This document shows positions 1 to 64,000 of a stretch of DNA of 64,000 nucleotides, one piece after another; within the stretch, counting starts at the first letter, position 1, and every line of letters starts with the position of its first letter. Source of the DNA: Escherichia coli (GTDB lineage Bacteria; Pseudomonadota; Gammaproteobacteria; Enterobacterales; Enterobacteriaceae). The stretch lies in assembly GCF_050920415.1 (NCBI RefSeq), contig NZ_CP169309.1; one strand, given 5' to 3'. The notes under the pieces are model-generated. The model was given only the letters and a program-made list of their open reading frames with translations, did no database searches and was not told where the DNA came from. The translations under genes were made by a program, and so were the position numbers.

Positions 1-446
1 CGACACGTTCAAACGGCGTATCCGGCTCATCACCAGACGCGTTGGAGGCCAGGGCATAACCCAGATTGCCGAACAGATGCGGATATACCTTCGAGGCTGG
101 AAGTCCTACTTCCGGCTGGCACAAACCCCGAAGATATTCAAAGATCTGGATTCGTGGATACGTCACCGACTCCGGGCTATCCAGCTGAAGCACTGGCGCA
201 CGGGAACGACTGTCTATAATCGCCTCCGCAGTCTCGGGGCTACCCATGAGCAGGCCGCACTTATGGCAGGAGGCGCGGGGCACTGGTGGAGACACAGCGA
301 AGCTGGGCTGAACCGTATACTTACAGTCGACTACTTTGATGCTTTAGGTTTACCTCGACTCGCATAACCTCAACTTCTCGAACCGCCCGGTGCGGACCCG
401 CATGCCGGGTGGTGTGGCAGGGGCGCCGCCTTGTGCTGCCCCCTAT
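1..446 (+). mobile_element. 3' part of a bacterial group II intron (end of RT/maturase ORF, domain V, domain VI); the 5' part lies outside the window
   Basis: Frame open from pos 2 to the stop at 365-367, with a maturase-like tail (..RIYLRGWKSYFRLAQTP..). 382-413 folds as a textbook domain V: 9-bp lower helix, 2-nt bulge on the 3' strand, 4-bp upper helix, 4-nt loop. Short DVI-like helix at 417-439. The sequence ends ..CCCTAT at 446. Confidence 0.75.
2..367 (+). CDS. group II intron reverse transcriptase/maturase, C-terminal fragment (5' end cut by the window edge)
   Basis: Frame 2 is open from the window edge and the listed ORF 77-367 is its tail. LRGWxxYF-type motif typical of the intron maturase domain. 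Confidence 0.75.
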   Translation, partial: DTFKRRIRLITRRVGGQGITQIAEQMRIYLRGWKSYFRLAQTPKIFKDLDSWIRHRLRAIQLKHWRTGTTVYNRLRSLGATHEQAALMAGGAGHWWRHSEAGLNRILTVDYFDALGLPRLA

Positions 447-451
447 GCCGA

Positions 452-1123
452 TCAATAAACAGGTTGAATTAACTCCGCTCCCTGGTTTTTGACATTACCT
501 ACCGCGCGCGACACAGGGTGCCAGGTGAACTGGTTTGCTGGCACACAGCCACTGGTAGCGATTTCTGAGGCTTCTTTACCGCTAATCTCTTGCCGCATCC
601 ATTCCCGCGCAGTTTCTGGCGACAGTACCAGCGGGCGGCGGTCATGAATATCTACCAGGCCCTGGTCTGCTGCTGCAGTGACAATTAAAAATCCTTCGGC
701 CTCGTCACCGCGCTCAAACGGTGTGCTACCTATCGCGGCCATAAAAACAGGTTGTCCATCAGCGCGATAGATAAAATAAGGCTGTTTTTTGTCGCCTTCT
801 TTTTTCCACTCAAACCAGCCATCGGCAAAACAGATTGCCCGACCATGTTGCCAGAGCGGTTTAAACATACGACTGGTTGCCGCAGTTTCTACGCGGGCGT
901 TAATCAGCGGCGGTTTATCCCACCATCCGGGAGCATATCCCCAGAAAACCGGATCCAGATGAAGGTGTTCATCACGTTCACTGAGCAGAAGAACTTTGGT
1001 TCCCGGCGCGACGTTGTATCTGCCAATGGGTTCGGGATCGTAGGGAATATCGCGTTCAATATCTTCCGCGAGAAGCGCAAGGTAATCTTCACGCGTTTGG
1101 GATTGGGCAAAGCGTCCACACAT
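452..1123 (-). CDS. yedK: SRAP-family abasic-site processing protein YedK
   Basis: 223-aa ORF starting MCGRFAQ (catalytic Cys2 of the SRAP family). Matches K-12 YedK and the synteny with yedF/yedE. Confidence 0.9.
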   Translation of the reverse strand: MCGRFAQSQTREDYLALLAEDIERDIPYDPEPIGRYNVAPGTKVLLLSERDEHLHLDPVFWGYAPGWWDKPPLINARVETAATSRMFKPLWQHGRAICFADGWFEWKKEGDKKQPYFIYRADGQPVFMAAIGSTPFERGDEAEGFLIVTAAADQGLVDIHDRRPLVLSPETAREWMRQEISGKEASEIATSGCVPANQFTWHPVSRAVGNVKNQGAELIQPVY

Positions 1124-1231
1124 AGCAACCTCCTGAGATCACCCTGAAAAGAATAGGAGAGGGGGCGGGTAAAATCTATATGATACAGAGACAACGATGT
1201 TCCCGCTGTGGGACACAGCGGGAAGGAGGGA

Positions 1232-1465
1232 TTATTTCTGAATTAAATAACGAATGGTCGGCCCGTCTTGCTGAATATCCAGCACCGTATAGCCGTGATT
1301 ACGCGCATCCAGTGGAATATTATTGATCGACTGCGGACAGTCGCTCACCACTTCCAGGATCTCACCTTTTTTTAATTGCGGCATCGCCTCAAGGGTTGCA
1401 ACTGCCGGATAAGGGCAGGGTTCACCCACCATATCAAGGCGGTAATCAGGAACGATATTTTTCAT
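1232..1465 (-). CDS. yedF: TusA-like sulfurtransferase family protein YedF
   Basis: 77 aa with the CPxP motif (GEPCPYP). The 4-bp overlap with yedE matches K-12. Confidence 0.9.
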   Translation of the reverse strand: MKNIVPDYRLDMVGEPCPYPAVATLEAMPQLKKGEILEVVSDCPQSINNIPLDARNHGYTVLDIQQDGPTIRYLIQK

Positions 1466-2667
1466 GCGATCTCCTTAGCTGTCTGCGGTGCCGCATGGCG
1501 GAAGAAGCGTTTTTCCCAGCCGATAATCAACATCAGCGCAGCAAACAGCAGCAAATATGTCACCAGCAGGCCACCCATCGGGCCAAAGGTTTTCAGGAGG
1601 TTGATTTTGTCCCAGTCGGTGGCCAGCGCCGGAGCGAAATCATCCCAGTAATACGCCAGAATCGTTGAGCCGATCACATTGCCCAGACCGACCCACCAGT
1701 AGTGCACCTGGCCTTCTACCGCGCGGTACATCCAGCCGGTTTCGCAGCCGCCTGCCAGCACGATGCCAAATCCAAACAGCAAACCACCAATTACCGCGTT
1801 TGGTCCTGCCCACATGATTTTGGGTTCAACGCCTAACTGTACGTAACTTAAGATCCCGATGGCACTTACCGCCATACCGATAATGATTGCTTTCGCCATG
1901 TGGGTACGTCCGGTGATCCACATATCGCGGAACGCCGAAGTAAAGCAGATTTGCGCACGTTCAATCAGTAAACCAAAGCCGACGCCAAACAGCATTGCCA
2001 GCCCCAGTTTTGGTTGGTTCATCGCCGTCAGCAGCGCCCAGCCCAGCATGCCGAAAAAGACCAGCATCCCGAGACGAAAACGACGCCGCGCCTGATCCGG
2101 TTTTTGCGTCAGCGGTGAGGCGGCAGAAACTTTCTGCATTTTCACGGGAATACGGAAGATGGGCAGCAGGGTAAAGCGCGCGCCAAACCATGAACCAATG
2201 GCAGTGGCGATGGCAAAGAACCAGGCATGCAGCGAGAACTGAGGAATGCCGGTAAAGAACGCCGCCAGGTTACAGCCCATTGCCAGACGCGCGCCAAAAC
2301 CGGCGATAATGCCGCCAATGATGGCCTGCATAATGCGGATACGGCTGCGCGGCATGCGCAGTTTGACATTGTTGGCCCACAGCGCTGCAGCAAAGCAGCC
2401 GCCAAACATACCGAGGATCATCATTCCGTCGATGCGGGTTAATGGCGATCCTTCCAGATGAATAATTTTAAAATAACCCCACTCTTCAGCATGGACGCCA
2501 AACAGCTGCAAAAGCTGACCGCCCCAACGGGTAAATTCACCCGTGACTGCCCAAAAGGTGCCAGTGATGCCAAAATAGTAAGTGGAGAGAATACCCGCCG
2601 CGATGACCGCGGGGATGGGCGCCCAGAATTTAATCAACCAGGCGTGTTTGAATTGCTGCCATGACAT
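1462..2667 (-). CDS. yedE: YedE/FdhT-family inner membrane (selenium/sulfur compound) transporter
   Basis: 401-aa polytopic hydrophobic ORF; K-12 synteny. Confidence 0.9.
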   Translation of the reverse strand: MSWQQFKHAWLIKFWAPIPAVIAAGILSTYYFGITGTFWAVTGEFTRWGGQLLQLFGVHAEEWGYFKIIHLEGSPLTRIDGMMILGMFGGCFAAALWANNVKLRMPRSRIRIMQAIIGGIIAGFGARLAMGCNLAAFFTGIPQFSLHAWFFAIATAIGSWFGARFTLLPIFRIPVKMQKVSAASPLTQKPDQARRRFRLGMLVFFGMLGWALLTAMNQPKLGLAMLFGVGFGLLIERAQICFTSAFRDMWITGRTHMAKAIIIGMAVSAIGILSYVQLGVEPKIMWAGPNAVIGGLLFGFGIVLAGGCETGWMYRAVEGQVHYWWVGLGNVIGSTILAYYWDDFAPALATDWDKINLLKTFGPMGGLLVTYLLLFAALMLIIGWEKRFFRHAAPQTAKEIA

Positions 2668-2853
2668 GAATGTAGCCTCTGAACTCAGAAGGTTTGAAAC
2701 AAGAGTCGCGAATCATACATCAAACAAATTTATTTTCGGGGTAATAATTCACAAAAATAATAGTTAGATCAAATTTCTCTCTGAACCTGGAAAGGCTGGC
2801 GACATCAGGGCTTTAATGCCACAATCCTCTTTTCTTCTCATGCAGGACGAATG

Positions 2854-3267
2854 ATGAAAAAACTCGCAATTGCAGGCGCGCTCATGTTGCTGGCGGGCTG
2901 TGCCGAAGTCGAAAACTATAACAATGTCGTTAAAACCCCCGCGCCGGACTGGCTGGCGGGCTACTGGCAGACCAAAGGGCCGCAAAGTGCGCTGGTCAGT
3001 CCGGAAGCGATAGGCAGCCTGATTGTCACTAAAGAGGGCGATACCCTCGATTGCCGTCAGTGGCAGCGGGTGATTGCTGTGCCGGGTAAGTTGACATTGA
3101 TGTCTGATGATCTCACTAACGTTACCGTAAAACGTGAGCTGTACGAGGTTGAGCGTGAAGGTAACACCATTGAGTACGATGGAATGACGATGGAGCGTGT
3201 GGATCGTCCGACGGCAGAGTGTGCCGCTGCGCTGGATAAAGCGCCGTTACCGACGCCATTGCCGTAA
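2854..3267 (+). CDS. yedD: lipoprotein YedD
   Basis: MKKLAIAGALMLLAGC lipobox; 137 aa counted from the second Met of ORF 2851-3267. Confidence 0.85.
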   Translation: MKKLAIAGALMLLAGCAEVENYNNVVKTPAPDWLAGYWQTKGPQSALVSPEAIGSLIVTKEGDTLDCRQWQRVIAVPGKLTLMSDDLTNVTVKRELYEVEREGNTIEYDGMTMERVDRPTAECAAALDKAPLPTPLP

Positions 3268-3300
3268 TGAAATCTCCCCGGCTTGCCGCCGGGGATGAAT

Positions 3301-4788
3301 TTAAATCACCTCTTCGATAACCCACACGCTGACGCTGCCGCCGTTGCAAAAGAAGGTCGCTTCGCCGTTTTCGTCGGTTACTACACTTTCTTGCCGGTTC
3401 CCCAGAAAATCACGCCAGGTTTTATTGCCGTAATTCTCTCCTAAATGAATGGTTTTTTCGCCATCATCTCCGTTCGACATGACCACCACGCAGCCGGGAT
3501 ATTCGTCGGTGCCACTGCGGCTAAAGGCAATGCAGTTCGGATGGTCGAAAAATAACGTCTGTACACCGTGGGCGAAACGCTGACGGGCGAGAATTAATTC
3601 ATCAAGTTGTTCGATTATTGGCATATCTATCGGATAGGTTTGCCCGTCACCACCGACATCTTCGTAATGTGCACCGTAGAGATCCGGATAGAACACCGAA
3701 GGAACGCCATTTTCCCGCAACAAAATTAGGGCGTACGCCAGCGGTTTAAACCACGGTTCGACCGGCGCTTCGAGGGCTTGCAACGGTTGGGTGTCGTGGT
3801 TGGCAACGAGGGTTACGGCGTGAAAAGGATCGGCTTCCACAAGCGTCCCAGTGAAAATCTGCGTCATGTCGTAGTCGCGTCCCATGCGCGATGCTTCATG
3901 GAATTTCATCTGCAGCGGCGCATCGAACAGCATGGTTTTGCCTTCCACCTGATCAATATACGTTTGCAGCTTATCAACTTCATGCGACCAGTATTCCGCC
4001 ACAATAAACAGCGGCTTTGGCGCAACTTCCTGTACGTGTTCGATCCACTCTTTATAAAACCACGCCGGAATATGTTTGACCGCATCAAGACGAAAACCGT
4101 CGCATTGCGTTTGTTCCATCACCCAGCGCGCCCAGTATTTAATCTCTTCCGTCACGGCATGATTGCGAAAATCGATATTCTCGCCCATCAGGTAATCGAA
4201 ATTACCGAGTTCATCATCAACCTGATCGTTCCAGCCTTCGCCGGTGTAGTCGTTAACAATTTTAAAAATGCCATCTTCATCAGGATTTTCGATATGGTCG
4301 ATACCGCTAAAACATTTGAAATCCCAGATAAACTGTGAGTATTGCCCGGCACGGGCGGGGAAGGTGTAACGCGTCCAGCCTTCGCATTCAATGATTTCTT
4401 CATCAATTTGCGTACGGTCGTCAGCATTAACGCGCTGCACGCGAATAGCTTCTTTTTCATCCGCGCCCATTTTGTGATTGACTACCACGTCCAGCAGCAC
4501 CGCAATGTCATTACGTTTCAGGGCGTCAATGGCGGCCAGCAGTTGTGCTTTATCGCCATATTTAGTAGGGATGCTGCCTTTCTGATCAAACTCGCCTAAA
4601 TCAAATAAATCATAGGAGTCGTAGCCGACCGAATACCCGCCCGATGCGCCTTTATAGGCGGGCGGCAACCAGACCATATTGATACCAATATCATTAAAAC
4701 CGTCGGCGCGCTCGGCCAGTTCAGGCCAGAGCTTACCGCCTTCCGGGTAATACCAGTGAAAACATTGTAACAGCGTGGGATTACGCAT
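3301..4788 (-). CDS. amyA: cytoplasmic alpha-amylase (GH13)
   Basis: 495-aa [24 protein letters not shown].., with the GH13 motifs DVVVNH and GFRLDAVKH. Confidence 0.92.
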
Positions 4789-4865
4789 TCTTCGACTCCA
4801 TTCAAGGGGAACATTAGAAGCGTAGCCGTAATCGGATTATTCGCGAGCCATCGGCTCGTTAAGAT

Positions 4866-5231
4866 TCAAAAGAGGTTATCCTGCGGAGCCAGCACAAAGC
4901 CGCCCTGATCGCCATAGGCACTTAACACCGATTTTTGCACTGATGACTGACCGACCAGTTTCGCCAGTTCATCCATCCGAATCTGCAATAACTGCTTTAC
5001 CCTGCTTTCGTTGTCGAGAATCAGGCGCAGCATCGGGCGGAGTTGCTCCTGCATCGTGGTGGACGGATCAATCTCTTCAGTCAGATGTGCAATCTCCTGC
5101 ACCGCATTCACATACGCCATTTCGCTGGCGATGAGTTCGTCCCATTGTTCTTCCGTTGCCAGGCGTAACATGAGCTGGCTTTTTTCGACGAGTTGTTGCC
5201 AGGCGAAATACAAATGCGGTGCATGGTTCAT
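4866..5231 (-). CDS. fliT: flagellar export chaperone / FlhDC antagonist FliT
   Basis: 121 aa in the fliDST operon position. Confidence 0.9.
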
Positions 5232-5641
5232 CAGACTGGGTCCTGAATCAAAGAAGGGGAGAGTAAAGACTCTTTCCAGGCATCGGCAATATTGCGCATT
5301 AATGCTTCCACTTCTTCGACTGCGGAGACATCGTTGCGTAAATTGGCTTGCAGCAAGCGCCTGACCATATAGCTATAAAGAGCAATCAAGTTTTGGGTTA
5401 GTTCGTCTTTGCTCTCTTCATCAAGACTCACCTGCAGCCCGTTCTCAATGATGTTGATCGCTTTTGACAAAGAGACGCCTTTGCCTTGCTGATTGTTGTC
5501 CTGCATAAACAGGCGCGCTCTAACCAGTGCGCTCAGCACTCCATCAAATAGCATGGTGACCAGCTGCTGCTGGCTGGCGCTCATTACGGCGCTTTCGACG
5601 CCAATTTGTGCATAGGCCTGGGTGCCTTTTGCCGCGTACAT
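5231..5641 (-). CDS. fliS: flagellin-specific chaperone FliS
   Basis: 136 aa, [19 protein letters not shown].. Confidence 0.92.
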
Positions 5642-5656
5642 AGTTTCTCCTGAAGA

Positions 5657-7072
5657 TTATTTCGAGTTGCTATTTGAGGTGTCGAACTGCTGTGTCAGAT
5701 AGCTACTGGTGGAGTTAAGCGAGTTCATTAACACATCTAATTGGGTGAACTGGGCTTTATAGCGCGTCATTAAGGTATCGATACGCTCACTGGCTGCGTT
5801 GTACTGGTCGGTCAAATTATTCAGCGTTTTGCTGACGCCATCTTTTGCGGCCTGGATTATCCCGGTGGAAGAGAGCCAACTGGTTAGGTTGCTACTAATG
5901 CCGGTGGTTACCCCTGTACTTTTACCGTCACCTATAAACATTTCACCGATGCCAGTGGCATCTTTTTTTAGCGCCGTTTGCAGTTTGTCGGTCGCGATTT
6001 CCAGCTTGCCGGTACTGGCATCGCTGGTAATGCCAATCTGTGCCAGCGTTTTATAGTTTGAACTGCTGTGAGTATTGGCGAGCAAGGTTTTAAGCTGAGT
6101 CTGGATGGTACGCAGTGTGGAGTCACCGAGTAATGCGCCATTGCTGGAGTCCTGACTCTCTGCTCCGGCATCGACAGCGGTGTATTTGGTTAAGCTGCTG
6201 AACGTATCCTGCAATGAGTTATAGGCATCCACCCACGCTTTAACCGCATTTTCAGCTTTGGATGTGTCTTTACTGATGGTCAGTGTCTGATTACCGGTGG
6301 TGACGTCATTCAGGTTGAGGGTGATATCTTCCAGCGCGTCGCTGATAGTGTTACTACTGTTTTCAATCTCAACGTTATTGACTGTCAGTTTGGCGTTTTG
6401 CGCAGTGACGCTTTCAATCATGCCATTGCTGCTATCACCCGACGTTCCGTTGTAACCCATAAAACTTTCCAGGGCGCTGTCGCCGCTGACGCTAAGATTC
6501 ATAGCGTTATCGCTGCCCGTATCGTTAGCGGTGATGGACAGACGATATTCGCCGTTTCCCACATTGATGATACTGGCGCTGACACCAGCTTTGGCGTTGT
6601 TAATGGCATCGCGAATGCCGGAAAGTGACGAGTTACCCGCGCTGATATCAATCGTGACCGGATCTTTACCGCCGCCTTGTTGGATGGTCAGTACGCTATC
6701 GCTGGTGGCGATGGCGGCTTTACTGTCTTTTTGACTATTTTTTGTTGTCAGCGTCTGTGCCTGCGCCAGTTGGCTAACGCTAATGGTGTATTTCCCGGCA
6801 ATCGCGCTGCCCGTGGTGGTGGCGCTGAAAGCCGATGAACTGCTGGTGGTTGAGGTGGCGGTAAATAAATCGGCTTTATTCAGTGCTGTGTTGGCTGTCT
6901 GGAAACTCTCTAGTGCACTTTTCAGCGTCCCGTAGGCGCTCAGTTTCGCGGTGTAAGAGCTTTGCTGTTTTGATATCGGCGTCAGGGTAGATTTTTCTGC
7001 CGCCTCCAGACTGTCAAGGATGCTGCTTAAGTCCAGCCCCGACCCAACCCCAAGCGTTGAAATACTAGCCAT
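5657..7072 (-). CDS. fliD: flagellar filament cap protein FliD
   Basis: 471 aa, MASISTLGVGSGLDLSSILDSL.. Confidence 0.9.
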   Translation of the reverse strand: MASISTLGVGSGLDLSSILDSLEAAEKSTLTPISKQQSSYTAKLSAYGTLKSALESFQTANTALNKADLFTATSTTSSSSAFSATTTGSAIAGKYTISVSQLAQAQTLTTKNSQKDSKAAIATSDSVLTIQQGGGKDPVTIDISAGNSSLSGIRDAINNAKAGVSASIINVGNGEYRLSITANDTGSDNAMNLSVSGDSALESFMGYNGTSGDSSNGMIESVTAQNAKLTVNNVEIENSSNTISDALEDITLNLNDVTTGNQTLTISKDTSKAENAVKAWVDAYNSLQDTFSSLTKYTAVDAGAESQDSSNGALLGDSTLRTIQTQLKTLLANTHSSSNYKTLAQIGITSDASTGKLEIATDKLQTALKKDATGIGEMFIGDGKSTGVTTGISSNLTSWLSSTGIIQAAKDGVSKTLNNLTDQYNAASERIDTLMTRYKAQFTQLDVLMNSLNSTSSYLTQQFDTSNSNSK

Positions 7073-7114
7073 ATAAATTCCTTAATCATGCGACGTATAG
7101 AACGAATACCGGGG

Positions 7115-7141
7115 TTATCGGCGTAAGCGGGGCAAAGTTTA
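7115..7141 (-). promoter_or_regulatory. sigma28 (FliA) class 3 promoter of fliDST
   Basis: The minus strand reads TAAACTTT-N11-GCCGATAA, matching the consensus TAAAGTTT-N11-GCCGATAA. Confidence 0.8.
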
Positions 7142-7214
7142 CGATTTATTTTTTGGCTTAATGACACGAACAGCAACGAGGAAGGGGAGTATTTCGACCG
7201 CTAGAAAAAAATTC

Positions 7215-7241
7215 TAAAGGTTGTGAGTGACCAGACGATAA
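7215..7241 (+). promoter_or_regulatory. sigma28 class 3 promoter of fliC
   Basis: TAAAGGTT-N11-GACGATAA, about 77 nt upstream of the fliC ATG. Confidence 0.8.
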
Positions 7242-7317
7242 CAGGGTTGACGGCGACGAAGCCGAAGGGTGGAAGCCCAATACTTAAACCGTAGACTTGA
7301 AAACAGGAAAATGAATC

Positions 7318-8649
7318 ATGGCACAAGTCATTAATACCAACAGCCTCTCGCTGATCACTCAGAACAACATCAACAAAAACCAGTCTGCGCTGTCGACTTC
7401 TATCGAGCGCCTCTCTTCTGGTCTGCGCATTAACAGCGCTAAAGATGACGCTGCGGGCCAGGCGATTGCTAACCGCTTCACTTCTAACATCAAAGGTCTG
7501 ACTCAGGCCGCACGTAACGCCAACGACGGTATCTCTCTGGCGCAGACCACTGAAGGCGCACTGTCTGAAATCAACAACAACTTGCAGCGTGTTCGTGAAC
7601 TGACCGTTCAGGCCACTACCGGTACTAACTCTGATTCTGACCTATCTTCAATCCAGGACGAAATCAAATCCCGTCTCGATGAAATTGACCGCGTATCCGG
7701 TCAGACTCAGTTCAACGGCGTTAATGTTCTTTCCAAAGATGGTTCAATGAAAATTCAGGTTGGTGCGAATGATGGTCAAACTATCTCCATCGATCTGAAG
7801 AAAATTGATTCTTCAACTTTGGGGCTGAATGGCTTCTCAGTTTCTAAAAACTCTCTTAATGTCAGCAATGCTATCACATCTATCCCGCAAGACGCTGGCG
7901 ATAAACCTGTTGATGTTAACTTTGGTACTACTACTGAGTCTGCAGCAATTGCAGCTAAATTGGGTGTATCCGATACGTCAAGCCTGTCGCTGCACAACAT
8001 TCTTGATAAAGATGGTAAGGCAACAGCTGATTATGTTGTTCAGTCAGGTAAAGACTTCTATGCTGCTTCTGTTGATGCCGCTTCAGGTAAAGTAACCTTA
8101 AACACCATTAATGTTACTTATGATGATTATGCGAACGGTGTTGACGATGCCAAGCAAACAGGTCAGCTGATCAAAGTTTCAGCAGATAAAGACGGCGCAG
8201 CTCAAGGTTTCGTCACACTTCAAGGCAAAAACTATTCTGCTGGTGATGCGGCAGTCATTCTTAAGAATGGAGCAACAAGTCTTGAGTTAACTGATCTGAA
8301 TTTAAGTGATGTTACTGATACTAATGGTAAGGTAACCACAACTGCGACTGAGCAATTTGAAGGTGCTTCAACTGAGGATCCGCTGGCGCTTCTGGATAAA
8401 GCTATTGCATCAGTCGACAAATTCCGGTCTTCTCTAGGTGCCGTGCAGAACCGTCTCGATTCCGCTATCACCAACCTGAACAACACCACCACCAACCTGT
8501 CTGAAGCGCAGTCCCGTATTCAGGACGCCGACTATGCGACCGAAGTGTCCAACATGTCGAAAGCGCAGATTATTCAGCAGGCAGGCAACTCCGTGCTGTC
8601 TAAAGCGAACCAGGTACCGCAGCAAGTTCTGTCACTGTTACAAGGCTAA
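7318..8649 (+). CDS. fliC: flagellin (non-K-12 H serotype; conserved N/C termini, divergent centre)
   Basis: 443 aa, from MAQVINTNSLSLITQNNINKNQSAL.. to ..QVPQQVLSLLQG. Confidence 0.95.
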   Translation: MAQVINTNSLSLITQNNINKNQSALSTSIERLSSGLRINSAKDDAAGQAIANRFTSNIKGLTQAARNANDGISLAQTTEGALSEINNNLQRVRELTVQATTGTNSDSDLSSIQDEIKSRLDEIDRVSGQTQFNGVNVLSKDGSMKIQVGANDGQTISIDLKKIDSSTLGLNGFSVSKNSLNVSNAITSIPQDAGDKPVDVNFGTTTESAAIAAKLGVSDTSSLSLHNILDKDGKATADYVVQSGKDFYAASVDAASGKVTLNTINVTYDDYANGVDDAKQTGQLIKVSADKDGAAQGFVTLQGKNYSAGDAAVILKNGATSLELTDLNLSDVTDTNGKVTTTATEQFEGASTEDPLALLDKAIASVDKFRSSLGAVQNRLDSAITNLNNTTTNLSEAQSRIQDADYATEVSNMSKAQIIQQAGNSVLSKANQVPQQVLSLLQG

Positions 8650-8667
8650 TGGCCTTAACCTGCCTGA

Positions 8668-8691
8668 CCCCGCCACCGGCGGGGTTTTTTC
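8668..8691 (+). terminator. rho-independent terminator after fliC
   Basis: CCCCGCC-ACC-GGCGGGG hairpin followed by T6. Confidence 0.85.
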
Positions 8692-8812
8692 TGTCCGCAA
8701 TTTACTGGTAACCCCCAAATAACCCCTCATTTCACCCACTAATCGTCCGATTAAAAACCCTGCAGAAACGGATAATCATGCCGATAACTCATATAACGCA
8801 GGGCTGTTTATC

Positions 8813-9532
8813 GTGAATTCACTCTATACCGCTGAAGGTGTAATGGATAAACACTCGCTGTGGCAGCGTTATGTCCCGCTGGTGCGTCACGAAGCATTGC
8901 GCCTGCAGGTTCGACTGCCCGCGAGCGTGGAACTTGACGATCTGCTACAGGCGGGCGGCATTGGGTTACTTAATGCCGTCGAACGCTATGACGCCCTACA
9001 AGGAACGGCATTTACAACTTACGCAGTGCAGCGTATCCGTGGCGCTATGCTGGATGAACTTCGCAGCCGTGACTGGGTGCCGCGCAGCGTGCGACGCAAC
9101 GCGCGTGAAGTGGCACAGGCAATAGGGCAACTGGAGCAGGAACTTGGCCGCAACGCCACGGAAACTGAGGTAGCGGAACGTTTAGGGATCGATATTGCCG
9201 ACTATCGCCAAATGTTGCTCGACACCAATAACAGCCAGCTCTTCTCCTACGATGAGTGGCGCGAAGAGCACGGCGATAGTATCGAACTGGTTACTGATGA
9301 TCATCAGCGAGAAAACCCGCTACAACAACTGCTGGACAGTAATCTGCGCCAGCGGGTGATGGAAGCTATCGAAACGTTGCCGGAGCGCGAAAAACTGGTA
9401 TTAACCCTCTATTACCAGGAAGAGCTGAATCTCAAAGAGATTGGTGCGGTGCTGGAGGTCGGGGAATCGCGGGTCAGTCAGTTACATAGTCAGGCCATTA
9501 AACGGTTACGCACTAAACTGGGTAAGTTATAA
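8813..9532 (+). CDS. fliA: flagellar sigma factor sigma28
   Basis: 239 aa with a GTG start (VNSLYTAEGVMDKHSLWQRY..). Confidence 0.95.
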   Translation: MNSLYTAEGVMDKHSLWQRYVPLVRHEALRLQVRLPASVELDDLLQAGGIGLLNAVERYDALQGTAFTTYAVQRIRGAMLDELRSRDWVPRSVRRNAREVAQAIGQLEQELGRNATETEVAERLGIDIADYRQMLLDTNNSQLFSYDEWREEHGDSIELVTDDHQRENPLQQLLDSNLRQRVMEAIETLPEREKLVLTLYYQEELNLKEIGAVLEVGESRVSQLHSQAIKRLRTKLGKL

Positions 9533-9577
9533 CGTCAGTAAATGCCGCACTTTAATTTTGACTACCGGGAGTTCTTA

Positions 9578-10129
9578 ATGATGGTGCAGCACCTGAAAAG
9601 ACGGCCATTAAGCCGCTATCTTAAAGACTTTAAACACAGCCAGACCCATTGCGCGCATTGCCGTAAATTACTCGATCGCATTACCCTCGTTCGCGACGGC
9701 AAAATAGTGAATAAAATCGAGATTTCCCGCCTGGACACGCTGCTTGATGAAAATGGCTGGCAAGTGGAACAAAAATCATGGGCGGCATTGTGCCGATTCT
9801 GCGGTGATTTACATTGCAAAACACAGAGTGATTTTTTCGATATTATCGGCTTTAAGCAATTTCTTTTTGAGCAAACTGAAATGAGCCCAGGTACGGTGCG
9901 TGAATATGTCGTTCGTCTGCGCCGTTTGGGTAATCATCTTCACGAGCAAAATATTTCCCTCGATCAGCTGCAGGACGGTTTCCTTGATGAAATCCTCGCC
10001 CCGTGGCTGCCCACTACCAGCACCAACAATTACCGCATTGCGTTACGGAAGTATCAACACTATCAGCGTCAAACGTGTACCGGACTTGTGCAGAAATCCA
10101 CCAGCCTGCCTGCTTCTGATATATATTAA
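9578..10129 (+). CDS. fliZ: regulator FliZ
   Basis: 183 aa counted from MMVQHLKRRPLSRYLKDFK; the listed ORF starts 36 nt upstream. Confidence 0.9.
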   Translation: MMVQHLKRRPLSRYLKDFKHSQTHCAHCRKLLDRITLVRDGKIVNKIEISRLDTLLDENGWQVEQKSWAALCRFCGDLHCKTQSDFFDIIGFKQFLFEQTEMSPGTVREYVVRLRRLGNHLHEQNISLDQLQDGFLDEILAPWLPTTSTNNYRIALRKYQHYQRQTCTGLVQKSTSLPASDIY

Positions 10130-10216
10130 ATAAGAATAAGATGTAGCGGAGTTGTTTTTGTGTTTACAAACAATGGCTCTACACTGCAAACAGACATAAC
10201 AACATTCGGGGTGAAT

Positions 10217-12108
<1,892 letters not shown>

Positions 12109-12122
12109 CTCCGGAAACGCTC

Positions 12123-12791
12123 ATGCAAGAAAGTATACAACTGGTTATTGATTCCTTGCCGTTCCTGCTGAAAGGGGCTGGGTATACGCTGCAACTCAGT
12201 ATCGGCGGCATGTTTTTTGGCTTACTGCTAGGGTTTATTCTCGCGCTGATGCGCCTGTCGCCAATCTGGCCCGTGCGCTGGCTGGCGCGTTTTTATATCT
12301 CTATTTTTCGTGGTACGCCACTCATCGCACAATTGTTTATGATCTATTACGGCTTGCCGCAGTTTGGCATCGAACTAGATCCCATTCCGTCAGCAATGAT
12401 TGGTCTGTCGCTAAACACTGCCGCCTATGCTGCCGAAACGCTGCGCGCCGCCATTTCTTCTATTGATAAAGGTCAGTGGGAAGCTGCTGCCAGTATTGGT
12501 ATGACGCCGTGGCAGACCATGCGTCGCGCGATTTTGCCACAGGCGGCGCGGGTGGCGTTGCCGCCGCTGTCGAACAGCTTTATCAGCCTGGTAAAAGATA
12601 CATCGCTGGCCGCGACAATCCAGGTGCCGGAGCTGTTCCGTCAGGCGCAGTTGATTACCTCGCGTACGCTGGAGGTGTTCACCATGTATCTGGCGGCTTC
12701 GCTCATCTACTGGATCATGGCGACAGTGTTATCGACGTTGCAGAACCATTTTGAGAATCAACTTAATCGCCAGGAGAGAGAACCAAAATGA
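12123..12791 (+). CDS. tcyL: cystine ABC transporter permease
   Basis: 222 aa polar amino-acid ABC permease; K-12 yecS position. Confidence 0.9.
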   Translation: MQESIQLVIDSLPFLLKGAGYTLQLSIGGMFFGLLLGFILALMRLSPIWPVRWLARFYISIFRGTPLIAQLFMIYYGLPQFGIELDPIPSAMIGLSLNTAAYAAETLRAAISSIDKGQWEAAASIGMTPWQTMRRAILPQAARVALPPLSNSFISLVKDTSLAATIQVPELFRQAQLITSRTLEVFTMYLAASLIYWIMATVLSTLQNHFENQLNRQEREPK

Positions 12792-13540
12792 GTGCCATTG
12801 AAGTTAAGAACCTGGTGAAAAAATTCCACGGTCAGACGGTGCTGCACGGTATCGACCTTGAGGTGAAGCCTGGCGAAGTAGTGGCAATTATCGGTCCGAG
12901 TGGTTCCGGCAAAACCACGTTGCTACGCAGCATAAATCTGCTGGAACAACCGGAAGTGGGAACCATCACCGTTGGCGATATCACCATTGATACTGCACGT
13001 TCATTAAGTCAGCAAAAATCGCTGATTCGCCAGTTGCGTCAGCACGTCGGGTTTGTCTTCCAGAACTTTAATTTGTTTCCGCATCGTACGGTGCTGGAAA
13101 ACATTATTGAAGGGCCGGTGATCGTCAAAGGCGAACCGAAAGAAGAGGCCACGGCGCGTGCTCGCGAGCTGTTGGCGAAAGTTGGGCTGGCAGGTAAAGA
13201 AACCAGCTATCCACGTCGTTTGTCTGGCGGTCAACAGCAGCGTGTCGCGATTGCGCGAGCGCTGGCTATGCGTCCTGAGGTGATTTTGTTTGACGAGCCA
13301 ACGTCGGCGCTGGATCCAGAGCTGGTGGGCGAAGTCCTGAACACCATCCGTCAGCTGGCGCAGGAAAAGCGCACGATGGTGATTGTGACGCACGAAATGA
13401 GCTTTGCCCGGGATGTTGCGGACCGGGCGATCTTTATGGACCAGGGGCGGATAGTCGAGCAGGGGGCCGCAAAAGCGTTATTTGCCGATCCTCAGCAGCC
13501 TCGCACTCGCCAGTTTCTCGAGAAGTTTCTGCTGCAATAA
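12788..13540 (+). CDS. tcyN: cystine ABC transporter ATPase
   Basis: 250 aa with Walker A GPSGSGKTT and signature LSGGQQQR; 4-bp overlap with tcyL. Confidence 0.9.
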   Translation: MSAIEVKNLVKKFHGQTVLHGIDLEVKPGEVVAIIGPSGSGKTTLLRSINLLEQPEVGTITVGDITIDTARSLSQQKSLIRQLRQHVGFVFQNFNLFPHRTVLENIIEGPVIVKGEPKEEATARARELLAKVGLAGKETSYPRRLSGGQQQRVAIARALAMRPEVILFDEPTSALDPELVGEVLNTIRQLAQEKRTMVIVTHEMSFARDVADRAIFMDQGRIVEQGAAKALFADPQQPRTRQFLEKFLLQ

Positions 13541-13769
13541 TAAGAAAAAATCAGCCCAGACGGCGCTCTTGTCGGGGCTGAACGCCATTTCAAGTGTGAT
13601 AAAAGTGCTTAATGAATCAGCCTAACTCATTAATAACATAAGAGAATGTGATGTCTTGCAAAAGTACTTTATTACCTGAATAATATAATTTATATATAAA
13701 TCTTATTTATGTGATAGTTTGAATTATCATTATAAATGATACTCACTCTCAGGGGCGTTGCGGTTTACT

Positions 13770-14492
13770 ATGCAGGATACGGATTTTTTCAGCTGGCGTC
13801 GCACGATGCTGTTGCGTTTTCAGAGGATGGAGGCCGCAGAAGAGGTCTACCATGAAATCGAGCTTCAGGCTCAGCAGCTGGAGTACGATTACTATTCGTT
13901 ATGTGTTCGCCACCCGGTACCATTCACGCGACCTAAAGTAGCTTTCTACACCAATTACCCTGAGTCGTGGGTGAGTTATTATCAGGCAAAAAACTTTCTC
14001 GCCATTGATCCTGTGCTGAACCCTGAAAACTTTAGTCAGGGCCATTTAATGTGGAATGATGACTTATTCAGCGAAGCACAGCCGTTATGGGAAGCCGCGC
14101 GCGCACACGGTTTACGCCGTGGTGTCACCCAGTATTTAATGCTGCCAAACCGGGCGCTGGGCTTTTTGTCCTTTTCCCGTTGCAGCGCGCGCGAAATACC
14201 CATTCTTAGTGATGAACTGCAATTAAAAATGCAGTTACTGGTGCGCGAAAGTCTGATGGCTCTGATGCGTTTAAATGATGAAATAGTGATGACGCCAGAG
14301 ATGAATTTCAGCAAGCGCGAAAAAGAAATTCTGAAATGGACGGCGGAAGGGAAGACATCAGCAGAGATAGCGATGATTTTGTCAATCTCTGAGAATACGG
14401 TCAATTTCCATCAGAAAAACATGCAGAAAAAAATCAATGCACCGAATAAGACCCAGGTTGCCTGTTACGCGGCCGCTACTGGCTTAATTTGA
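13770..14492 (+). CDS. sdiA: LuxR-family AHL-responsive regulator SdiA
   Basis: 240 aa from MQDTDFFSWRRTMLLRFQ; C-terminal LuxR HTH. Confidence 0.92.
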   Translation: MQDTDFFSWRRTMLLRFQRMEAAEEVYHEIELQAQQLEYDYYSLCVRHPVPFTRPKVAFYTNYPESWVSYYQAKNFLAIDPVLNPENFSQGHLMWNDDLFSEAQPLWEAARAHGLRRGVTQYLMLPNRALGFLSFSRCSAREIPILSDELQLKMQLLVRESLMALMRLNDEIVMTPEMNFSKREKEILKWTAEGKTSAEIAMILSISENTVNFHQKNMQKKINAPNKTQVACYAAATGLI

Positions 14493-14558
14493 TCGCTTTT
14501 CTTTCTGCGTGCCAGATGCAAAAACCGGCTGAAAGGCACGCTCTCAGCCGGTTTTATA

Positions 14559-14783
14559 TTACTGACGGTAGGCTTGTTTAATTTGCTTAACCGTTTTGGA
14601 AAATACAGCAGCCTGGGTTTCGTCTTCGATCAGCGCAAGCTGTTTTTCCATCTTTAACATCACGCGGCCCGCGTCAGCTTGTCCCATCGCCTGCAGCATC
14701 AGCGTCAGCATCGCTTTCAGGCAGGAGACTTCATTTGCCAGTTCTTGATTATTCTCGGCAGTAGAAAAATCAGGCGTACTCAT
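14559..14783 (-). CDS. yecF: small protein YecF (DUF2594)
   Basis: 74 aa; K-12 position between sdiA and uvrY. Confidence 0.85.
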
Positions 14784-15241
14784 TTATTTTCCTCGTCATG
14801 TTGCAATGAAAATTTGCGGTGAAAAATGTTAAGGCGGCGGAGTATACCATAAGCTTTGCTAAAAATAGCAGTGGTTGTTTTTTGAGCGTGCCGTCAACGG
14901 TGCTATTAAATGCGTTAATATAATGACCAATAAATATTTTTATCATGAATGTTTTTTGCCCGTATTGTTCGGGTTAATTAATGTTACATATTCAGCGGGC
15001 TGATTTTCATTTTTGCTGAATAAAGGTAATTTTTGTCACATTTCGTCGCAGGGCTTACTGTGAAACGATCCGGTAAGCCGTTGGTGACGGGCGTGACCAT
15101 AACTGTGGACAATCGAATTGACAAAAACGAGAGAAAAATCGAATACCCACCATTTTTAACGTTTCAAAGTTGCAATAAAAACCGCTAATATACGAATGAC
15201 TAACTATCAGTAGCGTTATCCCTATTTCTGGAGATATTCCT

Positions 15242-15898
15242 TTGATCAACGTTCTACTTGTTGATGACCACGAACTGGTGCGCGCAGGGATACGACGCAT
15301 TCTGGAAGATATAAAGGGTATAAAAGTCGTTGGTGAGGCATCGTGCGGTGAAGACGCCGTTAAGTGGTGCCGGGCAAATGCCGTTGACGTGGTGCTAATG
15401 GACATGAGTATGCCGGGCATTGGCGGTCTTGAGGCGACGCGTAAAATCGCGCGTTCCACAGCTGATGTAAAAATCATCATGCTTACGGTCCATACAGAAA
15501 ACCCTTTACCAGCGAAAGTCATGCAGGCCGGTGCTGCTGGCTACCTCAGCAAAGGCGCGGCTCCGCAGGAAGTCGTGAGTGCGATTCGTTCTGTTTATTC
15601 TGGACAGCGTTACATTGCTTCTGACATCGCTCAACAAATGGCGTTAAGCCAGATCGAACCAGAAAAAACAGAAAGCCCATTTGCCAGTTTGTCTGAACGT
15701 GAATTGCAGATTATGCTGATGATCACCAAGGGCCAGAAGGTCAATGAGATCTCAGAACAGCTCAATCTCAGTCCGAAAACGGTGAACAGCTACCGCTATC
15801 GTATGTTCAGTAAACTAAACATTCATGGCGATGTTGAGCTGACTCACCTGGCAATTCGCCATGGTCTGTGTAATGCGGAGACATTATCAAGTCAGTGA
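15242..15898 (+). CDS. uvrY: BarA/UvrY two-component response regulator
   Basis: 218 aa with a TTG start ([22 protein letters not shown]..). Confidence 0.93.
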
Positions 15899-17727
15899 GT
15901 GATCAGTTTGACGCAAAAGCGTTTTTAAAAACCGTAACCAGCCAGCCAGGCGTTTATCGCATGTACGATGCTGGTGGTACGGTTATCTATGTCGGCAAAG
16001 CGAAAGACCTGAAAAAACGGCTTTCCAGCTATTTCCGTAGCAACCTCGCTTCGCGCAAAACCGAAGCGCTGGTCGCCCAGATCCAGCAAATTGATGTAAC
16101 GGTTACTCATACAGAAACCGAAGCGCTGTTGCTGGAACACAACTACATCAAACTCTATCAGCCGCGTTATAACGTTTTGCTACGCGATGATAAATCTTAT
16201 CCTTTTATCTTCCTGAGTGGCGATACCCACCCGCGTCTGGCGATGCATCGTGGTGCGAAGCATGCCAAAGGTGAATATTTCGGCCCGTTCCCGAATGGCT
16301 ATGCCGTACGTGAAACACTGGCGTTACTGCAAAAGATATTCCCCATTCGCCAGTGCGAAAATAGTGTTTATCGCAATCGCTCGCGTCCGTGTCTGCAATA
16401 TCAGATAGGGCGCTGTCTGGGACCGTGCGTTGAAGGACTGGTGAGTGAAGAAGAATACGCTCAGCAGGTCGAGTATGTGCGCCTGTTTTTGTCTGGCAAA
16501 GATGATCAGGTGCTTACGCAACTCATTAGCCGTATGGAAACTGCCAGCCAGAATCTGGAGTTTGAAGAAGCGGCACGTATTCGCGACCAAATTCAGGCGG
16601 TGCGACGCGTCACCGAAAAACAGTTTGTGTCCAATACCGGCGACGACCTTGACGTTATTGGTGTGGCGTTCGATGCGGGCATGGCTTGTGTCCACGTATT
16701 GTTCATTCGTCAGGGTAAAGTGCTCGGCAGCCGCAGCTATTTCCCGAAAGTGCCGGGCGGTACGGAACTGAGCGAGGTGGTGGAAACCTTCGTAGGTCAG
16801 TTCTATTTACAAGGCAGCCAGATGCGCACCTTACCGGGTGAGATCCTGCTCGATTTTAATCTTAGCGATAAAACGCTGCTCGCCGATTCCCTTTCAGAAC
16901 TGGCGGGACGCAAGATTAATGTTCAAACCAAACCTCGCGGCGATCGGGCGCGTTATCTGAAACTCGCGCGCACCAATGCGGCGACGGCCTTAACCAGCAA
17001 ACTTTCGCAGCAATCTACCGTTCACCAGCGACTGACCGCGCTTGCCAGCGTGTTGAAATTGCCGGAAGTGAAGCGGATGGAGTGCTTTGACATCAGCCAT
17101 ACCATGGGTGAACAAACCGTCGCCTCCTGTGTGGTATTTGATGCTAACGGCCCGCTGCGTGCGGAGTATCGGCGCTATAACATTACTGGCATTACGCCGG
17201 GCGATGATTATGCGGCGATGAATCAGGTGCTGCGTCGGCGTTATGGTAAAGCCATCGACGACAGTAAGATCCCGGATGTGATCCTTATCGACGGCGGCAA
17301 AGGCCAGCTTGCACAGGCGAAAAATGTCTTCGCCGAACTGGATGTCTCATGGGATAAAAATCATCCGCTGCTACTTGGCGTTGCCAAAGGAGCAGATAGG
17401 AAGGCTGGGTTGGAAACGCTGTTCTTTGAGCCGGAAGGTGAGGGATTCAGTTTGCCGCCAGATTCTCCCGCGCTGCATGTTATCCAACATATTCGCGACG
17501 AATCACACGATCACGCGATTGGCGGGCACCGCAAAAAACGGGCGAAGGTCAAAAATACCAGTTCCCTGGAAGCCATTGAAGGCGTCGGGCCAAAACGTCG
17601 GCAAATGTTGTTGAAATATATGGGCGGTTTGCAAGGTTTACGTAACGCCAGCGTCGAGGAAATTGCAAAAGTGCCGGGTATTTCGCAAGGTCTGGCAGAA
17701 AAGATCTTCTGGTCGTTGAAACATTGA
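15895..17727 (+). CDS. uvrC: excinuclease ABC subunit C
   Basis: 610 aa with an N-terminal GIY-YIG domain ([18 protein letters not shown]); 4-bp overlap with uvrY. Confidence 0.95.
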
Positions 17728-17783
17728 TGTCTCTGTAGCAACATAGGGGTAATCTTACTGACAACAGATAGTTACCCGTCATT

Positions 17784-18332
17784 ATGCAATTTAATATCCC
17801 TACGTTGCTTACACTGTTCCGTGTCATCCTTATCCCATTCTTTGTATTGGTCTTTTATCTGCCTGTCACCTGGTCGCCGTTTGCCGCCGCGCTCATTTTC
17901 TGCGTCGCGGCGGTGACTGACTGGTTCGATGGTTTTCTGGCACGCCGCTGGAACCAGAGTACCCGGTTTGGTGCTTTCCTTGACCCTGTAGCAGATAAAG
18001 TTCTCGTGGCTATCGCCATGGTGCTGGTAACCGAGCATTATCACAGCTGGTGGGTGACATTACCGGCGGCAACGATGATCGCCCGTGAAATTATTATTTC
18101 TGCGCTACGCGAATGGATGGCAGAGTTGGGTAAACGCAGTAGCGTGGCTGTCTCCTGGATTGGGAAAGTGAAAACCACTGCCCAGATGGTAGCGCTGGCC
18201 TGGCTGCTGTGGCGTCCGAACATTTGGGTTGAGTACGCCGGTATTGCACTTTTCTTTGTGGCTGCGGTACTGACTCTGTGGTCAATGTTGCAATATTTGA
18301 GCGCTGCGCGTGCAGATTTGCTTGATCAGTGA
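17784..18332 (+). CDS. pgsA: phosphatidylglycerophosphate synthase
   Basis: 182 aa with the CDP-alcohol phosphotransferase motif [10 protein letters not shown]. Confidence 0.95.
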
Positions 18333-18483
18333 TCGTTTCGGCGCAATTTTCAGCAAACGATCAAAAGTGGTGAAAAATATCGTTGACTCATCGCGCCAGG
18401 TAAGTAGAATGCAACGCATCGAACGGCGGCACTGATTGCCAGACGATAATAAAATCAAGTGATTAACTGATTGCTTGATGAAT

Positions 18484-18559
<76 letters not shown>

Positions 18560-18612
18560 GTTTAAAAGACATCGGCTTCAGCGGATGTCCGGCTGAAAGG
18601 CCTGAAGAATTT

Positions 18613-18686
18613 GGCGCGTTAACAAAGCGGTTATGTAGCGGATTGCAAATCCGTCTAGTCCGGTTCGACTCCGGAACGCGCCTCCA
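18613..18686 (+). tRNA. cysT: tRNA-Cys(GCA)
   Basis: 74 nt, GGCGCGTTAACAAAGCGG..GCGCCTCCA; anticodon loop ATTGCAAAT. Confidence 0.95.
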
Positions 18687-18698
18687 CTTTCTTCCCGA

Positions 18699-18785
18699 GC
18701 CCGGATGGTGGAATCGGTAGACACAAGGGATTTAAAATCCCTCGGCGTTCGCGCTGTGCGGGTTCAAGTCCCGCTCCGGGTACCA
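18699..18785 (+). tRNA. leuZ: tRNA-Leu(UAA), intact copy at the prophage left junction
   Basis: 87 nt, GCCCGGATGGTGGAATCGGTAGACACAAGGGATTTAAAATCCC..GGGTACCA, with a long variable arm. Confidence 0.95.
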
Positions 18786-18855
18786 TGGGAAAGATAAGAA
18801 TAAAATCAAAGCAATAAGCAGTGTCGTGAAACCACCTTCGGGTGGTTTTTTTGTA
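18731..18855 (+). repeat. attL: left copy of the 125-bp direct repeat (3' 55 nt of leuZ plus 70 bp downstream including the terminator)
   Basis: Base-for-base identical to 53671-53795 on manual comparison. Identity starts at TTTAAAATCC in the anticodon loop and ends at ..TTTTTTTGTA. Confidence 0.95.
18829..18853 (+). terminator. rho-independent terminator of the glyW-cysT-leuZ operon (inside the att repeat)
   Basis: ACCACC-TTCG-GGTGGT hairpin plus T7. Confidence 0.85.
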
Positions 18856-18868
18856 TTTGTATTTTGTT

Positions 18869-18900
18869 AAATGGCGGTAAAGTGGCGATGGTGTGGCGAT
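18869..18900 (+). promoter_or_regulatory. candidate integrase arm-type binding sites (P' arm)
   Basis: AAATGGCG (18869-76), AGTGGCGAT (18881-89) and GTGGCGAT (18893-900). The same words recur next to int at 53567-53602. Confidence 0.45.
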
Positions 18901-18989
18901 ATGCAGAAATAATGATAGTACACGTCTGTTTAAACTCTAAGGGTGAAGCAAAACTCTCCTGCAACTCATCTGCATTTCGCATATTGAAC

Positions 18990-19103
18990 TAGGGCCTTGG
19001 TTAAACCAAAGTTTTTTCTGGGATCTTCCCACTCAACTTCATTTTTCCTCCTACCATCCACCAAAAGGTGTCTGCGCTACTCTATCTTTTTTAATCTGAC
19101 AAC
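18990..19103 (-). repeat. degenerate second copy of the hok-type leader (no intact toxin ORF downstream)
   Basis: Aligns by eye at roughly 60-65% identity with 19994-20120 (TAGGGCCTYGGTTAAAC .. CCATC .. AAAGG .. CTATC..TTTTTT). The minus-strand mini-ORF beginning MVGG is conserved in both copies. Confidence 0.5.
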
Positions 19104-19325
19104 ATCCTGAGAAAAAGACAAATTCGTTAGATTTACTGTCTTTCTGCTGCCTCGAATGCTGATGTCTGCAGCACTGATAATAACTCTATCTCTTTGATAT
19201 AGATCTTTTTTTTGATGAATTGCACGGCATATTATCGTGATGGCACCTTCTTGTTAAAGGTGTTGTACTCCTCATCTCGATTTTATGATGTGGGCTATGA
19301 TTGGTTAGTAATAGAGTGTATCGGT

Positions 19326-19607
19326 ATGCGATGTGGTTTATTAATGGCAATCTGCCTTTGTTTGGTATCTTTTAGTGGGTATGCAGCAACAGGAAAGTCA
19401 GATGCTCAGATCAAGAAAGAAATAATTAAAGAGTCCATTGAATCTTATCCAGGCAATTGTGCGTGTCCGTATAATCATGCAAGGAATGGTAGTAGATGTG
19501 GTGGACGCAGTGCATATAGCCGTACTGGAGGGTATGACGTGGTATGTTATGAAAGTGATGTTACCGATGAAATGATCCGGCAATGGAAGCAGGAGAATGC
19601 TGAGTAA
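19326..19607 (+). CDS. small secreted Cys-rich protein (moron; unknown function)
   Basis: 93 aa from MRCGLLMAICLCLVSFSGYA (signal peptide). Mature part has CACPYNHARNGSRCGGRSAYSRTGGYDVVCYE. Low GC relative to the phage. Followed by terminator 19681-19712. Confidence 0.65.
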   Translation: MRCGLLMAICLCLVSFSGYAATGKSDAQIKKEIIKESIESYPGNCACPYNHARNGSRCGGRSAYSRTGGYDVVCYESDVTDEMIRQWKQENAE

Positions 19608-19680
19608 TCTCTTTTAACTGATTTGTTGTGCGAGCATAATGTGCAGTTAACGGCTCACTAGCTAGTGAGAGTTCCAAAAA

Positions 19681-19712
19681 GAAACCCCGCAGTTTTTACG
19701 CTGCGGGGTTGT
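19681..19712. terminator. bidirectional rho-independent terminator shared by the Cys-rich gene (+) and the hok-like gene (-)
   Basis: AACCCCGCAG-N8-CTGCGGGGTT hairpin, with a T-run on the minus strand (TCTTTTTGG) and a T-rich tail on the plus strand. Confidence 0.8.
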
Positions 19713-19938
19713 TATTCATGCCTATGAGATAGGGTGCCTTATCGGCCTTACCCTGGCAACCGATTGACGGGGAGTTGCCTCCCCGTCGCGGTTTCCTTAC
19801 TGCTTACACTGTAAGAACGCCGCAAACTCCGCTCCCCAGAAGCTCATCCGTATTTCACACAGCGAACCGTGCAGCATCCAGATGATGAGGATTACCGTCA
19901 CGCAGAACGTGATGGCCGTAAGCGATTTTTGCGACATA
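19696..19938 (-). CDS. Hok/Gef-family membrane toxin homolog with an unusual C-terminal extension (80 codons); not present in the supplied ORF track
   Basis: Hand translation gives MSQKSLTAITFCVTVILIIWMLHGSLCEIRMSFWGAEFAAFLQCKQ, then VRKPRRGGNSPSIGCQGKADKAPYLIGMNNNPAA*. The first 46 aa align with HokA (..WMIRDSLCELHIKQESYELAAFLACKLKE). An AAGGAG SD lies 6 nt upstream and an in-frame TAG 30 nt upstream. I checked that the frame contains no stops. Confidence 0.75.
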
Positions 19939-20126
19939 GCGCTTGCTCCTTTGTTGGAGAGGCGCTAACCTATCACTTGCTAGGTTGACGGGTTAGGGCC
20001 TCGGTTAAACAGAAATGTTTTCCGGGGCCTTTCCACATCCGGCCTTCGGGTATTCCCTCCGACCATCAGCCGAAAGGCACCCGCACGTAATCTATCGCTT
20101 TTTTGTTACTCCGGCAATTCTGCCTG
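19939..20126 (-). promoter_or_regulatory. hok-type mRNA leader (candidate promoter, mok-like mini-ORF, antisense-RNA target region)
   Basis: Minus strand has TTGCCG-N17-TAGATT as a candidate promoter, the mini-ORF MVGGNTRRPDVERPRKTFLFNRGPNPST, and a GGCC(T)CGG..CCG(G)GGCC hairpin followed by TTT on the plus strand (possible Sok-like terminator). Confidence 0.45.
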
Positions 20127-20387
20127 TTAATTCTGAGGTAAAGGCAAACTCATCTGATTGTTTCCCCTGTGTGAAGCTGGCAGCTCATGCCACGGGATAC
20201 CTTCTGAAGAGTGAACGCCGGAGGCGTGTTTTGATGTGAATTTATGGAAAGCTTCCAGTGTTGAGAAGCATACGCCGCATTCCAGATTGTTACACTGGTA
20301 ATACTTTTGCCGCACGGTGTTTGAATCATTTTCCGGACGACTGGTGCGGATACGGGCAGATGCGCCACAAAGCGGACAACGGAACAT
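20127..20387 (-). CDS. ogr: Ogr/Delta-type zinc-finger late transcription activator
   Basis: 86 aa, MFRCPLCGASARIRTSR..YYQCNNLECGVCF, with the same CxxC..CxxxxC layout as P2 Ogr (MFHCPLCQHAAHARTSRY..). Confidence 0.88.
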   Translation of the reverse strand: MFRCPLCGASARIRTSRPENDSNTVRQKYYQCNNLECGVCFSTLEAFHKFTSKHASGVHSSEGIPWHELPASHRGNNQMSLPLPQN

Positions 20388-20429
20388 AGCGACCTCCCTT
20401 AACGTGGTGCTGCCGCTATTCTAAGTTGC

Positions 20430-21539
20430 TCACTCTGTTTCCGCTATCCATTCCGGGATTTTTGCTTCAAGCTCAAGCTGCGTGGTAAAGCCGCTGTTAT
20501 CAATGGTGTGCTCGGCTTTTGCAATAATCCAGTCCTGATTGTCGATGTCACTTTTGAAGCCTGTCACCGTGCCATGCATTTCGGGATAGAGTTCTGCACG
20601 TCCACGCGCCAGCGTGATGGAGAATGATGCGGCTCCGCGTTGTAGTTGCTGCCACTTTGCCGCCGCTGCGCGTCTTGCTGCCTGCTCGTTCTGATAAGTC
20701 TTGCGTAACACAAACACATTGCCTTCCGCGCCTTCCATATAATCACCTTCACGGCTGCTGCTTTTCTCCTTTTTGGGTTTTGGCGGTTTACGGCGTTTTA
20801 CGCTGACTTTTTTCTTTTTCCCGTAATTAAGATCAAGCCAGTAGGCGCGTACCCCCGTATACGCCTCGCGGTCAGCAATACGGAACTGATGGCGATCGCC
20901 GCTGCTGCGTGTAATGGCGAACGAGGGCAACGGCTGGCCCTGTGCGTTCACGCCACCACCTGGCATGATGAATAACAGATTGCCGCTTTTTACCGTGGTG
21001 ATTGCGCCCAGCATTTCCGCCATGCGCGTAAGGAAGGACATGTCGCTTTCTTCGGTCTGGTCGGCGTGGTCGATTTCAATATCCATCAGCATTTCGCTGA
21101 TTTGCGGTTTCAGGCCGTATCGGTGAGCAATTGCAGACACCACGCGTTCAACGGTCACATCATGCCAGGATACTTCGCGCTTGACGTTAAATTCATCCCG
21201 AAAATCTGCGCTTCTGGCTGAAATGGTCAGTCTGTCGGGCGGTCCTTCATGAGCAATTTCATCAACAATGTAAGTGCCTTTTTCTGTCAGCGGTTCTCCT
21301 TTCCAGCCAATGAGAACCGTCAGGCGCGCGCCCCGTGGCGGTAGCTGCAACTGACCATCTGCATCATCCAGCGTGATGGTGAGCTGGTCCGCCTCAAATC
21401 CCCGGTTGTCGGTCAGTGACAGGCTCATCAGGCGCTCTGCCACGCCTGACAGCGTTTTACCCTCCGCGAGAATATCAAAATCCGGCATTTTCACGGGGTC
21501 TGTGCCCTGACTGAGCAATTGCATGGTGGTGTCGGTCAT
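20430..21539 (-). CDS. P2 gpD-like tail protein
   Basis: 369 aa from MTDTTMQLLSQG (GGGAGG SD). Contains SLSLTDNRGFEADQLTITLDDADGQ, as in P2 gpD. The listed ORF has a spurious 44-codon N-terminal extension. Confidence 0.88.
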   Translation of the reverse strand: MTDTTMQLLSQGTDPVKMPDFDILAEGKTLSGVAERLMSLSLTDNRGFEADQLTITLDDADGQLQLPPRGARLTVLIGWKGEPLTEKGTYIVDEIAHEGPPDRLTISARSADFRDEFNVKREVSWHDVTVERVVSAIAHRYGLKPQISEMLMDIEIDHADQTEESDMSFLTRMAEMLGAITTVKSGNLLFIMPGGGVNAQGQPLPSFAITRSSGDRHQFRIADREAYTGVRAYWLDLNYGKKKKVSVKRRKPPKPKKEKSSSREGDYMEGAEGNVFVLRKTYQNEQAARRAAAAKWQQLQRGAASFSITLARGRAELYPEMHGTVTGFKSDIDNQDWIIAKAEHTIDNSGFTTQLELEAKIPEWIAETE

Positions 21540-21593
21540 CTGTTCCCTCCCTGTGCGGCATGGTCGCATGTGCGTGCGGAGGGGGTTACTGCT

Positions 21594-21621
21594 TTTTGTT
21601 GTCGCCGTGGCGGGAGAACGG
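21594..21621 (+). promoter_or_regulatory. candidate late-activator (Ogr-type) site in the D/FI divergent spacer
   Basis: TTTTGTTGT-N12-AGAACGG. The same TTTTGTTGT-N12-AGAACAG occurs at 39318-39345 in the O/P divergent spacer. Confidence 0.5.
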
Positions 21622-21696
21622 CGCAGGGGTGAGATTACGCGCGTGGTGGGTGATGATTGTTGCCGAATCATTTAACGGATACAAGGGGCTGAAGCT

Positions 21697-22881
21697 ATGA
21701 GTGAAACTCGTTTTCATGGTGCCCGTGTTACGGAAAATACCGACCTGGTAACAGCGATTAACGATGTTGATTCCAGCGTTATCGGTATCGTGGCAACGGC
21801 GGATGATGCGGACGCGGAGCTGTTCCCGCTGAACAAGCCCACATTGCTGACCCGCGTCAATGACGTGCTGGGAAAATGCGGAACAACGGGGACGCTTTAT
21901 CGTGCGCTTAAGGCCATCGCAGACCAGGTGAGCACAAAGGTGATCGTCGTTCGCGTGGCTGAACACAAAGAAGAAGACGGAAAAACGCAGGATCAACTGG
22001 TTATCGGTGGTTCTGAATCTGACGGCAGCTATACGGGGATGTATGCGCTGCTTGTTGCAGAGCAGGATGAAAGCATCGGATACCGTCCGCGTATTCTGGC
22101 CGCGCCGGAGCTGGACACGGAGGCGGTGACAAAATCCTTGTGCGTGATTGCGGGTAAACTGCGCGCGTTTGTGTATGCCACATGTCATGGTTGTAACACG
22201 ATGGCTGAGGCGATTACCTACCGCCAGAAATTCAACGAACGTGAGGTGATGCTCTTATGGCCTGACTTCATCGCCTACAACCCGAAAAGTGGCAAAAACG
22301 AAACGTTCCCCGCGCCTGCTTATGCGTGCGGCCTTCGTGCGTACATTGACCATGAGCAGGGCTGGCACAAATCGCTGTCCAACGTTCCGGTTAAAAATGT
22401 GCTGGGAATGTCCAGGCATGTGTTCTGGTCGTTGCAGGCCGAAGACAGTGATGCCAACAGCCTCAACAACAAAGAAATCACGACCATTATTCGTCGCAAC
22501 GGGTTCCGCTTCTGGGGCAACCGCACACCGGAAACGAACGCCTACATCTTTGAGGTGTATACCCGAACCGCACAGGTACTGGCTGATTCAATTGCGGAAG
22601 CGCAGTTTGAAACCATCGACAGTCCACTGACGCCTGCGAACGTGAAGGATGTTATCAGTGCCATCAGGGCAAAACTGGATTCACTGGTTACTGCCGGGAA
22701 ACTGATTGGCGCGTCGTGCTGGTATGACGTGGTGGATAACAGCACCACGGATTTACGTCAGGGGCGTGTGCGTATTCGCTACAAATATACGCCTGTTCCT
22801 CCGCTGGAAGATATGGAGCTTTACCAGACGTTTACTGATGAATACTTTGATCCCGCATTTGCGGTGTTGGGAGGTGTCTGA
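21697..22881 (+). CDS. P2 gpFI-like contractile tail sheath
   Basis: 394 aa with ..GWHKSLSNVPV..RRNGFRFWGNRT..YTRTAQVLADS.., similar to P2 FI. Confidence 0.9.
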   Translation: MSETRFHGARVTENTDLVTAINDVDSSVIGIVATADDADAELFPLNKPTLLTRVNDVLGKCGTTGTLYRALKAIADQVSTKVIVVRVAEHKEEDGKTQDQLVIGGSESDGSYTGMYALLVAEQDESIGYRPRILAAPELDTEAVTKSLCVIAGKLRAFVYATCHGCNTMAEAITYRQKFNEREVMLLWPDFIAYNPKSGKNETFPAPAYACGLRAYIDHEQGWHKSLSNVPVKNVLGMSRHVFWSLQAEDSDANSLNNKEITTIIRRNGFRFWGNRTPETNAYIFEVYTRTAQVLADSIAEAQFETIDSPLTPANVKDVISAIRAKLDSLVTAGKLIGASCWYDVVDNSTTDLRQGRVRIRYKYTPVPPLEDMELYQTFTDEYFDPAFAVLGGV

Positions 22882-23393
22882 TGGCTGTACCAAAACATCT
22901 TCGCTTTTTTACGCTGTTTGTGAATGGTGAAAACGAAGTGGGTAAGGTGACGTCCGTCACTCCACCTAAACTGACGCGCAAAACTGAAAGCTATCGTGGC
23001 GGTGGCATGATGGGGGCGGTGAGTATCGACCTCGGTCTTGATGATTCTGCGCTTGATGCGAGTTTTGTCATGGGGGGCGCAGTTCGTGAGCTGTTCCTTA
23101 AATATGGCGGCACGATTGACAGCACGTTGCTGCGTTTTGCGGGTGAATACTACACCGATGCAGAAAGTGATCTGTATGAAATCGAGATGCGCGGGCGTGT
23201 GACGGAAATTGATATGGGGGAAGCCAAACAGGGCGAAGCCACATCACACACTTACGCTGTCAAAAACACCTACTACAAGCTGAGCGTTAACGATCGTCCG
23301 CTGTGGGAAATCGACCTGCTGAACCACATCTACCGGAAGGACGGCAAGGACATCGTGCCTGATCGCATCCGTTCCGCGCTTGGGCTTGGCTGA
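22881..23393 (+). CDS. P2 gpFII-like tail tube
   Basis: 170 aa, immediately after the sheath gene (ATGA-type overlap). Confidence 0.88.
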   Translation: MAVPKHLRFFTLFVNGENEVGKVTSVTPPKLTRKTESYRGGGMMGAVSIDLGLDDSALDASFVMGGAVRELFLKYGGTIDSTLLRFAGEYYTDAESDLYEIEMRGRVTEIDMGEAKQGEATSHTYAVKNTYYKLSVNDRPLWEIDLLNHIYRKDGKDIVPDRIRSALGLG

Positions 23394-23449
23394 TAAGTAA
23401 TATGCAGGCGGCGCAGTGCGTCGCCTCTGACTGAAAAAGGAGACAACTG

Positions 23450-23824
23450 ATGCAAAACATCAATACTGAAACCCGGAATAACGCCGTGGCGGATGATGTG
23501 ACGGCAGGTGAGGATATGGCTGTCGAACGTGGCGTAAAACTGGCCCGACCAATTGAGCGCGGTGGCGAAAAAATCACGTATGTGGAAATTACCGGGGCTA
23601 TTGAGCAGGCTGGATCTCTGCGTGGTCTGTCGCTGTCTGATGTGCTGAATCTGAAAGCGGATACCATGTTCACGCTGTTGCCTCGCGTGACCTCGCCACG
23701 ACTGGATGAAGTGATGATTAAAAAAATGTCGTCACGCGATTTTATTCAGTTGTGCGCTGTGGCTGTAAATTTTATGAGCGAGCCAGACTCTGGCGCGAAG
23801 AGCGTGCAGGAGACGGCAGCGTAA
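23450..23824 (+). CDS. P2 gpE-like tail assembly chaperone (zero-frame product)
   Basis: 124-aa ORF; the true start may be the internal MAVERGVKL. Sits in the P2 position between the tube and tape-measure genes. Confidence 0.8.
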   Translation: MQNINTETRNNAVADDVTAGEDMAVERGVKLARPIERGGEKITYVEITGAIEQAGSLRGLSLSDVLNLKADTMFTLLPRVTSPRLDEVMIKKMSSRDFIQLCAVAVNFMSEPDSGAKSVQETAA

Positions 23825-23988
23825 TCACCCTGGTGTGCTTTGAGCACATCGAAGATCTGGTGGCGGATATTGCCGCCATTTTTAACTGGTCGCCCGCCGA
23901 AATCTTCATGATGACGCCCGGCGAAGTGGTTAGCTGGCGTGAGCGGGCGGCACTTCGCAGCGGGAATGCAGACAATGAAGACTCTTGA
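23450..23988 (+). CDS. gpE+E' tail chaperone made by a programmed -1 frameshift at A_AAT_TTT (23767-23773)
   Basis: The -1 frame is open from 23722 to the stop at 23986-88. Its tail ..LVADIAAIFNWSPAEIFMMTPGEVVSWRERAALRSGN resembles the P2 E' tail. The heptamer is in X_XXY_YYZ phase in the E frame. Confidence 0.7.
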
Positions 23989-26776
23989 TATCCGGGTCGC
24001 TTTCAGCGCCGTTGACAGACTGACCCGGCCTGCCGAAAACGCCCGCCGCCTGATGGGGCAGTTTGGTGACTCCATCCAGCGAACGCAGGGGGCGATCAAA
24101 AATCTCGAGCGTCAGGCGCGTTCATTTGAGCGCGCCCGTGACGCTGTCAGTAAAGCGGATGCGAGCATCGTGAAAGCACGACGCCAGCTTAACGCCCTTA
24201 ATCAGTTACAACGCACGGGTACAGTGCTCAGCGAAAAACAACAAAAGCTGATGCAGCAGTTAAGCACCCGGCTTGAACGCCTGAATGAATCGCGCACACG
24301 GGAAATTCAGAAAATGCGGGAGCTTGGCGGAGAGCTGAAACGCCACGGCATTTCCCTGACAGGCAGCGATAACACCATCCAGCAGGCCATCAGACGCACC
24401 GAACAGTACAACAACCAGCTTGAACGCGAACGGCAGACGCTTGCGCGTGTAACGCGGGCGCGTGAGCGGTATTCGCGCGCGCAGGAAACTGCTGGAAAAC
24501 TGAAAACAGGTGGTGCGCTGGCAATTGGTGCGGCAGCGGCTGGCGGCTATGCTGCCGGGCGTTTTTTGCAGCCTGCGATCGGGTTCGGGAAAGAGATGTC
24601 CCGCGTTCAGGCACTGACGCGAATCGACCAGAACAGCCCACAGTTTAAGGCGCTGCGTGAGCAGGCGTTAAAACTTGGCTCTGAAACGCAGTTCACCGCA
24701 GGCGATGCCGCCAGTGGACAGGCATTTCTTGCAATGGCTGGCTTCACACCGCAGGCCATTCAGGCTGCGCTTCCGGGCGTGCTGAGCATGGCAACGGCTG
24801 GCGGCATGGATCTCGGCGAGACGGCGGATATTGGCTCAAATATCCTGACGCAGTTCGGCCTTTCTGCTGACCAGATGGACCGGGTTGGTGACACACTCAC
24901 CGCAGCGTTTACCCGTACCAACACTGACCTTCGCGCACTGGGCGAAACCATGAAATATGCAGGTCCGGTGGCGGGTAAGCTGGGAATATCGCTGGAGCAG
25001 GCCGCAGCGATGGCGGGCGTGCTGGCGAATATGGGTATCAGAGGGAGTGATGCCGGGACGGCAATGCGTGCCAGCCTGGCTCGTCTGGCATCACCGCCAA
25101 AGGCAGCAGCAGAGGCGCTGAAAGAGCTTGGTGTGGCAGTTTCTGACGCGAACGGCAAAATGCGCCCGATGGAGGATGTGCTGGCCGACCTTTATAAAGC
25201 CACCCGCAAATACGGGGAAGTTGACCGGGTATCCTTCTTTAAGGACATCGCCGGGGAAGAGGCTTTCACATCATTTATGGCCCTCGTTGATGCAGCGGGT
25301 GACGGGTCCTTACCCAAACTGAGAAAAGAACTTGAAGGCGCGCGCGGTGAGGCTGAACGCACAGCAAAGGTTATGGCCAACAACCTTGACGGCGATCTGA
25401 AATCACTCGGCAGTGCATGGGAAGGGTTGCGCATCCGCATTGCAGATCTGATTGACGGTCCGCTGCGTTCTGTCACGCAGTGGCTCACGCGTGTGGTATC
25501 AAAGGTGACGGCGCTGGCGCAGGCCCATCCCGCACTGACGCGCCAGCTACTGATAGCAGGCGGTGCGTTGCTGGCAATGACTGCAACGGTTGGCTCGTTG
25601 TCGCTGGCTATTGGTGTGCTTGCTGGTCCGCTGGCAAAACTGCGTCTTGGTTTTTCCCTCCTGACCGGATCAATGAATGCTGTCAGGGTCCTGCCAGCAC
25701 TATGGGGAATGGTGACGGGTTCCGTTTCTTTGCTGGGAGGTGCTATCGGGGCGCTGTTCAGTCCGGTTGGTCTTATCGTGGCTGCGCTTGCCGGAGCTGC
25801 CATTCTTATCTGGAAATATTGGGATCCCATCAGGGCATTTTTTGCCGGGGTGTTCGGCGGGATTATGGAAAGGCTGACCCCGTTGCGCGAAACCTTTGAA
25901 CGGTTTGGCCCTGTTTTTGACGTAATCGGAAGCGGGATCAGCCAGGTGTTTAACTGGTTTAAATCGCTGCTGTCACCGATGGAGTCCAGCAAGGAAACGC
26001 TGGATAAATGTACCAGTGCTGGCGAGATATTCGGTAACGTTCTTGGCGGTGCGTTACAACTTGTTCTGACACCTGCAAAAATGTTGCTGGATACGCTGGC
26101 GTGGATACTTGAAAAGCTCGGTGTGCTTCCGGATGAAGCGGAAAGGGCGCGCAAGAAAATCGAAGACGCACAGCGTGCGGCCATTCTTCAGGACAAGGTT
26201 GCCTTGCTTCAGGGGGACCTGGCGAAAATCAATCCGCCGAAGCCTGTGGAAAATGGCACCGGAGGTGATAAACCCAAAGACAACAAACCGCTCACAGACA
26301 GCAATACCGGTACGCTACGCAGACTCAGCAAGATTGCTGATAACACAGGTAAGCTGGTTGATGAGACGAAAAAACGCATTGGCCCTGGCGATATTGTCTT
26401 TAAGAACCTGCCCCGCGCACTTGCTGTTCGTGGGGAGTGGCAGGAGCGGAAGATTGCGCAGGTCAGTAAGCCTGCTTCCGCAATCAACATCACACCTGTG
26501 GTCCCGACTCCTCTGCCTCCGGCGCTGGTCCCTGTTGTTGCGGCCAGCTCCCGCCCGGTGGCGGAGGCCATACGATCGCCAGTGGCATCAGTTCCTGCAA
26601 CTTCCCGTAACCGGGAGCCTGTTGTCTCCGGATTTGGCGGTGAAATTCATGTTCATCTGCATAACGTTGTTACGCAGAATCCCCGCGAACTGGCGAAACT
26701 GGTCGGTGAAATGGTCAGGGCAGAATTGGAACGACGCGACCGTGCCGGACGTGGCAGTTTTTACGATAAAGATTGA
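23975..26776 (+). CDS. tail tape measure protein (gpT-like)
   Basis: About 933 aa from MKTLDIRVAFSAVDRL; coiled-coil N-terminal part and Gly/Ala-rich hydrophobic centre. Confidence 0.88.
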   Translation: MKTLDIRVAFSAVDRLTRPAENARRLMGQFGDSIQRTQGAIKNLERQARSFERARDAVSKADASIVKARRQLNALNQLQRTGTVLSEKQQKLMQQLSTRLERLNESRTREIQKMRELGGELKRHGISLTGSDNTIQQAIRRTEQYNNQLERERQTLARVTRARERYSRAQETAGKLKTGGALAIGAAAAGGYAAGRFLQPAIGFGKEMSRVQALTRIDQNSPQFKALREQALKLGSETQFTAGDAASGQAFLAMAGFTPQAIQAALPGVLSMATAGGMDLGETADIGSNILTQFGLSADQMDRVGDTLTAAFTRTNTDLRALGETMKYAGPVAGKLGISLEQAAAMAGVLANMGIRGSDAGTAMRASLARLASPPKAAAEALKELGVAVSDANGKMRPMEDVLADLYKATRKYGEVDRVSFFKDIAGEEAFTSFMALVDAAGDGSLPKLRKELEGARGEAERTAKVMANNLDGDLKSLGSAWEGLRIRIADLIDGPLRSVTQWLTRVVSKVTALAQAHPALTRQLLIAGGALLAMTATVGSLSLAIGVLAGPLAKLRLGFSLLTGSMNAVRVLPALWGMVTGSVSLLGGAIGALFSPVGLIVAALAGAAILIWKYWDPIRAFFAGVFGGIMERLTPLRETFERFGPVFDVIGSGISQVFNWFKSLLSPMESSKETLDKCTSAGEIFGNVLGGALQLVLTPAKMLLDTLAWILEKLGVLPDEAERARKKIEDAQRAAILQDKVALLQGDLAKINPPKPVENGTGGDKPKDNKPLTDSNTGTLRRLSKIADNTGKLVDETKKRIGPGDIVFKNLPRALAVRGEWQERKIAQVSKPASAINITPVVPTPLPPALVPVVAASSRPVAEAIRSPVASVPATSRNREPVVSGFGGEIHVHLHNVVTQNPRELAKLVGEMVRAELERRDRAGRGSFYDKD

Positions 26777-26782
26777 GGAGTC

Positions 26783-27277
26783 ATGGCCATGATGATGATC
26801 TACGGCATGTTTGTTTTTGAGCTGCGCACATTGCCGCATCAGCAGTTACAGCAAAACAAAAGCTGGCGGCATGTGAAAAATGAACGCGTTAACCGTTCAG
26901 CAAGCTGGCAGTATATCGGGGCAGGCGATGATCGCATCGTTCTTTCTGGTGTGCTTTATCCTGAAATTACAGGTGGCGAAGTATCGCTTTCGTTGCTGAC
27001 CACGCAGGCATATACAGGACGCCCCTGGCCTCTGATTGATGGTGTCGGGCAGATTTACGGCATGTATGTCCTGACCGGAACGAATACGACCCGCTCCGAG
27101 TTTGATCGCTACGGTAAGGCGAAAAAGATAGAATTTTCACTGACCCTTGAACGCTGTGATGAGGATTTGCGGGAGCGCCTGCAATCCTCATCGTTCAGCG
27201 ATATGCTGTCCGGCTTCAAAGATAAGGTCACATCATCCCTTAACAGCGCGGCCAGCTCCGTTAAAGGGCTGTTTTGA
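26783..27277 (+). CDS. P2 gpU-like tail protein
   Basis: 164 aa, (MA)MMMIYGMFVFELRTLPHQQLQQNKSWRH.., resembling the P2 gpU N-terminus. Confidence 0.88.
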   Translation: MAMMMIYGMFVFELRTLPHQQLQQNKSWRHVKNERVNRSASWQYIGAGDDRIVLSGVLYPEITGGEVSLSLLTTQAYTGRPWPLIDGVGQIYGMYVLTGTNTTRSEFDRYGKAKKIEFSLTLERCDEDLRERLQSSSFSDMLSGFKDKVTSSLNSAASSVKGLF

Positions 27278-27284
27278 TTAACGC

Positions 27285-27314
27285 AAAACCGCTAATGGTC
27301 AGATTAGCGGTTTT
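27285..27314. terminator. bidirectional hairpin between convergent gpU and invertase genes
   Basis: Perfect 12-bp stem AAAACCGCTAAT-GGTCAG-ATTAGCGGTTTT. It contains the invertase stop codon. Confidence 0.7.
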
Positions 27315-27903
27315 CATTTTCCTGAGTCTGCCTGGTTGTTTCTTCAGCCTGTATATCGCCTACAGGGTGATAACGATAAATCGTCGATATGCCGATGTCG
27401 TAAATGATCGCCAGTTGTTTCCTGTCATGACCGTTTTTAATCAGCCTCGCTATTTGCTCGTGTTGTTCTTTTGTCAACTTCGGGCGACGTCCGCCAATGC
27501 GCCCCCGTGCGCGCGCTGCCGCCAGCCCGGCCAGTGTACGCTCTACAATTAATTCACGTTCCATTTCGGCTAAAGCCCCCATGACGTGAAAAAAGAAACG
27601 CCCCATGGGTGTTGATGTGTCAATGCTGTCCGTCAGACTACGGAAATTAACACCTTTTTCCCGCAATTCCTCAATAAGCGTGATCAGGTGTTTCATACTT
27701 CTGCCCAGTCTGTCCAGCTTCCAGACAACCAGCGTATCTCCTTCTGATAGCGTTCTGATCAGTTTTTTCAATCCCGGTCTGGCTGATTTCGTTCCGCTGA
27801 TTTTATCTTCAAAAATCAGTTCACATCCTGCGCACTCCAGCGCGTTACGCTGCAATTCTGTATTCTGGTCATTTGTTGATACGCGGACATAGCCAATAAG
27901 CAT
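27304..27903 (-). CDS. Gin/Pin/Cin/Hin-family serine DNA invertase
   Basis: 199 aa, MLIGYVRVSTNDQNTELQRNAL.. (catalytic Ser in the YVRVST motif), with a C-terminal HTH. Confidence 0.93.
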   Translation of the reverse strand: MLIGYVRVSTNDQNTELQRNALECAGCELIFEDKISGTKSARPGLKKLIRTLSEGDTLVVWKLDRLGRSMKHLITLIEELREKGVNFRSLTDSIDTSTPMGRFFFHVMGALAEMERELIVERTLAGLAAARARGRIGGRRPKLTKEQHEQIARLIKNGHDRKQLAIIYDIGISTIYRYHPVGDIQAEETTRQTQENENR

Positions 27904-27958
27904 GATGGATCCCCTGAATAAAAACCGGGGATGATGCCAGTTAGCCGTAATCTCTGCA

Positions 27959-27984
27959 TTTTCTTAAACGTTGGTTTGGGAGAA
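27959..27984 (+). promoter_or_regulatory. gix-like crossover site (invertase-proximal)
   Basis: TTTTCTTAAACG-TT-GGTTTGGGAGAA. Both half-sites fit TTxTCxxAAACC. Confidence 0.8.
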
Positions 27985-28440
27985 GGTGCTCCAGCTATTG
28001 GCGTTCCGTTCTTCTGGCCGTCCGCCGCAATGCCAGATACCGTAATCGAAAGCTGGTCCGGCATGGTGTTTTTGAAGTTCAACGGCGCGAAATTCTCTGC
28101 CACTGATTACCCTGTGCTGGCGAAAGTGTTTCCTTCGCTGGTATTACCTGAAGCCCGCGGTGATTTCATTCGTATCTGGGATGATGGCCGTGGTGTTGAT
28201 AGTGGCCGTGCGTTACTTTCCGCGCAATCAGACGATTTCAAAACGCACGAGCATAAAATTTTAGGGCTAAATGGAAGTGGCAGTAATGTAGTGTTTGGCA
28301 CCGTTTCGAATGCTTCTCCATTATATACCAGCGGCGTTAGTCAGCCGGGTGGAAGTGCTTTGCCCGCTTTTCAAAACCCAGGCGGTACTGAAACGCGTCC
28401 CCGTAACATCGCATTCAACTTTTTAGTAAGGGCTAAATAA
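27959..28440 (+). other. silent alternative tail-fibre C-terminal cassette (Sv'-like; no start of its own in this orientation)
   Basis: The frame reads ..FLNVGLGEGAPAIGVPFFWPS.. to a stop at 28440, with a tail-collar-like sequence. It would fuse to the constant part of H at GLGE after inversion. Confidence 0.75.
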
Positions 28441-29033
28441 TGAAACCTGTTTTTGATGAAAATGGACTGGCTACAGTGCCGGGTGATATGCGTTGTTTTT
28501 ATTATGATGCAGTAACGTATGAATATACGGGCTGGTCTGATGAATATATTAATACTGGTATAAGTATGCCCGCCTGTTCCACTGGTATTGACCCTGGCGA
28601 AAACATTCCGGGAAAAGTGGCTGTATTTACAGGTAAGGGATGGAGCCATGAAGAGGACCATCGCAATGAGACTGTTTACTCAATCGAAAATGGCGCAGCT
28701 GTTACAGTGGATTATATCGGTGCCATCAAAAACGGTTATGTCACGCTTTCACCGTTAACGCCATATGATAAATGGGATGGTGAGAAATGGGTGACAGATA
28801 CTGAGGCACAACACGGTGCCGCAGTAGAAGCGGCAGAAGCACAGCGTCAGCCACTGATTGATGCTGCAATGGCTTCCATCAGTCTGATTCAGCTGAAATT
28901 ACAGGCCGGGCGGAAGCTGACGCAGGCAGAAACCACCCGGCTTAACGCCGTGCTTGATTACATTGACGCGGTGACGGCAACAGATACGAGCACCGCTCCG
29001 GATGTCATCTGGCCTGAACTGCCGGAGGCGTAG
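28440..29033 (+). CDS. tail fibre assembly protein (alternative cassette, Tfa/U'-like)
   Basis: 197 aa with the conserved Tfa C-terminus ..RLNAVLDYIDAVTATDTSTAPDVIWPELP. Confidence 0.8.
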   Translation: MKPVFDENGLATVPGDMRCFYYDAVTYEYTGWSDEYINTGISMPACSTGIDPGENIPGKVAVFTGKGWSHEEDHRNETVYSIENGAAVTVDYIGAIKNGYVTLSPLTPYDKWDGEKWVTDTEAQHGAAVEAAEAQRQPLIDAAMASISLIQLKLQAGRKLTQAETTRLNAVLDYIDAVTATDTSTAPDVIWPELPEA

Positions 29034-29439
29034 GCCATTCAATATCTGGAGCACTGGAGGTATCAACCAGTTCCAGTGCGTCCAGATAATCCAGCCACAA
29101 ATTATATTGCGCCAGTTCCTCACCTTTCAGACGACCAATAGCCGCTTTACCAGGCCATTGCTTGGTATTCATATATTCGTTGGACTGATTAATCAATTGC
29201 TGTTTTTTCAATTCGGCTGCGGCAATCTGTTCCTCATGTGTTGGTGGTGGAATTTCAGACCATGCAGGAAAACCATTTTCCTCAGCGATACGGATTTTTC
29301 CTTTCGGCGGTAATCCGGAAAACTCAATATACACCTGCTCATCAACTTCAACAGCATCATCTGGCCATGAATTTACATTGATGTAGTCATCCTTAAGCGC
29401 AGGATTCACAAAAATATTTAAAGATGGACTAAAAAACAC
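29005..29439 (-). CDS. tail fibre assembly protein (currently expressed cassette; P2 gpG analog)
   Basis: 144 aa with ..NLWLDYLDALELVDTSSAPDIEWPTPP. Its 3' end overlaps the opposing tfa gene by 29 bp. Confidence 0.82.
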   Translation of the reverse strand: MFFSPSLNIFVNPALKDDYINVNSWPDDAVEVDEQVYIEFSGLPPKGKIRIAEENGFPAWSEIPPPTHEEQIAAAELKKQQLINQSNEYMNTKQWPGKAAIGRLKGEELAQYNLWLDYLDALELVDTSSAPDIEWPTPPAVQAR

Positions 29440-29440
29440 A

Positions 29441-30922
29441 TCACCCTCCTATAGCAACATAACAGCCCGATACAGGATTTGCGGCAGTCGCTACGCTGGA
29501 AAAACCACGAAAGCCGCTTTTTGTGATTGCGGAGGCAGATAGTATTCCGGCACCCGAAGGTGTATGCCCCACGTGGCTGGCAACCATCACGTAGCACGCC
29601 GACGGAAAAGCGAAAGGGAAATTGTTTAAATATCCCGCATCATCCCCCAGACTTCCCCCAAACTGCCCCACTCCCCACTGGATAATAAGTGGTCTCCGAA
29701 CGCCAGAAATAATTAATGGAATTGCTACATACCCATTCACCAACATAGCGCCGGTTGTTGCGCCAGCCAGAGCCAATTCCCCCAAACCAAGGTAATCAAG
29801 AACTCCCTGAGTGCTGGTTTTACCAAGAATGGCACGTCCAACACTTGTCAACGCGGTTAACGCGGCACGATCTGCCCCTGTAAAATATGGGAGTTTATCT
29901 GCTGATGTAGCAAGCTCCGCCAGCGCCGTCAGGGTGGCATCCTTCGGTTGCTTACCCGCAAGCGCGTTAGTCATGGTGGTCGCAAAATTCGGGTCATTGC
30001 CCAGCGCCGCAGCCAGTTCGTTCAGCGTGTTCAGTGCATCAGGTGACGAATCTACAAGTGCGGCAATCGCGGCCATAACGAAAGCCGTGCTTGCGATCTG
30101 GGTACTATTAGTCCCCTGTGGCGCTGTTGGTGTTGTTGGCGTTCCGGTCAGTGCCGGGCTGTTTAATGGTGCTTTCTTGCTCGTTTCATCCATTACCGCC
30201 TTAACAGCTTTTGGTGTCGCTGCCAGCGTTTCAGACGTGCTGTTCGTGGCGCTACTGAGCTGAACAATCCCTTTTTGTGTAGTGGTGGCGTTCTGGGCGG
30301 TATATTTCCCGTTAGCCAGGTCATATGCAGCCTTAACCGCTTTCGGTGTTGCGGCCAGTGTTTCTGATTCACTGTTAATTGCACTGCTTAACTGAGTAAA
30401 ACCTTTTACGGTCAGCGAGGCGTCCGGGTGACGTCGTGACTGTTCGTGCTCTGATATTTTATCATCCACATATTTGCGGGTTGCCAGAACCACAGACGGG
30501 TCGATTTTCAGCGTGATGGCTTCGGTGTTCGTGACAACCAGAATCATGCGGATAGTCTGGGTGCGTCCACTGCCTTCCTGCAACTGCGGTTTGTACGTTT
30601 CCGGGCAGTTTGCCACCGCAATGAGTACACCTTCATCATCATAAAGCCCAATCTCACGGATCCAGAATCCTCCCTCGTTTTCAGGGATGATTTGCTCCGC
30701 AATAATCTGGCTCTGATTGTTAGGGTCAACACTCAGAAGATTCAGCGGTGCAATGCGTTTCTGGTTAATCAGTTTTGTTTGTGCAGGGTCTGGTGTTGGT
30801 AACACACCATTTGCATCACCAACGGCCATTTGCGTCAGATTCAGCTTACTGCCGAGCATCGTCGCGTTAGCCAGTCGTGCCGCGCCCTGATTAGTCAGAA
30901 TGGCGTAGTATTTCACTGTCAT
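29441..30922 (-). CDS. tail fibre protein (P2 gpH / Mu S-like); the C-terminal ~112 aa are encoded inside the invertible segment
   Basis: 493 aa with the N-terminus MTVKYYAILTNQGAARLANA.. and repeated SETLAATPKAVKA motifs. Confidence 0.88.
   Translation of the reverse strand: MTVKYYAILTNQGAARLANATMLGSKLNLTQMAVGDANGVLPTPDPAQTKLINQKRIAPLNLLSVDPNNQSQIIAEQIIPENEGGFWIREIGLYDDEGVLIAVANCPETYKPQLQEGSGRTQTIRMILVVTNTEAITLKIDPSVVLATRKYVDDKISEHEQSRRHPDASLTVKGFTQLSSAINSESETLAATPKAVKAAYDLANGKYTAQNATTTQKGIVQLSSATNSTSETLAATPKAVKAVMDETSKKAPLNSPALTGTPTTPTAPQGTNSTQIASTAFVMAAIAALVDSSPDALNTLNELAAALGNDPNFATTMTNALAGKQPKDATLTALAELATSADKLPYFTGADRAALTALTSVGRAILGKTSTQGVLDYLGLGELALAGATTGAMLVNGYVAIPLIISGVRRPLIIQWGVGQFGGSLGDDAGYLNNFPFAFPSACYVMVASHVGHTPSGAGILSASAITKSGFRGFSSVATAANPVSGCYVAIGG
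29777..29802 (-). promoter_or_regulatory. gix-like crossover site inside the tail fibre gene
   Basis: The minus strand reads TTCTTGATTACC-TT-GGTTTGGGGGAA. It is inverted relative to 27959-27984, with the same TT core and a near-identical right half. Confidence 0.8.
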
Positions 30923-31527
30923 GCGTTTACTCTCAGATTATCAATTAAATGAATGGCCGGGGCAGGGAAATAATCCCCTTCGACAATAATGGACTCCGGG
31001 GTGTAGGGATAAACCGTCAGGGCATCGCCGTGATAGCATCCCGTACCAACGAAAATCTTTCCGTTCACACTCAGGCTGATCGCCAGCCCCGTCAGATGGC
31101 GACTTACTGGTTTTGCATCCGCAATAAGGCGCTCAAGTTCCTGATACATTTCATCGGTGATGCCCTGATCAAGTACTCCGACAACAATGCGAAATGTTCC
31201 TGGCTCCTCGTTGAGTTGCCACCACTCCTTTACTTCAATCAGGTAGCCGAGAGGCTCCACGGCTCTTCGCAGTGCGCTGATGGTCCCTTTGTGTCGGTGT
31301 ATCAGCCATGCATCACGAATCACCTGTCGCTTTGTCTCTTCCGGCCAGTTGCGATCCCAGCGGTCAACGGAAAACGCCCAGGCGAGATAAGGCAGCAGAT
31401 GCACCGGGCAGGTGTCCGGCGACCACAGCGTGTTGAGGTCTACCGGAATGTCTGTAATGCGTGTTCCGACGGCTTCGGCACAACGCATGAAATTGCTGGC
31501 TGATGGCGGTAACAGTGAATTACTCAT
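30919..31527 (-). CDS. P2 gpI-like baseplate protein
   Basis: About 202 aa from MSNSLLPPSASNFMR; located between J and H. Confidence 0.82.
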   Translation of the reverse strand: MSNSLLPPSASNFMRCAEAVGTRITDIPVDLNTLWSPDTCPVHLLPYLAWAFSVDRWDRNWPEETKRQVIRDAWLIHRHKGTISALRRAVEPLGYLIEVKEWWQLNEEPGTFRIVVGVLDQGITDEMYQELERLIADAKPVSRHLTGLAISLSVNGKIFVGTGCYHGDALTVYPYTPESIIVEGDYFPAPAIHLIDNLRVNA

Positions 31528-32416
31528 TACGCCCACCTTCGCTGATGGTGAATGACTCACAACGCGCCGCCTGTATGTCGCTGATGGCCATATTCTGTGT
31601 GGGTTCGATTATTTCCACGCGTTGCACACCGTGCACATGCAGTGCGGCAGCAATGGCGGACAACGCCACGTCCTGACCGATAAGCCCCTGTTCAGCCAGC
31701 CACTTCCTGAATGACGATTCCGCCGCGGCCAGAATAGGTTCGGATTCCGGACCGGGGTAAAAGTACAGTTTTGCATTCAGCCGCCATGTCACGATGCTGG
31801 CGCTCTGTACGGTCAGGCGGTCGGCCACCGGGCGGGTATCCTCTGCATTCAGAACGGCGCGAACGGTATTAAGCAACGCCTCCGTTGCTGTGCCGTCGCC
31901 TTCAGTGGACAGGATGGAAACCGTCACATTTGCCGGAGACGGACTGATAGCCCGCGCATCACGCACCAGACCGCTGGCGCTGCGGGCAAAATACTCGTAT
32001 GCACCTGACGGGCCAGCAACACTCAGGCCGTCGTACGCCCGTTGCGCCCGCAGTCTCAGCGAGGTGTCGCTTTCCATCACCGCGTCGGTGGTATCCGTTG
32101 CCGGAGTGATAACCAGGCGCTTTGTGTTCATATTGCCTGCGAGGTTGTCCAGGTCTGTCCCGGCGCTGTGGCTTAACATGCAGGCGCGTGCACCCTCATT
32201 GACCCGCTGGCGTAACAGCATTTCACGAAACGACATGGTTTGAGCGATAACGTTAAGGGGTTCCGATTCCAGCTCCAGCGCGGCGGAGACGGCTTCACGC
32301 TGTTCGGCAGGATAGGACGCAATCATCATGGCCTTTGTGTCAGCCAGAATTGCCTCAAAGTCAGGCTCCGCGATGATGGCGGGTTCCGGTAACTGTGAAA
32401 GGTCAACGGCGGGCAT
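31520..32416 (-). CDS. P2 gpJ-like baseplate protein
   Basis: 298 aa in the P2 position. Confidence 0.85.
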   Translation of the reverse strand: MPAVDLSQLPEPAIIAEPDFEAILADTKAMMIASYPAEQREAVSAALELESEPLNVIAQTMSFREMLLRQRVNEGARACMLSHSAGTDLDNLAGNMNTKRLVITPATDTTDAVMESDTSLRLRAQRAYDGLSVAGPSGAYEYFARSASGLVRDARAISPSPANVTVSILSTEGDGTATEALLNTVRAVLNAEDTRPVADRLTVQSASIVTWRLNAKLYFYPGPESEPILAAAESSFRKWLAEQGLIGQDVALSAIAAALHVHGVQRVEIIEPTQNMAISDIQAARCESFTISEGGRNE

Positions 32417-32419
32417 GAT

Positions 32420-32770
32420 TTACTCCCTCAGCGTGATGGTTAATTCAACATTCTGCATGGTCTGCATGACAGTGCCCGACAGCGTCACCCCGGCGCGGCC
32501 TCCCGCTTTCCAGACAACGTCGATGGCATCCAGGGCAATGCGGGGTTCCCATCGTGTCAGCGCAATCACGGCAGCACTCATGCATTGCAGACGCGTGGTG
32601 TTATTCATGGGTTCGTCAATCAAATCAGGCACAAGGCTGCCATATTCCCGTCGCATAACCCGGCTTGCCAGCGGGGTGGTCAGGATGTCCCTGGCTGACT
32701 GTTTCAGGTGCTCCATATCGTTCAGGTTTCCCGTTCCGTCCGGGTTCATTCCTGTGTAGCGGGTTGTCAC
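32420..32770 (-). CDS. P2 gpW-like baseplate wedge (gp25 family)
   Basis: 116 aa in the P2 position. Confidence 0.85.
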   Translation of the reverse strand: MTTRYTGMNPDGTGNLNDMEHLKQSARDILTTPLASRVMRREYGSLVPDLIDEPMNNTTRLQCMSAAVIALTRWEPRIALDAIDVVWKAGGRAGVTLSGTVMQTMQNVELTITLRE

Positions 32771-33348
32771 TGCGGGCCTCCTGTCGAATCGCTGCCACCT
32801 TTCACGCCACCGTGTTTATGCGTATGCACGGTAATGCCGTTTGAGGTGAAATTGCCGCCGCTGTGCGTGATATTGCCGCTCATCTTTCCCCCTTTTGTGA
32901 CGTCAAGCGTCGCCGTTCTCAGAAGGTCTGTGCATTCCACGACGGGCGTGTCCAGTGTCACGCTGACGGATGCCTGTAAAGTGGCCGTTTTCATGCCGCT
33001 GGCGCTCAGTGCGCCTGCGTCCGCGTCGTAGCGGAACACCGCGCCGTCCGGCGCGCTGATCACGATTTCTTTCAGGCTTTTGCCGGGGGCCGGATTGGCA
33101 TCACTCCACAGGCTGCCAATTATCATGGCGGTTTCCGGGTTGCCGCCAATGCAGGCAATTACCACCTGTTCGCCTGGTGATGGCGGCAGCCACACATTGA
33201 AGGCTCCCGCGCGCGTGGTGTTCCAGCGCAGCCAGCCTGTTTCCAGTTCGCCGCTGCGAACGCGCACGCGCCAGGACTTCTCATCAACTTCAGAGATGAT
33301 CCCGGTGCGGATGATATTGCTCAGCAGTCGCATGAGTTCTGCGCTCAC
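32767..33348 (-). CDS. P2 gpV-like baseplate spike
   Basis: 193 aa, ..IRTGIISEVDEKSWRVRVRSGELETGWL.. Confidence 0.85.
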   Translation of the reverse strand: MSAELMRLLSNIIRTGIISEVDEKSWRVRVRSGELETGWLRWNTTRAGAFNVWLPPSPGEQVVIACIGGNPETAMIIGSLWSDANPAPGKSLKEIVISAPDGAVFRYDADAGALSASGMKTATLQASVSVTLDTPVVECTDLLRTATLDVTKGGKMSGNITHSGGNFTSNGITVHTHKHGGVKGGSDSTGGPQ

Positions 33349-33989
33349 CGTACAGCCTCCGCAATCCGGCCCAGCACCGTGTTATAAATCAGGCGTTCAT
33401 CTGCCTGACTGATGCCCAACAGCTCACGTACCGGGTAATCGGTGAAAATGCCCGGCGCAACCTGATCGCGCTCACCGAACTGATGAACGCGTGCAATACG
33501 TGCGGCCACGCCGCTGTAACCCACCGTCACACCGGAAGCATCTGCACGGGCTTTCAGGTAGCGGGCGGTGCGCAGTTTTACGAACATGGGGACGCGCTTT
33601 GTGCTGTCCTGGTTGATGCGCCGGGTGCGTATTTCCAGAAAGCGGTCGATGTCATCCCGGTAAAACGTGCGGATGCTGTTTTTATCCTCATCCCACCCGG
33701 TGATGGTTCGCCCGTATTTCCCCGTGTCGTGATGCCAGTTTTTCAGCGTGCGTGCTTCGTTATTCCAGATAAAGCGAATGCGCTCCTGTATCCTGGTTAC
33801 GCGGCGTCTGCGTGGTGTCCATGCAGTCCCGTCCGGCGCTTTCTGTGACCGGATACGTGCCTGCTGGGCGCGACGTAAATCCTGTGCCAGCTTTCTGGCG
33901 ATGTTATTGATGGCCTGCTGATTCAGGCTGTCGCGGATAGCCTCAAAGGTTTCATCCACGCGGGTGAATGCCTTATCCATCGCTTTCAC
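33345..33989 (-). CDS. P2 gpS-like tail completion / virion morphogenesis protein
   Basis: 214-aa ORF (the start may be the internal MDKAF); position after R. Confidence 0.75.
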   Translation of the reverse strand: MKAMDKAFTRVDETFEAIRDSLNQQAINNIARKLAQDLRRAQQARIRSQKAPDGTAWTPRRRRVTRIQERIRFIWNNEARTLKNWHHDTGKYGRTITGWDEDKNSIRTFYRDDIDRFLEIRTRRINQDSTKRVPMFVKLRTARYLKARADASGVTVGYSGVAARIARVHQFGERDQVAPGIFTDYPVRELLGISQADERLIYNTVLGRIAEAVR

Positions 33990-34440
33990 CCCACGTCACA
34001 TCCTGGAATACATGCGACCAGTCGCCTTCGGAAGAGGGCAGACGGGGTTTTGGCTCCGGCAGGTGTTCTGCCTGCGGTGTCCCCTGACTGCTGCGCGTGA
34101 TGCGAACGCGTTCCCGCAGAGGGAGCGTAAACAGGAGATCGGCGCTGTCATCGTCATTGATAACGGCGGAGAATTTGATGTCCTGATTACGCTCCGGATT
34201 GAGCAACAATTGCGGCTGATTTTCGGATAACCACGCCAGTAGCGGCAGCGTGAGGTCGTCCAGCTCCCCGGCGTAATCCATGACAAACATCACCATCTGA
34301 TAGCGGTAAACAAACGAGGGCGTTTCTCCGGTCGTTTCAATGTTGCCGCTCTCCACGAAAATGGTGAATTTTTCCGGGTTGGCCTGACACCATCGGCATG
34401 AACGGGTCATGGCTTCACGCAGGGAATCAGTTTTCAGCAT
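33973..34440 (-). CDS. P2 gpR-like tail completion protein
   Basis: 155 aa, the same length as P2 gpR, in the same position. Confidence 0.8.
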   Translation of the reverse strand: MLKTDSLREAMTRSCRWCQANPEKFTIFVESGNIETTGETPSFVYRYQMVMFVMDYAGELDDLTLPLLAWLSENQPQLLLNPERNQDIKFSAVINDDDSADLLFTLPLRERVRITRSSQGTPQAEHLPEPKPRLPSSEGDWSHVFQDVTWGESDG

Positions 34441-34717
34441 GGTTGTTGTCCTCGTTGTTCAGTCGTTGCAGCCTGCGCTGTTCCAGTAATTCAATGGCCC
34501 GTTTATCCGCGTTACAGGTTTCCAGTGCATCCAGAAGGCGGTCGCCCCATATACCGAGATTTCCCCATGTGGGAGGGTCAGGGAAGGGGGGCGGCGTTAC
34601 CGGAATGGTCAGCGTCTGCGGTATAAGCCGGACTGACGGCGCTGGCAGTGGCGCGTTCTGCGTGCCTGCGCAGCCTGTCAGTAAAACGAGCGTCAGGCAA
34701 AGCGTGGGCGCATTCAT
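34427..34717 (-). CDS. o-spanin (outer-membrane lipoprotein, LysC/Rz1 analog)
   Basis: 96 aa from MNAPTLCLTLVLLTGC (lipobox), Pro-rich. It starts inside the i-spanin gene in another frame and extends past its end (overlapped architecture). Confidence 0.75.
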   Translation of the reverse strand: MNAPTLCLTLVLLTGCAGTQNAPLPAPSVRLIPQTLTIPVTPPPFPDPPTWGNLGIWGDRLLDALETCNADKRAIELLEQRRLQRLNNEDNNHAEN

Positions 34718-34985
34718 CTTTTGCAATATCGTTGCGTAGCTGTTCACGTCTTACCTCTCCGTCCTGATTGCGTTGCTGATTTTCCACGCGGAGTTGCGCC
34801 AGCACCTGCTGCATATCCTGTACCCCGGCGCTGATGATATTCAGGGTGTCGGCGGTACTTTTCAGGGTGCTGGCCTGCGCTTCGTTTCTGGCGTTCTCCC
34901 GGCCCAGCGACCACGACAGACGCATGGATGTTCCCCATCCGGCAATCAGAAGGAAAGCGACGCCAAGCGTGGGCCAGAGCTTCAT
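34578..34985 (-). CDS. i-spanin (LysB/Rz analog)
   Basis: 135 aa from MKLWPTLGVAFLLIAGWG (N-terminal TM helix) followed by coiled coil. The ATGA overlaps the endolysin stop. Confidence 0.7.
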   Translation of the reverse strand: MKLWPTLGVAFLLIAGWGTSMRLSWSLGRENARNEAQASTLKSTADTLNIISAGVQDMQQVLAQLRVENQQRNQDGEVRREQLRNDIAKDECAHALPDARFTDRLRRHAERATASAVSPAYTADADHSGNAAPLP

Positions 34986-35374
34986 GCCGGATAGGCTCCG
35001 TGTGGTAACTGAAAATGCGGTCCGTCTTTCAGGGTCTTCCAGTCGCCGCCCCATTCCACCGGAATATTCAGCTCCCGGCTGGCCTGTCTGAATGCTGCTG
35101 CGATTTTTTCGTACAGCGGCCATTCCCATGACACCTGGCTGCCGACATAAGCCACAACATCCACGGCATGCCCCGTAAGGTGGCGGCTGTTCATGGTCTG
35201 GCTCTTACCTGTGGCCACAAGTTGCTTCTGGCGGTAACGGCTGCGCAACCCTTCGGTGATACCAAAATCCACTTCCGAGATTTCCAGTGCCCGTCGGGTC
35301 ACTTTCACCAGATCAGGATTTACGCCCTGCAAATTCTTTTCGCTCCGGCTGCTGAATTTAAATGTGTTGCTCAT
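34982..35374 (-). CDS. endolysin, peptidase M15 (L-Ala-D-Glu / D-Ala-D-Ala peptidase type), not the P2 gpK lysozyme type
   Basis: 130 aa with ..SRHLTGHAVDVVAY.. (Zn-binding H..D motif of the M15/VanY-like fold). Confidence 0.8.
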   Translation of the reverse strand: MSNTFKFSSRSEKNLQGVNPDLVKVTRRALEISEVDFGITEGLRSRYRQKQLVATGKSQTMNSRHLTGHAVDVVAYVGSQVSWEWPLYEKIAAAFRQASRELNIPVEWGGDWKTLKDGPHFQLPHGAYPA

Positions 35375-35694
35375 TCGTCCTTCTCCTTCACCCTGCGATT
35401 AAAGGCCGCAATAACCTTGTCGCGTGCTTTCTCTGCGCCCATAAAACCGATTGATGCGCCGATAAACGTCACGGCATCTTCAGGAAACCCGAAGAAGCGC
35501 AACGACCCGGCCACGGCCATGGCAAGAACGCCGCACGCCAGCGATCCCGTTACGGTCTGAACCAGTGTTCGTCCGTCATAAAGACTCATCAGCGCGGAAA
35601 TGCTGACTGCCGCGCCTACTGCATACACCGTTGGCAGGTGGTCAAAGAGCCACGCAATAACCTGCTCTGTGATCCCTGTTTGAATGGTGCTCAC
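35371..35694 (-). CDS. holin (three predicted TM segments)
   Basis: 107 aa with a GTG start (VSTIQTGITEQVIAWLF..) 2 nt after the gpX stop, behind a GGGGGGAG SD. The listed 180-aa ORF is an out-of-context extension. Confidence 0.7.
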   Translation of the reverse strand: MSTIQTGITEQVIAWLFDHLPTVYAVGAAVSISALMSLYDGRTLVQTVTGSLACGVLAMAVAGSLRFFGFPEDAVTFIGASIGFMGAEKARDKVIAAFNRRVKEKDE

Positions 35695-35696
35695 TG

Positions 35697-35903
35697 CTAC
35701 TCCCCCCACAACTGAATCATTTCTCGTTTCTTCTTCTCCGGCTCCGGCATCTCCACGTCCTGCCCGGCGTCCAGAAATACCTGCTGACAGAGTCCGGGGT
35801 TGGCATCCAGCACCTTTTCGGTGACGCCCTGCGTCGTGCCGTAGTACCGGAAACAGAGCGAATCCACGGTGTCGCCTTCCAGTGCCTTCACTTTCATCAG
35901 CAC
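35697..35903 (-). CDS. P2 gpX-like tail protein (LysM-like)
   Basis: 68 aa, ..KALEGDTVDSLCFRYYGTTQGVTEKVLDANPGL.. Confidence 0.82.
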   Translation of the reverse strand: MLMKVKALEGDTVDSLCFRYYGTTQGVTEKVLDANPGLCQQVFLDAGQDVEMPEPEKKKREMIQLWGE

Positions 35904-36400
35904 AGCTCCGCAAAGATTCGCGGGCGGCGCAGAATGTCAGAGATGGCCCAGCTCACATCGCGCCACAAATCCGATGTCTGTATATCCAGTGCGTCCGCGC
36001 GGCGGTCGCCCTTATCCGTTGTGTCCGCATCGCGGTAACGCTCCAGAATCAGGGCGCGTGTGGCGGTATAAACGGCATTGCGCCAGTGCCAGAGATTGAC
36101 GCTTTCTCCGTTAATTACGGGTGCCGGAACATCGGCCAGCGTCTGATGGCCAGCCGCCTGTTGTTCCTGCTGCCACGCTTCCAGCTCGCGGGTAACGTGT
36201 GCCACGGCCCCGGTGGCGGTATGCAGCAGGCGGGAGGTGGTCACACGGCCCGGCAGTCGTATCGCCAGACGCAGCTCACGCAGCACAATATCCGGCCAGA
36301 ATGCGCCCGCTGAAATACGGGTATCACCATCATCGGTATCGGTGATGTCGTCCTCTGCGGGTCCGGGGTTGGTTCTGGCAACCATACTCATGGGGTTCAC
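35897..36400 (-). CDS. P2 gpL-like head completion protein
   Basis: 167 aa in the P2 position. Confidence 0.82.
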   Translation of the reverse strand: MNPMSMVARTNPGPAEDDITDTDDGDTRISAGAFWPDIVLRELRLAIRLPGRVTTSRLLHTATGAVAHVTRELEAWQQEQQAAGHQTLADVPAPVINGESVNLWHWRNAVYTATRALILERYRDADTTDKGDRRADALDIQTSDLWRDVSWAISDILRRPRIFAELC

Positions 36401-36492
36401 TCCTGAAAAAATCGGGCGGTGGGTGCGCGGTGTAAACGGTCACGGAGTCAAACCGGAACACCGCGCACGCCGCCCGCTGACGGGGTCAGTCG

Positions 36493-37293
36493 TTAACCGC
36501 GCTTCGCCTTCTGCGTCGCGGTGGTTTTTCGTGTTGCAGGCTTCCGCGTTGTTTTTTTACTTTTGCTGCTTTCGTCCTGCGTCTGCGGTGTGCTGGCATC
36601 TTCTGGTGCGGCTGCGGAATCAGCTTTCTTCAGGGCGCGGGAAAGGGTTGCAATCTCGCGTTTCACACCTGCGTTCGGGTTCAGGTGCATCGCTTCGCGC
36701 AGCAGCTTCAGTGATGAGGCCATGCTGTCCGCATCACTCAGGCCACGGCGGGCAAAGGCGCACGCCTTGCATAATTTGGCGCGCACTTCGTCCGGCATAT
36801 CCTGGTTGGCGACAATTTCCCAAAGTGTGTCCAGTGGTTCGATAAAGGTGGACAAATCCGCGTCGGCATCCGTCCCGGCCTGCGTCAGTACCGGGTTGCA
36901 GATTTCTTCGGTCAGTACCGTGGCAGCAGTACGGCCAAAGTTATCCGGCATGATGAGGTTGTGACGGACCACATACGCACCAATACGCAGCGCAAGCGGA
37001 AGATCGCCGCAGTCAATCGCCCACACCATCAGCGTGGCAATCACTTCGTCCTGCTGCCCGCCGTCAGCCTCCAGCGTTCCCTCAATCCAGCCGGAAAAAT
37101 CCGGCAACAACTCTTTTTTGATGGCGGCTTTCGCGCTTCTTGCCTGTACGCCCTTAAGCCGGGCCTGTGCCAGACGCAGACGATACAGCACCTCTTCATG
37201 CGCGGTACGCGCGGCGTGGTCCACGCCTTCATTCGCCCGGCCTGCGCGCTGTGCCATCACGTTCTGCCAGTGTTGCTGTGCAGGAGTAATCAT
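36493..37293 (-). CDS. P2 gpM-like terminase small (endonuclease) subunit
   Basis: 266 aa in the P2 position, with a basic C-terminal tail. Confidence 0.82.
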   Translation of the reverse strand: MITPAQQHWQNVMAQRAGRANEGVDHAARTAHEEVLYRLRLAQARLKGVQARSAKAAIKKELLPDFSGWIEGTLEADGGQQDEVIATLMVWAIDCGDLPLALRIGAYVVRHNLIMPDNFGRTAATVLTEEICNPVLTQAGTDADADLSTFIEPLDTLWEIVANQDMPDEVRAKLCKACAFARRGLSDADSMASSLKLLREAMHLNPNAGVKREIATLSRALKKADSAAAPEDASTPQTQDESSKSKKTTRKPATRKTTATQKAKRG

Positions 37294-37338
37294 TTTTTCT
37301 CTCCGTTACAGGCGGGCATGATGCCCGCCGTGAGTTGA

Positions 37339-38391
37339 TTAGCTGTCGGCGAACTTCAGGCCAGTGACCATCGCGCACTTGCCATAGTCTTCAACGACAT
37401 AAGCGTCATTGATGGACTGGTAGGTGGCGATGCGGTTGTATTCCGGTTCGTCTTTCATCAGACGACGCATTGAACCTTTCTGCCAGTAAATCGACAGGTT
37501 GTTGAACGAGGTGATCAGCATCGTTGAATCCGGGAAGAACGGCGCAAGGAACACGCCCAGCCCGCCAATGGTGCGCGATGACAGAATGAGCTGCCCGGCG
37601 AGTAATTCCGCATTGGGATTCTGGCCGCTGATGCTGTTCAGCACGGGCAGACGCAGCGAGTTAAACAGGTTGCGCCCCATAATCACCACGAGGTCGTCAG
37701 CTTCCTTGTGCCATTCATCCAGCAGGGATGAGCGCGCGTCCTGTACCAGTGCATCAGCGTTCGCATACTTACCCGCGTGCGCCACGGTGTTGTCCATGTT
37801 ACGGGAGGTCAGCGTCACGTCATTCATAACGCGTTCGCTGGCGTCGGTTCTGATGTGCTCCAGCCAGCCCACGTTAACGTCCTGAAGCAACTTGTTGGTG
37901 CTGAAGTTAGACTCATCCGCGTGAGACGTGCCGTTGAAACCGATCATGATGCGGTCAAGTGCCACCTGTCGGGCAATCTGTGCGCTGATGCGGGACTGAA
38001 AATCAGGGTGTGCCGCCCAGGCATCAAGCTGCGGATATGAAATAAACGTGTCGTAGTTCACCTGTTCGCACTGGTATTTGCGGTTTTTCAGATCAACCAC
38101 GTTATTCGGGTTACGGCGTTTTGTGCCGTCATAACTGGTATTCGTGCGCGCAATCGGCCCGGTGGTATCCGGGAGGATTTTTTCGCCTTTCTGGTCGGTC
38201 ACGCCGATCACGTTAATTCTTTTTGTAAATTCGGTGCTTTCCTTTGAGGCGTTTTCAAAACGCTGCTGTACCGAGGGTTCCACGGTAAATCGCGATACCA
38301 GTGCGGAAACCGGGATATTGTTAAGCGACGCCTGCTGCGCCATATAGCAACCCAGCTTGTTGCGGGTAATATCTGACATCACCAGATTCAT
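37339..38391 (-). CDS. P2 gpN-like major capsid protein
   Basis: 350 aa in the P2 position. Confidence 0.88.
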   Translation of the reverse strand: MNLVMSDITRNKLGCYMAQQASLNNIPVSALVSRFTVEPSVQQRFENASKESTEFTKRINVIGVTDQKGEKILPDTTGPIARTNTSYDGTKRRNPNNVVDLKNRKYQCEQVNYDTFISYPQLDAWAAHPDFQSRISAQIARQVALDRIMIGFNGTSHADESNFSTNKLLQDVNVGWLEHIRTDASERVMNDVTLTSRNMDNTVAHAGKYANADALVQDARSSLLDEWHKEADDLVVIMGRNLFNSLRLPVLNSISGQNPNAELLAGQLILSSRTIGGLGVFLAPFFPDSTMLITSFNNLSIYWQKGSMRRLMKDEPEYNRIATYQSINDAYVVEDYGKCAMVTGLKFADS

Positions 38392-38414
38392 AAAAAATTT
38401 GCTCCTTTGTCTTA

Positions 38415-39251
38415 TCAGAAGTCAGCCAGCTGGTCGGAGGCTGCGCCCGTTGCGGTGAACCGGTTCTGCGGATCGCCGTCCTGCGTGCGCAGTTTTTCCT
38501 TCAGTGCTGCCAGCTCTGTGGTCAGTGAAGTGATTTTCTGGCTGTCCTGCTGATGGCGGGTTTCCAGTGCATTAAAACGGTCGATAATGTCGGCCTGTGA
38601 CGTTGCGACGCCTTCCACCGCTTCCTGAATGCGGGAGAAACTGGCGTCATCCGCTTTGCGGCCACGGCCAATAATCCCCATTACGCGGTTAAACCACTGG
38701 GTGCCTTCTTCCTGGCGTTGTTCTGCCATTTCGATGATTTCAGACTCGATGGCTTCGGAGATAAGCGGTGCTTCACCCTGGACACTGTTGAACGTCATCA
38801 CCGCCTGACGTTGCTGTGCCGTGAATTTCAGGCGCTCAGTGCCCAGGCTTGCCGGGGTGTCGGTCATCGCCAGCCCGACCAGATAGGCGCGCCCGTTAAC
38901 GGAGAACTGCGGGTGCAGTTCGATACTGGAATAGATTTTCTTGCCGTCAGCGACAAGCTGCTTCATGCGCTCGGTCGGTTCGATTTCTGCATACAGCGCA
39001 GTACGTCCGGCCAGCGGGCCTTCCGTAATATCTTCCGTACTCAGCGCGGTGACATCGCCCATTGCGGAAAATTCGCTTGACGGGCATGGCGAGAGATAGT
39101 GCTCAACGTTCACGCGGGCAGCGTAAACATCCGGGTTGAAGTTCTCGGCGGCTTCACGCAGATGTACCGGACTGATTTCGCGGCCATCAACAGTTGATCC
39201 GGAGACAGCCACGCGAAACTTTTTGCGGGATGTCTTTTTTTCATTAGCCAT
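38415..39251 (-). CDS. P2 gpO-like capsid scaffold/protease
   Basis: About 278 aa from MANEKKTSRKKFRVAVSGSTVDGREISP, similar to the P2 gpO N-terminus. Confidence 0.85.
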   Translation of the reverse strand: MANEKKTSRKKFRVAVSGSTVDGREISPVHLREAAENFNPDVYAARVNVEHYLSPCPSSEFSAMGDVTALSTEDITEGPLAGRTALYAEIEPTERMKQLVADGKKIYSSIELHPQFSVNGRAYLVGLAMTDTPASLGTERLKFTAQQRQAVMTFNSVQGEAPLISEAIESEIIEMAEQRQEEGTQWFNRVMGIIGRGRKADDASFSRIQEAVEGVATSQADIIDRFNALETRHQQDSQKITSLTTELAALKEKLRTQDGDPQNRFTATGAASDQLADF

Positions 39252-39317
39252 AGTTTTTGCCCCTCTGACTGGTTCTTCAGTCATGATGGCAAAGCGTAAC
39301 AGGCTGATACAAAGGGC

Positions 39318-39345
39318 TTTTGTTGTAAGAAAACGGCCAGAACAG
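39318..39345 (+). promoter_or_regulatory. candidate late-activator site in the O/P divergent spacer
   Basis: TTTTGTTGT-N12-AGAACAG, near the middle of the 154-bp spacer. Paralogous to 21594-21621. Confidence 0.5.
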
Positions 39346-39405
39346 GGGGTTAAGGAGAACGGTTTCGCGCGCGGGTAATCTTCCTGTAATTACTCAGGGG
39401 GAGCA

Positions 39406-41157
39406 ATGATTCAGGACGCTTTTGTGCGCCAGCGTGCGCGGCAACTTTACTGGCAGGGTTATCCGCCCGCAGAAATATCACGTCTGATGGGAATAAACCC
39501 GAACACGATTTATGCGTGGAAAAAACGCGACCAGTGGGATGAAACGCCACCCGTGCAGCGTGTCACGCAGTCCATCGATGCGCGCCTCATCCAGCTCACT
39601 GAAAAACAGAATAAAACAGGTGGTGACTTCAAGGAAATAGACCTGCTGACCCGGCAGCTTAAAAAACTGCATGATGGCCAGCCGGATGCGACGGCCACAG
39701 GAAAGAAAGGCCGGGCGAAAAAGCTTAAAAATCATTTCACGCCGGAACAGATTGCCGCACTGCGGGAAAAAATCATCAGCAGGCTGGAGTGGCATCAGCG
39801 GGGCTGGTTTGACTCCCTGACCCTTTGCAGGGAAGCAGGGATACGTAACAGGATGATCCTGAAATCCCGACAGATTGGGGCGACCTGGTATTTTGCACAG
39901 GAAGCGCTGCTGATGGCGCTGCGTGACGATGTGGCGCAACCTTACCAGCGTAACCAGATTTTTTTGTCTGCGTCGCGTCGTCAGGCGTTCCAGTTTAAAA
40001 GCATTATTCAGAAGGCCGCGGCTGAAGTTGATGTGGAGTTGAAAGGGGGCGATAAAATCATCCTCTCCAACGGCGCAGAGCTGCATTTTCTCGGCACTTC
40101 TGCTGCGTCGGCACAGTCCTATACGGGCAATTTTTATTTTGATGAATTTTTCTGGGTCAGTCGCTTTGCTGAACTGCGCAAGGTGGCTGGCGCTATGGCA
40201 ACCCTCAGCGGACTGCGGCGCACCTACTTCTCCACGCCATCCACCGAAACGCACGAGGCATACGCCTACTGGAACGGCGACCGCTGGAACGAGAAAAAGG
40301 CCACGCATAAACGCCAGCGTTTTTCTGTGGACTGGAAAACGCTGCATAACGGGCTTATCTGCCCTGACCGGACGTGGCGGCAAATTGTCACGCTGGAAGA
40401 TGTGGTTAATCACGGCTGGAAACACACCGATATCGACGAAATTCGTGATGAAAACACCGAAGACGAGTTCCTCAATCTCTATATGTGTGAGTTTGTCCGC
40501 GAAGGGGAATCGGCATTTAACCTGAATATCCTGATTGGCTGCGGTGTTGACGGATACGACGACTGGAAAGACTGGAAACCTTTTGCTCCCCGCCCGATGG
40601 GGAATCGTCCGGTATGGATTGGGTATGACGCAAACGGCAGCAGTGGCAACGGCGACAGCGGCGCTGTGTCCGTGGTGGTTCCTCCGTCTGTTCCTGGTGG
40701 CCGTTTTCGAACGGTGGAGACGCGACGCGCTCAGGGGCTGGAGTTTGAAGAACAGGCCAGAGTCATTGAAGAGTTCACGTGTCGCTACAACGTGGAACAC
40801 ATCGGCATTGATGTGACGGGCGGGAACGGGGAGGCTGTTTATCAGATAGTGAAACGGTTTTTCCCTGCCGCTATTCCGTACACCTTCACGCTGTCATCAA
40901 AACGGTCGCTGGTACTGAAAATGCTGCAAATAATGCGTGCCGGGCGGTGGGAATACGATCGCGCCGAACGCGAGCTGGTCGCGGCCTTTAACGCCGTGCG
41001 TAAGGTGAAAACACCGGGCGGCTTTATCACTTACGAAACGGACCGCGCGAGGGGGATCAGCCACGGCGACCTTGCGTGGGCAACCATGCTTGCTGTCATT
41101 AACGAACCAATTGGCGGCGAAGGAGAAAACGAGCGTTTCACGGTTATGGAGTTCTGA
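39406..41157 (+). CDS. P2 gpP-like terminase large (ATPase) subunit
   Basis: 583 aa in the P2 position, divergent from O. Confidence 0.9.
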   Translation: MIQDAFVRQRARQLYWQGYPPAEISRLMGINPNTIYAWKKRDQWDETPPVQRVTQSIDARLIQLTEKQNKTGGDFKEIDLLTRQLKKLHDGQPDATATGKKGRAKKLKNHFTPEQIAALREKIISRLEWHQRGWFDSLTLCREAGIRNRMILKSRQIGATWYFAQEALLMALRDDVAQPYQRNQIFLSASRRQAFQFKSIIQKAAAEVDVELKGGDKIILSNGAELHFLGTSAASAQSYTGNFYFDEFFWVSRFAELRKVAGAMATLSGLRRTYFSTPSTETHEAYAYWNGDRWNEKKATHKRQRFSVDWKTLHNGLICPDRTWRQIVTLEDVVNHGWKHTDIDEIRDENTEDEFLNLYMCEFVREGESAFNLNILIGCGVDGYDDWKDWKPFAPRPMGNRPVWIGYDANGSSGNGDSGAVSVVVPPSVPGGRFRTVETRRAQGLEFEEQARVIEEFTCRYNVEHIGIDVTGGNGEAVYQIVKRFFPAAIPYTFTLSSKRSLVLKMLQIMRAGRWEYDRAERELVAAFNAVRKVKTPGGFITYETDRARGISHGDLAWATMLAVINEPIGGEGENERFTVMEF

Positions 41158-42203
41158 TGAGCAGAAAAAATAAAAAAGTGCGCATGAGTTCACGCATTGA
41201 TCTCGCTGATGCGCTCAGGAAAGAATCATCGCTCAGTGCATTCACATTTGATGGTCCTTATCGCCTGACCGGGCATGACCTGCTGGACAATATGTACTGT
41301 GCTGATAACGGGCGGTGGTATGAAACCCCGGTGGACTGGTACGGTCTGGCAAGAGCCGCCCGGCAAACGTCCTGGCATCAGTCTGCGCTTTACTTTAAGC
41401 GCAATGTATTGCTCGGTTGCTACATCCCGCACCCGCTGCTTTCCCGGCAGGATTTCTCGGCGCTGGCGCTGGACTGGTTTGTGTTCGGTAACGCATTCCT
41501 TGAGCTTCGAAGCAATATGCTCGGCGAACCGCTTAAATTACGGCACGCCCTGGCGAAATACATGCGACGCGGAAGCGATCTTGAATCATGGTGGTATGTG
41601 CAGGATGGCAAGGATGCGTTTCAGTTTCGCCCAGGCAAAGTGTGCCACCTGATGAATCCGGACATTAACCAGGAAATCTACGGCATGCCGGAATATCTCG
41701 GCGCATTACTCTCGGCCAGCCTGTCTCATTCGGCGGACATGTTCAGAAAACTGTATTACGACAACGGATCCCACGCCGGGTGCATCATCTACATCGGTGC
41801 AGCGCAGGTAAACCGCGAAAGCATGGACTCCCTGAAAGAAACGCTACAGGGTGCGCGTGGTGGTGGTGCGTTTAAAAACGTGCTCATTCATGCGCCCAAC
41901 GGGGGCAAAGAGGGGGTGCAAATTTTGCCGTTCCAGCAGATCACCGCAAAGGATGAGTTCATGAATGTTAAGGCGGCATCCCGTGATGATGTGCTGGCTG
42001 CGCACCGCGTTCCGCCGCAACTGATGGGGGCGATGCCGGGTGAAAAAAGTGCGTTTGGTGATGTGGAGAAGGCCGCGCGGGTTTACGCAATTAACGAGCT
42101 GATGCCCGTCATGGAGGCCATGAAGCATATCAATGACTGGCTTGGCGAAGAGGTGCTCCGCTTTAACCCTTACGCACTGCTGGACACCCAGCCCACATCC
42201 TGA
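41157..42203 (+). CDS. P2 gpQ-like portal protein
   Basis: 348 aa; ATGA overlap with P. Confidence 0.9.
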   Translation: MSRKNKKVRMSSRIDLADALRKESSLSAFTFDGPYRLTGHDLLDNMYCADNGRWYETPVDWYGLARAARQTSWHQSALYFKRNVLLGCYIPHPLLSRQDFSALALDWFVFGNAFLELRSNMLGEPLKLRHALAKYMRRGSDLESWWYVQDGKDAFQFRPGKVCHLMNPDINQEIYGMPEYLGALLSASLSHSADMFRKLYYDNGSHAGCIIYIGAAQVNRESMDSLKETLQGARGGGAFKNVLIHAPNGGKEGVQILPFQQITAKDEFMNVKAASRDDVLAAHRVPPQLMGAMPGEKSAFGDVEKAARVYAINELMPVMEAMKHINDWLGEEVLRFNPYALLDTQPTS

Positions 42204-42627
42204 CGCGCTTCGCTTGTCTGCTGCTTCGCCGGGGCATAAAAAATTTATGCCCCGACTCTCCAGCTCCTGTATCAGTCAGATAATTTCACGACGCCTTCCA
42301 GTTTATCGCCACTATCGACAGTCAGACTCTTACGCAATCCCACTGCGCTGACTGCATGTTCTCGCCGCCTCAGTGCGATTTTGACGGCCTTATCTGCCAC
42401 CCCGTCAAATCAAAAGCCCTCACGTCTTTTTCACGCTCAGCGTGAGAAATACAGCCATTCTGTTGTGTCGCTGCGACATCGTTCAGGGGATGCTATTTAC
42501 CCCCTGAAACGCGGGCTGTTCCCCCGTCACCTGCGCGTAGAAAAAGCGCGTTTTTTTGTGCACGCACGGATCCTTGACGGATCCAGCCGCCACGCGGGCC
42601 GGAAGGGCAAAAAGTCGTTCAAAAAAA

Positions 42628-42654
42628 TTGTGCAAATTTGTGCACTATTGTGCA
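42628..42654 (+). repeat. three TTGTGCA words phased exactly 10 bp apart
   Basis: aTTGTGCAaa tTTGTGCAct aTTGTGCAtt, preceded by an A7 tract. Confidence 0.8.
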
Positions 42655-42662
42655 TTGAAATA

Positions 42663-42683
42663 AACGCCCTGGAAGAGGGCGTT
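42663..42683. terminator. hairpin terminator at the end of the minus-strand early/accessory operon
   Basis: AACGCCCT-GGAAG-AGGGCGTT, with T-rich flanks on both strands. Confidence 0.7.
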
Positions 42684-42694
42684 TTGGCTCATTT

Positions 42695-42955
42695 CTATAG
42701 CTTTGATGCAGGCTGGGCTAGATGTAAGGGTTGGACATACCAGCCTTTTGATAACCAACTCTCTGCAACATCTTTACTCCTTGTTATTGCTGGTATTCCG
42801 ATGCCGTTATTTACATGCATCCATGCTACTGGCTCTGCTTCCAGCGATGCCAGTGCAATTTCATAAGCACGGCGTTCAATATTGTCTCGAACGTCCAGGC
42901 TGCCGATGCGCTCTTTGATTTCTTTAATCAGTTCTTTGTCGGTGAACGTTGTCAT
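42695..42955 (-). CDS. hypothetical protein (86 aa)
   Basis: Last ORF of the tightly packed minus-strand operon. No recognisable domain. Confidence 0.55.
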   Translation of the reverse strand: MTTFTDKELIKEIKERIGSLDVRDNIERRAYEIALASLEAEPVAWMHVNNGIGIPAITRSKDVAESWLSKGWYVQPLHLAQPASKL

Positions 42956-42965
42956 GTGTTAGTCC

Positions 42966-43229
42966 TTATCCTGCTGTGCTTTCAACTGATGAGGGGAACA
43001 AAATCTTTTCATCAAATCCGGCATTCATATCATGGACAGCAACACACCAATCCATCGACGAACGATTATCAAGAGCCTCCATGATTTCATCCATGCGGCG
43101 TAGGTCATACAGGTAAATGTTTTTATCGCCAATGGTGTAAAAACCAATTTTTTTCGGTGATGGACAGCGATCAAGAACGTCCTGTAATTCGTTCAACCAT
43201 GCCTGTTCTTTTTTTGTCAACGTTGCCAT
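42966..43229 (-). CDS. hypothetical protein (87 aa)
   Basis: Start at MATLTKKEQAWLNEL, 1 nt after the stop of the upstream ORF. The listed ORF is extended upstream. Confidence 0.55.
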   Translation of the reverse strand: MATLTKKEQAWLNELQDVLDRCPSPKKIGFYTIGDKNIYLYDLRRMDEIMEALDNRSSMDWCVAVHDMNAGFDEKILFPSSVESTAG

Positions 43230-43230
43230 A

Positions 43231-43449
43231 TCAGTTTTCCTTATACGGATTAATTTTATTGTGCAATGTGTTGAACGACGCCCATACCACGTCGTTATAC
43301 AATTCAATAACTGGCTCAATTATTTTCCCGATTGCCCAGATAAAAATTAGCGGGGATATCGGTATCATCAACACGATAAACAGAATGAGAAACAGAAATT
43401 CTATTGCTCTACTCTTTCGCGGATAGTTTTTCCTGAATAGTGTAGGCAC
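43231..43449 (-). CDS. small membrane protein (72 aa)
   Basis: One or two TM helices (AIEFLFLILFIVLMIPISPLIFIWAIG). Confidence 0.55.
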   Translation of the reverse strand: MPTLFRKNYPRKSRAIEFLFLILFIVLMIPISPLIFIWAIGKIIEPVIELYNDVVWASFNTLHNKINPYKEN

Positions 43450-43450
43450 C

Positions 43451-43645
43451 TCACTCTCCTTTAATGCGAAAGTGGTTTTTCCAGCGGTTTTGCGCCGCGC
43501 TGGGCTTTTTGCAAAAACCGCAATCCATCATCCCGTAATATTTCATCAACCCCATTCGTCGGTTGCTGAGTCTCACCCACTGCCATACGCCTGGATCGTT
43601 TCTGCGAACTAACAGAATCTTTGCTTTACGGTTGTTGGTTGCCAT
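43451..43645 (-). CDS. hypothetical basic protein (64 aa; alternative start at 43666)
   Basis: [23 protein letters not shown].. Confidence 0.5.
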   Translation of the reverse strand: MATNNRKAKILLVRRNDPGVWQWVRLSNRRMGLMKYYGMMDCGFCKKPSAAQNRWKNHFRIKGE

Positions 43646-43961
43646 ATCCCCCTCCCTTGATACCAATATTTACAACATGGCAAGCCTCTTTGAGCACCCA
43701 GTCAACAGCGTCTTTCCATGCTCCGGTTTCGGCTGGCGGATTCTCACGCTTTACCAGTTCATAGAAACGTACTGCTCTAACCAGTCCATCTGACGGTTTT
43801 GCCTGTAGTGCAGCCTGAGCTATGCGGTATGCCTGGAGTATACGGGCGTCGTTGATATCCATTCCGAACGGAATTTCTGATGATTGTGATTCTGCATCTT
43901 CAAGCCTGGCAATTTCTTTACGTAAGAAGTATTTCAACTCTTGTTTTTGTTTTCTGTTCAT
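43626..43961 (-). CDS. hypothetical protein (111 aa)
   Basis: ATGA overlap with the upstream ZBD gene. Confidence 0.55.
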
Positions 43962-44290
43962 GCGTTTTTTCCCTTTTTGTCTGTCACTTCTCTCCTGATA
44001 ATTTCATTGCACAAATCCACGCACTCATTGCAGATGTAAACAGACGGTCCAGCAATCACCTTTGTGACTTCGTACTGGGATTTATTGCAGAAGCTGCAAT
44101 AAATCGTCTCCTCACCTGAAGTCCATGTTTTGCTGGTTTCGCCAGACATCAGTTGTTTGAGGTCTTTTTCACGACGAAGAACTATCTGGCCACATTCAGC
44201 TATTTTTTGGATGTTGACATTTTCTTCTTTCGCCAGCGCTTCCATCCGCTCAATCAGTCGCTGCGCTTTTTCTCTGTCAATGTGTTGCAT
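43958..44290 (-). CDS. protein with a C-terminal ClpX-type C4 zinc-binding domain (ZBD)
   Basis: 110 aa. Residues ~64-102, [39 protein letters not shown], match E. coli Clp[40 protein letters not shown] at about 30 of 39 positions by eye, and all four Cys are kept. Confidence 0.85.
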
Positions 44291-44353
44291 TGTGTCCCCC
44301 TTGTTTATGCTCCCGGGTTAAAGTCATCAGGGCGGATGCGCCCTGATGTTGTG

Positions 44354-44665
44354 TTATTCGGGAAATAACGCCCGGATATTTCCGGCCATCTGACTGGTTA
44401 TCTGTGCGGCTGATACTGGCTGTGACGCGGGGCGTTCTGTCCTGGGTTGTGTCACTGATAACGCCTCATCATCAGCCCATGCAGCCAGTCGGTAAGCCTC
44501 TGCCGGATTCATTTTCAGTAGTGCCAGCCCGGCCAGAAAAGCCACGCGTTGACCACTTTTGCGGGCTTCTGGTGTAAGGCTGTCCAGCCAGGCGCATGCT
44601 TCGCCTTCGTTCTTGACGGCGGCGGGCTTCAGATAGAAACTTATCCGTCTGGTTGGTGTCGTCAT
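44354..44665 (-). CDS. parR: ParR-like ribbon-helix-helix centromere-binding protein
   Basis: 103 aa from MTTPTRRISFYLKPAAVKNEGEACAWLDSLTPEARKSGQRVAFLAGLALL, compared with R1 ParR ..RRTIAFKLNPDVNQTDKIVCDTLDSIPQGERSRLNRAALTAGLALY. Confidence 0.8.
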   Translation of the reverse strand: MTTPTRRISFYLKPAAVKNEGEACAWLDSLTPEARKSGQRVAFLAGLALLKMNPAEAYRLAAWADDEALSVTQPRTERPASQPVSAAQITSQMAGNIRALFPE

Positions 44666-44669
44666 TGGC

Positions 44670-45629
44670 TTACTCCTTGTCCATTGCGTACAGCCCATTA
44701 ACCAGAGCAAACTGTGGCACCCCGTCCGCGATGAAAGTCGCATTAACTCCGCAGGCTTCGCGGATAGCGGGTGCCACAATCTCCGCCCCGCCACCGACAA
44801 CCATCACCCGCCCGTAACCCGAAAAACCCGCCAGCGCGCGGATCACGCGTTGTTTCAGTGTTTCTTCCTTTTCACGAATAACCGCCATCAGGCTGGCGTA
44901 ATGCGCGTCATTGTGGATGTGCTGGCGCAGCCAGGCTTCATCATGGCGATGTTCAATAATGGTATTGGCGATGTGGTGACTGGTGCGCATACCGTTAGTG
45001 GCCATCACCGACAGCACGGCATCGGCCATCAGTGAAACACCTACGTGTGGATCGCAAAACACCTGGCTGATACCTGCCAGTTGTCCCTGAACCTTTGCCA
45101 CATCCAGCGTGGTTCCGCCCAAATCCACAATCAGCAGGGATTCAAACGGACTCATGTCAGCCAGTGCCTTAAAGCCTGCCGGAATGGATTCAGGCATAAC
45201 CCGCACGTTACGGATAGTGAATGCCTCACCGTTCTGGTACTCCACCGGGCGCATAACGTTCGCTTTTTTGCGGTTGATGTTGGCCATGTCCGGCTGTGCG
45301 TTTGTGTCGAAATACTCGCTCAGTGGCAGGGTGACAACCACATCCACCTCCTGTGGCGTGATGCCTGATTTGACCAGCGCGTGATGAATGGCAATGACAT
45401 TCACATCGCTGTATTGGTATTGCGTGTCGGTCGTCTGGACAAAGCGATCGCTGACCGGATCAAAACCATAGCGCACGCCATCAAGCATGTAGTTCGCGGG
45501 CTGCGTGCCACCGAACGGCGCAGACCATTCCGACTTGAAGCTGTTCGGGCTGATGGCGTTGCGGCGTTCGCCGTTCTCAGTCCATGCCAGCTTGATGTTG
45601 GTGGAGCCGTCGTCGATACAAATTTTCAT
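44670..45629 (-). CDS. parM: ParM/StbA actin-like plasmid segregation ATPase
   Basis: 319 aa, MKICIDDGSTNIKLAW..ISPNSFKSEW..YSDVNVIAIHHAL..VMPESIPAGF..LIVDLGGTTLDV..VMVVGGGAE.., colinear with R1 ParM along its full length. Confidence 0.9.
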   Translation of the reverse strand: MKICIDDGSTNIKLAWTENGERRNAISPNSFKSEWSAPFGGTQPANYMLDGVRYGFDPVSDRFVQTTDTQYQYSDVNVIAIHHALVKSGITPQEVDVVVTLPLSEYFDTNAQPDMANINRKKANVMRPVEYQNGEAFTIRNVRVMPESIPAGFKALADMSPFESLLIVDLGGTTLDVAKVQGQLAGISQVFCDPHVGVSLMADAVLSVMATNGMRTSHHIANTIIEHRHDEAWLRQHIHNDAHYASLMAVIREKEETLKQRVIRALAGFSGYGRVMVVGGGAEIVAPAIREACGVNATFIADGVPQFALVNGLYAMDKE

Positions 45630-45663
45630 GTCGCTTTTCCTTATGTTGATTAATTAATCGTTT

Positions 45664-45683
45664 ACGGGATTCTGAAATCCCGT
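45664..45683. promoter_or_regulatory. dyad ACGGGATT-N4-AATCCCGT upstream of parM (candidate ParR operator / parC element)
   Basis: Perfect 8-bp arms. Part of a ~40-bp direct repeat with 45734-45775. Confidence 0.45.
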
Positions 45684-45705
45684 TTTTGCCTGCTTTGTGC
45701 GCGCT

Positions 45706-48528
45706 TCATATATCACTGCGCGTTTTTTGCTCATTTACGGGATTCGTGAGTCCCGTTTCTGTCTGTTTTTTGTTTCCGCTGGTCAGGCCACCCCGCAGCA
45801 GGTCTGCTTTGCGGCTGGCGCGTTCAGTGGTTTCACTGATTCTCTGTGCGTGCTCTGCGTCGCGGATGGCGCGCAGCATGTCAGAAAGCACAGTAACGGG
45901 TGTTTTCATGGTGTTCTGGTCCTGCTGAAGTGTGGATGCCAGGCGTGCGGCGGCTTCAGGGTCTGATGCCCCCAGCTGTGCCAGATAGCTGGCGACCGGG
46001 TTATGGCGGATCTCCGTGCTGCTTACGCCATGATTACGGCTCAGGCGCTGCCAGAGCTGCGTGATTCGGCTGTCCGGGCGGGTATCCGGTTTGCGTACAA
46101 TTTCAAATCCCTGCGGTGCAATGATGCTGCCGTCAACGTACAGACTGCCGCCCCGTAACAGGTGCTGCATCTGTTGTTCACCGATATGCAGGCCGAGAGA
46201 TTCAGCAGACTCCCGCCATTCTTTAGCGAGTAATTCGTGGTTATCAGGCAAAGGCCGCTGCTGTTTGCGGCTCTGTGTCCAGCTCTGCATTTCATCACTG
46301 CTGTTTTTTGCCTGTTTGTCACGAAGCGAACGCATCAGCGCCCGGCGTTCGTGCCGTTTCAGTGAGCGCATCCATTCGTTCACTTCAACGCCGTCAGGGA
46401 GCTGCGGCCACGGTGCTGGCCGTTCTTCCGGCTGTTCTGTCCCGTTGTTGTCCGTTTCCTGTGCACGGGGACAGTTATTGCCACGAGTCCAAGGGGCGGC
46501 AGGGCCGCCCTGAAGGTCAAAACCATTTTCGTGGGCGTTGTCTCCCGGTTCTGGTTTACGTCTTACCAGCTTCCAGTTATCCGGATGCGTGCACACACGG
46601 GAGGATTCCCCGATGAGTGGTGACCAGATCCCGTAAATCTGTACGCTCTGTTCGCCGTAATCGTTCAGCTCATCTGCGAGGTCGTAGGCGGTGCGAATCA
46701 GGTAGTCCTTGCGTGGAACAAGCACGCCACCCTGTTTTTCAATGTAGGTGGCAAAACACCCGGCATCGGCGGCAGCGAGTACCGCATCCATTGCATCATC
46801 TTTCAGCCGTTGCGGGCCTTCCGGATTGCGTGCCATCTGGCTGGCAAGGCGGCGCAGTTCACGCCACACCTGACGGGAGGGGATGCCAAAGAACTGGAAC
46901 TGACGGACCCGGTGAAGGCGCGCCCAGCCGATGGCGCGCTCCACGCTCTCGGCCATTGATTTTCCGGTTTCGTGGTCAACGCGTGGCTTGCCCGTTTTCG
47001 GGTCGATGCCATCCACGGCGCGGCTGTCCAGGTTCTTTCCGATGTAGGTGGCGATGTAGCTGGTTGGTGTGCCTTTTGAGCCGTCGACATACTCCGCCTT
47101 AAAACGCGGAGTTATGTCATCGCCCAGCTCGTGGCGGTCCTCCTGAATGGCAATATCGCAGACGTGGGACACGATGGTTTCAATCTCGTCCGGATGTGCA
47201 AAGACCATCATATGCCAGTGCACAGTGCCGTCATGGTGAGGCTCCACCGTGCGGATGCCATACCAGCGCAGGCCGTCGCGGTTCAGTTTTTTGCGGACCG
47301 CCGCAAAAAACGTGTTAACCAGGTAATCGCTGGAGTCGCGCATGGTGGCCCCGTTCCATTTGGGGTTCGGATGACCGTTCTCCGTTGTTGCGTGGTATTT
47401 TGACGGGCAGGTGACGGTCAGAAACACCGCTCTGTCGCCACGGGCTTCGGCCAGAAGTTCCAGTCCCTTCATGGTGGCCATCATTTCTGCCTTACGGTGA
47501 ACCGGGTTACTTACTCCCGCGTAATACACCGTCTCGAGATCAATCGTGAACCCGTCTTCATTTTCCAGCATGAAACTTTTCAGGAAATCGCGTGTTTTCT
47601 CGCGCTGTGCGCGAAACTCGCTTAACGCGTCCTGGCTCAGATAGGGGGATGTTTTTCTGGAAACCAGACAGGCGGCGCGGAGTTGTTCTTCCCGCCACTC
47701 ACAACGTAACAGCCACAGTTTGCGTTTCCACCATTCCGCACAGGTCAAGCGAAGGATTGCGCCCGGCAGCAGCTCCGTGTCCGGTTCGTTCCTCCGGTCT
47801 TTGTCTGTTGTCAGTGCGTCATAATGTGGAGGCATGGCGTGCAGGTGTAACGCCATGCGGGCCAGCATCTGATAAGCCTTCAGGGTTACATCCATGGTCA
47901 GCTCGCCATCAGTCGCGCCAAAGCCATCGCAGAGTTTTTCGAAGGTGCTGCTGAACATCGCCGCCGTCATGGTGGCCAGCGTCTGTATCTGGTGTTTGTT
48001 GAGCTGCGGCAGGTAAAGCAAATCGTCCAGGCGTTCGCGTCCGGCAAGGGAGCGATAACCCGGTGTCAGCCAGCGGTGGTCGGTGCGGTCCAGACGTTCG
48101 AATATTTTGCGCAGGGTTCCGCACGCGTAGCGTTCAGCCTGCCAGCTCTTTTTGCCTTTCCGGCGATCGGCTTCCTGTTTTTTGCGCAGGAAGGAGAGGT
48201 GGCGAATAAGCGGATCGCGCAGATAGGACGGCAGCAGGCGCAGCGAGGCCATGGCTTCATCCACCGCGCCACGTGCCTGTTTTCTGGCGTCTCCTGCCAG
48301 TGTGATGGTTTTGTCCTGTTTTTCCTGTGCGTCCAGGCTTTTATTAATCAGGTTGCCCAGCGGCGTGGCGGAGAACGCCGCATCAGCCATTTCCTGGCGG
48401 CGCTCGTTCTCTGCCCGGTAGGCATCCAGCCAGGAGGAAAGCGCGGATTCAGGAGCGGGGATCCCCGTTCCTTCACGCCCCACTGCGTGGCGCGGTTGTT
48501 GCCAGTCCCTGATGTACTCTGCCGTCAT
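45706..48528 (-). CDS. P2/186 gpA-family rolling-circle replication initiator, unusually long (940 aa)
   Basis: Contains ..RTVEPHHDGTVHWHMMVF.. (the HUH-type motif of the Phage_GPA family). In the P2 position at the end of the early operon. Confidence 0.85.
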   Translation of the reverse strand: MTAEYIRDWQQPRHAVGREGTGIPAPESALSSWLDAYRAENERRQEMADAAFSATPLGNLINKSLDAQEKQDKTITLAGDARKQARGAVDEAMASLRLLPSYLRDPLIRHLSFLRKKQEADRRKGKKSWQAERYACGTLRKIFERLDRTDHRWLTPGYRSLAGRERLDDLLYLPQLNKHQIQTLATMTAAMFSSTFEKLCDGFGATDGELTMDVTLKAYQMLARMALHLHAMPPHYDALTTDKDRRNEPDTELLPGAILRLTCAEWWKRKLWLLRCEWREEQLRAACLVSRKTSPYLSQDALSEFRAQREKTRDFLKSFMLENEDGFTIDLETVYYAGVSNPVHRKAEMMATMKGLELLAEARGDRAVFLTVTCPSKYHATTENGHPNPKWNGATMRDSSDYLVNTFFAAVRKKLNRDGLRWYGIRTVEPHHDGTVHWHMMVFAHPDEIETIVSHVCDIAIQEDRHELGDDITPRFKAEYVDGSKGTPTSYIATYIGKNLDSRAVDGIDPKTGKPRVDHETGKSMAESVERAIGWARLHRVRQFQFFGIPSRQVWRELRRLASQMARNPEGPQRLKDDAMDAVLAAADAGCFATYIEKQGGVLVPRKDYLIRTAYDLADELNDYGEQSVQIYGIWSPLIGESSRVCTHPDNWKLVRRKPEPGDNAHENGFDLQGGPAAPWTRGNNCPRAQETDNNGTEQPEERPAPWPQLPDGVEVNEWMRSLKRHERRALMRSLRDKQAKNSSDEMQSWTQSRKQQRPLPDNHELLAKEWRESAESLGLHIGEQQMQHLLRGGSLYVDGSIIAPQGFEIVRKPDTRPDSRITQLWQRLSRNHGVSSTEIRHNPVASYLAQLGASDPEAAARLASTLQQDQNTMKTPVTVLSDMLRAIRDAEHAQRISETTERASRKADLLRGGLTSGNKKQTETGLTNPVNEQKTRSDI
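45737..45756. repeat. second copy of the dyad (ACGGGATT-N4-AGTCCCGT), inside the 3' end of gene A
   Basis: 73 bp from the first copy. Flanking TTT..GTTT(C/T)T also conserved. Confidence 0.45.
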
Positions 48529-48534
48529 AGTGAT

Positions 48535-48900
48535 TTACTTCGTCATGCCATTCAGGGTGTCGCGGCAGACTGTAGCCAGCCGCTGAATTTCCAGCACGGT
48601 GTCTTCTGTGTCGGCATGGCGATGTGTGATGCGGATGCTGTCGGCAATCACATCGACGATTGCAGAGGATGGGCGCTGGTAAATGCCAATAACGGACGGG
48701 GTGCCACCTTCAATGCGGTAAAGCCTGTAATTTCCCTCGTGGCTGTCAATCATGTAGCGACCATCAATAACAATCTTTCCGTCAGCGAGCTGCGGTACAG
48801 GCAGGGATTTCAGGTACATGTCATAACGATCACGCACGCGAGCGGCAAGATCACGTTCTGTGTTGAGCAGGTATTCAAGAAAGTCGTTGGCGAGAATCAT
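48535..48900 (-). CDS. hypothetical early protein (121 aa)
   Basis: Ends 6 nt before the gene A start. Confidence 0.55.
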   Translation of the reverse strand: MILANDFLEYLLNTERDLAARVRDRYDMYLKSLPVPQLADGKIVIDGRYMIDSHEGNYRLYRIEGGTPSVIGIYQRPSSAIVDVIADSIRITHRHADTEDTVLEIQRLATVCRDTLNGMTK

Positions 48901-49041
48901 TGCGGCAATCCTCTTGTTACAGATGTGCGAAGGCCTCCCGCCGCAAGGTGCAGGAAAGGCCCGGAACAGGAATTAATGGAGTTTGTTTTGCAGCCGGATG
49001 AGCTGCTGAAGCCCGACGTGGTTTCCGGCAGTTGGAGGTGC

Positions 49042-49287
49042 TCATGCTCTGATTTCCCTCAGTAGCTGGTTGAACATCTGGGTTAGTGGGTTGCTACACC
49101 CAAACGGCATCGGGTTTACCTGATAGGAAAAGCGACCGCCTGTTTTGCGCTCTTTTCTTATGACTGAACCGCTGCGCCAGAGACGGCGTAGCTCCGCATT
49201 AATGGTTGTGGTTGGTGTATTCAGTGCTGCGGCGATTTCTCCACCGCTACAACCCGGATTGGCAGCGATGTAGTCCAGAATGGTCAT
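49042..49287 (-). CDS. winged-helix DNA-binding protein (81 aa)
   Basis: MTILDYIAANPGCSGGEIAAALNTPTTTINAELRRLWRSGSVIRKE.. has a wHTH pattern. Confidence 0.6.
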   Translation of the reverse strand: MTILDYIAANPGCSGGEIAAALNTPTTTINAELRRLWRSGSVIRKERKTGGRFSYQVNPMPFGCSNPLTQMFNQLLREIRA

Positions 49288-49487
49288 CTGCGTGACTCCT
49301 GTACCTGTCTGATAAGATTCACCTGCACCACGTTGGTGGCGCAGAAGTAAGTGCCGTCAGTGAGATAGATGTGATGTGCATCCTTTTCTGAACGGTGTTT
49401 GTCGATTGTGGTAATCAGGCGTTCGTCAACTTCGTATTCACGTCCTCTGGAGGTGAAACGAACGACAGGAAAATGCTTAATTGCCAT
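49284..49487 (-). CDS. hypothetical early protein (67 aa)
   Basis: Start at MAIKHFPVVRF behind a strong AAGGAGG SD. The listed ORF is extended. Confidence 0.55.
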   Translation of the reverse strand: MAIKHFPVVRFTSRGREYEVDERLITTIDKHRSEKDAHHIYLTDGTYFCATNVVQVNLIRQVQESRR

Positions 49488-49573
49488 TACGCCTCCTTGG
49501 CGTGTGCGAATACCTCCGCGAATGCGGATTGTTTTCACATTTTCTTATTTAACCTGGGGTCTTATTTGCGCGG

Positions 49574-49687
49574 TTATTCTTCAGTGAAAAAGCGTTCAAT
49601 CTTTTTTACTGAATTAATAATTCGCATAATCCCAATGGCGCAGACCACCGAAATAATCAGAACAAGCCATGAGATAAATATACTCAT
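49574..49687 (-). CDS. 37-aa single-pass membrane peptide (below the ORF-track cutoff)
   Basis: MSIFISWLVLIISVVCAIGIMRIINSVKKIERFFTEE. The ATGA is coupled to the stop of the upstream ORF. Confidence 0.45.
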   Translation of the reverse strand: MSIFISWLVLIISVVCAIGIMRIINSVKKIERFFTEE

Positions 49688-49929
49688 GCGATATTTCCCA
49701 GCTTATACGGTTCAATATGTTCCCCGCATTCTGCGGCACAGATCAGCTCGGAAAGTTCGTTAAGTGCATCCAGATCATCAGCGTAAAAAGCCACGTCATA
49801 CAGACTTCGGATTGCTCTGGTCAATGAGTCACGGGCCGCACGTTCAGCATGAGTGCCTGATGCACTTAAGCGAAAATAAAAACGCTCAAGTGCTTTGTTA
49901 ATGAGAGTTTTATATTCTTTGCCCATCAC
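49684..49929 (-). CDS. hypothetical early protein (81 aa)
   Basis: In the operon; no recognisable domain. Confidence 0.55.
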   Translation of the reverse strand: MMGKEYKTLINKALERFYFRLSASGTHAERAARDSLTRAIRSLYDVAFYADDLDALNELSELICAAECGEHIEPYKLGNIA

Positions 49930-49964
49930 AACGCCCTTTAATCTGCTTTCTGTATTTCAGCTTC

Positions 49965-50225
49965 TTAATCCATACAAATAATTTCGATATAGGGTTCATC
50001 GCCATTAACCTGGCGTGCCTTTTCAGCTTCGCTAATGATTTCTCGTACGGTCTGGTACGGAAGTTCCACAAGCAGTCGCGTGCCGTTCAGATAAACGTAA
50101 GTGGCTTCGTCGGCTCCGTTTTTACCCGCCGGAGTCACTCCGTCAATAGCGGATGCACGTAATAACAGTTCACCGCGAAAATCAATAAAACGGATAAATA
50201 CACCTTGTGCATGGTCTTTGGTCAT
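49965..50225 (-). CDS. hypothetical early protein (86 aa)
   Basis: Start at MTKDHAQGVFIRF, 10 nt after the upstream stop. Confidence 0.55.
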   Translation of the reverse strand: MTKDHAQGVFIRFIDFRGELLLRASAIDGVTPAGKNGADEATYVYLNGTRLLVELPYQTVREIISEAEKARQVNGDEPYIEIICMD

Positions 50226-50235
50226 AAAGCACCTG

Positions 50236-50586
50236 TTATAAATCAGCCTGTTTAATAAAACTTTGCCTGCGAAGCAGACGATCAACCGTGCGAAGTGCTT
50301 CGTATAATGTGAAATCCTGCCCGAACTGATTGTCGCCACAGCTCAATGCAAAAATGCGGTTTCCGGTAAACGGATTGCGTGGGCATTTGTGGACCACGAT
50401 TCCAGCTTTCTCAATCAGCCAGGCATGCTCGCCGATTTGTTTTACAGCGTGGCCATCCGGTGTTGCGTGCGTCTCGTTCAGGTTATAGCGACTGTTACTA
50501 CGTGATGCACTGGTAGTGACGTGGTGTACATGGCGTTCTACGCCATTACGAAATTTGGAGTATGGATTATTAGCGTTTTTTTTCAT
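50236..50586 (-). CDS. hypothetical early protein (116 aa)
   Basis: In the operon. Confidence 0.55.
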   Translation of the reverse strand: MKKNANNPYSKFRNGVERHVHHVTTSASRSNSRYNLNETHATPDGHAVKQIGEHAWLIEKAGIVVHKCPRNPFTGNRIFALSCGDNQFGQDFTLYEALRTVDRLLRRQSFIKQADL

Positions 50587-50607
50587 GATGGTGCTCTGTT
50601 CATTGTT

Positions 50608-50811
50608 TTAGCTGTTAGCCAAAGCGTCTTTTAACATCGCCACAAGGTTTACTTCAGGCTTTTCCATTTTGGCGCGTTTGGGGCGGATAATAATTCGACC
50701 GTCAGCCAACATCTTTTTGCATGTATTAAGAGGGATACCTGTTATCTCTGCATATTTCTGCAGGGATACATAGGGGGCATTCACATTGATATTGATGGTT
50801 ATACCTGACAT
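50608..50811 (-). CDS. Cox/excisionase-like HTH protein
   Basis: 67 aa, ..YVSLQKYAEITGIPLNTCKKMLADGRI.. Second gene of the lytic operon, as for P2 cox / 186 apl. Confidence 0.6.
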   Translation of the reverse strand: MSGITININVNAPYVSLQKYAEITGIPLNTCKKMLADGRIIIRPKRAKMEKPEVNLVAMLKDALANS

Positions 50812-50827
50812 CCCACTAGCCTCCTGA

Positions 50828-51034
50828 TCAGGAAGATTTGTTTTGTTCTTTCTGGGTTAGCTCTAGGCCGCGAAGGAAGATCATGCGCGCCATGTTAGAG
50901 GATGAGCGTTGTTCTTTAGCTGCCATTTCATCAATGACGGCTCGCTCCTCGAGGGACAGCCGAAGTGCCAGTCTTGGACCTGTGGCGGTGTTACGCGGAA
51001 TGCGTGATCTGGTATCGTGAAGAACTTGTTTCAT
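50828..51034 (-). CDS. ribbon-helix-helix (Arc/CopG-like) protein, first gene of the lytic operon
   Basis: 68 aa, ..RLALRLSLEERAVIDEMAAKEQRSSSNMARMIFLRGL.. Confidence 0.6.
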   Translation of the reverse strand: MKQVLHDTRSRIPRNTATGPRLALRLSLEERAVIDEMAAKEQRSSSNMARMIFLRGLELTQKEQNKSS

Positions 51035-51071
51035 AGTGGTATATTGTGATCATCTAATAGCTCGTGAAATC

Positions 51072-51100
51072 ATTTTGGTATCAAAAAAGATACCTGTCAA
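51072..51100 (-). promoter_or_regulatory. early lytic promoter with an operator palindrome in its spacer
   Basis: The minus strand reads TTGACA-GGTATCTTTTTTGATAC-CAAAAT. The 18-bp palindrome GGTATC-N6-GATACC (51077-51094) fills the -35/-10 spacer. Confidence 0.6.
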
Positions 51101-51109
51101 GGTTTTTGT

Positions 51110-51514
51110 ATGAAAAATGATATTGGTCAGCGGTTGCGTGAGGAAAGGGAAAGATTGGGACTTAGTCAAGTTGCCATGAGCGACATTGGTGGAGTCAAAA
51201 AGCTAACTCAGCTTAGATATGAGAAAGGAGATAGCTTTCCTGATGCTGCGTATTTGGCAGCGCTGTCTCGTTTTGGCCTTGATGTTCAGTATGTTGTGTT
51301 GGGAATTCACTCACCTGAAACTTATAACGATGATGAGCAGGAGTTGATTACTCGCTTTCGAGCAGCTTCGTTAGATGTGAAAAACGCGGTGATTGGGGCT
51401 TTAAAAGGTGCGATCAGTGAAAAGGAAACTCAGCCATCAGGACGTGAGTTAAATATTTCTGGTGGTAATAACCGTATTGCTGGTCGTGACTATAACGAAA
51501 CTAAGGGTAGGTGA
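51110..51514 (+). CDS. XRE/CI-type HTH immunity repressor
   Basis: 134 aa, MKNDIGQRLREERERLGLSQVAMSDIGGVKKLTQLRYEKGDSFPDAAYL.. Divergent from the lytic operon. Confidence 0.8.
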   Translation: MKNDIGQRLREERERLGLSQVAMSDIGGVKKLTQLRYEKGDSFPDAAYLAALSRFGLDVQYVVLGIHSPETYNDDEQELITRFRAASLDVKNAVIGALKGAISEKETQPSGRELNISGGNNRIAGRDYNETKGR

Positions 51515-51529
51515 TAGTAGGGAGGTGAC

Positions 51530-52180
51530 ATGGCCGTCAACTCAAACGGTTCAAACAATCGCGTTGCTGGGCGTGATTTTCACGAAAAGAATATTCAGAT
51601 AGAGCGATATGATGGTTCTCATACCGTCAATATCGCAATCCCTTCGAATAATGATGATGACGATCGCCCTTTGCTTAAGGCTCAGCGTAAGGAGCTAAAT
51701 AGTTTGGTTGCTGCTATTGCAGAAGCTAGCAATACTGAAGCGTTTATTATTTGGCAAAAAGTACATGCTGAGATTGGTGTAGCTGGTATTGATGATATGA
51801 CAGTAAATCAATATAAAACAGCGGAGAGTTTTCTGCATGCAATGCTTGAGCGATGTAAAGATCATGATGCCTGTAAGGCTCTTGTAAGTTTATTACTACG
51901 TAACAGTGAAGACTGTGGACTTCGACAAAAACTTCTGCGGTATTGCCATATCAATTTCGGTACAGGACGTTTAAACGATCTTACTCGTTCTCAGTTACAG
52001 TCTGCATTGTCGTGGTTAGAGCAACAATCGGCATCAAGCCACACAGAGAGTTCGACCTTACCAGAAGTCCGACTTCGTGCTTCAGAATTAATCCGACTTT
52101 ATCCAAAAGAAATAATATTCTTTATCTGCGTAGGGGGTTTGGTAGGCGGTGTCATTTCTAGGGTGCTTTTTAATTTGTAA
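51530..52180 (+). CDS. C-terminally membrane-anchored protein of unknown function, co-transcribed with the repressor
   Basis: 216 aa with a C-terminal TM helix IIFFICVGGLVGGVISRVLF. The N-terminus shares the NNR(I/V)AGRD(Y/F)xE motif with the repressor C-terminus. Confidence 0.65.
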   Translation: MAVNSNGSNNRVAGRDFHEKNIQIERYDGSHTVNIAIPSNNDDDDRPLLKAQRKELNSLVAAIAEASNTEAFIIWQKVHAEIGVAGIDDMTVNQYKTAESFLHAMLERCKDHDACKALVSLLLRNSEDCGLRQKLLRYCHINFGTGRLNDLTRSQLQSALSWLEQQSASSHTESSTLPEVRLRASELIRLYPKEIIFFICVGGLVGGVISRVLFNL

Positions 52181-52209
52181 TCTTACTTGAGCTAAATTGA
52201 GGTAATGAT

Positions 52210-52557
52210 ATGAAAGTAAAAAAGGTTCAACTATTAGTTACTTTTTTATCTATGTTTTCTTTTTCCGCCGTCGCAATGCCTTTTAAAACTATTGAACGTG
52301 AGAGTTTCAATGGGGTATGGCCATTTAATACTGATGAGGTTCAATTACAGTGTCTTGATGGTAATCCTTATGTGATGAATTTTGACGATAATAAGTTATA
52401 TGCACTTACAGGTTTGGCTCGAATAAAAGGTAAAACATTTGGTGCGTTACCGTTAGATAACAATAATCCATTTTGGCTAGATAATGATGCCGCCCCAGGG
52501 TTAAAAAAGAGTCTGGGGGATGTCACTAAGGCTGCATTTGATTTATGTGATAAGTAA
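52210..52557 (+). CDS. YebY-like (DUF2511) periplasmic protein
   Basis: 115 aa with a signal peptide. The W.FN..EV.L.C and C-terminal Cys pattern matches E. coli YebY. Confidence 0.65.
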   Translation: MKVKKVQLLVTFLSMFSFSAVAMPFKTIERESFNGVWPFNTDEVQLQCLDGNPYVMNFDDNKLYALTGLARIKGKTFGALPLDNNNPFWLDNDAAPGLKKSLGDVTKAAFDLCDK

Positions 52558-52562
52558 CTAAA

Positions 52563-53564
52563 ATGTCGGTTCGTAAGATTCCATCAGGTAAATGGCTTTG
52601 CGAATGTTATCCCTACGGGGCATCGGGAAAACGCATTCGTAAACAGTTTGCGACAAAAAGTGAGGCGCTCTCTTATGAGCGCCGTTTAATGAATAGTAGA
52701 GTTGGAGACGAGTTTCAAGATGGTTCTGGTCCTCGTCTTTCTGAGTTGATTGCTCGTTGGTTTGAGATGTACGGTAAAACCTTGTCCTCTGGTGCAGAGC
52801 GCAAAGTCAAACTTGAGGCGATTTGTTCCAGGCTGGGAGATCCATTTGCTTCTCAGTTTGACAAAAATATGTTTGCTACTTATCGGGAAAGAAGGCTATC
52901 AGGAGAATGGAATCCCAAGGGGAAGAAAAAACTTAGTGAAGCAACCGTTAATCGCGAGCAGTCATATCTACATGCTGTTTTTGCCGAACTGAAGCGCCTT
53001 GGGGAGTGGTCTGGTGAAAACCCCCTGACTGGTATTCGCAAGTTTCGTGAGGAAGAAAAGGAACTGGCGTTTCTGTATGTAGATGAGATTGAACGCCTTC
53101 TGATTGCGTGTGATGAGTCACGGAATAAAGATTTGGGGGTTGTTGTCCGTATTGGGCTTGCGACTGGTGCTCGGTGGAGTGAAGCAGAAGGATTAAAGCA
53201 ATCTCAAGTACTGCCCGGTCGAATCACATTTGTTAAAACTAAAGGAAAGAAGAACCGCACTGTACCGATTTCACCTCAATTGCAGGCTATGCTTCCTAAA
53301 AAACGAGGAGCGCTATTTTCACCATGTTATGAGGCTTTTGACGCTGCAATTAAGAGAGCGAAGATCGAGCTTCCTGATGGGCAATTAACTCATGTGCTAC
53401 GTCACACGTTTGCCAGTCATTTTATGATGCGGGGCGGAAATATTCTTGTGTTGCAAAAAATACTGGGGCATAGCGATATAAAAATGACTATGCGTTATGC
53501 GCATTTTGCTCCAGGTCATTTAGAGGCTGCTGTTGAATTGAACCCTTTTGACAATAGAGGGTAA
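52563..53564 (+). CDS. int: tyrosine integrase (P2-type)
   Basis: 333 aa, ..HVLRHTFASHFMMRGGNILVLQKILGHSDIKMTMRYAHF.. (R..HxxR..Y catalytic box). Confidence 0.92.
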   Translation: MSVRKIPSGKWLCECYPYGASGKRIRKQFATKSEALSYERRLMNSRVGDEFQDGSGPRLSELIARWFEMYGKTLSSGAERKVKLEAICSRLGDPFASQFDKNMFATYRERRLSGEWNPKGKKKLSEATVNREQSYLHAVFAELKRLGEWSGENPLTGIRKFREEEKELAFLYVDEIERLLIACDESRNKDLGVVVRIGLATGARWSEAEGLKQSQVLPGRITFVKTKGKKNRTVPISPQLQAMLPKKRGALFSPCYEAFDAAIKRAKIELPDGQLTHVLRHTFASHFMMRGGNILVLQKILGHSDIKMTMRYAHFAPGHLEAAVELNPFDNRG

Positions 53565-53566
53565 AA

Positions 53567-53602
53567 AGTGGCGATAAAAAGTGACAATAGATTCAAATGG
53601 CG
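53567..53602 (+). promoter_or_regulatory. candidate integrase arm-type binding sites (P arm)
   Basis: AGTGGCGAT (53567-75), AGTGACAAT (53580-88) and AAATGGCG (53595-602), matching the words at 18869-18900. Confidence 0.45.
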
Positions 53603-53670
53603 TTGTATAGAGCCATTTTCAAAGTTAATAAAATCATAAGGTTATGATTTATAAATGGTGGTTGATAGTT

Positions 53671-53725
53671 TTTAAAATCCCTCGGCGTTCGCGCTGTGCG
53701 GGTTCAAGTCCCGCTCCGGGTACCA
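53671..53725 (+). pseudogene. displaced 3' fragment of leuZ (55 nt, no 5' half)
   Basis: Starts in the anticodon loop (TTTAAAATCCC..) and ends GGGTACCA. Confidence 0.9.
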
Positions 53726-53795
53726 TGGGAAAGATAAGAATAAAATCAAAGCAATAAGCAGTGTCGTGAAACCACCTTCGGGTGGTTTTTTTGTA
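53671..53795 (+). repeat. attR: right copy of the 125-bp direct repeat
   Basis: Identical to 18731-18855. Confidence 0.95.
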
Positions 53796-53920
53796 CCTGC
53801 AACTTGTCGTTACACCCTCCTTAATTTTTAATCACCGGCAAAGCCACTCAAAAAGTATCTCTGATACGGACCGACATGTAAGATAGGTGTTGGCGAGTTG
53901 AGATCCACAAGGAAAAGCGT

Positions 53921-54586
53921 ATGAAAACGGGACCGTTAAACGAAAGTGAGTTGGAATGGCTGGACGATATTCTGACCAAATACAACACTGACCACGCCAT
54001 TCTTGATGTGGCGGAGCTGGACGGTTTATTGACGGCGGTGTTGAGTTCTCCGCAAGAGATTGAACCGGCACAGTGGCTGGTTGCCGTATGGGGTGGGGCT
54101 GACTATGTGCCACGCTGGGCGTCAGAGAAAGAGATGACGCGCTTTATGAACCTGGCTTTTCAGCATATGGCCGATACCGCAGAGCGTCTGAACGAATTCC
54201 CGGAGCAGTTTGAGCCGTTATTCGGCTTGCGAGAAGTCGATGGCAGCGAGCTGACGATTGTTGAGGAGTGGTGCTTTGGCTATATGCGGGGCGTGGCACT
54301 TTCTGACTGGTCAACGTTGCCCGATTCGTTAAAACCGGCGCTGGAGGCGATTGCGCTGCACGGTACTGAGGAAAACTTCGAGCGGGTAGAGAAGATGTCG
54401 CCAGAAGCGTTTGAAGAGAGCGTAGATGCCATTCGACTGGCGGCGCTTGATTTACATGCATACTGGATGGCGCATCCGCAGGAAAAAGCTGTTCAGCAAC
54501 CGATCAAAGCAGAAGAGAAACCGGGTCGTAACGATCCTTGTCCGTGCGGCAGTGGTAAGAAATTTAAGCAGTGCTGCCTGCATTAA
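53921..54586 (+). CDS. yecA: SEC-C motif protein YecA
   Basis: 221 aa from [21 protein letters not shown].. to a C-terminal ..[18 protein letters not shown]. Confidence 0.92.
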
Positions 54587-54635
54587 GAGGTCAAATTGGG
54601 TGTCAGCGTTAATTCTGGCACCCAATAAGATCTAA

Positions 54636-55847
54636 TCATCCCACTTCTGGTAACAAGCCTGCCGCAATCAAAAATTGCACGCCAATCACAGCAATACCAC
54701 AGAGAAACACCACCACCAGCGCTGGACGACCACCTTTCACCCGGTAACCCGCCTGAGGATTGTGCTTTCTGCTTTGCCAGGTCAACAGCGAAGGGATAAT
54801 CAATGCCAGTACCGCCAGCGCCACACCGGCGTAACCCAGCGCCATTACAAATCCTCGTGGATAAAACAGTGCAAACGCTAACGGCGGCAGAAAGGTAATT
54901 GCACCAGTTTGCAATCGTCCACCAACGGTATTTGAACGCTGAAACAAATCTGCCAGATAATCAAATAAACCTAACGCAACGCCGAGGAATGACGTGGCGA
55001 GGGCTAAATCAGCAAATAAATGCACCGCCAGCTCAACATGCGGAGAGGCCACCATTTCGCGTAACGCCTGTAACAGCCCGTTTAATCCGGCATGATTAGC
55101 CAGCAATCCCATAAAGGTTGTTGAATCAATGCTGCCAAGCGTCGCCAGCTGCCAGAAAATATATGCCACCAGGGGGATCGCACTACCGGTTATAAACACC
55201 CAGCGTAGCTTACGAATATTGCCATCCATATAACTGACAATGCTCGGCACGCTACCGTGAAAACCAAACGACGTAAAAATCACTGGGATTGCAGACAGTG
55301 CCAGCCCCTGTTGCAACGGCAGGGTTAAAAGATTCACCTTATGAATATGCGGAAGTAGCAGTACCAGCATCACCACCAGAAAAATAATTTTGGCGCTGAA
55401 CAGAAAACGGTTAAATAAATCGACCAGCGAAGTTCCGACACAAACCACGCCACCGGCAACAAAAGTGAACAACAGCACGCCAGCGGTTGCCGACATTGAA
55501 ATACCTGTCCAGTCGCTGATGCTGGAAGCCAACAATTCACCAGCACCACTGATGTATGCCGCAGTCAGAGCATACATTAAGAACATCATACTGAAGCCCG
55601 TCAGCCACTGACCGTAGCGTCCCAGATAGCGTTTTGCCAGCGTGCCCAGACCGGTATCTGCCGGGACATGCTGGTACACCTCCAGTAGTAATAGCGCCGT
55701 GTAGCACATCAACGCCCAAAGCCCAATCAACAAGATTAACGTGACGCTAAAACCAACACCTGCCGCAGCCAGCGGCATTGCCAGCATGCCTGCGCCAATT
55801 GTGGTTCCCGCCACGATAAAAACACTTCCCAGAGTTCTGTTTTTCAC
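54636..55847 (-). CDS. tyrP: tyrosine-specific transporter
   Basis: 403 aa, [30 protein letters not shown].. Confidence 0.93.
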
Positions 55848-56036
55848 GCTTTCTTCTGTCCTGACGATCTTTATGAGTGATATCTGCGGCGCAGGTTAAG
55901 GCATAACGGCGGATTCGTCAAACCGGCGTTACATATGGTGTAAATATAAATGTACAATAAAATGCGTTCAGTCCTGCGCTGGCGCAAAGTCTTGGTAAGC
56001 GGCAATCGCTACGCTAGCCTTTTTTGAGGAGGAACG

Positions 56037-56276
56037 ATGGACTCTATTCACGGTCATGAAGTGTTAAATATGATGATTGAATCAGGCGAGCAATATACGC
56101 ATGCCAGTCTGGAAGCAGCGATTAAAGCGCGTTTTGGTGAACAGGCACATTTTCACACCTGCTCGGCAGAAGGGATGACAGCGGGAGAGCTGGTAGCGTT
56201 TCTGGCAGCAAAAGGCAAATTTATACCTTCGGAAGACGGTTTTTCAACCGATCAGAGTAAGATTTGCCGTCACTGA
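56037..56276 (+). CDS. yecH: DUF2492 protein YecH
   Basis: 79 aa in the K-12 position. Confidence 0.85.
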   Translation: MDSIHGHEVLNMMIESGEQYTHASLEAAIKARFGEQAHFHTCSAEGMTAGELVAFLAAKGKFIPSEDGFSTDQSKICRH

Positions 56277-56313
56277 TTTGAAACGGCGGCAGTAAACCTG
56301 CCGCCGGAGAACA

Positions 56314-56811
56314 TTAGTTTTGTGTGTCGAGGGTGGAGAGTTCTTTGTCGATAAAATACAAACCTTCGCCGCTTTTGCCTGCCAGGCTTAATTTATCAAT
56401 AATCGATTTGAACAGCTTCTCTTCTTCATGCTGCTCAGAAACATACCATTGCAGGAAATTAAATGTTGGGTAGTCCTGATTGGTCATTGCAGCATGAGCC
56501 AGTTCGTTAATTTTCTGCGTGATTAATTGTTCGTGTTTATAGGTTTCCTGGAATAATTCATCAAGTGAAGAATATTCAGCAAACGGAGATTCAACGGTAT
56601 TAATACGCGGTAAGTTGCCGGTATCAGTCAGATAATCAAACAGACGCTGCATATGCGTCATCTCTTCCTGGGCGTGACGGCGCAGGAACGCGGCAGCACC
56701 TTCGAAGGTATGATAGCTGCACCAGGCGCTCATTTGCTGATAAAGCAGTGAAGAGTACAGTTCCAGGTTCATCTGCTCATTAAGTTTTTCAATCATTTCT
56801 GGTTTCAGCAT
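56314..56811 (-). CDS. ftnA: ferritin
   Basis: 165 aa from [21 protein letters not shown]. Confidence 0.93.
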
Positions 56812-56982
56812 GATAGTGCTCCACAAAGGTTATATTTGTTGCAGTGGCGTCACTATAATTTGTTATTTTATTATTTGCAAAAGGTAAAATATAAACTTCA
56901 TTTATTAAAAATACGAATGGGAATAAAACGCATTACTGATATTTATTTAATCAGCGAAGATCCCCCTCGCTGATTAAAACAT

Positions 56983-57306
56983 TTAGAGAAAGACAGGGAA
57001 GGCGGAATGATGGCACTGATATGACAAAGTGAATTCCGTATTCAAACATAAGGAACCCGCAAAGAGGCTACAGTTGCCTACTGGCTGACCAAAGGGGATA
57101 GCGTGGGTATAGCCTTCCTGCTGGCATGCGCGATCGGCGATCCCGCGACTGATATAACGATCGGTACGGGCATGCTGCAAAAAAGCCTGATCATAAACCA
57201 ACCGAACAATACCTGTTGCCGCGTCAACTTCGCCCACATGAGCCTGGCGAGTAACTGTGCACCCCGCCAGCGTTATTAATGAAAGAGTCAGAATCAGAAG
57301 TCTCAT
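56983..57306 (-). CDS. yecR: lipoprotein YecR
   Basis: 107 aa with lipobox LITLAGC. Confidence 0.85.
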   Translation of the reverse strand: MRLLILTLSLITLAGCTVTRQAHVGEVDAATGIVRLVYDQAFLQHARTDRYISRGIADRACQQEGYTHAIPFGQPVGNCSLFAGSLCLNTEFTLSYQCHHSAFPVFL

Positions 57307-57568
57307 GGTCCAGCCAGAAGAGTAAAAGAAAGCAGTATTTTACGCGTTACAGCGCTGCGACAATGGCCGGAAAAGACGCCTGGCAGGCGCTATTTCTCGC
57401 CATCTGTATGTGTCAGAAATGGGGGGGCTGCTTTTTGATTATCATTTTTATAACATTAAAGGGGTATTTATGTGATTTGCATCACATAAAGATTGATTTT
57501 TGTGATGATTGTCATATTATAAGTGCAAAGACAATAACACCTGCATAACAAATAGTCGGAGTGCCGCG

Positions 57569-57655
57569 ATGAAACTGCGCAAGATCCTGAAAAGTATGTT
57601 CAATAACTATTGCAAGACGTTCAAAGACGTACCGCCAGGGAATATGTTCCGATAA
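57569..57655 (+). CDS. azuC: 28-aa small protein AzuC (within the dual-function AzuCR/IsrB RNA)
   Basis: Hand translation gives MKLRKILKSMFNNYCKTFKDVPPGNMFR*, followed by a terminator. Confidence 0.85.
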   Translation: MKLRKILKSMFNNYCKTFKDVPPGNMFR

Positions 57656-57656
57656 C

Positions 57657-57683
57657 AAAAAACCTGCTCCGGCAGGTTTTTTT
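57657..57683 (+). terminator. rho-independent terminator after azuC
   Basis: AACCTGC-TCCG-GCAGGTT plus a T-run. Confidence 0.85.
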
Positions 57684-57769
57684 GTGTCCTGATGACGGTG
57701 GTTGTGACTATCGCTGAAGAAGTGAAGCCGCTACTATAACGGCTTTCAAAATGCTATCAGGAGTTTACG

Positions 57770-58021
57770 ATGTCCCAGCCGCTGAATGCCGATCAGGAAC
57801 TGGTTTCTGACGTGGTTGCTTGCCAGTTGGTTATCAAACAAATTCTGGATGTTCTCGATGTGATCGCACCCGTTGAAGTTCGCGAAAAAATGTCCAGCCA
57901 GCTGAAGAATATCGACTTTACTCACCATCCCGCCGCCGCAGACCCGGTCACCATGCGGGCAATCCAAAAAGCTATCGCGCTGATTGACCTCAAGTTTACC
58001 CCACAAGGCGAATCCCATTAA
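57770..58021 (+). CDS. yecJ: DUF2766 protein YecJ
   Basis: 83 aa in the K-12 position. Confidence 0.85.
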
Positions 58022-58098
58022 AAAACCGCTGCTTCAAAAAGATGAGGCAGCGGTTTCTCAAAAACTTCATCGGCGCAATGCATTAGCGCCGATGATGA

Positions 58099-58602
58099 TC
58101 AATGCAGCTGATGCGACACGACATTCAGAACATGTTGGTCGGTCTGCACAGGGCACATACCAGCAAGTTTCGCACTGCGCACTTCATCAAGAATGGTTTG
58201 CAGCAACAGGCCATCATGCTGCTGCTCTTTTTCCAGATCGCGCAGGAAATTGACGGTTGAATCATCATTCAGTTCTTTAGCTTCATCGGCTAACTGTGCC
58301 AGCGTGCTTGAACGTTGCTCGTATTCTTCCATCGTTTTTTGGAAAAGTTCTTCCAGTGAGTTCAGTTTTTCACCGGGAACATCAATGGCTTTAACGATGG
58401 GAGTAGCGCCGACACTCTTCATAAAGTTAAACATGCGCATCATTTGGGTCACGTTACTCTGTGCCTGGGCGCGAAGGAAAGTGGCGGTGCCGTTCAGACT
58501 CTGTTCAGAACACCAGTTACTCAGGTGAAGGTAGAGATTGGATGCGTAAAACTCGCGGTTCATTTGAGAGTTGAGTTTGAGAAGCATTCCAGCGGTTGCC
58601 AT
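58099..58602 (-). CDS. ftnB: ferritin-like protein
   Basis: 167 aa, [28 protein letters not shown].. Confidence 0.9.
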
Positions 58603-59398
58603 ACCTAATATCCTTATATCCAGAAGTGGAGAGGTGCAAGATAAATCAAAACACCATAATTACTGTTTGCAGAATAATTCCTTTCTGCCGGTCCGAAATG
58701 TGATCGTGGAGTCAATTCTGACGATGATCTGAAATAAGAATAACGTCTGAACGGGTATAAGAAAATGCTTAAATCATCAAGTTTATATATTTTTACATTT
58801 CATTGATGAAATCAATGTAACTGCAATGAATTTTAATGATGATGCTTTTTGTATCTTGTTGATATTAATAGGGGGATTTGAATTCATGATGAAGCAATGA
58901 TTTTTTAAAACGTTTTTTCATTTTTGCGATAAGGCTCTCAGTATACGTGTTCTGTTAATTAATGAGCACGGTGATAATTAATGGCGAAATGAATGACGCT
59001 CATTTTCCACATCTTTGAATTGCGGTTATTACACCATTTCAAAAGCTCAACGCCAGGTAATGTGGCCAATTGACTGGTTAAAAAGAAGACGTTCCGTATG
59101 AGTACAAAACACAACAAGGATTTCCAGGCTAATCTTATGGATTAATCTGCTGTGTACTCGATGATTTGTCTGACAAATAAGCCTTTCTCTATGTCTTTTC
59201 CCGCTAAATTTATGCACGTTCTCACTGTAATTCTGCGATGTGATATTGCTCTCCTATGGAGAATTAATTTCTCGCTAAAACTATGTCAACACAGTTACTT
59301 ATCTTTTAGTTAAAAGGTAATGCTTTGTTTTCCGATTAAATTAACGAGAGTTATTCGTTTTTGCCCTACACAAAACGACACTAAAGCTGGAGAGAACC

Positions 59399-60388
59399 AT
59401 GCACAAATTTACTAAAGCCCTGGCAGCCATTGGTCTGGCAGCCGTTATGTCACAATCCGCTATGGCGGAGAACCTGAAGCTCGGTTTCCTGGTGAAGCAA
59501 CCGGAAGAGCCGTGGTTCCAGACCGAATGGAAGTTTGCCGATAAAGCCGGGAAGGATTTAGGGTTTGAAGTTATTAAGATTGCCGTGCCGGATGGCGAAA
59601 AAACATTGAACGCGATCGACAGCCTGGCTGCCAGTGGCGCGAAAGGTTTCGTTATTTGTACTCCGGACCCGAAACTCGGCTCTGCCATCGTGGCGAAAGC
59701 GCGTGGCTACGATATGAAAGTCATTGCCGTGGATGACCAGTTTGTTAACGCCAAAGGCAAGCCAATGGATACCGTTCCGCTGGTGATGATGGCAGCGACC
59801 AAAATTGGCGAACGTCAGGGCCAGGAACTGTATAAAGAGATGCAGAAACGTGGCTGGGATGTCAAAGAAAGCGCGGTGATGGCGATTACCGCCAACGAAC
59901 TGGATACGGCTCGTCGCCGTACTACGGGTTCTATGGATGCGCTGAAAGCTGCAGGATTCCCGGAAAAACAAATTTATCAGGTACCTACCAAATCTAACGA
60001 CATCCCGGGGGCATTTGACGCTGCCAACTCAATGCTGGTTCAACATCCGGAAGTTAAACATTGGCTGATCGTCGGTATGAACGACAGCACCGTGCTGGGC
60101 GGCGTACGCGCGACGGAAGGTCAGGGCTTTAAAGCGGCCGATATTATCGGTATCGGTATTAACGGTGTGGATGCGGTGAGCGAACTGTCTAAGGCACAGG
60201 CAACCGGCTTCTACGGATCACTGCTGCCAAGCCCGGATGTACATGGTTATAAGTCCAGCGAAATGCTTTACAACTGGGTCGCAAAAGGTGTCGAACCGAC
60301 CAAATTCACCGAAGTTACCGACGTGGTGCTGATCACGCGTGACAACTTTAAAGAAGAACTGGAGAAAAAAGGTTTAGGCGGTAAGTAA
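59399..60388 (+). CDS. araF: periplasmic L-arabinose-binding protein
   Basis: 329 aa, MHKFTKALAAIGLAAVMSQSAMAENLKLGFLVKQPEEPWF.. Confidence 0.95.
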   Translation: MHKFTKALAAIGLAAVMSQSAMAENLKLGFLVKQPEEPWFQTEWKFADKAGKDLGFEVIKIAVPDGEKTLNAIDSLAASGAKGFVICTPDPKLGSAIVAKARGYDMKVIAVDDQFVNAKGKPMDTVPLVMMAATKIGERQGQELYKEMQKRGWDVKESAVMAITANELDTARRRTTGSMDALKAAGFPEKQIYQVPTKSNDIPGAFDAANSMLVQHPEVKHWLIVGMNDSTVLGGVRATEGQGFKAADIIGIGINGVDAVSELSKAQATGFYGSLLPSPDVHGYKSSEMLYNWVAKGVEPTKFTEVTDVVLITRDNFKEELEKKGLGGK

Positions 60389-60457
60389 TCTGCCGAAAAA
60401 ATTCCCCTCTGCATGATGCAGAGGGGGTGTGAACGACCAGTGATTCACGGAGACGTT

Positions 60458-61972
60458 ATGCAACAGTCTACCCCGTATCTCTCATTTCGCGGCATCGGTA
60501 AAACGTTTCCCGGCGTTAAGGCGCTGACGGATATTAGTTTTGACTGCTATGCCGGTCAGGTTCATGCGTTGATGGGTGAAAATGGCGCAGGAAAATCAAC
60601 TCTCTTAAAAATCCTCAGCGGCAACTATGCGCCAACCACGGGTTCTGTAGTGATTAATGGGCAGGAAATGTCCTTTTCCGACACAACCGCAGCACTTAAC
60701 GCGGGTGTGGCGATTATTTATCAGGAACTGCATCTCGTGCCGGAAATGACCGTCGCGGAAAACATCTATCTCGGCCAGCTTCCTCATAAAGGCGGCATTG
60801 TGAATCGCTCATTGCTGAATTATGAGGCGGGTTTACAACTTAAGCATCTTGGTATGGATATTGACCCGGACACGCCGCTGAAATATCTCTCCATTGGTCA
60901 GTGGCAGATGGTTGAAATTGCCAAAGCGCTGGCGCGTAACGCCAAAATTATCGCCTTTGATGAGCCAACCAGCTCCCTCTCTGCCCGTGAAATCGACAAT
61001 CTTTTCCGCGTTATTCGTGAACTGCGAAAAGAGGGGCGGGTGATCTTATACGTTTCTCACCGTATGGAAGAAATATTTGCCCTCAGCGATGCCATCACCG
61101 TCTTTAAAGATGGGCGTTATGTCAAAACCTTTACTGATATGCAGCAGGTTGACCACGACGCCCTGGTGCAGGCGATGGTCGGGCGCGACATCGGAGATAT
61201 CTACGGTTGGCAACCGCGTAGTTATGGCGAGGAGCGGCTGCGTCTTGATGCTGTGAAAGCACCAGGCGTGCGTACGCCAATAAGTCTGGCGGTTCGCAGT
61301 GGAGAAATTGTCGGTCTGTTTGGTCTGGTCGGGGCAGGGCGTAGCGAATTAATGAAAGGCATGTTTGGCGGTACGCAAATCACCGCCGGTCAGGTTTATA
61401 TCGACCAACGGCCGATTGATATTCGTAAACCGAGCCACGCTATTGCCGCAGGCATGATGCTCTGCCCGGAAGATCGCAAAGCGGAAGGCATTATTCCTGT
61501 GCACTCCGTTCGCGACAATATCAACATCAGTGCCAGACGCAAACATGTGCTCGGCGGTTGTGTAATCAACAACGGTTGGGAAGAAAACAATGCCGATCAC
61601 CACATTCGTTCGCTCAACATCAAAACGCCGGGCGCAGAGCAACTGATCATGAATCTTTCAGGCGGAAATCAGCAAAAAGCCATTCTGGGCCGCTGGTTAT
61701 CGGAAGAGATGAAGGTCATTTTGCTGGATGAACCTACGCGCGGCATTGATGTTGGTGCTAAGCATGAAATTTACAACGTGATTTATGCGCTGGCAGCGCA
61801 GGGCGTGGCGGTGCTGTTTGCCTCCAGCGACTTACCTGAAGTCCTCGGCGTTGCCGACCGGATTGTGGTGATGCGCGAAGGCGAAATCGCCGGTGAATTG
61901 TTACACGAGCAGGCAGATGAGCGTCAGGCATTAAGCCTTGCAATGCCTAAAGTCAGCCAGGCAGTTGCCTGA
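60458..61972 (+). CDS. araG: arabinose ABC transporter ATPase
   Basis: 504 aa from [17 protein letters not shown]; two ABC domains. Confidence 0.93.
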
Positions 61973-61983
61973 GTAAGGAGAGT

Positions 61984-64000
<2,017 letters not shown>

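Follow-up and report, generated by a model that had tools for sequence, protein, structure and literature searches.

An E. coli chromosomal stretch of 64 kb, hereafter the window, contains two identical 125-bp blocks, the first of which begins inside the tRNA gene leuZ, and raises the question of what duplicated this DNA and how the tRNA gene stayed intact at the end distal to an integrase gene. Comparison of the window with itself gave the pair 18731-18855 and 53671-53795 without a mismatch, the match stopping at 125 bp with 0 further bases on either side; an exact repeat of this length in 64 kb cannot have arisen by chance. ARAGORN called tRNA-Leu(taa) at 18699-18785, its anticodon being 18733-18735, and the repeat starts at base 1 of the 7-nt anticodon loop TTTAAAA (18731-18737), covering the 3′ 55 nt of leuZ and 70 bp downstream. 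An intrinsic terminator, GAAACCACC-TTCG-GGTGGTTT followed by a T run, lies within both copies (18828-18852 and 53768-53792), and the repeat ends 3 bp past the T run. A promoter-like site of the tRNA operon is present at 18383-18410. In vB_EcoM-705R4, a prophage unrelated to this one, the boundary coincides to the base with the left edge of the repeat. The preliminary description of the locus, which had read the repeat as the attL and attR of a P2-family prophage in leuZ, was borne out in the length, start and content of the repeat and in that reading. Features are listed in Table 1.

Table 1. Features of the leuZ locus and of the inserted element, in window coordinates
Feature	Position	Strand	Basis
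leuZ, tRNA-Leu(UAA), intact	18699..18785	+	ARAGORN, Rfam
attL identity block, left copy: anticodon loop, remaining leuZ, 70-bp trailer, operon terminator	18731..18855	+	exact repeat
Core TTTAAAATCCCTCG: 7-nt anticodon loop and 3′ anticodon stem	18731..18744	+	equals HP1 attP core
Intrinsic terminator of glyW-cysT-leuZ operon, putatively phage-supplied copy	18828..18852	+	terminator scan, RNA fold
P′ arm: 3 tandem candidate arm-type Int sites AAATGGCGGTA, AAGTGGCGATG, GTGTGGCGATA	18869..18901	+	186 consensus match
Hok/Gef-family toxin gene, just within attL	19797..19937	-	phrog_251 E=2.5e-23; PGAP Hok/Gef in lysogens
ogr	20127-20387	-	Pfam Ogr_Delta
D	20430-21539	-	Pfam Phage_GPD
Tail operon FI (sheath), FII (tube), E/E′, T (tape measure), U	21697..27277	+	Pfam; PGAP in lysogens
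Variable tail-fibre region with invertase, H, assembly genes	27304..30922	.	Pfam
Serine DNA invertase	27304-27903	-	Pfam Resolvase + HTH_7
Inverted repeats, tail-fibre region	27968-27996 and 29765-29793		inverted-repeat search
H	29441-30922	-	tail-fibre domains, Pfam
I, J, W, V, S, R, lysis genes, X, L, M, N, O	30919..39284	-	Pfam; PGAP
Lysis genes: LysB/C region, M15 endolysin (34982-35374), holin	within 30919..39284	-	Pfam; PGAP
P (large terminase), Q (portal)	39406..42203	+	Pfam
Variable cargo region, four small ORFs	42656..44327	-	PHROG matches, function unknown
ClpX-type zinc-finger protein, cargo region	43958-44290	-	
Partition module: ParM (44670-45629) and small partner protein	44354..45629	-	Pfam StbA_N, ParM_N; PGAP
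gpA replication endonuclease	45706..48528	-	Pfam Phage_GPA E=1.7e-129
Early operon	48535..50811	-	DUF4761 (Pfam)
Cox-like excisionase and repressor, early operon gene 1	50608-50811	-	phrog_575 E=1.2e-27; 26% identity to HP1 Cox
Lysogenic operon	51110..53564	+	Pfam, PHROG
CI-type HTH repressor	51110-51514	+	Pfam, PHROG
Membrane protein, lysogenic operon	51530-52180	+	
DUF2511 protein	52210-52557	+	
Tyrosine integrase	52563-53564	+	Pfam, PHROG
P arm	53566..53670	+	HP1 P arm alignment, motif matches
Candidate P-arm arm-type sites	53566-53576, 53579-53589 (degenerate), 53595-53605	+	motif
IHF-like or palindromic element in P arm	53632-53648	+	sequence motif
attR identity block, right copy: displaced host leuZ 3′ fragment, trailer, terminator	53671..53795	+	exact repeat

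With the interval removed, the window was colinear with K-12 from uvrC to ftnA (5,855 aligned bp, 97.6% identity); in K-12, as had been maintained, pgsA-glyW-cysT-leuZ is followed directly by yecA-tyrP and the site is empty. Host homology stops at 18854/18855 and restarts at 53671 in thousands of genomes, and empty sites hold one copy of the block. K-12 and the int-side copy of all other lysogens examined matched 124 of the 125 repeat bases, the last base being G in these and A in the window. A 60-nt probe with A125 matched exactly in 157 genomes and with a mismatch in about 4,200, and A125 was also present at empty sites. A at base 125 is thus a minority allele of the host, which leaves 124 bp as the general identity between phage and host. 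The insertion had been called strain-specific, which it is not: among 5,426 complete E. coli genomes, the int-side junction was found in 491 and the leuZ-side junction in 614, and O157:H7 holds a degraded copy.

The interval, a unit of 34,940 bp, is very probably a P2-family temperate phage (Peduoviridae, P88-like, genus Xuanwuvirus), apparently intact as judged from its ORFs and its similarity to isolated phages, and integrated at the leuZ anticodon loop. Of the genes named beforehand, Pfam and PHROG supported int, CI, a Cox-like gene, gpA, Q P O N M L, the lysis genes and R S V W J I H, and, with PGAP, FI FII E T U D and ogr; X was called from the PGAP annotation of lysogens only and G from PGAP 'tail fiber assembly protein' calls. 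No search supported the 'RHH' label given to the early operon, the first gene of which is Cox-like (phrog_575). The lysogens whose PGAP annotation was used for gene calls aligned to 86-89% of the prophage, with an identity of about 96%. In other lysogens the cargo region holds different genes; no DNA match to it was present in lysogens L005 and L007, and it gave no PADLOC hit. For the integrase, the best PDB match was 1AIH (HP1 Int, E=4.6e-75); it is 58% identical to its HP1 counterpart and 56% identical to that of 186. It belongs to the 186/HP1 type, a tRNA-gene-targeting kind with long identities; 186-type integrases use tRNA-gene targets with long cores of 50-110 nt, HP1 being in tRNA-Leu (PMC3448106).

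In other lysogens, variants of phage type lay in the leuZ-side copy (A125, joined in the O157 lineage by A64C and T122C), and the int-side copy in those examined was of host type with G125 (and T71C in strain B1-56). Because the variants split by copy, the exchange lies left of repeat position 64, and the crossover, as read from these polymorphisms, falls in the tRNA-proximal half of the block; it is narrowed only to positions 1-63 because the tRNA part is invariant in E. coli. The 5′ 32 nt of leuZ are host-derived, and the same copy polymorphisms suggest that the 3′ 55 nt were supplied by the phage upon integration. Two IMG/VR contigs, one of 34,888 bp, contain attP as one continuous stretch (int, P arm, 125-bp block, P′ arm); they are relatives 95-99% identical, and an assembler could in principle have joined their ends over a 125-bp repeat. 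The attP reconstructed from the window was 99% identical to L009 across 1,070 bp. An attP typically bears a tDNA fragment that rebuilds the split gene (PMC4383910).

In the integration that we propose, site-specific recombination by the tyrosine integrase would insert the phage at the leuZ anticodon loop, from an attP in which int is followed at once by a P arm bearing putative arm-type Int sites, then by a host-identical block of ~124 bp and a P′ arm with three further such sites. Strand exchange would take place at the left edge of the block, where in attB the AGGGA/TCCCT anticodon stem encloses the anticodon loop, and would join the 5′ part of the host leuZ to the 3′ part and terminator brought by the phage; the tRNA gene and the operon terminator would thereby stay intact, and the original host 3′ copy would be displaced to the int end. 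This exchange and displacement would explain why a 125-bp direct repeat exists and why the intact tRNA lies at the end away from int. The latter position, noted earlier and confirmed, is no anomaly, because the order in attP is int, P arm, core and tRNA 3′ half, as in HP1. The 7-nt anticodon loop is the presumed overlap or crossover region, placed by homology to HP1, and the exact cleavage sites, the roles of the arm-type and IHF-like sites and a Cox-dependent excision are predicted from HP1 and 186. The motif used for the putative arm-type sites, RARTGGCGRTR, is that of 186, from the NC_001317 annotation; it has five exact matches in the 64-kb window, three of them ≤110 bp from the repeat, and the candidate sites of the P′ arm are spaced 11 bp apart.

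Whether restoring the terminator matters to the phage is a separate matter. It is possible, if somewhat doubtful, that only the tRNA part is needed and that the 70-bp trailer and terminator are neutral passenger host DNA, with no selection for terminator restoration and with near-identity owed solely to a recent common origin or to homologous exchange of the two lysogen copies. Hauser and Scocca reportedly found in 1992 that the minimal HP1 attB is only about the anticodon stem-loop, which would favor this. The O157-lineage element tolerates A64C and T122C, the latter in the terminator T run, and Sp13 of strain Sakai still excises (PMC2669165), the two variants having been read in O157-lineage genomes other than Sakai; core lengths outside the tRNA gene also vary extensively in related phages, 50 vs 110 nt (PMC3448106). 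However, the block stops where a functional unit is complete, which is no arbitrary point, the HP1 block likewise ends just past a complete downstream tRNA-Lys gene, and without the phage copy transcripts of the tRNA operon would lack a terminator of their own and read on into the prophage, in antisense orientation to hok, ogr and D.

Many leuZ occupants are degraded, those of the O157 lineage being 21-kb, IS-riddled remnants, and about 120 more genomes carried the left junction than the int junction. The prophage of the window could likewise be cryptic or defective despite its intact look and fixed like the O157 remnant, but this is unlikely: the P2-family genes for morphogenesis, lysis, replication and regulation are all present with full-length ORFs and match their families strongly, the structural genes share 95-96% identity with those of P88 and further deposited P88-like phage genomes, the att repeats are perfect, the interval is free of IS elements, and even the degraded Sp13 excises (PMC2669165).

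The range of positions 1-63, a limit set by polymorphisms, takes in the T loop and acceptor end, and the 186 record annotates a predicted crossover at one end of its 36-bp common core, in the 3′ end of ileY. Strand exchange elsewhere in the repeat than the anticodon loop is nevertheless highly improbable. The left boundary falls exactly on base 1 of the loop, a base shared with the boundary of vB_EcoM-705R4, and the same 14-nt core occupies the same place in the HP1 attP, though the tRNA sequences diverge further 3′. The HP1 strand-exchange points were mapped experimentally by Hauser and Scocca in 1992 (cited in PMC3448106). These points reportedly lie in the anticodon loop. Anticodon-centered sites are also the most common class (PMC4383910). 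An origin of the repeat in misassembly or artefactual duplication, instead of as a pair of att sites, can be practically dismissed, as no support for it was found, the same junctions recur in hundreds of independent complete genomes, empty sites are single-copy and a contiguous attP exists.

Integration at the anticodon loop by a 186/HP1-type integrase can be compared with known systems. P2, with an att core of about 27 bp, is the wrong yardstick for att length because the integrase is of the 186/HP1 type, and the repeat does not merit its earlier description as unusually long, HP1 having an attP-host identity of about 181 bp and published P2-like cores measuring 50 and 110 nt. P2 and the window prophage have the P2-family morphogenetic, lysis, replication (gpA) and ogr genes in common; D-ogr and FI-U are co-linear in P2 and divergent in the window. 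In the PDB comparison the integrase was nearer to HP1 Int than to the catalytic domain of P2 Int, and P2-type integrases are mostly found between genes, not in tRNA genes (PMC3448106). Phage 186 (Eganvirus) is alike in its Int, in an arm consensus, YAYCGCCAYTY, whose reverse complement fits the window motifs, in a tRNA-gene target with a truncated tRNA in attP, and in an Apl/Cox-type excisionase and cI-int operon, but it differs in its target, ileY, with only 36 bp common with attB, in tail and late-control gene order and in its structural genes.

HP1 (Haemophilus; Peduoviridae, Hpunavirus) is similar in an Int 58% identical over its full length, 1AIH being the HP1 Int catalytic domain, in the identical 14-nt core TTTAAAATCCCTCG (tRNA-Leu UAA anticodon loop and 3′ stem), and in a Cox-like excisionase as first early gene. 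Its attP is likewise composed of the int stop, a P arm with TGGCG-type direct repeats, the core, the tRNA-Leu 3′ half, further host-identical DNA and a P′ arm with TGGCG repeats, and direct measurement puts its identity with the H. influenzae chromosome at about 181 bp. It differs in host genus, in a block that spans a complete tRNA-Lys gene where that of the window (125 bp) spans an operon terminator, in unrelated CI repressors and a Cox only 26% identical, and in its structural genes, which are P88-like in the window. A leuZ prophage with long att repeats is ordinary, the arrangement being already known.

The IS-degraded leuZ element of O157:H7 corresponds to the published Sp13, which we take to be CP-933T of EDL933. 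Sp13 of O157:H7 Sakai is located at leuZ (PMC8190617) and excises to circles, with mitomycin C increasing excision about 30-fold (PMC8190617, PMC2669165). The O157:H7 genome G5295 has the same site and an Int identical at 332/333 residues, shares the early operon, A, parM and tail genes, and covers 46% of the window prophage at 95% identity, but within its leuZ-side att copy two internal bases depart from the host copy. Sp13 survives as a remnant of roughly 21 kb that carries IS elements and lacks head, packaging and most baseplate genes, whereas the window prophage is full-length with perfect repeats.

Among described phages, P88, Xuanwuvirus P884B11 and phage 520873 were 95-96% similar; P88 and the Xuanwuvirus members (P884B11, 520873, 500465-2, Shae_phiSM) matched 81-85% of the structural half at that identity. 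Phage 520873 also matched 85% of the replication, immunity and int half at 94% identity, and it sits at the same site, because its record ends in the same att block and yecA flank. Xuanwuvirus members differ from each other in the tail-fibre/invertase and cargo regions. Because the immunity and int module of P88 differs, with no match past window position 50538, the phage is, judged from these alignments, a mosaic within Xuanwuvirus and not a copy of P88.

The two copies of the repeat, 18731-18855 beside leuZ (attL) and 53671-53795 beside int (attR), were identical across 125 bp and not one base further on either side in the window. Its left edge is the first nucleotide of the leuZ anticodon loop (7 nt, TTTAAAA), and it contains the 3′ 55 nt of the tRNA gene, a 70-bp trailer and, within the repeat, a hairpin-plus-T-run terminator at 18828-18852 (second copy at 53768-53792). 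The preliminary description of the repeat was base-exact; the tRNA positions returned by ARAGORN and Rfam are listed in the table. The Islander feature was present, with intact leuZ at one end and a co-oriented 55-nt 3′ fragment (53671-53725) at the other.

After removal of 18856-53795, the window aligned end to end with K-12 from uvrC to ftnA (5,855 aligned bp, 97.6% identity). In K-12, yecA and tyrP follow directly after leuZ, and the colinear alignment bears out the earlier claim of an insertion. Among 5,426 complete E. coli genomes, those free of the element matched a left-junction probe only to 18854/18855 and a right-junction probe only from 53671, limits that coincide exactly with the repeat edges. 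Uninterrupted sites with a single copy of the block were found in K-12, N3 and 7/2, and the junctions were absent from ~90% of the 5,426 genomes.

The int-block-yecA junction was present in 491 of the 5,426 genomes and the leuZ-block-phage junction in 614. O157:H7 strains carry a ~21-kb, IS-degraded derivative at leuZ, whose Int is identical to the prophage Int at 332/333 residues. Given these counts and the O157 derivative, the label "strain-specific" used previously holds only in the sense of "accessory": ~9-11% of complete E. coli genomes have a phage of this type in leuZ, which makes it a common accessory element. The P2-like prophage Sp13 of O157 Sakai sits at leuZ (PMC8190617) and forms excised circles spontaneously and ~30-fold more upon mitomycin C (PMC2669165); in O121 and O145 STEC, too, leuZ is among the sites given for prophages or integrative elements (PMC8767318, PMC7067040). 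The leuZ-side phage junction exceeded the int-yecA junction by ~120 genomes (614 vs 491), and the surplus left junctions may be int-less remnants, elements whose int module is a different one, or occupants that are tandem or hybrid. A different prophage occupies the leuZ-yecA site in vB_EcoM-705R4 (L003, ON470624.1, 4001-4124; also comparison sequence L014), with Q-antiterminator-type early genes and P2-like tail genes; its boundary is the same base, the first of the anticodon loop, and its gene-D end lies toward yecA, in the opposite orientation to the window's phage. The leuZ anticodon loop may be used by more than one phage lineage.

The phage unit was 34,940 bp, with no IS elements and no truncated genes. 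Among the window's own proteins were the P2-family products Ogr, D, FI, FII, T, U, H, I, J, W, V, S and R, an M15 endolysin, L, M, N, O, P, Q and gpA, which include head, tail, lysis and gpA replication functions of the P2 family. Also encoded were a ParM partition protein, a serine invertase beside the tail-fibre genes, a Cox-like excisionase-repressor, an HTH repressor and a tyrosine integrase. The same gene order was found in the PGAP annotation of two other lysogens, which matched 86-89% of the prophage at ~96% identity. Among deposited phage genomes, members of Xuanwuvirus, P88 included, came closest (95-96% identity, with coverage of the structural half at 81-85%). P88 covered 85% and 65% of the two halves at 95-96% identity but differs in its immunity and int module, and phage 520873 covered 84-85% at 94-96% identity (non-structural half, 94% over 85%). 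The ICTV genus threshold is ~70% nucleotide identity. As judged from per-half coverage and identity and from the P2-family genes, the prophage can be assigned to Peduoviridae, genus Xuanwuvirus (P88-like).

Within 20127-27277, D and ogr are transcribed toward leuZ and FI-FII-E-T-U divergently, away from them, whereas in P2 the genes FI through D and ogr are co-linear. The other lysogens had this divergent layout too, and it presumably characterises the genus.

Positions of tRNA genes, candidate integrase arm-type sites and selected prophage genes in the window
Feature	Coordinates	Strand	Remarks
glyW	18484-18559		ARAGORN; Rfam concurs
cysT	18613-18686		ARAGORN; Rfam concurs
leuZ, tRNA-Leu(taa)	18699-18785		Anticodon 18733-18735; ARAGORN; Rfam concurs
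Candidate arm-type sites, P′ arm	18869-18901		Three, 11-bp spacing; 186 consensus
Small ORF between attL and hok	19326-19607	+	"Hypothetical protein" in lysogens
Hok/Gef-family toxin gene	19797-19937	-	phrog_251, E=2.5e-23; just inside attL
ogr ORF	20127-20387		Pfam Ogr_Delta
Serine DNA invertase (Resolvase + HTH_7) and tail-fibre region	27304-30922		Adjoins H
Variable stretch between portal gene Q and partition genes	42656-44327		Four small ORFs
ParM actin-like segregation ATPase and small partner gene	44354-45629	-	Plasmid-type partition module
Cox-like first early gene	50608-50811	-	phrog_575
HTH repressor through int	51110-53564	+	Divergent from early operon
Two genes between repressor and int	51530-52557	+	216-aa membrane protein (phrog_5825); DUF2511 protein
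Candidate arm-type sites, P arm	53566-53605		Two or three; 186 consensus

Several accessory genes were found (table). The Hok/Gef gene, with strong hairpins beside it at 19683-19710 and 19765-19788, probably stabilises the prophage by post-segregational killing; in the window, Rfam at gathering thresholds returned only the three tRNAs and no hok/sok RNA family. The product of the small ORF next to it contains several cysteines and has a hydrophobic N-terminus that resembles a signal peptide, with no PADLOC match, and its counterparts are WP_001303543.1 (O157-lineage, B1-56, Eco_23-3511) and WP_071529678.1 (2014EL-1346-6); it may be a secreted or lipoprotein moron. The invertase region looks like a Gin/Cin-type host-range switch, with alternative ORFs for fibres and their assembly lying near the invertase and H on the other strand, and imperfect inverted repeats (27968-27996 and 29765-29793, 76% complementary) bracketing ~1.8 kb. 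It was one of the two most divergent regions among the lysogens.

Of the four ORFs between Q and the partition genes, one has a ClpX-type zinc finger and two resemble genes of the Stx-phage Ea22/EaA region; in Eco_23-3511 this stretch instead holds an S8 peptidase and an AAA ATPase (compare sequence L005, 23980-27263). The ParM module is kept across this integrating phage lineage. The membrane protein and DUF2511 genes, likely expressed in lysogens, could be superinfection-exclusion or lysogenic-conversion genes. Neither the window's cargo nor the genes beside cI matched a known defence system in PADLOC.

In two IMG/VR contigs from relatives of this prophage (L009 and L010), int, the P arm, the block and the P′ arm were contiguous, and one attP-bearing contig was 34,888 bp, about one phage unit. 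The attP reconstructed from the window agreed with L009 at 99% identity over 1,070 bp and with L010 at 95% identity. The INPHARED phage collection contained no free-phage record with this attP. Its best match, phage 520873, was rejected as a free phage, because the record is that of an excised prophage region and still includes the yecA flank. Three "phage" records that matched 124 bp of the repeat at 100% (vB_EcoM-705R4 and two others) were likewise rejected as an alternative attP, since they are prophage regions with a yecA flank and belong to a different element with lambdoid-type early genes.

Repeat copies were compared across lysogens by blastn. In O157-lineage elements, the leuZ-side copy carried A64C and T122C and the int-side copy was of the K-12 type, while strain B1-56 had T71C in the int-side copy. 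In the other lysogens examined, the int-side copy ended in G as in K-12 and the leuZ-side copy, where captured, ended in A. These variants (A64C, T122C, T71C and position 125) mark the leuZ-side copy as phage-derived and the int-side copy as host-derived, and place the exchange to the left of repeat position 64, as would be expected of a crossover in the anticodon loop.

Position 125 of the repeat (53795), just past the terminator T run, is polymorphic in E. coli. It was G in K-12 and in the four lysogens read, and a 60-nt probe with A at this position had exact matches in 157 genomes and mismatched ones in ~4,200. The phage allele, too, is the minority A, which was also found at empty sites (L011 and L012). 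Phage-host identity is usually 124 bp, and reaches 125 bp in the window because the host flank has the minority A. A reading of this A as a scar of the phage was rejected, because it occurs at empty sites and because a crossover cannot transfer the last base of the homology block; A125 was treated as a host polymorphism.

The terminator borne by the repeat is co-oriented with int and lies ~200 bp past the int stop codon in attP and attR alike. A scan for plus-strand terminators found none between the int stop codon and the repeat, the same scan having missed the repeat-borne hairpin there. From its position after int and from that scan, the captured terminator would end the cI-int lysogenic operon in every state. 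In the 186 record, by comparison, the lysogenic-operon terminator is annotated beyond the core, and integration should separate it from int for that reason. At attL, the phage-borne terminator would keep transcription of the tRNA operon from running antisense into hok, ogr and D. That the phage has co-opted the captured terminator in this way, so that it serves two purposes, we nonetheless consider rather unlikely. The 125-bp identity raises the possibility of RecA-mediated loss or gain of the prophage independent of Int, and of shuffling of trailer alleles between phage and host. In lysogens, the expressed leuZ 3′ half and the operon terminator are phage-derived and need not match the host allele; the O157 lineage is an example of such a difference.

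In the integration mechanism proposed, Int bound at the arm-type sites, probably together with IHF (an IHF-like site is predicted at 53632-53644), would pair attP with the leuZ anticodon stem-loop, and strands would be exchanged across the 7-nt anticodon loop. The rebuilt leuZ would have its 5′ 32 nt from the host and its 3′ 55 nt, with trailer and terminator, from the phage, thereby preserving the tRNA and the operon end, and the host's own 3′ copy would be displaced beside int. To our knowledge, leuZ is the sole reader of UUA codons in E. coli, and for this reason its loss should not be tolerated. Excision would require Int and the Cox-like protein, by analogy with HP1, P2 and 186. It is a general principle that a tDNA fragment borne by attP rebuilds the split gene, and anticodon-centred sites were the largest class in a survey of such sites (2,083/3,919 islands) (PMC4383910).

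The integrase, encoded inside the element, has Pfam Int_N and Phage_integrase domains. Its best structural match was the HP1 Int catalytic domain (1AIH, E=4.6e-75), with P2 Int ranking behind, and over its full length it shares 58% identity with HP1 Int and 56% with 186 Int, which puts it in the 186/HP1-type group, whose members target tRNA genes and have long cores (PMC3448106). Arm-type sites were predicted with the consensus YAYCGCCAYTY, taken from the 186 record; GCCAC/GTGGC-type sites are also described (PMC3448106). All candidates in both arms have a single orientation and fit RARTGGCGRTR. The window contains five exact matches to the consensus, more than each of 100 shuffles, and three of the five lie within 110 bp of the repeat. 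Int homology, candidate arm repeats on both sides, a Cox/Apl-type gene and a tRNA site with a rebuilding core, the features of a 186/HP1-type module, were all found.

P2-type att systems have tgTGGaCa arm repeats, a short core and a non-tRNA site (PMC3448106). The window did not match the att system of P2 sensu stricto (Peduovirus): it has 186-type arm motifs, the prophage sits in a tRNA gene, and HP1 and 186 have the more similar Int. The att repeat had been called unusually long by the yardstick of the 27-bp P2 core, a judgment that does not stand, because that core belongs to another integrase group. Cores of 50 nt in ΦESP and 110 nt in ΦKPN are known among P2-like phages (PMC3448106). HP1 homology to the host, measured directly in two H. 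influenzae genomes, extends ~181 bp from the core at ~97% identity.

The HP1-host homology is reportedly 182 bp in length, with which the measured ~181 bp agrees. In H. influenzae 51P10H1 (NZ_CP135913.1; L085, 4053-4393, and L083, 3289-3473), one copy of the HP1 block extends into the HP1 P′ arm (341 bp, 97% identity), and this strain appears to carry an HP1-like prophage junction.

The finding is genuine and well described, and the element is an ordinary one, since both its prophage lineage and its site are known; the result matters little beyond annotation, and the value of the check is a negative one. Read from int toward att, the annotated HP1 attP has the same architecture as that of the window: after the int stop codon comes a P arm with CTGGCGAT/CTGGCGGT repeats, followed by TTTAAAATCCCTCG. 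The 14-nt TTTAAAATCCCTCG is also the window's sequence and comprises the anticodon loop and 3′ stem of tRNA-Leu(UAA). Beyond the core, HP1 attP carries the rest of tRNA-Leu, a complete tRNA-Lys and a P′ arm with further TGGCG repeats. The position of the intact tRNA distal to int, remarked on in the preliminary description, is confirmed and is the same in HP1; it arises because int is 5′ of the tRNA fragment in attP. The likeness to HP1 covers Int, att and, weakly, Cox, but not the immunity module as a whole, the HP1 CI repressor being unrelated to that of the window. What appears anomalous against P2 is thus the normal HP1/186-type design, in which attP includes the target tRNA gene's 3′ part along with any operon sequence behind it. 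As a well-defined equivalent, in E. coli, of the HP1 system known from biochemistry, the Int/att pair could serve as a leuZ-targeted integration tool.

Follow-up and report, generated by a model that had tools for sequence, protein, structure and literature searches.

A gene for a small Hok/Gef-type protein lies on the minus strand of the window (the whole 64-kb stretch of Escherichia coli DNA that was analysed), and the question raised by this locus was whether the gene had lost its stop codon. A sequence-only reading had described a frame of 80 codons without an in-frame stop, running from an ATG at 19938 to a TAA in the loop of the terminator hairpin, so that the toxin would carry a 34-residue C-terminal extension.

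Reading frame and identity of the Hok protein

The ATG-initiated minus-strand ORF was found, both in the ORF listing (19797..19937, 46 aa) and by machine translation, to encode exactly MSQKSLTAITFCVTVILIIWMLHGSLCEIRMSFWGAEFAAFLQCKQ, and the first 46 residues of the sequence-only reading matched this peptide exactly. The start codon is located at 19937-19935 rather than at 19938. Codon 47 is a TAA (19799-19797) and machine translation of 19937-19696 placed two further in-frame stops at codons 72 and 74, so that the run of 80 open codons does not exist. The TAA within the loop of the terminator hairpin (19700-19698) is indeed present, but it stands in frame 1, whereas hok is read in frame 2, and it does not end the hok frame.

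The position of the stop was then compared with that in relatives. All 19 aligned alleles, taken from various prophages and species, keep a TAA at the end of hok, directly after ...QCKQ, and most homologues are 46 residues long; the usual stop is therefore not lost. The 34-residue extension was an error of hand translation, excluded by machine translation together with the conservation of the stop in relatives. Along its whole length the surrounding 481-nt region was 100% identical to the complete E. coli genomes that matched best, mainly of O145:H28, and 80 records were at least 99% identical to it. Because a normal stop is present and the 481-nt locus is identical in the best-matching genomes, a sequencing error, which had also been considered, need not be invoked.

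What speaks, indirectly, for a lost stop is that rare stop-loss or frameshift versions of this same Hok, 59-81 residues long, occur as a few database entries from other genomes, nearly all of them singleton clusters. In one of these (P0007, 79 aa) the stop TAA has become TAT, and three others (P0013, P0037 and P0038) end ...NNKPAA at the loop TAA. In the window, by contrast, the 46-aa ORF, its three in-frame stops, the other frame of the loop TAA, the stop kept throughout the aligned alleles and a 141-nt RefSeq CDS on identical DNA together leave next to no chance that an 80-residue Hok, whether a new extended variant or a decaying toxin, runs with a 34-residue tail into the terminator. Its sequence shows that hok encodes a normal-length, 46-residue membrane toxin of the Hok family that ends at its own TAA, without an extension.

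Assignment to the Hok/Gef family, already made in the sequence-only reading, was borne out by the proposed Pfam search, in which residues 7-44 aligned with positions 5-42 of the 42 positions of PF01848 (30.1 bits against a gathering cut-off of 22, E=3.7e-7), and by PHROG 251 (82.8 bits, E=2.5e-23). The best NCBIfam model was HokA (NF007290); since the score of 35.8 bits falls far below the equivalog cut-off of 89, the protein is HokA-like and orthology with HokA was rejected. The peptide has the layout of the family, with about 50 residues, an N-terminal hydrophobic helix (a hydrophobic stretch at about residues 6-22 was read from the sequence by eye), an (S/D)LCE motif and a C-terminal E.AA(F/L) with a second cysteine, and it could be aligned to HokA, HokC and HokW. 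HokA, of the K-12 hokA/sokA locus, is the closest named paralogue, sharing 20 identical residues, the QK, WM, SLCE and AAFL.CK motifs and both cysteines; it differs in its length of 50 aa and in that hokA/mokA/sokA of K-12 is disrupted by IS150.

A search of 5.8 billion proteins recovered 68 relatives, which belong to Escherichia, Shigella, Salmonella and Klebsiella; the majority have a length of exactly 46 aa. Residues C27, E28, A36, E37, A39, A40, L42, Q43, C44 and K45 were invariant across 16 members of the subfamily. At the DNA level, an uninterrupted 46-codon hok ORF was present in 65 of 68 unique alleles; of the remaining three, two have 47 codons and one is truncated at a contig end. 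Comparing diverged alleles pair by pair gave dN/dS values of 0.03-0.30, which indicate that hok is under purifying selection.

The gene is already known as an annotated and catalogued Hok toxin of ordinary length. Identical DNA in E. coli O145:H28 is annotated in RefSeq as a 141-nt CDS, WP_000078920.1, 'Hok/Gef family protein', directly after ogr. An ORF of 46 codons is below common ORF length thresholds, such as the 60-aa default of the ORF listing; RefSeq nevertheless annotates it. The exact peptide is unique sequence id 1628, in cluster 72, in the supplement of the Hok catalogue of Escalera-Maurer et al. 2026 (bioRxiv 10.1101/2025.08.07.668861), where cluster 72 (60% identity clustering) is termed a 'high abundance cluster', hok is about four-fold enriched in prophages, and the cluster-72 representatives 72_1621 and 72_1589 were cloned for arabinose-induced toxicity assays. 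The first of these differs from the window protein by V16A only. Of 45 Hok sequences tested in that study 42 were toxic, and the three named non-toxic ones exclude cluster 72 (bioRxiv 10.1101/2025.08.07.668861); note that the assay used the one-residue variant 72_1621 with a foreign promoter and Shine-Dalgarno (SD) sequence, not the window allele in its native context. The catalogue, WP_000078920.1 and PHROG 251 hold the same peptide, with the same 46-aa length and motifs and with CDS and flanks identical in O145:H28. The protein is thus no different from what those sources hold, whereas the RNA elements, mok status and P2-like context are undescribed there. A literature search on hok in P2-like phages returned nothing specific.

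Table 1. Coordinates of the hok cassette, its predicted RNA elements and flanking features in the window.
Feature	Position	Strand	Basis
hok CDS, 46 codons plus TAA stop (19799-19797)	19797..19937	-	ORF listing, machine translation, PF01848, PHROG 251, RefSeq CDS, dN/dS
Predicted hok promoter: -35 TTGCCG (20117-20112), 17-nt spacer, -10 TAGATT (20094-20089)	20089..20117	-	Prediction; conservation
Predicted full-length hok mRNA, ~400 nt; 5' end = start of Rfam match, 3' end = terminator	19676..20082	-	Rfam, fold, terminator scan
5' element GGGUGCCUUUCGGCU, tac-like; pairs with the 3' fbi element or a local partner	20068..20082	-	Folding
Leader mini-ORF A, 28 aa (MVGGNTRRPDVERPRKTFLFNRGPNPST), ends at TAG 19982-19980	19980..20066	-	ORF listing and allele comparison
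Leader mini-ORF B, 21 aa (MWKGPGKHFCLTEALTRQPSK), ends at TGA 19975-19973	19973..20038	-	ORF listing and allele comparison
Sok-target hairpin of the hok leader, complementary to the hairpin predicted to terminate Sok	19995..20030	-	Rfam, folding, comparison
Hypervariable segment, 11-nt core CCGTCAACCTA (19991-19981)	19978..19995		Position of the R1/hokC mok start and predicted Sok 5' tail
SD hairpin GCGCCUCUCC...GGAGCAAGCGC, sequesters the hok SD AAGGAG (19951-19946)	19939..19965	-	Folding and comparison
Predicted Sok promoter: -35 TTGCTC (19943-19948), 17-nt spacer, -10 TAACCT (19966-19971)	19943..19971	+	Prediction; conservation
Predicted Sok RNA, ~55-60 nt, with an uncertainty of a few nt at either end; 5' tail, hairpin 19995-20029, UUU 20030-20032	19979..20035	+	Prediction
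Conserved stem-loop GACGGGGAGGCAACUCCCCGUC just past the stop codon	19766..19787	-	RNAalifold
fbi-like 3' UTR element GGCCGAUAAGGCACCC, complementary to the 5' end of the mRNA	19732..19747	-	Folding and comparison
Intrinsic terminator, 10-bp G+C-rich stem followed by UUUCUUUUU	19676..19710	-	Terminator scan; hairpin shared with convergent plus-strand gene
ogr/Delta-type late transcription activator, directly upstream of the cassette	20127..20387	-	PF04606, 52.4 bits; RefSeq annotation
attR-side copy of 125-bp direct repeat (tRNA-Leu 3' part plus 70 nt)	18731..18855		100% over 125 nt; second copy 53671-53795

Predicted hok mRNA and Sok antisense RNA

The ORF is surrounded by a hok/Sok-type cassette that spans about 20117-19676 (Table 1). 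Rfam RF01794 positions 1-157 aligned end to end with 20082-19927 on the hok strand, and the score of 47.3 bits (E=5.9e-9) is below the gathering score of 59, compared with 118 bits for hokC and 113 bits for hokW. At gathering level, the Rfam matches in the window were three tRNAs and nothing else. RF01794 is named 'sok', yet the model is hok-sense, as its K-12 match lies on the hokC/mokC strand and annotated sokC on the opposite strand. The match in the window therefore marks the hok leader, which is 145 nt long, and places the mRNA 5' end near G20082.

A strict sigma-70 consensus scan of both strands from 19500 to 20400 gave no promoter sites, and for this reason the hok promoter is called weak; the hok and Sok promoters in Table 1 are weaker matches, chosen on conservation and positional homology only. 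The -10 element of hok (TAGATT/TAGAAT/TAAATT) and the TTG of its -35 are kept in alleles with an unrelated upstream flank. Homology of the cassette among alleles in different contexts extends from about the -35 to just beyond fbi, and the terminators differ in alleles from other contexts.

Folding of the ~400-nt RNA from 20082 to the terminator gave a minimum free energy (MFE) of -178.1 kcal/mol, with z = -6.56 against shuffled sequences. In silico, 15 pairs form between 20082-20068 and 19747-19732 in both the MFE and the centroid fold. The seven-pair core of this fold-back (1-7/368-374) is kept in 22 of 22 alleles, with five pairs invariant and two varying on one side only, and no covariation was detected in the core among these alleles. 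Matching changes were, on reading the alignment by eye, seen in the extension of the fbi helix: CGGC/GCCG in the window, CGAC/GUCG in allele L010 and CGAU/AUCG in allele L009. When the 3' end of the RNA is removed, the 5' element is predicted to refold into a local hairpin. The hairpin that would sequester the hok SD is present in the predicted folds of both the full-length and the 3'-truncated RNA; its pairs (122-153) are kept in nearly all of the 22 sequences, with one-sided changes (G-C/G-U and U-G/C-G), and three of the ten are broken in one or two sequences. Overall, RNAalifold on the 22 alleles, with pairwise identities down to ~72%, called 113 pairs, 12 of them with two-sided changes, and in the stem-loop that follows the stop codon compensatory two-sided changes were found at 320/329 (6 of 22 sequences) and 321/328 (4 of 22).

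On the opposite strand, the hairpin GGGCCUCGG...CCGGGGCC followed by UUU (19995-20032) folds with -29.4 kcal/mol and z = -2.87. A plus-strand hairpin followed by TTT had been noted before and guessed to terminate a Sok-like RNA; it is present, and the guess agrees with the prediction from homology. The U-tract consists of three U only. Mapping of annotated K-12 sokC and 933W sokW onto the shared RF01794 model put the 5' end of Sok near 19979-19982. The complement of the proposed Sok -10, AGGTTA, is the same in each of the 22 alleles, whereas the bases next to it vary, and the promoter candidate sits at what we take to be the position of the R1 Sok promoter (TTGCGC-N17-TATCCT). A Sok RNA is, on these grounds, predicted to be encoded on the plus strand opposite the hok leader. 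The span 19940-20035 suggested earlier for an antisense RNA probably merges the Sok promoter (19943-19971) with the transcript (~19979-20035). Alternative sequences of the Sok-target hairpin occur in alleles L077/L081/L007, L003 and L010; pairing appeared to be kept when read by eye, and RNAalifold called only three partly broken pairs in that part of the stem.

The locus is very probably a standard type I toxin-antitoxin cassette of the hok/Sok kind, which a complete P2-like prophage in tRNA-Leu carries as cargo between its ogr gene and attR. From folding and homology, a weak promoter would produce a hok mRNA of ~400 nt, in which the 5' end would pair with the 3' UTR element (fold-back inhibition) and the SD would be held in the conserved hairpin; because of these two structures the full-length transcript is expected not to be translated. 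If plasmid R1 is a guide, slow trimming of the 3' end would strip off the fold-back element and the 5' end would refold locally, leaving a trimmed mRNA that may be both translatable and accessible to Sok. Sok itself would be a short, unstable antisense RNA, transcribed from the conserved plus-strand promoter, that pairs with the leader and triggers decay by RNase III. Hok would be made only once the supply of Sok stops, upon loss of the element, a transcription block or possibly prophage induction. Against such a role, chromosomal hok loci studied earlier reportedly did not mediate post-segregational killing.

With hok/sok (parB) of plasmid R1 the locus shares a small Hok with an LCE motif and, as predicted, a ~400-nt mRNA whose 5' end is paired with a 3' fold-back element, an alternative local 5' pairing and an SD-sequestering hairpin (R1 mechanism: PMC9841398). 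Also shared, as predictions for the window, are a leader hairpin that also serves to terminate a short cis-antisense RNA and an antisense promoter between that hairpin and the hok SD. The R1 system differs in its 52-aa Hok, against 46 aa here, and in being carried by a plasmid, not a prophage. The window locus, unlike R1, has neither a start codon at the mok position nor an ORF across the hok SD, and its RF01794 score is below threshold.

The leader frames and the hypervariable segment

In R1, Hok is synthesised only if mok is translated at least as far as the hok SD (PMC9841398). The sequence-only reading had pointed to a mok-like mini-ORF in the leader, and two such mini-ORFs, A and B, were found; both stop 36-43 nt upstream of the hok ATG. 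Since neither reaches the hok SD, neither amounts to a functional mok by the R1 standard. The frame whose overlap with hok resembles that in R1 is open for 55 nt upstream of the hok ATG, where it is closed by TAA 19995-19993, and in the window allele it has no ATG, GTG or TTG before the hok start. An in-frame mok of the hokC/hokW type was rejected, as a TAG (19967-19965) that lies nine codons before the ATG closes the hok frame. No ATG/GTG/TTG-initiated frame therefore crosses the hok ribosome-binding site, and mok coupling is, judging by the reading frames, absent or broken in the window allele.

Comparison of the 68 unique alleles traced this difference to a hypervariable segment with a mean divergence of 39%, compared with 6-9% for the leader and CDS that flank it. 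The positions of K-12 mokC and sokC place both the mok start of R1/hokC and the predicted Sok 5' tail, with its target, at this segment. It occurs in length classes of 11, 12 and 13 nt and varies in sequence too. Mini-ORF A is the N-terminal part of a hok-overlapping 70-codon ORF that some alleles have intact. Where the segment has 12 nt of one type, as in L068 and L052, the frame stays open through the hok start and beyond, whereas with the 11 nt of the window it is cut by a TAG. In L077, L081 and L007 the ATG of mini-ORF B is in frame with the hok-overlapping frame. Most other alleles have a TAA 43 nt ahead of the hok ATG that closes the frame; in a few it is closed 7-16 nt upstream. By this tally an ORF crossing into hok is absent from about 44 of the 68 unique alleles, and a through-reading mok appears to be polymorphic in this Hok subfamily. 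The same comparison hints, weakly, that the subfamily may be independent of mok. The lack of a functional mok frame seems to be the only mildly unusual trait of the locus, and it is common to many relatives.

Prophage setting and alternative readings

Profile search and RefSeq agreed with the earlier placement of hok downstream of D and ogr on the same strand. A tRNA-Leu(taa) gene is located at 18699-18785, and most E. coli genomes share just the first 75-77 nt of the query 18780-19700, on the host side of the junction. At the distal repeat lies a 333-aa ORF (52563-53564), taken as integrase-like from its N-terminal sequence and position. On the basis of the 125-bp repeats, the sharing confined to the host side and the integrase-like ORF next to the distal repeat, the element is a complete P2-like (P88/Xuanwuvirus-like) prophage of ~35 kb in tRNA-Leu. 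An ORF taken as yecA follows the integrase-like ORF. The hok cassette lies between ogr and attR, about 0.8-1.3 kb inside the ogr-proximal prophage end; beyond it lies a 93-aa gene in convergent orientation, a member of the phage family phrog_27544.

A search of the 64-kb window for a second hok copy found none. P88-like phages of the P2 family carry a copy that is ~94% identical and annotated 'MokW-like host killing'. This label prompted a comparison with hokW-sokW, and identity with that system was rejected: HokW (933W/Sp5) is a different, 51-aa protein of a HokD-like subfamily, with 14 identical residues of 46 and an in-frame mokW, and it is encoded at another site of 933W. The true Stx-phage relative of the window locus shares 83% DNA identity with it and is a second hok locus, which lies downstream of lom and carries no annotation in 933W; it is not the characterised hokW-sokW (PMC8621323). 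In O145:H28 genomes the window copy and the Stx-phage copy are co-resident, with different variable blocks.

One interpretation of the leader is that the locus is a silenced relic, comparable to the inactivated chromosomal hok loci of E. coli K-12. The hok ORF and the folds would be intact, while a variable segment shorter by 1 nt breaks the 70-codon ORF, so that no ribosome crosses the SD hairpin and native Hok is never made. In R1, toxicity is lost when the mok start codon is mutated or when mok ends prematurely upstream of hok (PMC9841398); in the window, mini-ORF A ends at its TAG and the overlapping frame lacks a start codon. Alleles ~98% identical to it (L068, L065 and L053) carry the 12-nt segment and an intact 70-codon ORF, and the IS150 insertion in K-12 hokA/mokA/sokA is a precedent for inactivation. 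Most related alleles, however, likewise have no through-reading ORF, some with a stop as near as 7-16 nt before the hok ATG, and the 46-codon ORF is nevertheless kept in nearly all of them under purifying selection, a pattern that fits a subfamily that was never mok-dependent better than dozens of independent deaths. Moreover, the ATG of the 70-codon ORF falls within the fold-back helix, 17 nt from the 5' end, and has no evident SD; the ORF may for that reason never have been a real mok. Silencing is thus considered rather unlikely, and initiation without mok across the subfamily somewhat more likely than a silent locus.

A different role was considered for the same molecules, in which the cassette serves as a lysis helper or phage-exclusion module and not in addiction, Hok being freed on induction or superinfection to speed lysis or abort the infection. 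This account is modelled on reports for hokW-sokW of Sp5 and for R1 hok/sok against T4; it is about the biological role and leaves the molecular mechanism aside, and it does not conflict with the hok/Sok cassette explanation. The position of the cassette in a cargo region beside att, together with another small phage-family gene, would suit such a role. HokW, on the other hand, belongs to another subfamily, and the cassette has its own promoter and terminator, with no sequence tie to the SOS response or to late transcription; this role is regarded as rather less likely than not. Returning to the hok/Sok cassette itself, it could tentatively be proposed that cluster-72 loci are mok-free, gated by the SD hairpin, the fold-back and Sok-triggered decay only, and that the 11-13-nt block is a specificity code insulating co-resident hok/Sok paralogues from one another.

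Beyond its correct annotation the locus is of little import, being a catalogued, normal-length Hok on a common P2-like prophage of pathogenic E. coli, and the claimed loss of the stop, which does not exist, would have been a curiosity if it had. What value remains lies in mok, which is mandatory in R1, yet broken here and variable across a prophage-borne Hok subfamily in which the toxin ORF is conserved. If these loci are active, the coupling rule of R1 fails across the family, and the prediction and annotation of type I toxin-antitoxin systems would be affected.

Variants, relatives and Rfam matches of the hok locus

The protein search for Hok relatives returned rare database variants of the toxin encoded in the window that were 59–81 aa in length, in which the stop codon had been lost or the frame shifted (P0002, P0005, P0007, P0011, P0013–P0015, P0017, P0025, P0027, P0030, P0037 and P0038). 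Nearly all were singleton clusters, and some ended at the TAA in the terminator loop. These longer proteins may be real decay mutants or else assembly errors.

Phage 933W was found to carry a second hok-like locus, which shares its 46-aa subfamily with the window hok and is separate from the characterised hokW/mokW/sokW locus. It is without annotation in the 933W record, and the same is true of many Stx2a phage records.

The Rfam family RF01794 is titled 'sok antitoxin', but its model is built on the hok-sense strand, and its matches fall on the hokC/mokC strand and on the hokW strand, opposite the annotated sokC and sokW. The matches thus mark the hok leader and not the strand of the Sok gene.

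The hok-attR interval and the prophage limits

The 93-aa ORF beside hok is labelled 'hypothetical' in RefSeq and gave no match in NCBIfam, but it did match the phage family phrog_27544 (E=1.5e-59). The two genes appear to share a bidirectional terminator hairpin.

A perfect 125-bp direct repeat, containing the 3' part of tRNA-Leu(taa) followed by 70 nt, flanks a complete P2-like prophage of ~ 35 kb. The ORF adjoining the distal copy looks like an integrase, and the one beyond both was taken to be yecA.

In many IMG/VR prophage contigs (L015, L020, L023 and L024, among others; length 1641), the sequence breaks off at the stop codon of hok, exactly 3 nt past the end of the coding-sequence match. 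It looks as if these prophage boundaries were placed at the last gene call instead of at attR. The hok 3' UTR, including the fbi element, is therefore missing from these contigs.

Coordinates of the features
Feature	Location	Strand	Remarks
125-bp repeat	window 18731–18855
125-bp repeat, distal	window 53671–53795
93-aa ORF	window 19326–19607	+	convergent with hok; between hok and attR
Terminator hairpin	window 19683–19710
RF01794 match	window 19927–20082
RF01794 match	L093:902–1054		K-12 hokC locus
Integrase-like ORF	window 52563–53564	+
Putative yecA	window 53921–54586
Second 933W hok-like locus	L091:1512–1674 (933W record ~ 45511–45673)		between lom and ST933Wp67; Rfam 35.6 bits

Comparison with E. 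coli O145:H28 RM12581

The RM12581 region (L094, record 2372000–2409400) was compared with the window from 42896 onward. The hok loci were 100% identical, but the window prophage was only 96–97% identical overall. The window prophage is complete, whereas in RM12581 the annotation covers late genes only, from portal to ogr/hok, and past the portal gene come a transposase of the IS3 family and a type I restriction-modification island.

Follow-up and report, generated by a model that had tools for sequence, protein, structure and literature searches.

In phage P2, the late tail genes of the F operon are arranged in the order pF-FI-FII-E-E'-T-U-D-ogr, with the FI to U block collinear with both H-G and D, the stop codon of U overlapping the start of D, and D lacking a promoter of its own. 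This canonical order is also found in Gegevirus, Burkholderia phage phiE12-2, and Mannheimia phage 587AP1. The P2 genome shows a divergent late-promoter design only between P and O, where its record annotates a single activator site with transcription start sites (TSSs) 55-56 nt to either side of the site centre; the PP' and PO' promoters of Smp131 likewise share one 18-nt site, and the P2-type late activator consensus is TGT-N12-ACA (PMC3931495). A second set of described relatives, the genus Xuanwuvirus (compared here through P88, P884B11, Citrobacter phage Shae_phiSM, 500465-2, 520873, PhiR44_2, and Chuche), carries hok, (ogr), and D on the minus strand, FI, FII, E, E', T, and U on the plus strand, and then an invertase, a fibre segment, and H, I, J, W, and V on the minus strand again.

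We examined a 64,000-nt stretch of an Escherichia coli contig (NZ_CP169309.1; hereafter the window) that holds a prophage related to both groups. The Peduoviridae late tail set is complete according to Pfam (FI, FII, E/E', T, U, D, V, W, J, I, and H), with 33-74% identity to the P2 proteins by blastp, and all genes of the P2 F operon are homologous to genes of the window (33-50% amino acid identity). Starting from the left, the minus strand encodes a hok-like gene (19797-19937), an ogr-type late activator gene (20127-20387; 86 aa with a CX2CX24CX4C pattern; Pfam Ogr_Delta, 5.1e-14), the product of which is 41.5% identical to P2 Ogr, and the baseplate hub gene D (20430-21539; 369 aa; Pfam Phage_GPD). 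D heads a leftward D-ogr unit, with ogr downstream after a gap of 42 bp, and gpD is 49% identical to P2 gpD and 99% identical to that of Xuanwuvirus P884B11. The gene starts at the ATG at 21539, which has the Shine-Dalgarno sequence GGAGGGA; a longer D reading frame extending to 21671 was discarded as an artefact of ORF listing.

The plus strand then encodes the tail sheath FI (21697-22881; Pfam sheath domains; 46% identical to P2 FI), the tail tube FII (22881-23393; Phage_tube, 7.8e-46), the tail assembly chaperones E (23450-23824; Phage_TAC_7) and E' (-1 frame, to 23988; Phage_P2_GpE, 2.9e-12), the tape measure T (23939-26776; PhageMin_Tail, 1.3e-58), and the tail protein U (26783-27277; Phage_P2_GpU, 1.5e-38), which ends the rightward unit. 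A candidate slippery sequence for the E/E' frameshift, A_AAT_TTT, was read by eye at 23767-23773, and T probably begins at the ATG at 23975. Beyond U, the minus strand resumes with a serine DNA invertase (27304-27903; Resolvase and HTH_7), tfa (29005-29439), and H (29441-30922). The canonical one-strand order H-G-FI-FII-E-T-U-D is thus absent, as FI to U lie on the strand opposite to H, tfa, and D. That order is typical of P2 but not obligatory for Peduoviridae, five ICTV genera of which have the flipped one. These gene identities and strands agree with the original prediction, which had placed D and ogr on the minus strand, FI-FII-E/E'-T-U (21697-27277) on the plus strand, and H, tfa, and the invertase on the minus strand, and had described D and FI as diverging across 157 bp (spacer 21540-21696). 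The locus resembles P2 in its Ogr-type activator, its E/E' frameshift pair, and an activator site that in P2 lies 82-83 nt upstream of FI. A search against Rfam at the gathering threshold across 18.5-54.5 kb matched three host tRNAs only.

Across the D to H region, 77% of an 11-kb query matches P88, Shae_phiSM (PhiSM), and P884B11 at 93-95% nucleotide identity, and the gpD of the prophage is 96-99% identical to that of Xuanwuvirus members; the ICTV genus criterion is about 70% nucleotide identity. Judged by this 11-kb query, the prophage is probably an ordinary P88-like Xuanwuvirus, integrated beside a tRNA-Leu in an E. coli-type chromosome. It differs from the other members in allelic variation and in its tail-fibre cassettes, and the roughly 23% of the query that is unmatched lies mostly in the fibre region. 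The order hok-ogr-D, FI to U, invertase-fibre switch-H to V is the same as in the genus and was found in the feature tables of P88 and Shae_phiSM. Annotations in five ICTV genera (Xuanwuvirus, Novemvirus, Senquatrovirus, Reginaelenavirus, and Reipivirus) show the flipped order. Salmonella SEN4/5 (Senquatrovirus), Enterobacter phiT5282H (Novemvirus), and Klebsiella 3LV2017 (Reginaelenavirus) and ST16-OXA48phi5.4 (Reipivirus), with 63-76% identity in gpD and 56-75% in FI, all have D and FI to U in the flipped arrangement with U converging on the fibre genes. That phages of this type are viable is seen from the induction of P88, the plaques formed by PhiSM, and the production of SEN4/5 (PMC5285337, PMC6456863, PMC5261728).

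The flipped order is therefore already known as a lineage trait, a status that it owes to deposited annotations, in which the inversion is plain for P88-group phages, and to ICTV-classified genomes rather than to a published description; the texts of the P88, PhiSM, SEN4/5, and P2-like diversity papers do not state the inversion, and neither do the Xuanwuvirus literature matches. The original prediction had treated the arrangement as a peculiarity of one prophage, and this part of it did not survive the synteny comparison, which revealed a subgroup of P2-like phages with a routinely divergent D-FI order, shared by five genera, by 60 of 60 close relatives, and by 1307 E. coli genomes. Its view that the arrangement is fixed and functional was borne out. 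The order appears aberrant only when P2 or 186 is taken as the yardstick.

A survey of bacterial genomes comprised the 80 loci that resembled the query most closely. Among these best 80 loci, all 60 in which gpD is at least 60% identical to that of the window, representing some 25 genera, have the flipped order, and all 20 in which gpD is at most 53% identical have the canonical order. In crude neighbour-joining trees of D and FI, the flipped set was monophyletic in 30 of 30 bootstraps each, with stems of 0.22 and 0.17 in the FI and D trees, respectively, and with canonical outgroups; one old inversion is therefore indicated. Of 5426 complete E. coli genomes, 1379 have the flipped junction (contiguous in 1307), and a canonical U-D junction constructed as a query from the sequences of the window matched 0 of 1413 E. 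coli genomes. The flipped order is very probably an inherited trait of the P88/SEN4 branch rather than a local event, and it is the norm for a very common group of prophages, present in roughly one in four complete E. coli genomes as well as in many Enterobacterales. These counts also bear on the suggestion that an assembler misoriented the block, for which the departure from P2 order is the sole argument. Because the same arrangement recurs in independent assemblies (1307 E. coli genomes, 60 loci from about 25 genera, and five phage genera), the probability of such an error is virtually nil.

The most parsimonious history that we can infer from these comparisons is a single inversion, as had been proposed, and one inversion of the cassette comprising pF and FI to U accounts for the order. 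In this history, the cassette of pF promoter and FI, FII, E, E', T, and U would have inverted once in the ancestor of a large enterobacterial Peduoviridae branch, with breakpoints in the interval between the tail-fibre genes and pF and at the U/D boundary. The block could instead have been replaced at the origin of the clade by a tail-core module from another myovirus inserted in reverse. Phage genomes are mosaic, and recombination does occur nearby, as H, I, and J are unlike the remaining genes in being 74, 61, and 54% identical to P2. The FI, FII, U, and T proteins are nevertheless as distant from P2 as D, V, N, P, and Q, at 44-49% for most of them (D 49, FI 46, U 46, V 47, N 42, and P 44%), and because the late proteins are evenly divergent from P2 (35-50% identity), the block does not stand out from its flanks as foreign. 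The FI tree and the D tree also yield the same flipped clade, and a donor lineage is not apparent: the non-flipped FI proteins that come nearest are all about 47-49% identical. Furthermore, the activator site and the FI ATG are as far apart in the flipped clade (80-88 nt) as they are in canonical phages (79-92 nt; 82-83 in P2), and this retained spacing implies that the promoter moved with the block. We consider module replacement improbable, and retain a single inversion as the preferred reading.

At the right end of the block, U and the invertase gene converge on a perfect hairpin, as the original prediction had it (27285-27314; 12-bp stem and 6-nt loop; both strands; -15.7 kcal/mol, z = -2.4). 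This hairpin has T-runs on both strands and overlaps the stop codon of the invertase gene, and it is likely a bidirectional terminator for the two genes. The invertase gene abuts the 5.7-kb block, and enzymes of this type can act on distant sites, so that the block might be pictured as an active invertible segment in which the adjoining serine invertase switches the coupling of D to the F operon. The block ends carry no inverted repeats (best match 9 nt, E 0.12), and no gix-like core is present within 3 mismatches at either end. The core TTGGTTTGGGRGAA was found only at 27971 and 29777, in keeping with the earlier statement that gix-like sites are lacking at the block ends and that a role for the invertase is unsupported. 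No E. coli genome among 1413 showed the opposite orientation, and 1307 have the flipped junction. In addition, an invertase is lacking at the U junction in 53 of the 60 flipped loci and in the annotated records of SEN4, phiT5282H, 3LV2017, and ST16-OXA48phi5.4; in the survey the gene stands beside U in 7 of 60 flipped and 2 of 20 canonical loci, and SEN4/5 and the other three phages have other cargo or none at this position (for example, DUF262 in ST16-OXA48phi5.4). An active segment thus seems extremely unlikely.

The features expected of an invertase substrate are found instead in the adjoining tail-fibre segment (27971-29790), which has crossover sites in inverted orientation at its ends (27971-27984 and 29777-29790) and holds a pair of alternative C-termini for H along with two tfa genes, with Caudo_TAP in both tfa reading frames. 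It has the attributes of Gin/Hin-type systems (an adjoining serine invertase, inverted sites, alternative C-termini, and tfa), and the design is the same as in the Gin, Cin, Pin, and Hin segments (Mu G, P1 C, and e14 P); these features belong to the fibre segment alone and are all missing from the FI-U block. By these sequence features, the likely substrate of the invertase is the tail-fibre segment 27971-29790 and not the FI-U block. Since the flipped order has been kept by every descendant of the proposed inversion, the block is not mobile in the window and the neighbouring invertase has no part in it. The flipped order should accordingly not be read as a rearrangement, a misassembly, or a product of invertase activity, and the flip offers a clean shared derived character for sorting Peduoviridae genera.

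The divergent spacer between D and FI (21540-21696; 157 bp) is inferred to be a bidirectional late promoter region. Homologous spacers of the flipped clade measure 145-161 bp and have one central dyad each. In the window, the site TGTTGT-N12-AGAAC occupies 21597-21619 on the plus strand, with its inner TGT-N12-AGA dyad at 21600-21617 and the dyad centre between 21608 and 21609. A 28-bp motif had been reported as common to this spacer and to the divergent O-P spacer (39252-39405); the two spacers do share a motif, but it is not a contiguous 28 bp. It is bipartite, (C)TTTTGTTGT-N12-AGAAC, and its N12 core is unconserved (about 16 of 27 positions identical between the copies). Over the two strands of the 64 kb, exact TGTTGT-N12-AGAAC matches only twice (21597-21619 and 39321-39343), compared with about 0.03 matches expected by chance for 11 fixed bases, and both copies sit in divergent late-gene spacers. 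The shared motif is an Ogr-type activator site and a real regulatory element.

The right half-site is AGAAC in the window as opposed to ACA or ACAAC in P2-type sites; relatives carry TGTTGT-N12-ACAAC, which matches the P2 consensus. Because the right half-site of the window is AGA(AC), the strict consensus TGT-N12-ACA misses the late spacers, with 9 matches in the window against 15 expected and none in those spacers. A third copy of the motif at 34893-34915 on the minus strand was set aside as a chance match, because it lies inside the coding sequence of a lysis gene and lacks a -10 at the appropriate spacing.

The D-FI spacer may drive transcription in both directions. To the right, a predicted pF -10 hexamer, GATGAT (21652-21657, plus strand; predicted TSS near 21664), lies 44-49 nt from the dyad centre, and its positions are conserved across the flipped clade (A45 in 51 of 53 spacers, A48 in 52, and T49 in 51) and are found in 14 of 14 canonical lineages. 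To the left, a predicted extended pD -10, TGcGACCAT (21560-21568, minus strand; predicted TSS near 21553, leader of about 14 nt), occupies the mirror position, again at 44-49 nt, with G42 in 46 of 53, A45 in 50, A48 in 40, and T49 in 47. Each spacer of the flipped clade has a single TGT-N12-A(C/G)A dyad, separated from the ATG of D by 67-78 nt and from that of FI by 80-88 nt, and 52 of 53 have a -10-like xAxxAT at 44-49 nt on both sides of it; only 2 of the 14 canonical lineages, which serve as a control, have xAxxAT on the far side of pF. The clade-wide mirrored -10 elements point to a putative bidirectional pF/pD late promoter.

This layout is that of the P2 pP/pO pair, which has one dyad in a divergent spacer of about 150-170 bp and -10 elements about 43-49 nt away. 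Both the O-P and the D-FI spacers of the window show the same geometry, the former with a predicted pP -10, TAATCT (39376-39381), and a predicted extended pO -10, TGcCATCAT (39283-39291, minus strand), so that the divergent design found only at P-O in P2 seems to occur twice here. A generic sigma-70 scan gave no match in the D-FI spacer, as expected because activator-dependent promoters have poor -35 regions. A combined scan for the dyad and xAxxAT recovered pF alone, being too strict for pP (TAATCT) and pD. The D-side hexamer of the window (GACCAT) and its -35 region are poorer than in many relatives.

We suggest that the D-FI spacer acts as a bidirectional pF/pD late promoter in the manner of P2 pP/pO; pD, with its start site and Ogr dependence, is predicted on the basis of conservation and geometry. 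By bringing the Ogr-dependent pF next to D, the inversion would have allowed the dyad in the 157-bp spacer to serve two back-to-back late promoters, with pF driving FI to U rightward as far as the hairpin (27285-27314) and pD, newly evolved, reading leftward through D and then ogr. We lean towards a model in which the pF site was co-opted after the inversion for this new pD, such that in this large clade the FI-U and D-ogr units share one Ogr site and the positive feedback on ogr passes through pD; late read-through into ogr, which comes from pF in P2, would come from pD here.

A different possibility is that the site serves pF only, with D-ogr driven by an activator-independent sigma-70 promoter or by ogr's own promoter together with another route. 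On the D side of many relatives, a fair -35-like TTGnnn at 21-26 nt accompanies an extended TG -10, a combination that could act without an activator, and the 42-bp D-ogr gap contains a TAGAAT hexamer, P2 also having an ogr promoter. Against this possibility, the D-side -10 lies at the exact mirror distance (44-49 nt) from the dyad in 52 of 53 spacers, the geometry equals that of the experimentally mapped P2 pP/pO pair, and gpD, being a structural late protein, should be co-produced with the other tail proteins. We therefore regard D-ogr expression independent of the shared site as rather unlikely. Rerouting through a shared site and pD is, as far as we found, apparently undescribed in the literature. 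If the promoter part of this reading holds, the locus would be a natural example of an inversion that splits an operon and is rescued by turning an existing activator site bidirectional.

Xenorhabdus xenorhabdicin (xnp1) and kosakonicin loci were also considered as possible members of the flipped type. As described, the variable region of xnp1 adjoins the sheath gene (PMC13280938), an arrangement that fits the canonical loci L070 and L071.

The D-to-H region of the element shares 93-95% nucleotide identity with Escherichia phage P88, P884B11 (Xuanwuvirus), Citrobacter phage Shae_phiSM and several more E. coli phages, and its gpD is 96-99% identical to those of P88, P884B11, Shae_phiSM and further E. 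coli phages. It occupies about 19.0-53.6 kb of the window, directly downstream of a tRNA Gly(gcc)-Cys(gca)-Leu(taa) cluster (18484-18785) that itself follows uvrC-pgsA, with the integrase at the far prophage end (52563-53564). The flanks are of E. coli type, with amyA, fliD, fliC, dcyD, tcyN, uvrC, pgsA and the tRNA cluster on one side and tyrP and araG beyond the integrase on the other. Because of these phage identities and flanks, the element is a Xuanwuvirus prophage inserted directly after tRNA-Leu.

The gene map of the original prediction was borne out by ORF listing, by Pfam and by inspection of the sequence. On the minus strand lie ogr (20127-20387) and D (20430-21539), the true start of which is the ATG at 21539, preceded by a GGAGGGA Shine-Dalgarno sequence; the 413-aa ORF in the mechanical ORF list is too long. 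Across a 157-bp spacer (21540-21696), FI (21697-22881), FII (22881-23393), E (23450-23824), E' (in the -1 frame, to 23988, with a Phage_P2_GpE domain), T (ending at 26776, its start codon read by eye) and U (26783-27277) follow on the plus strand. A by-eye reading offers the slippery sequence A_AAT_TTT (23767-23773) as a plausible candidate for the E/E' frameshift site. U and a minus-strand serine invertase gene (27304-27903) do converge on a perfect hairpin, which has a 12-bp stem (27285-27314), T-runs on both strands and a folding energy of -15.7 kcal/mol (z = -2.4). The stretch from ogr to the end of the prophage holds cargo: the hok-like gene of the original prediction, confirmed as a hok/gef-family toxin gene (19797-19937, minus strand; HOK_GEF, 3.7e-7), and a plus-strand ORF (19212-19607) encoding 131 aa, with low GC, a signal-peptide-like N-terminus and no Pfam family.

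The D|FI junction was present in 1379 of 5426 complete E. coli genomes and contiguous in 1307, and a canonical junction constructed from these sequences, with the D start abutting the U end on the same strand, was found in 0 of the 1413 E. coli genomes carrying the sequences. The flipped FI-U block is neither a switch nor an artefact. Its ends share no inverted repeat longer than 9 nt (E 0.12), and they lack gix-like sites, as had been noted from the sequence: the crossover core TTGGTTTGGGRGAA occurs at 27971 and 29777 only. The view that a role for the invertase is unsupported also holds, as these cores flank the fibre segment only. They enclose a tail-fibre segment of the classical invertible kind, which carries tfa genes and alternative C-termini of H, and the whole cassette (27931-30922) resembles the Mu G segment, with inverted cores at 27971-27984 and 29777-29790. 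On the plus strand, an alternative C-terminus of H (27931-28440) and its own tfa (28440-29033) face two minus-strand genes, the tail-fibre assembly gene tfa (29005-29439) and H in its expressed form (29441-30922), after which I, J, W and V follow on the minus strand. The expected target of the invertase is this tail-fibre segment, not the FI-U block. Among surveyed bacterial loci, an invertase lies beside U in 7 of 60 with the flipped order and 2 of 20 with the canonical order.

The gene order had been treated as a notable feature of this prophage, but it is unusual only when set against that of P2. Synteny comparison showed the flipped D|FI order to be routine in a P2-like subgroup spanning five ICTV genera. 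P88 and Shae_phiSM are annotated with D on the minus strand, FI to U on the plus strand and an invertase on the minus strand in their feature tables, as in the window. The flipped order also occurs in Enterobacter phage phiT5282H (Novemvirus; FI 75% identical), Salmonella phage SEN4 (Senquatrovirus; FI 56% identical), Klebsiella phage 3LV2017 (Reginaelenavirus) and Klebsiella phage ST16-OXA48phi5.4 (Reipivirus); in all four, the U junction lacks an invertase. The canonical collinear order was seen in P2, in a Klebsiella Gegevirus, in Burkholderia phiE12-2 and in a Mannheimia phage. Phages with the flipped order are viable: P88 can be induced and is lytic, PhiSM makes plaques, and SEN4/5, which has been called a separate subcluster among P2-like phages (PMC5261728), is produced. 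The prophage belongs, as an ordinary member, to a classified genus, and the order is a clade trait already known from many public annotations. The inversion as such is not discussed in the text of the literature searched. In the Shae_phiSM GenBank record (OR565851.1, 2294-4745) the annotation labels are shifted, so that D is named 'ogr/Delta-like zinc finger family protein' and FI 'late control gene D protein'. The cargo at the convergent U/fibre junction also varies: the junction of the window (27278-27930) holds an invertase, that of SEN4 (14583-14785) no cargo, and that of ST16-OXA48phi5.4 (778-2681) DUF262 and a hypothetical gene. It looks like the equivalent of the Z/fun moron site in P2.

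We scanned a gpD alignment against one genome per bacterial species, retained the 80 loci with the greatest similarity to the query, and classed their orientation by tblastn with window and P2 proteins. Within this set, gpD identity to the window separated the two orders: the 60 loci at 60% or above were all flipped, with D on the strand opposite to FI/U and H, I and J on the D strand, and the 20 at 53% or below were all canonical. Flipped loci came from Salmonella, Edwardsiella, Serratia, Erwinia, Pantoea, Enterobacter, Kosakonia, Klebsiella, Raoultella, Pectobacterium, Brenneria, Symbiopectobacterium, Xenorhabdus, Photorhabdus, Providencia, Morganella, Hafnia, Yersinia and others. A contig labelled 'Vagococcus sp. 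WN89Y' (NZ_JBQPOM010000071.1), a Gram-positive genus, encodes prophage proteins 95-98% identical to those of the window and probably reflects assembly contamination or mislabelling.

Distance-based neighbour-joining trees of D and of FI, with the Mannheimia phage as root, both recovered the flipped loci as monophyletic in all 30 bootstrap replicates. With canonical outgroups, the flipped order is derived, most simply with a single origin. Acquisition of a foreign tail module at the root of the clade is a less likely alternative. The late proteins of the window show much the same identity to P2 throughout (D 49, FI 46, FII 44, U 46, V 47, N 42, P 44 and Q 47%; only H, I and J are nearer), leaving the block without a foreign signature. 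The activator site lies 80-88 nt from the FI start codon in flipped phages versus 79-92 nt in canonical phages (82-83 in P2), and the late promoter of FI to U (pF) therefore moved together with the block. In-place inversion is the better fit. Further late-operon rearrangements are found in Peduoviridae: V and W are relocated in Smp131 (PMC3931495), and in Mannheimia phage vB_MhM_587AP1, the canonical outgroup, the annotation places T (1-972 and 10248-11104) not between E and U but upstream of the operon for the baseplate.

Beyond this known and ordinary order, one modest idea remains, a predicted bidirectional promoter serving FI to U (pF) and D-ogr (pD). The motif originally reported as common to the D|FI and O|P spacers is indeed shared, but it is bipartite (TGTTGT-N12-AGAAC) and not a continuous 28 bp; these two spacers hold its only exact copies in the window. 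Relatives carry TGTTGT-N12-ACAAC, a clear dyad enclosing TGT-N12-ACA, the P2 late-promoter consensus as cited in PMC3931495, and the TGTTGT half is common to P2 sites. A third, weaker copy (34893-34915, minus strand, two mismatches) lies within lysis-gene coding sequence without a -10 at the expected distance and is probably due to chance. S and V overlap, and a search between them gave no pV-type promoter of its own.

In the P2 GenBank record one activator site serves the divergent pO and pP, with starts 55-56 nt to either side, and in the P2 sequence we read the -10 hexamers at 43-49 nt from the site centre. When 53 non-redundant flipped-clade spacers were anchored on the dyad centre, the FI side showed xAxxAT at 44-49 nt (A45 51/53, A48 52/53, T49 51/53) and the D side showed this hexamer too, in mirror position (G42 46/53, A45 50/53, A48 40/53, T49 47/53), with an extended TG on the D side in 35 of the spacers. 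Canonical lineages have the hexamer on the FI side in 14 of 14 cases versus 2 of 14 on the far side. In the window, the predicted pF -10 is GATGAT (21652-21657; start near 21664) and the predicted pD extended -10 is TGcGACCAT (21560-21568, minus strand; start near 21553). The inversion would have cut D and ogr off from pF, and the remedy of this lineage may have been to let the activator site of pF work in both directions, in the manner of pP/pO; we infer this arrangement from conservation and geometry. The O|P spacer has a matching layout if the scaffold gene O starts at ATG 39251; a by-eye reading supports this start over 39284, that of the longest ORF, because of P2 gpO homology and a GAGGGG Shine-Dalgarno sequence. 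The corrected spacer would be 154 bp, almost equal to that of D|FI, and the predicted pO extended -10 is TGcCATCAT (39283-39291, minus strand).

Follow-up and report, generated by a model that had tools for sequence, protein, structure and literature searches.

Six small genes exchanged among enterobacterial phages follow gene A and parMR in a P88-like prophage of Escherichia coli, one of them encoding a possible ClpX N-domain decoy

The window analysed here is a 64,000-nt stretch of Escherichia coli contig NZ_CP169309.1 (RefSeq assembly GCF_050920415.1). The prophage that it carries is P88-like (Xuanwuvirus) and belongs to the P2 family. Six tightly packed minus-strand ORFs of 110, 111, 64, 72, 87 and 86 aa, here called O1 to O6, fill positions 42695-44290. 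ParR and ParM lie directly upstream of O1 in the same orientation. The features of the region, in the direction of gene A, are the following.

45706..48528, minus strand: gene A, replication endonuclease of 940 aa, which bounds the hotspot upstream (ORF list, and RefSeq label 'replication endonuclease' in an identical prophage)
45658..45772, no strand: two 42-nt direct repeats that each contain ACGGGATTC-N-AATCCCGT, a palindrome; the gap between A and parM has one copy and the 3' end of A the other (repeat families D1, I1, I6 and I7)
44670-45629, minus strand: ParM (PF06406, 1e-82; PF21523, 1e-68)
44354-44665, minus strand: ParR (PF10784, 1.2e-23)
44325..44348, minus strand: 10-bp GC-rich hairpin in the 63-nt parR-O1 gap (-22.9 kcal/mol, z -4.2), with no U-tract on the coding strand
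43958-44290, minus strand: O1, 110 aa, with an N-terminal helical hairpin (residues 6-48), a disordered linker (49-62) and a ClpX-type C4 zinc-binding domain (ZBD, residues ~63-102)
43626-43961, minus strand: O2, 111 aa, the partner of O1 in P88-like phages, with a short Ea22/EaA-like N-terminal motif and a C-terminal stretch of ~50 residues common to the C-termini of Ea22-like proteins
43451-43645, minus strand: O3, 64 aa counted from ATG, strongly basic (pI 11, about +11.6), a module that also occurs in fusion with other domains
43231-43449, minus strand: O4, 72 aa, GTG start, DUF4014, predicted single-pass membrane protein
42966-43229, minus strand: O5, 87 aa counted from ATG, acidic (pI 4.7), member of a conserved family specific to phages
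42695-42955, minus strand: O6, 86 aa, with 44 N-terminal residues of EaA/Ea22 type and a distinct C-terminal half
42663..42683, minus strand: terminator-like hairpin closing the operon (-14.8 kcal/mol, z -3.6, 0 of 200 shuffles as stable), followed by UUUAUUUC
42513..42531, minus strand: candidate cos 19-mer GGTGACGGGGGAACAGCCC, matching P2 cos GGCGAGGCGGGGAAAGCAC at 13 of 19 positions
41157..42203, plus strand: portal gene (gpQ homologue), which bounds the hotspot downstream (ORF list, and RefSeq 'phage portal protein')

The six ORFs are real genes and not chance ORFs, because all of them matched PHROG families (E 1e-26 to 1e-58), their pN/pS values against relatives were 0.06-0.64, and the O5 family is uniformly 87 aa across Enterobacterales. 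Purifying selection acts on all six genes, the values for O1 and O2 being based on few differences. Identical CDS were called by RefSeq PGAP in a 99.9%-identical prophage. The junctions from O1 to O6 are, in order, -4, -20, +1, +1 and +10 nt, and inspection of the sequence located a Shine-Dalgarno-like motif at each of the six starts. The GC content of the ORFs is 0.38-0.48, compared with 0.55-0.58 for A, parM and parR. An earlier reading made from the sequence alone had described six packed small ORFs of lower GC, and its coordinates and sizes agreed with ours, as did its statement on GC. It had also regarded the ORFs as unknown. None of them is a novel sequence; all belong to catalogued families, and this type of arrangement is listed in Table S5A of Rousset et al. 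The same reading had recognised no domain beyond the ClpX-ZBD, which is indeed present in O1, but O4 is a DUF4014 protein, and O2 and O6 have relatives among Ea22/EaA-type proteins.

The block is located between A with ParM/ParR and the portal gene, as the sequence-only reading had placed it relative to cos. The cos candidate came from aligning the P2 end junction to window positions 42760-42150 with MAFFT; the match is weak and supported mainly by its position, and it is from synteny together with the 13/19 match that we infer where cos lies. The hairpin at 42663-42683, which had been proposed as the terminator, is real by its folding energy, though it was not listed by a strict terminator scan. 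The hairpin at 44325..44348 was terminator-like only on the plus strand in that scan, and it marks a GC step from 0.56 to 0.43. It might insulate the block, which would then require a promoter of its own; none was found. Promoter-like sites numbered three against 5.4 expected and were not enriched, in line with the earlier statement that gaps for internal promoters are lacking, and a sigma-70-like promoter was detected neither at parC nor within the block. No LexA box was found near the block. The sole one lies inside gene A at chance level, so that control of the tum-like SOS type is not indicated. An Rfam scan of 42100-45800 gave nothing above threshold.

The repeats at 45658..45772 are a candidate parC centromere and ParR operator. 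Plasmid ParMRC systems have their own promoter at parC, and by analogy a promoter at the parC-like site ahead of parM could drive transcription of the block in lysogens. The earlier claim that the block is driven only by the early lytic operon is overstated, given the parC-like repeats upstream of parM and the fact that only a hairpin without U-tract separates parR from O1.

The gpA-gpQ interval is a published hotspot of P2-like phages (PMC9122126, PMC13586616), and Rousset et al. 2022 catalogued it together with the arrangement 'StbA + Plasmid_stab_B + zf-C4_ClpX + hypothetical...' (Table S5A). The block lies between A and the portal gene, its content is variable and its flanks are conserved. 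The hotspot location given by the sequence-only reading thus corresponds to the published slot, whose content differs among close relatives. That reading had also set the block apart from old and tin of P2, and in orientation they do differ: the six ORFs are co-oriented with A, whereas old and tin lie on the opposite strand with their own mRNA start near cos. The likeness to old/tin and to the gpA-gpQ defence systems is one of slot and of variable cargo; the differences are the A strand, no evident promoter and no defence HMM. A search with defence HMMs, which had been suggested earlier, was performed with PADLOC and gave no usable match: O1, O3, O4, O5 and O6 had none, and O2 had one chance-level match (E 0.025, 11 bits). 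The block is probably no defence system like old/tin: there is no PADLOC match, all six ORFs run in the direction of A, and no sign of an internal promoter was seen. Its positional analogue in the P2 early operon is orf91 (DUF3850/ASCH), which comes immediately after A in the same orientation. The two have no sequence relationship, and P2 has one gene there where this prophage has parMR and six.

Among the five genes that follow O1, O2 matched phrog_26213 and phrog_660 (~2e-27). Its tblastn matches fall under annotated Ea22 genes of lambdoid phages, and residues 50-106 of O2 match their C-termini. The identity of O2 is 97% in P88 and 94% in UTI89 (residues 1-103). O2 had no Pfam and no PDB match. 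O6 matched phrog_5117, phrog_660 and phrog_60 (1e-21 to 2e-26); its first 44 residues share 86% identity with the N-terminal part of 933W L0065 ('similar to EaA of P22'), and O6 shares 87% with the N-terminal end of D6 orf104. O2 and O6 have an N-terminal motif in common and both match phrog_660 and phrog_60. Neither matched PF13935 (Ead/Ea22-like) at E<=1, and neither found the solved CTD of lambda Ea22 in a PDB sequence search; PDB sequence searches with O2, O3, O5 and O6 gave nothing at all. O3 matched phrog_1380 (1.6e-38), is contained in phrog_12350 and phrog_9263 as a C- or N-terminal module, and is 93% identical to an unannotated ORF of 933W at 3766-3945. PF13198 (DUF4014) covers residues 2-72 of the 72 of O4 with a score of 91.6 bits (cutoff 23.2). 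O4 shares 93% identity with 933W L0067, and its 19-residue hydropathy maximum of 2.97 begins at residue 19. The structure model of O5 confidently predicts an orphan alpha/beta fold that is unlike any solved structure, and this fold had no match among known inhibitors. Literature searches on zf-C4_ClpX and phage ClpX mimics, on Ea22 and anti-defence and on DUF4014 found no earlier functional work on these families.

Comparison with related phages by blastn mapped recombination junctions at the following positions.

43651..43652, no strand: recurrent junction at the O2 3' end / O3 start
43233/43234 and 42721/42722, no strand: further junctions

P88 lacks exactly window positions 42722-43651. In UTI89 and PhiR44_2 an XF1762-family gene replaces O3 and O4, the swap in UTI89 corresponding to 43234-43651. 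The P88 and UTI89 rearrangements have the 43651/43652 boundary in common, and the flanks of these differences are 94-98% identical. O3, O4 and the 5' end of O6 are ~93-96% identical in DNA to the pL-early exo-xis region of 933W, and it is in this region of Shiga-toxin (Stx) lambdoid phages, and in small-gene arrays of D6, that O3-O6 have their closest relatives. 933W keeps the order O3, O4, O6 N-terminus, and lacks a counterpart of O5 or O1. In the P1-like plasmid prophage D6 and in PhiR41_1 relatives lie within arrays of small ea-type genes, and relatives of O2, O3 and O5 occur in the virulent phage Av-05 and in Chi-like phages. A conserved XF1762-O5 pair in Av-05 was considered and discarded, as the 163-aa ORF of that phage is not of the XF1762 family. 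The full block was found in only 5 of 5426 complete E. coli genomes, O1 with O2 in 71, and some part of the block in 2281 (>40%).

The block is thus a gene-by-gene mosaic. O1 and O2 are the resident pair after parMR in P88-like phages, and O3-O6 form a swappable string that is an insertion relative to P88. By sequence, O3, O4 and the N-terminus of O6 are close homologues of exo-xis genes. The variable exo-xis genes of lambdoid phages (933W L0065-L0068 and neighbours, and the Phi24B equivalents) resemble the block in being small, abutting, co-oriented and distal in an early operon. The difference is that the genes described here follow gene A in a P2-family genome and do not lie between exo and xis. 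None of the six is among the conserved exo-xis genes that have been studied (orf60a, orf63, orf61, orf73, ea22); their homologues sit in the variable part next to xis. The exo-xis region is pL-early and influences the lysis-lysogeny decision, and the published phenotypes of its genes concern that decision and host physiology (PMC8614690, PMC10789677).

O1 matched PF06689 with 64.5 bits (Pfam cutoff 27), phrog_6797 with E 1.5e-58 and the ClpX ZBD structures PDB 1OVX/2DS5 with E 2e-19. With a score above the gathering threshold and four Cys, its domain belongs to the PF06689 class. The zinc-ligand residues C65, C68, C87 and C90 are invariant across the O1 family. The AF2 model (pLDDT 81.5) gave the order hairpin, linker, ZBD. 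Residues 64-105 of O1 align without gaps to residues 14-55 of E. coli ClpX; 31/42 positions are identical, and the four Cys zinc ligands are all present. O1 is not a ClpX unfoldase: it has 110 aa, and no AAA+ ATPase follows the ZBD. The TIGR00382 match is confined to model positions 6-52 and scores 50 bits, where the cutoff is 371, and the NCBIfam search added only ClpX N-terminal matches. The AAA+ module is therefore absent, and the N-terminal helical hairpin is unrelated to E. coli ClpX, which is otherwise alike in the 31/42 residues and four Cys of its ZBD (PDB 1OVX, 2DS5-2DS8).

DNA identity between O1 and host clpX is 64% and third codon positions match at 15/42; synonymous sites are saturated. 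The ClpX-like residues have been kept by selection, because 31/42 residues match while third positions are randomised. A recent capture of host clpX as the origin of O1 was rejected on the same two figures. The likeness to E. coli ClpX does not prove host mimicry, as ZBDs are highly conserved in general. An SspB-like 'LKxh' docking motif in the hairpin (LKQL, residues 44-47) was also dropped, its Lys not being conserved in the family. O1 homologues of 44-54% identity lie directly after gpA in Salmonella and E. coli P2-like prophages without parMR. In the phage collection, full-length homologues occur only in P88-like phages with ParMR and in the plasmid prophages D6, PhiR41_1 and CMS-2020a; in D6 and PhiR41_1 the O1-type gene is inside ea-type arrays beside Ea22-like genes, and not beside partition genes. 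Of the six genes only O1 has a readable mechanism, and the other five give no mechanistic clue.

Lambda-O and MuA are ZBD-dependent ClpX substrates. [quoted passage not shown] 1d), and IraD and the ZBD have been proposed to have a common docking site on RssB (PMC7226468). We infer that O1 may act as a ClpX N-domain decoy. It would be a free copy of that domain on a helical hairpin, dimerising like the host domain, and would decoy the adaptors or substrates that dock on the ClpX N-domain (RssB/sigma-S, the SspB tail, and lambda-O-type or MuA-type proteins), so sparing selected phage or host proteins from ClpXP. A stand-alone N-domain copy has a parallel in mycobacterial ClpC2, which carries a dimerising N-terminal domain and a copy of the ligand-binding N-domain of the ClpC1 unfoldase and acts by sequestration as a molecular sponge (PMC10030653). 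SPO1 Gp53, an adaptor-like modulator of ClpCP, shows that phages can re-tune a Clp protease (PMC6873191). These are functional analogies only, since ClpC2 and Gp53 concern ClpC and not ClpX and have other folds, and ClpC2 is a cellular gene. The anti-adaptors IraD, IraM and IraP are not homologous to O1; if O1 binds RssB like free ZBD, it would have the same outcome as they do, stabilisation of sigma-S. By comparison with ClpC2, also a transcription factor, the hairpin could instead make O1 an adaptor or a regulator.

We consider it probable, with confidence clearly above even, that the block is an early-operon tail of exchanged accessory genes and not a defence locus, with O1 proposed as a ClpX decoy. 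It would form the promoter-distal end of the early operon, the one with gene A, in this P88-like prophage of the P2 family, and its six accessory genes would be drawn from a pool exchanged one gene at a time among enterobacterial phages. Most likely such genes modulate host physiology and the course of lysis and lysogeny during infection or induction. The nearest homologues are in the pL-early exo-xis region of Stx phages and others are in virulent phages, which fits expression during lytic growth, and early-lytic, host-modulating roles are plausible. A more specific form of the O1 proposal is offered only tentatively. O1 may be a phage-encoded ClpX docking-domain mimic, made early, that would titrate adaptors and N-domain-dependent substrates off ClpXP and stabilise a phage protein (e.g. 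gpA, encoded just upstream) or a host factor (sigma-S), and it might stop ClpXP-dependent triggering of TA/Abi. If this is true, O1 would represent a novel class of protease decoy made by phages, found again behind gpA in several lineages of P2-like phages and in plasmid prophages.

An anti-defence cassette, in which at least one of the six proteins inhibits host immunity, is unlikely, though less so than the other rival explanations. O1 might block ClpXP turnover of antitoxins so that TA/Abi is not activated, and O5, with its pI of 4.7, might be an acidic inhibitor or DNA mimic. Small proteins at a probable early-operon position, cargo rapidly swapped at gene boundaries, O5 relatives in virulent phages and the demonstration that a free ZBD can block adaptor-mediated ClpXP proteolysis (PMC7226468) all agree with it. 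So does the XF1762-family protein in the O3-O4 slot of sister prophages, whose resemblance to the Mom DNA-modification family PF25680 is weak (E 1.3e-4, below the Pfam cutoff). [quoted passage not shown] In a survey of 1511 P2-like prophages the anti-defence models of DefenseFinder picked up no types other than Anti_RM and Anti_CRISPR, present in 28 elements (PMC13586616).

Expression in the lysogen would give the block a different meaning, that of lysogenic-conversion or superinfection-exclusion cargo like old/tin for P2, co-transcribed with parMR from a ParR-regulated parC promoter and with O4 as an exclusion factor. The hotspot is the one that holds P2-like defence genes, O4 is a small membrane protein, partition is useful only if expressed in the carried state, and parC-like repeats precede parM with just the U-tract-less hairpin between parR and O1. 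We nevertheless hold this improbable: PADLOC gave no match, a sigma-70-like promoter went undetected at parC and in the block, O2, O3 and O5 have relatives in obligately lytic phages, the lambdoid homologues belong to the pL early operon and are not lysogen-expressed morons, and O1 homologues follow gpA in P2-like prophages without parMR. The last of these observations also led us to reject a tie of O1 to ParMR or to a plasmid lifestyle. It is very improbable that O1, alone or with O2, is a plasmid-type maintenance accessory which serves extrachromosomal carriage, for example by stabilising a ClpXP-labile replication or addiction protein. Its place right after parR and the restriction of full-length homologues in the phage collection to phages with plasmid-like features would suit such a role, but the Salmonella and E. 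coli homologues (44-54% identical) follow gpA without parMR and the D6/PhiR41_1 gene is in ea-type arrays, away from partition genes.

The gpA-gpQ slot is usually read as a defence island, and under the early-operon explanation it also houses an extension of the early operon. The small 'dark-matter' genes that fill it are the ones found between exo and xis in lambda-like phages, and their gene-by-gene exchange spans P2-like, lambdoid, P1-like and even virulent phages. Families that occur in >40% of complete E. coli genomes could be given functions in this compact, genetically tractable setting, and O1 provides a concrete biochemical hypothesis, cheap to assay, on how temperate phages may tune host proteolysis. 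The cultured phages P88 and PhiR44_2 differ by clean cassette swaps.

The prophage was classified as P88-like (Peduoviridae, genus Xuanwuvirus). Its major capsid, scaffold, terminase large subunit and portal genes are followed by a 490-nt gap, the block of six small ORFs (O1 to O6), ParR, ParM and the replication endonuclease gene A. Beyond A, about a dozen more co-oriented early genes reach a divergent regulator-integrase pair near 51-53.5 kb.

Features between the portal gene and gene A (window positions).
41157-42203, plus strand, portal
42663-42683, terminator-like hairpin, -14.8 kcal/mol, z -3.6, then UUUAUUUC
42695-42955, minus strand, O6, 86 aa
42966-43229, minus strand, O5, 87 aa counted from ATG
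43231-43449, minus strand, O4, 72 aa, GTG start
43451-43645, minus strand, O3, 64 aa counted from ATG
43626-43961, minus strand, O2, 111 aa
43958-44290, minus strand, O1, 110 aa
44325-44348, hairpin in the 63-nt parR-O1 gap, 10 bp, -22.9 kcal/mol, z -4.2
44354-44665, ParR
44670-45629, ParM
45658-45699 and 45731-45772, 42-nt direct repeats just upstream of parM, palindrome ACGGGATTC-N-AATCCCGT in each
45706-48528, replication endonuclease A

The 490-nt gap between portal and O6 should be the place of cos. A candidate, GGTGACGGGGGAACAGCCC (42531-42513, minus strand), matched the P2 cos 19-mer at 13 of 19 positions, a weak and mainly positional assignment. Inside the corresponding non-coding gap, the P88 GenBank record has very short ORFs of 129 and 144 nt, both apparently spurious. 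The sequence-only reading had taken the interval from A to cos for a known variable hotspot, and it is indeed published as the A-Q hotspot of P2, of which Rousset et al. analysed 18,150 loci (PMC9122126); in a 2026 survey many P2-like prophage defence systems mapped between GpA and GpQ (PMC13586616). About a quarter of the former loci carried a putative plasmid partition system, and Table S5A of that work has 'StbA + Plasmid_stab_B + zf-C4_ClpX + hypothetical ...' arrangements (PMC9122126), so this locus type was already catalogued. We found no record in the literature of its being tested. Uncharacterised entries for the hotspot, for the arrangement type and for each of the six families already exist in databases or in publications.

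O1 to O6 are genes. Each matched a PHROG family (E 1e-26 to 1e-58), pN/pS against relatives was 0.06-0.64 (with few differences behind the values of O1 and O2), and the O5 family consists of mostly 87-aa proteins, with members from Escherichia to Edwardsiella and Pectobacterium. By sequence inspection, a Shine-Dalgarno-like motif precedes every start. The tight packing proposed earlier was borne out by the coordinates, by junctions of -4, -20, +1, +1 and +10 nt from O1 to O6, and by the same six CDS in the RefSeq annotation of an E. coli FDAARGOS_1059 prophage that is 99.9% identical. The GC content of the ORFs is lower than that of their neighbours, as had been noticed (0.38-0.48 vs 0.55-0.58 for A, parM and parR). 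The terminator proposed at 42663-42683 forms a stable fold but was absent from the output of a strict terminator scan. O2 and O6 have a short N-terminal motif in common, and each resembles portions of Ea22/EaA-type modular proteins; no match was obtained for either with Pfam Ead_Ea22 or with the lambda Ea22 C-terminal domain of known structure. The statement that no ORF has a recognisable domain besides the ClpX zinc-binding domain (ZBD) needs correction for O4, which is a DUF4014 protein with a single hydrophobic helix, and for O2 and O6 in view of their Ea22/EaA-type relations. O3 is very basic (pI 11, charge about +11.6 over 64 residues) and in other proteins it forms a module joined to further domains. 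O5 is acidic and has an orphan fold, which is one of the additions of this analysis.

[quoted passage not shown] Mosaic boundaries were taken from a blastn map of the window against P88, UTI89, PhiR44_2 and the Stx phage 933W. Window segments 42303-42721 and 43652-44400 adjoin each other in P88, so the window has 930 additional bases (42722-43651), comprising O3 to O6 without the last 27 nt of O6. In UTI89 and PhiR44_2, O6, O5, O2 and O1 are 96-97% identical to the window, and a single 163-aa XF1762-family gene (UTI89 5632-6123; PhiR44_2 6270-6761) takes the place of O3 and O4 (window 43234-43651). The 43651/43652 junction is common to both comparisons. Three segments of 933W, 93-96% identical, correspond to the 5' part of O6, O4 and O3. 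As proteins, O4 and 933W L0067 share 93% identity, residues 1-44 of O6 are 86% identical to the 'EaA-like' L0065, and O3 has a 93% identical counterpart in an ORF without annotation; no counterpart of O5 or O1 was found in 933W. In D6, a P1-like plasmid prophage, an O3-like gene, a DUF4014 gene and an O6-N-like gene stand in matching order, and 4 kb from that string an O1 homologue adjoins an Ea22-like gene, as does the O1 homologue of PhiR41_1. Among 5426 complete E. coli genomes, the full six-gene block was present in 5, the O1-O2 pair in 71 and some part of the block in 2281. This precise map, which connects the early operon of a P2-family phage with the exo-xis gene pool of lambdoid phages, is an addition of this analysis.

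The 933W homologue of O3 (AF125520 3766-3945, minus strand) partly overlaps the annotated L0068 (3546-3833), apparently in a different frame. The P88 homologue of O2 (KP063541 6096-6434) terminates in the last 27 nt of the window's O6, so P88 looks like a deletion derivative, with the 3' end of O2 joined to that of O6, rather than the ancestral state. In another P2-like prophage (E. coli GCA_020343335.1, 7364-10431) A is followed by a different co-oriented string, encoding proteins of 143 aa and 55 aa, a ClpX-ZBD protein, a 174-aa protein, DUF7446, Ead_Ea22 and a 167-aa protein; an early-operon tail of ea-type genes thus recurs across several P2-like lineages.

Three points favour the likely use of O1 to O6 together with the early lytic genes. 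All six lie on the strand of A, as does P2 orf91 directly after A in its own genome, unlike P2 old and tin, which run the other way from an mRNA start mapped near cos. Lambdoid homologues of block genes sit between xis and exo; pL drives this region among the earliest genes, and published work credits it with shifting the balance of lysis and lysogeny as well as the expression of host genes (PMC8614690, PMC10789677). A small-gene array of the virulent phage Av-05 (Vequintavirinae) contains relatives, 52-61% identical, of O2, O3 and O5. O5 relatives were also found in Chi-type Salmonella phages of roughly 59 kb, which we take to be virulent. Promoter-like sites are not enriched in the block (3 found vs 5.4 expected), in agreement with the earlier remark that it has no internal promoter gaps. 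No LexA box was found near the block, and no Rfam family matched.

The stronger claim, that the block is driven only by the early lytic operon, is overstated in view of the repeats upstream of parM. These are 79% identical and 73 bp apart, one in the A-parM intergenic gap and the other inside the 3' end of A; they look like, and are likely to be, the ParR operator and centromere (parC). The operon promoter of plasmid ParMRC systems is located within parC, and the repeat region here may be the promoter region for parMR and all downstream genes. Only the 44325-44348 hairpin lies between parR and O1, and on the coding strand it lacks a U-tract, so expression in the carried state is possible. The hairpin coincides exactly with the drop in GC from 0.56 to 0.43 and may serve as an attenuator, affect RNA stability or mark a module boundary. 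At 940 aa, the product of gene A is longer than the gpA homologues in the other P2-like loci compared (763-838 aa), and the coding sequence of its extra C-terminal part overlaps one repeat.

The parC-like site keeps open an exclusion function expressed in the lysogen, a reading disfavoured by the orientation of the block, the homologues in virulent phages and a PADLOC check in which none of the six proteins matched a defence system. An anti-defence role is possible but rather unlikely, with the early placement, the rapid gene swapping and the acidic orphan-fold O5 in its favour; moreover, the XF1762-family gene that sister phages have in this position is weakly similar to PF25680, the Mom family of DNA modification (E 1.3e-4, 22.1 bits, below the 27.1 cutoff). 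In the exo-xis-type reading that we prefer, the host would be the target of the genes, during infection or induction.

O1 offers a candidate mechanism. Its residues 64-99 match Pfam PF06689 (64.5 bits), among PDB entries it is most similar to the ClpX ZBD of E. coli (1OVX and 2DS5-8), and the four zinc-ligand Cys are invariant in its family. In the AlphaFold model (pLDDT 81.5), a helical hairpin (6-48) and a disordered linker (49-62) precede the ZBD and a C-terminal helix. O1 64-105 and ClpX 14-55 share 31 of 42 residues, while the DNA is identical at 81 of 126 positions and at 15 of 42 third codon positions, which indicates an old divergence with ClpX-like residues kept by selection. Recent pick-up of host clpX DNA is ruled out by the same DNA counts.

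The ClpX ZBD is an adaptor docking platform; its deletion abolishes RssB-mediated sigma-S degradation, which free ZBD in trans inhibits dose-dependently (PMC7226468, Fig. 1c-d). Since free ZBD has this inhibitory effect and O1 would essentially be a tethered free ZBD, O1 might compete as a decoy for ClpX docking, a tentative model that we consider somewhat unlikely to be right. Wojtyra in 2003 and Thibault in 2006 reportedly found that free ZBD prevents the degradation of lambda O and also binds to MuA and to the tail of SspB. That gpA, encoded just upstream, is the protein protected by O1 is speculation. The closest functional precedent is mycobacterial ClpC2, a molecular sponge with a dimerising N-terminal domain and a copy of the ClpC1 N-domain (PMC10030653), and SPO1 Gp53 is a precedent for phage re-tuning of a Clp protease (PMC6873191). 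Recognition of O1 as a copy of the ClpX N-domain that selection has maintained, with a proposed decoy mechanism open to testing, is an addition of this analysis.

The full-length O1 family is narrow, confined to Escherichia and Salmonella. In P2-like prophages without parMR its members lie directly after gpA and before the portal, which contradicts a role of O1 in plasmid maintenance and removes it as a partition accessory. O1 homologues in GenBank/nr (P88 AIZ95127, D6 YP_009914770) are widely named 'carboxylate--amine ligase'; this appears to be a propagated error, because a ligase domain is absent from O1-type ClpX-ZBD proteins.
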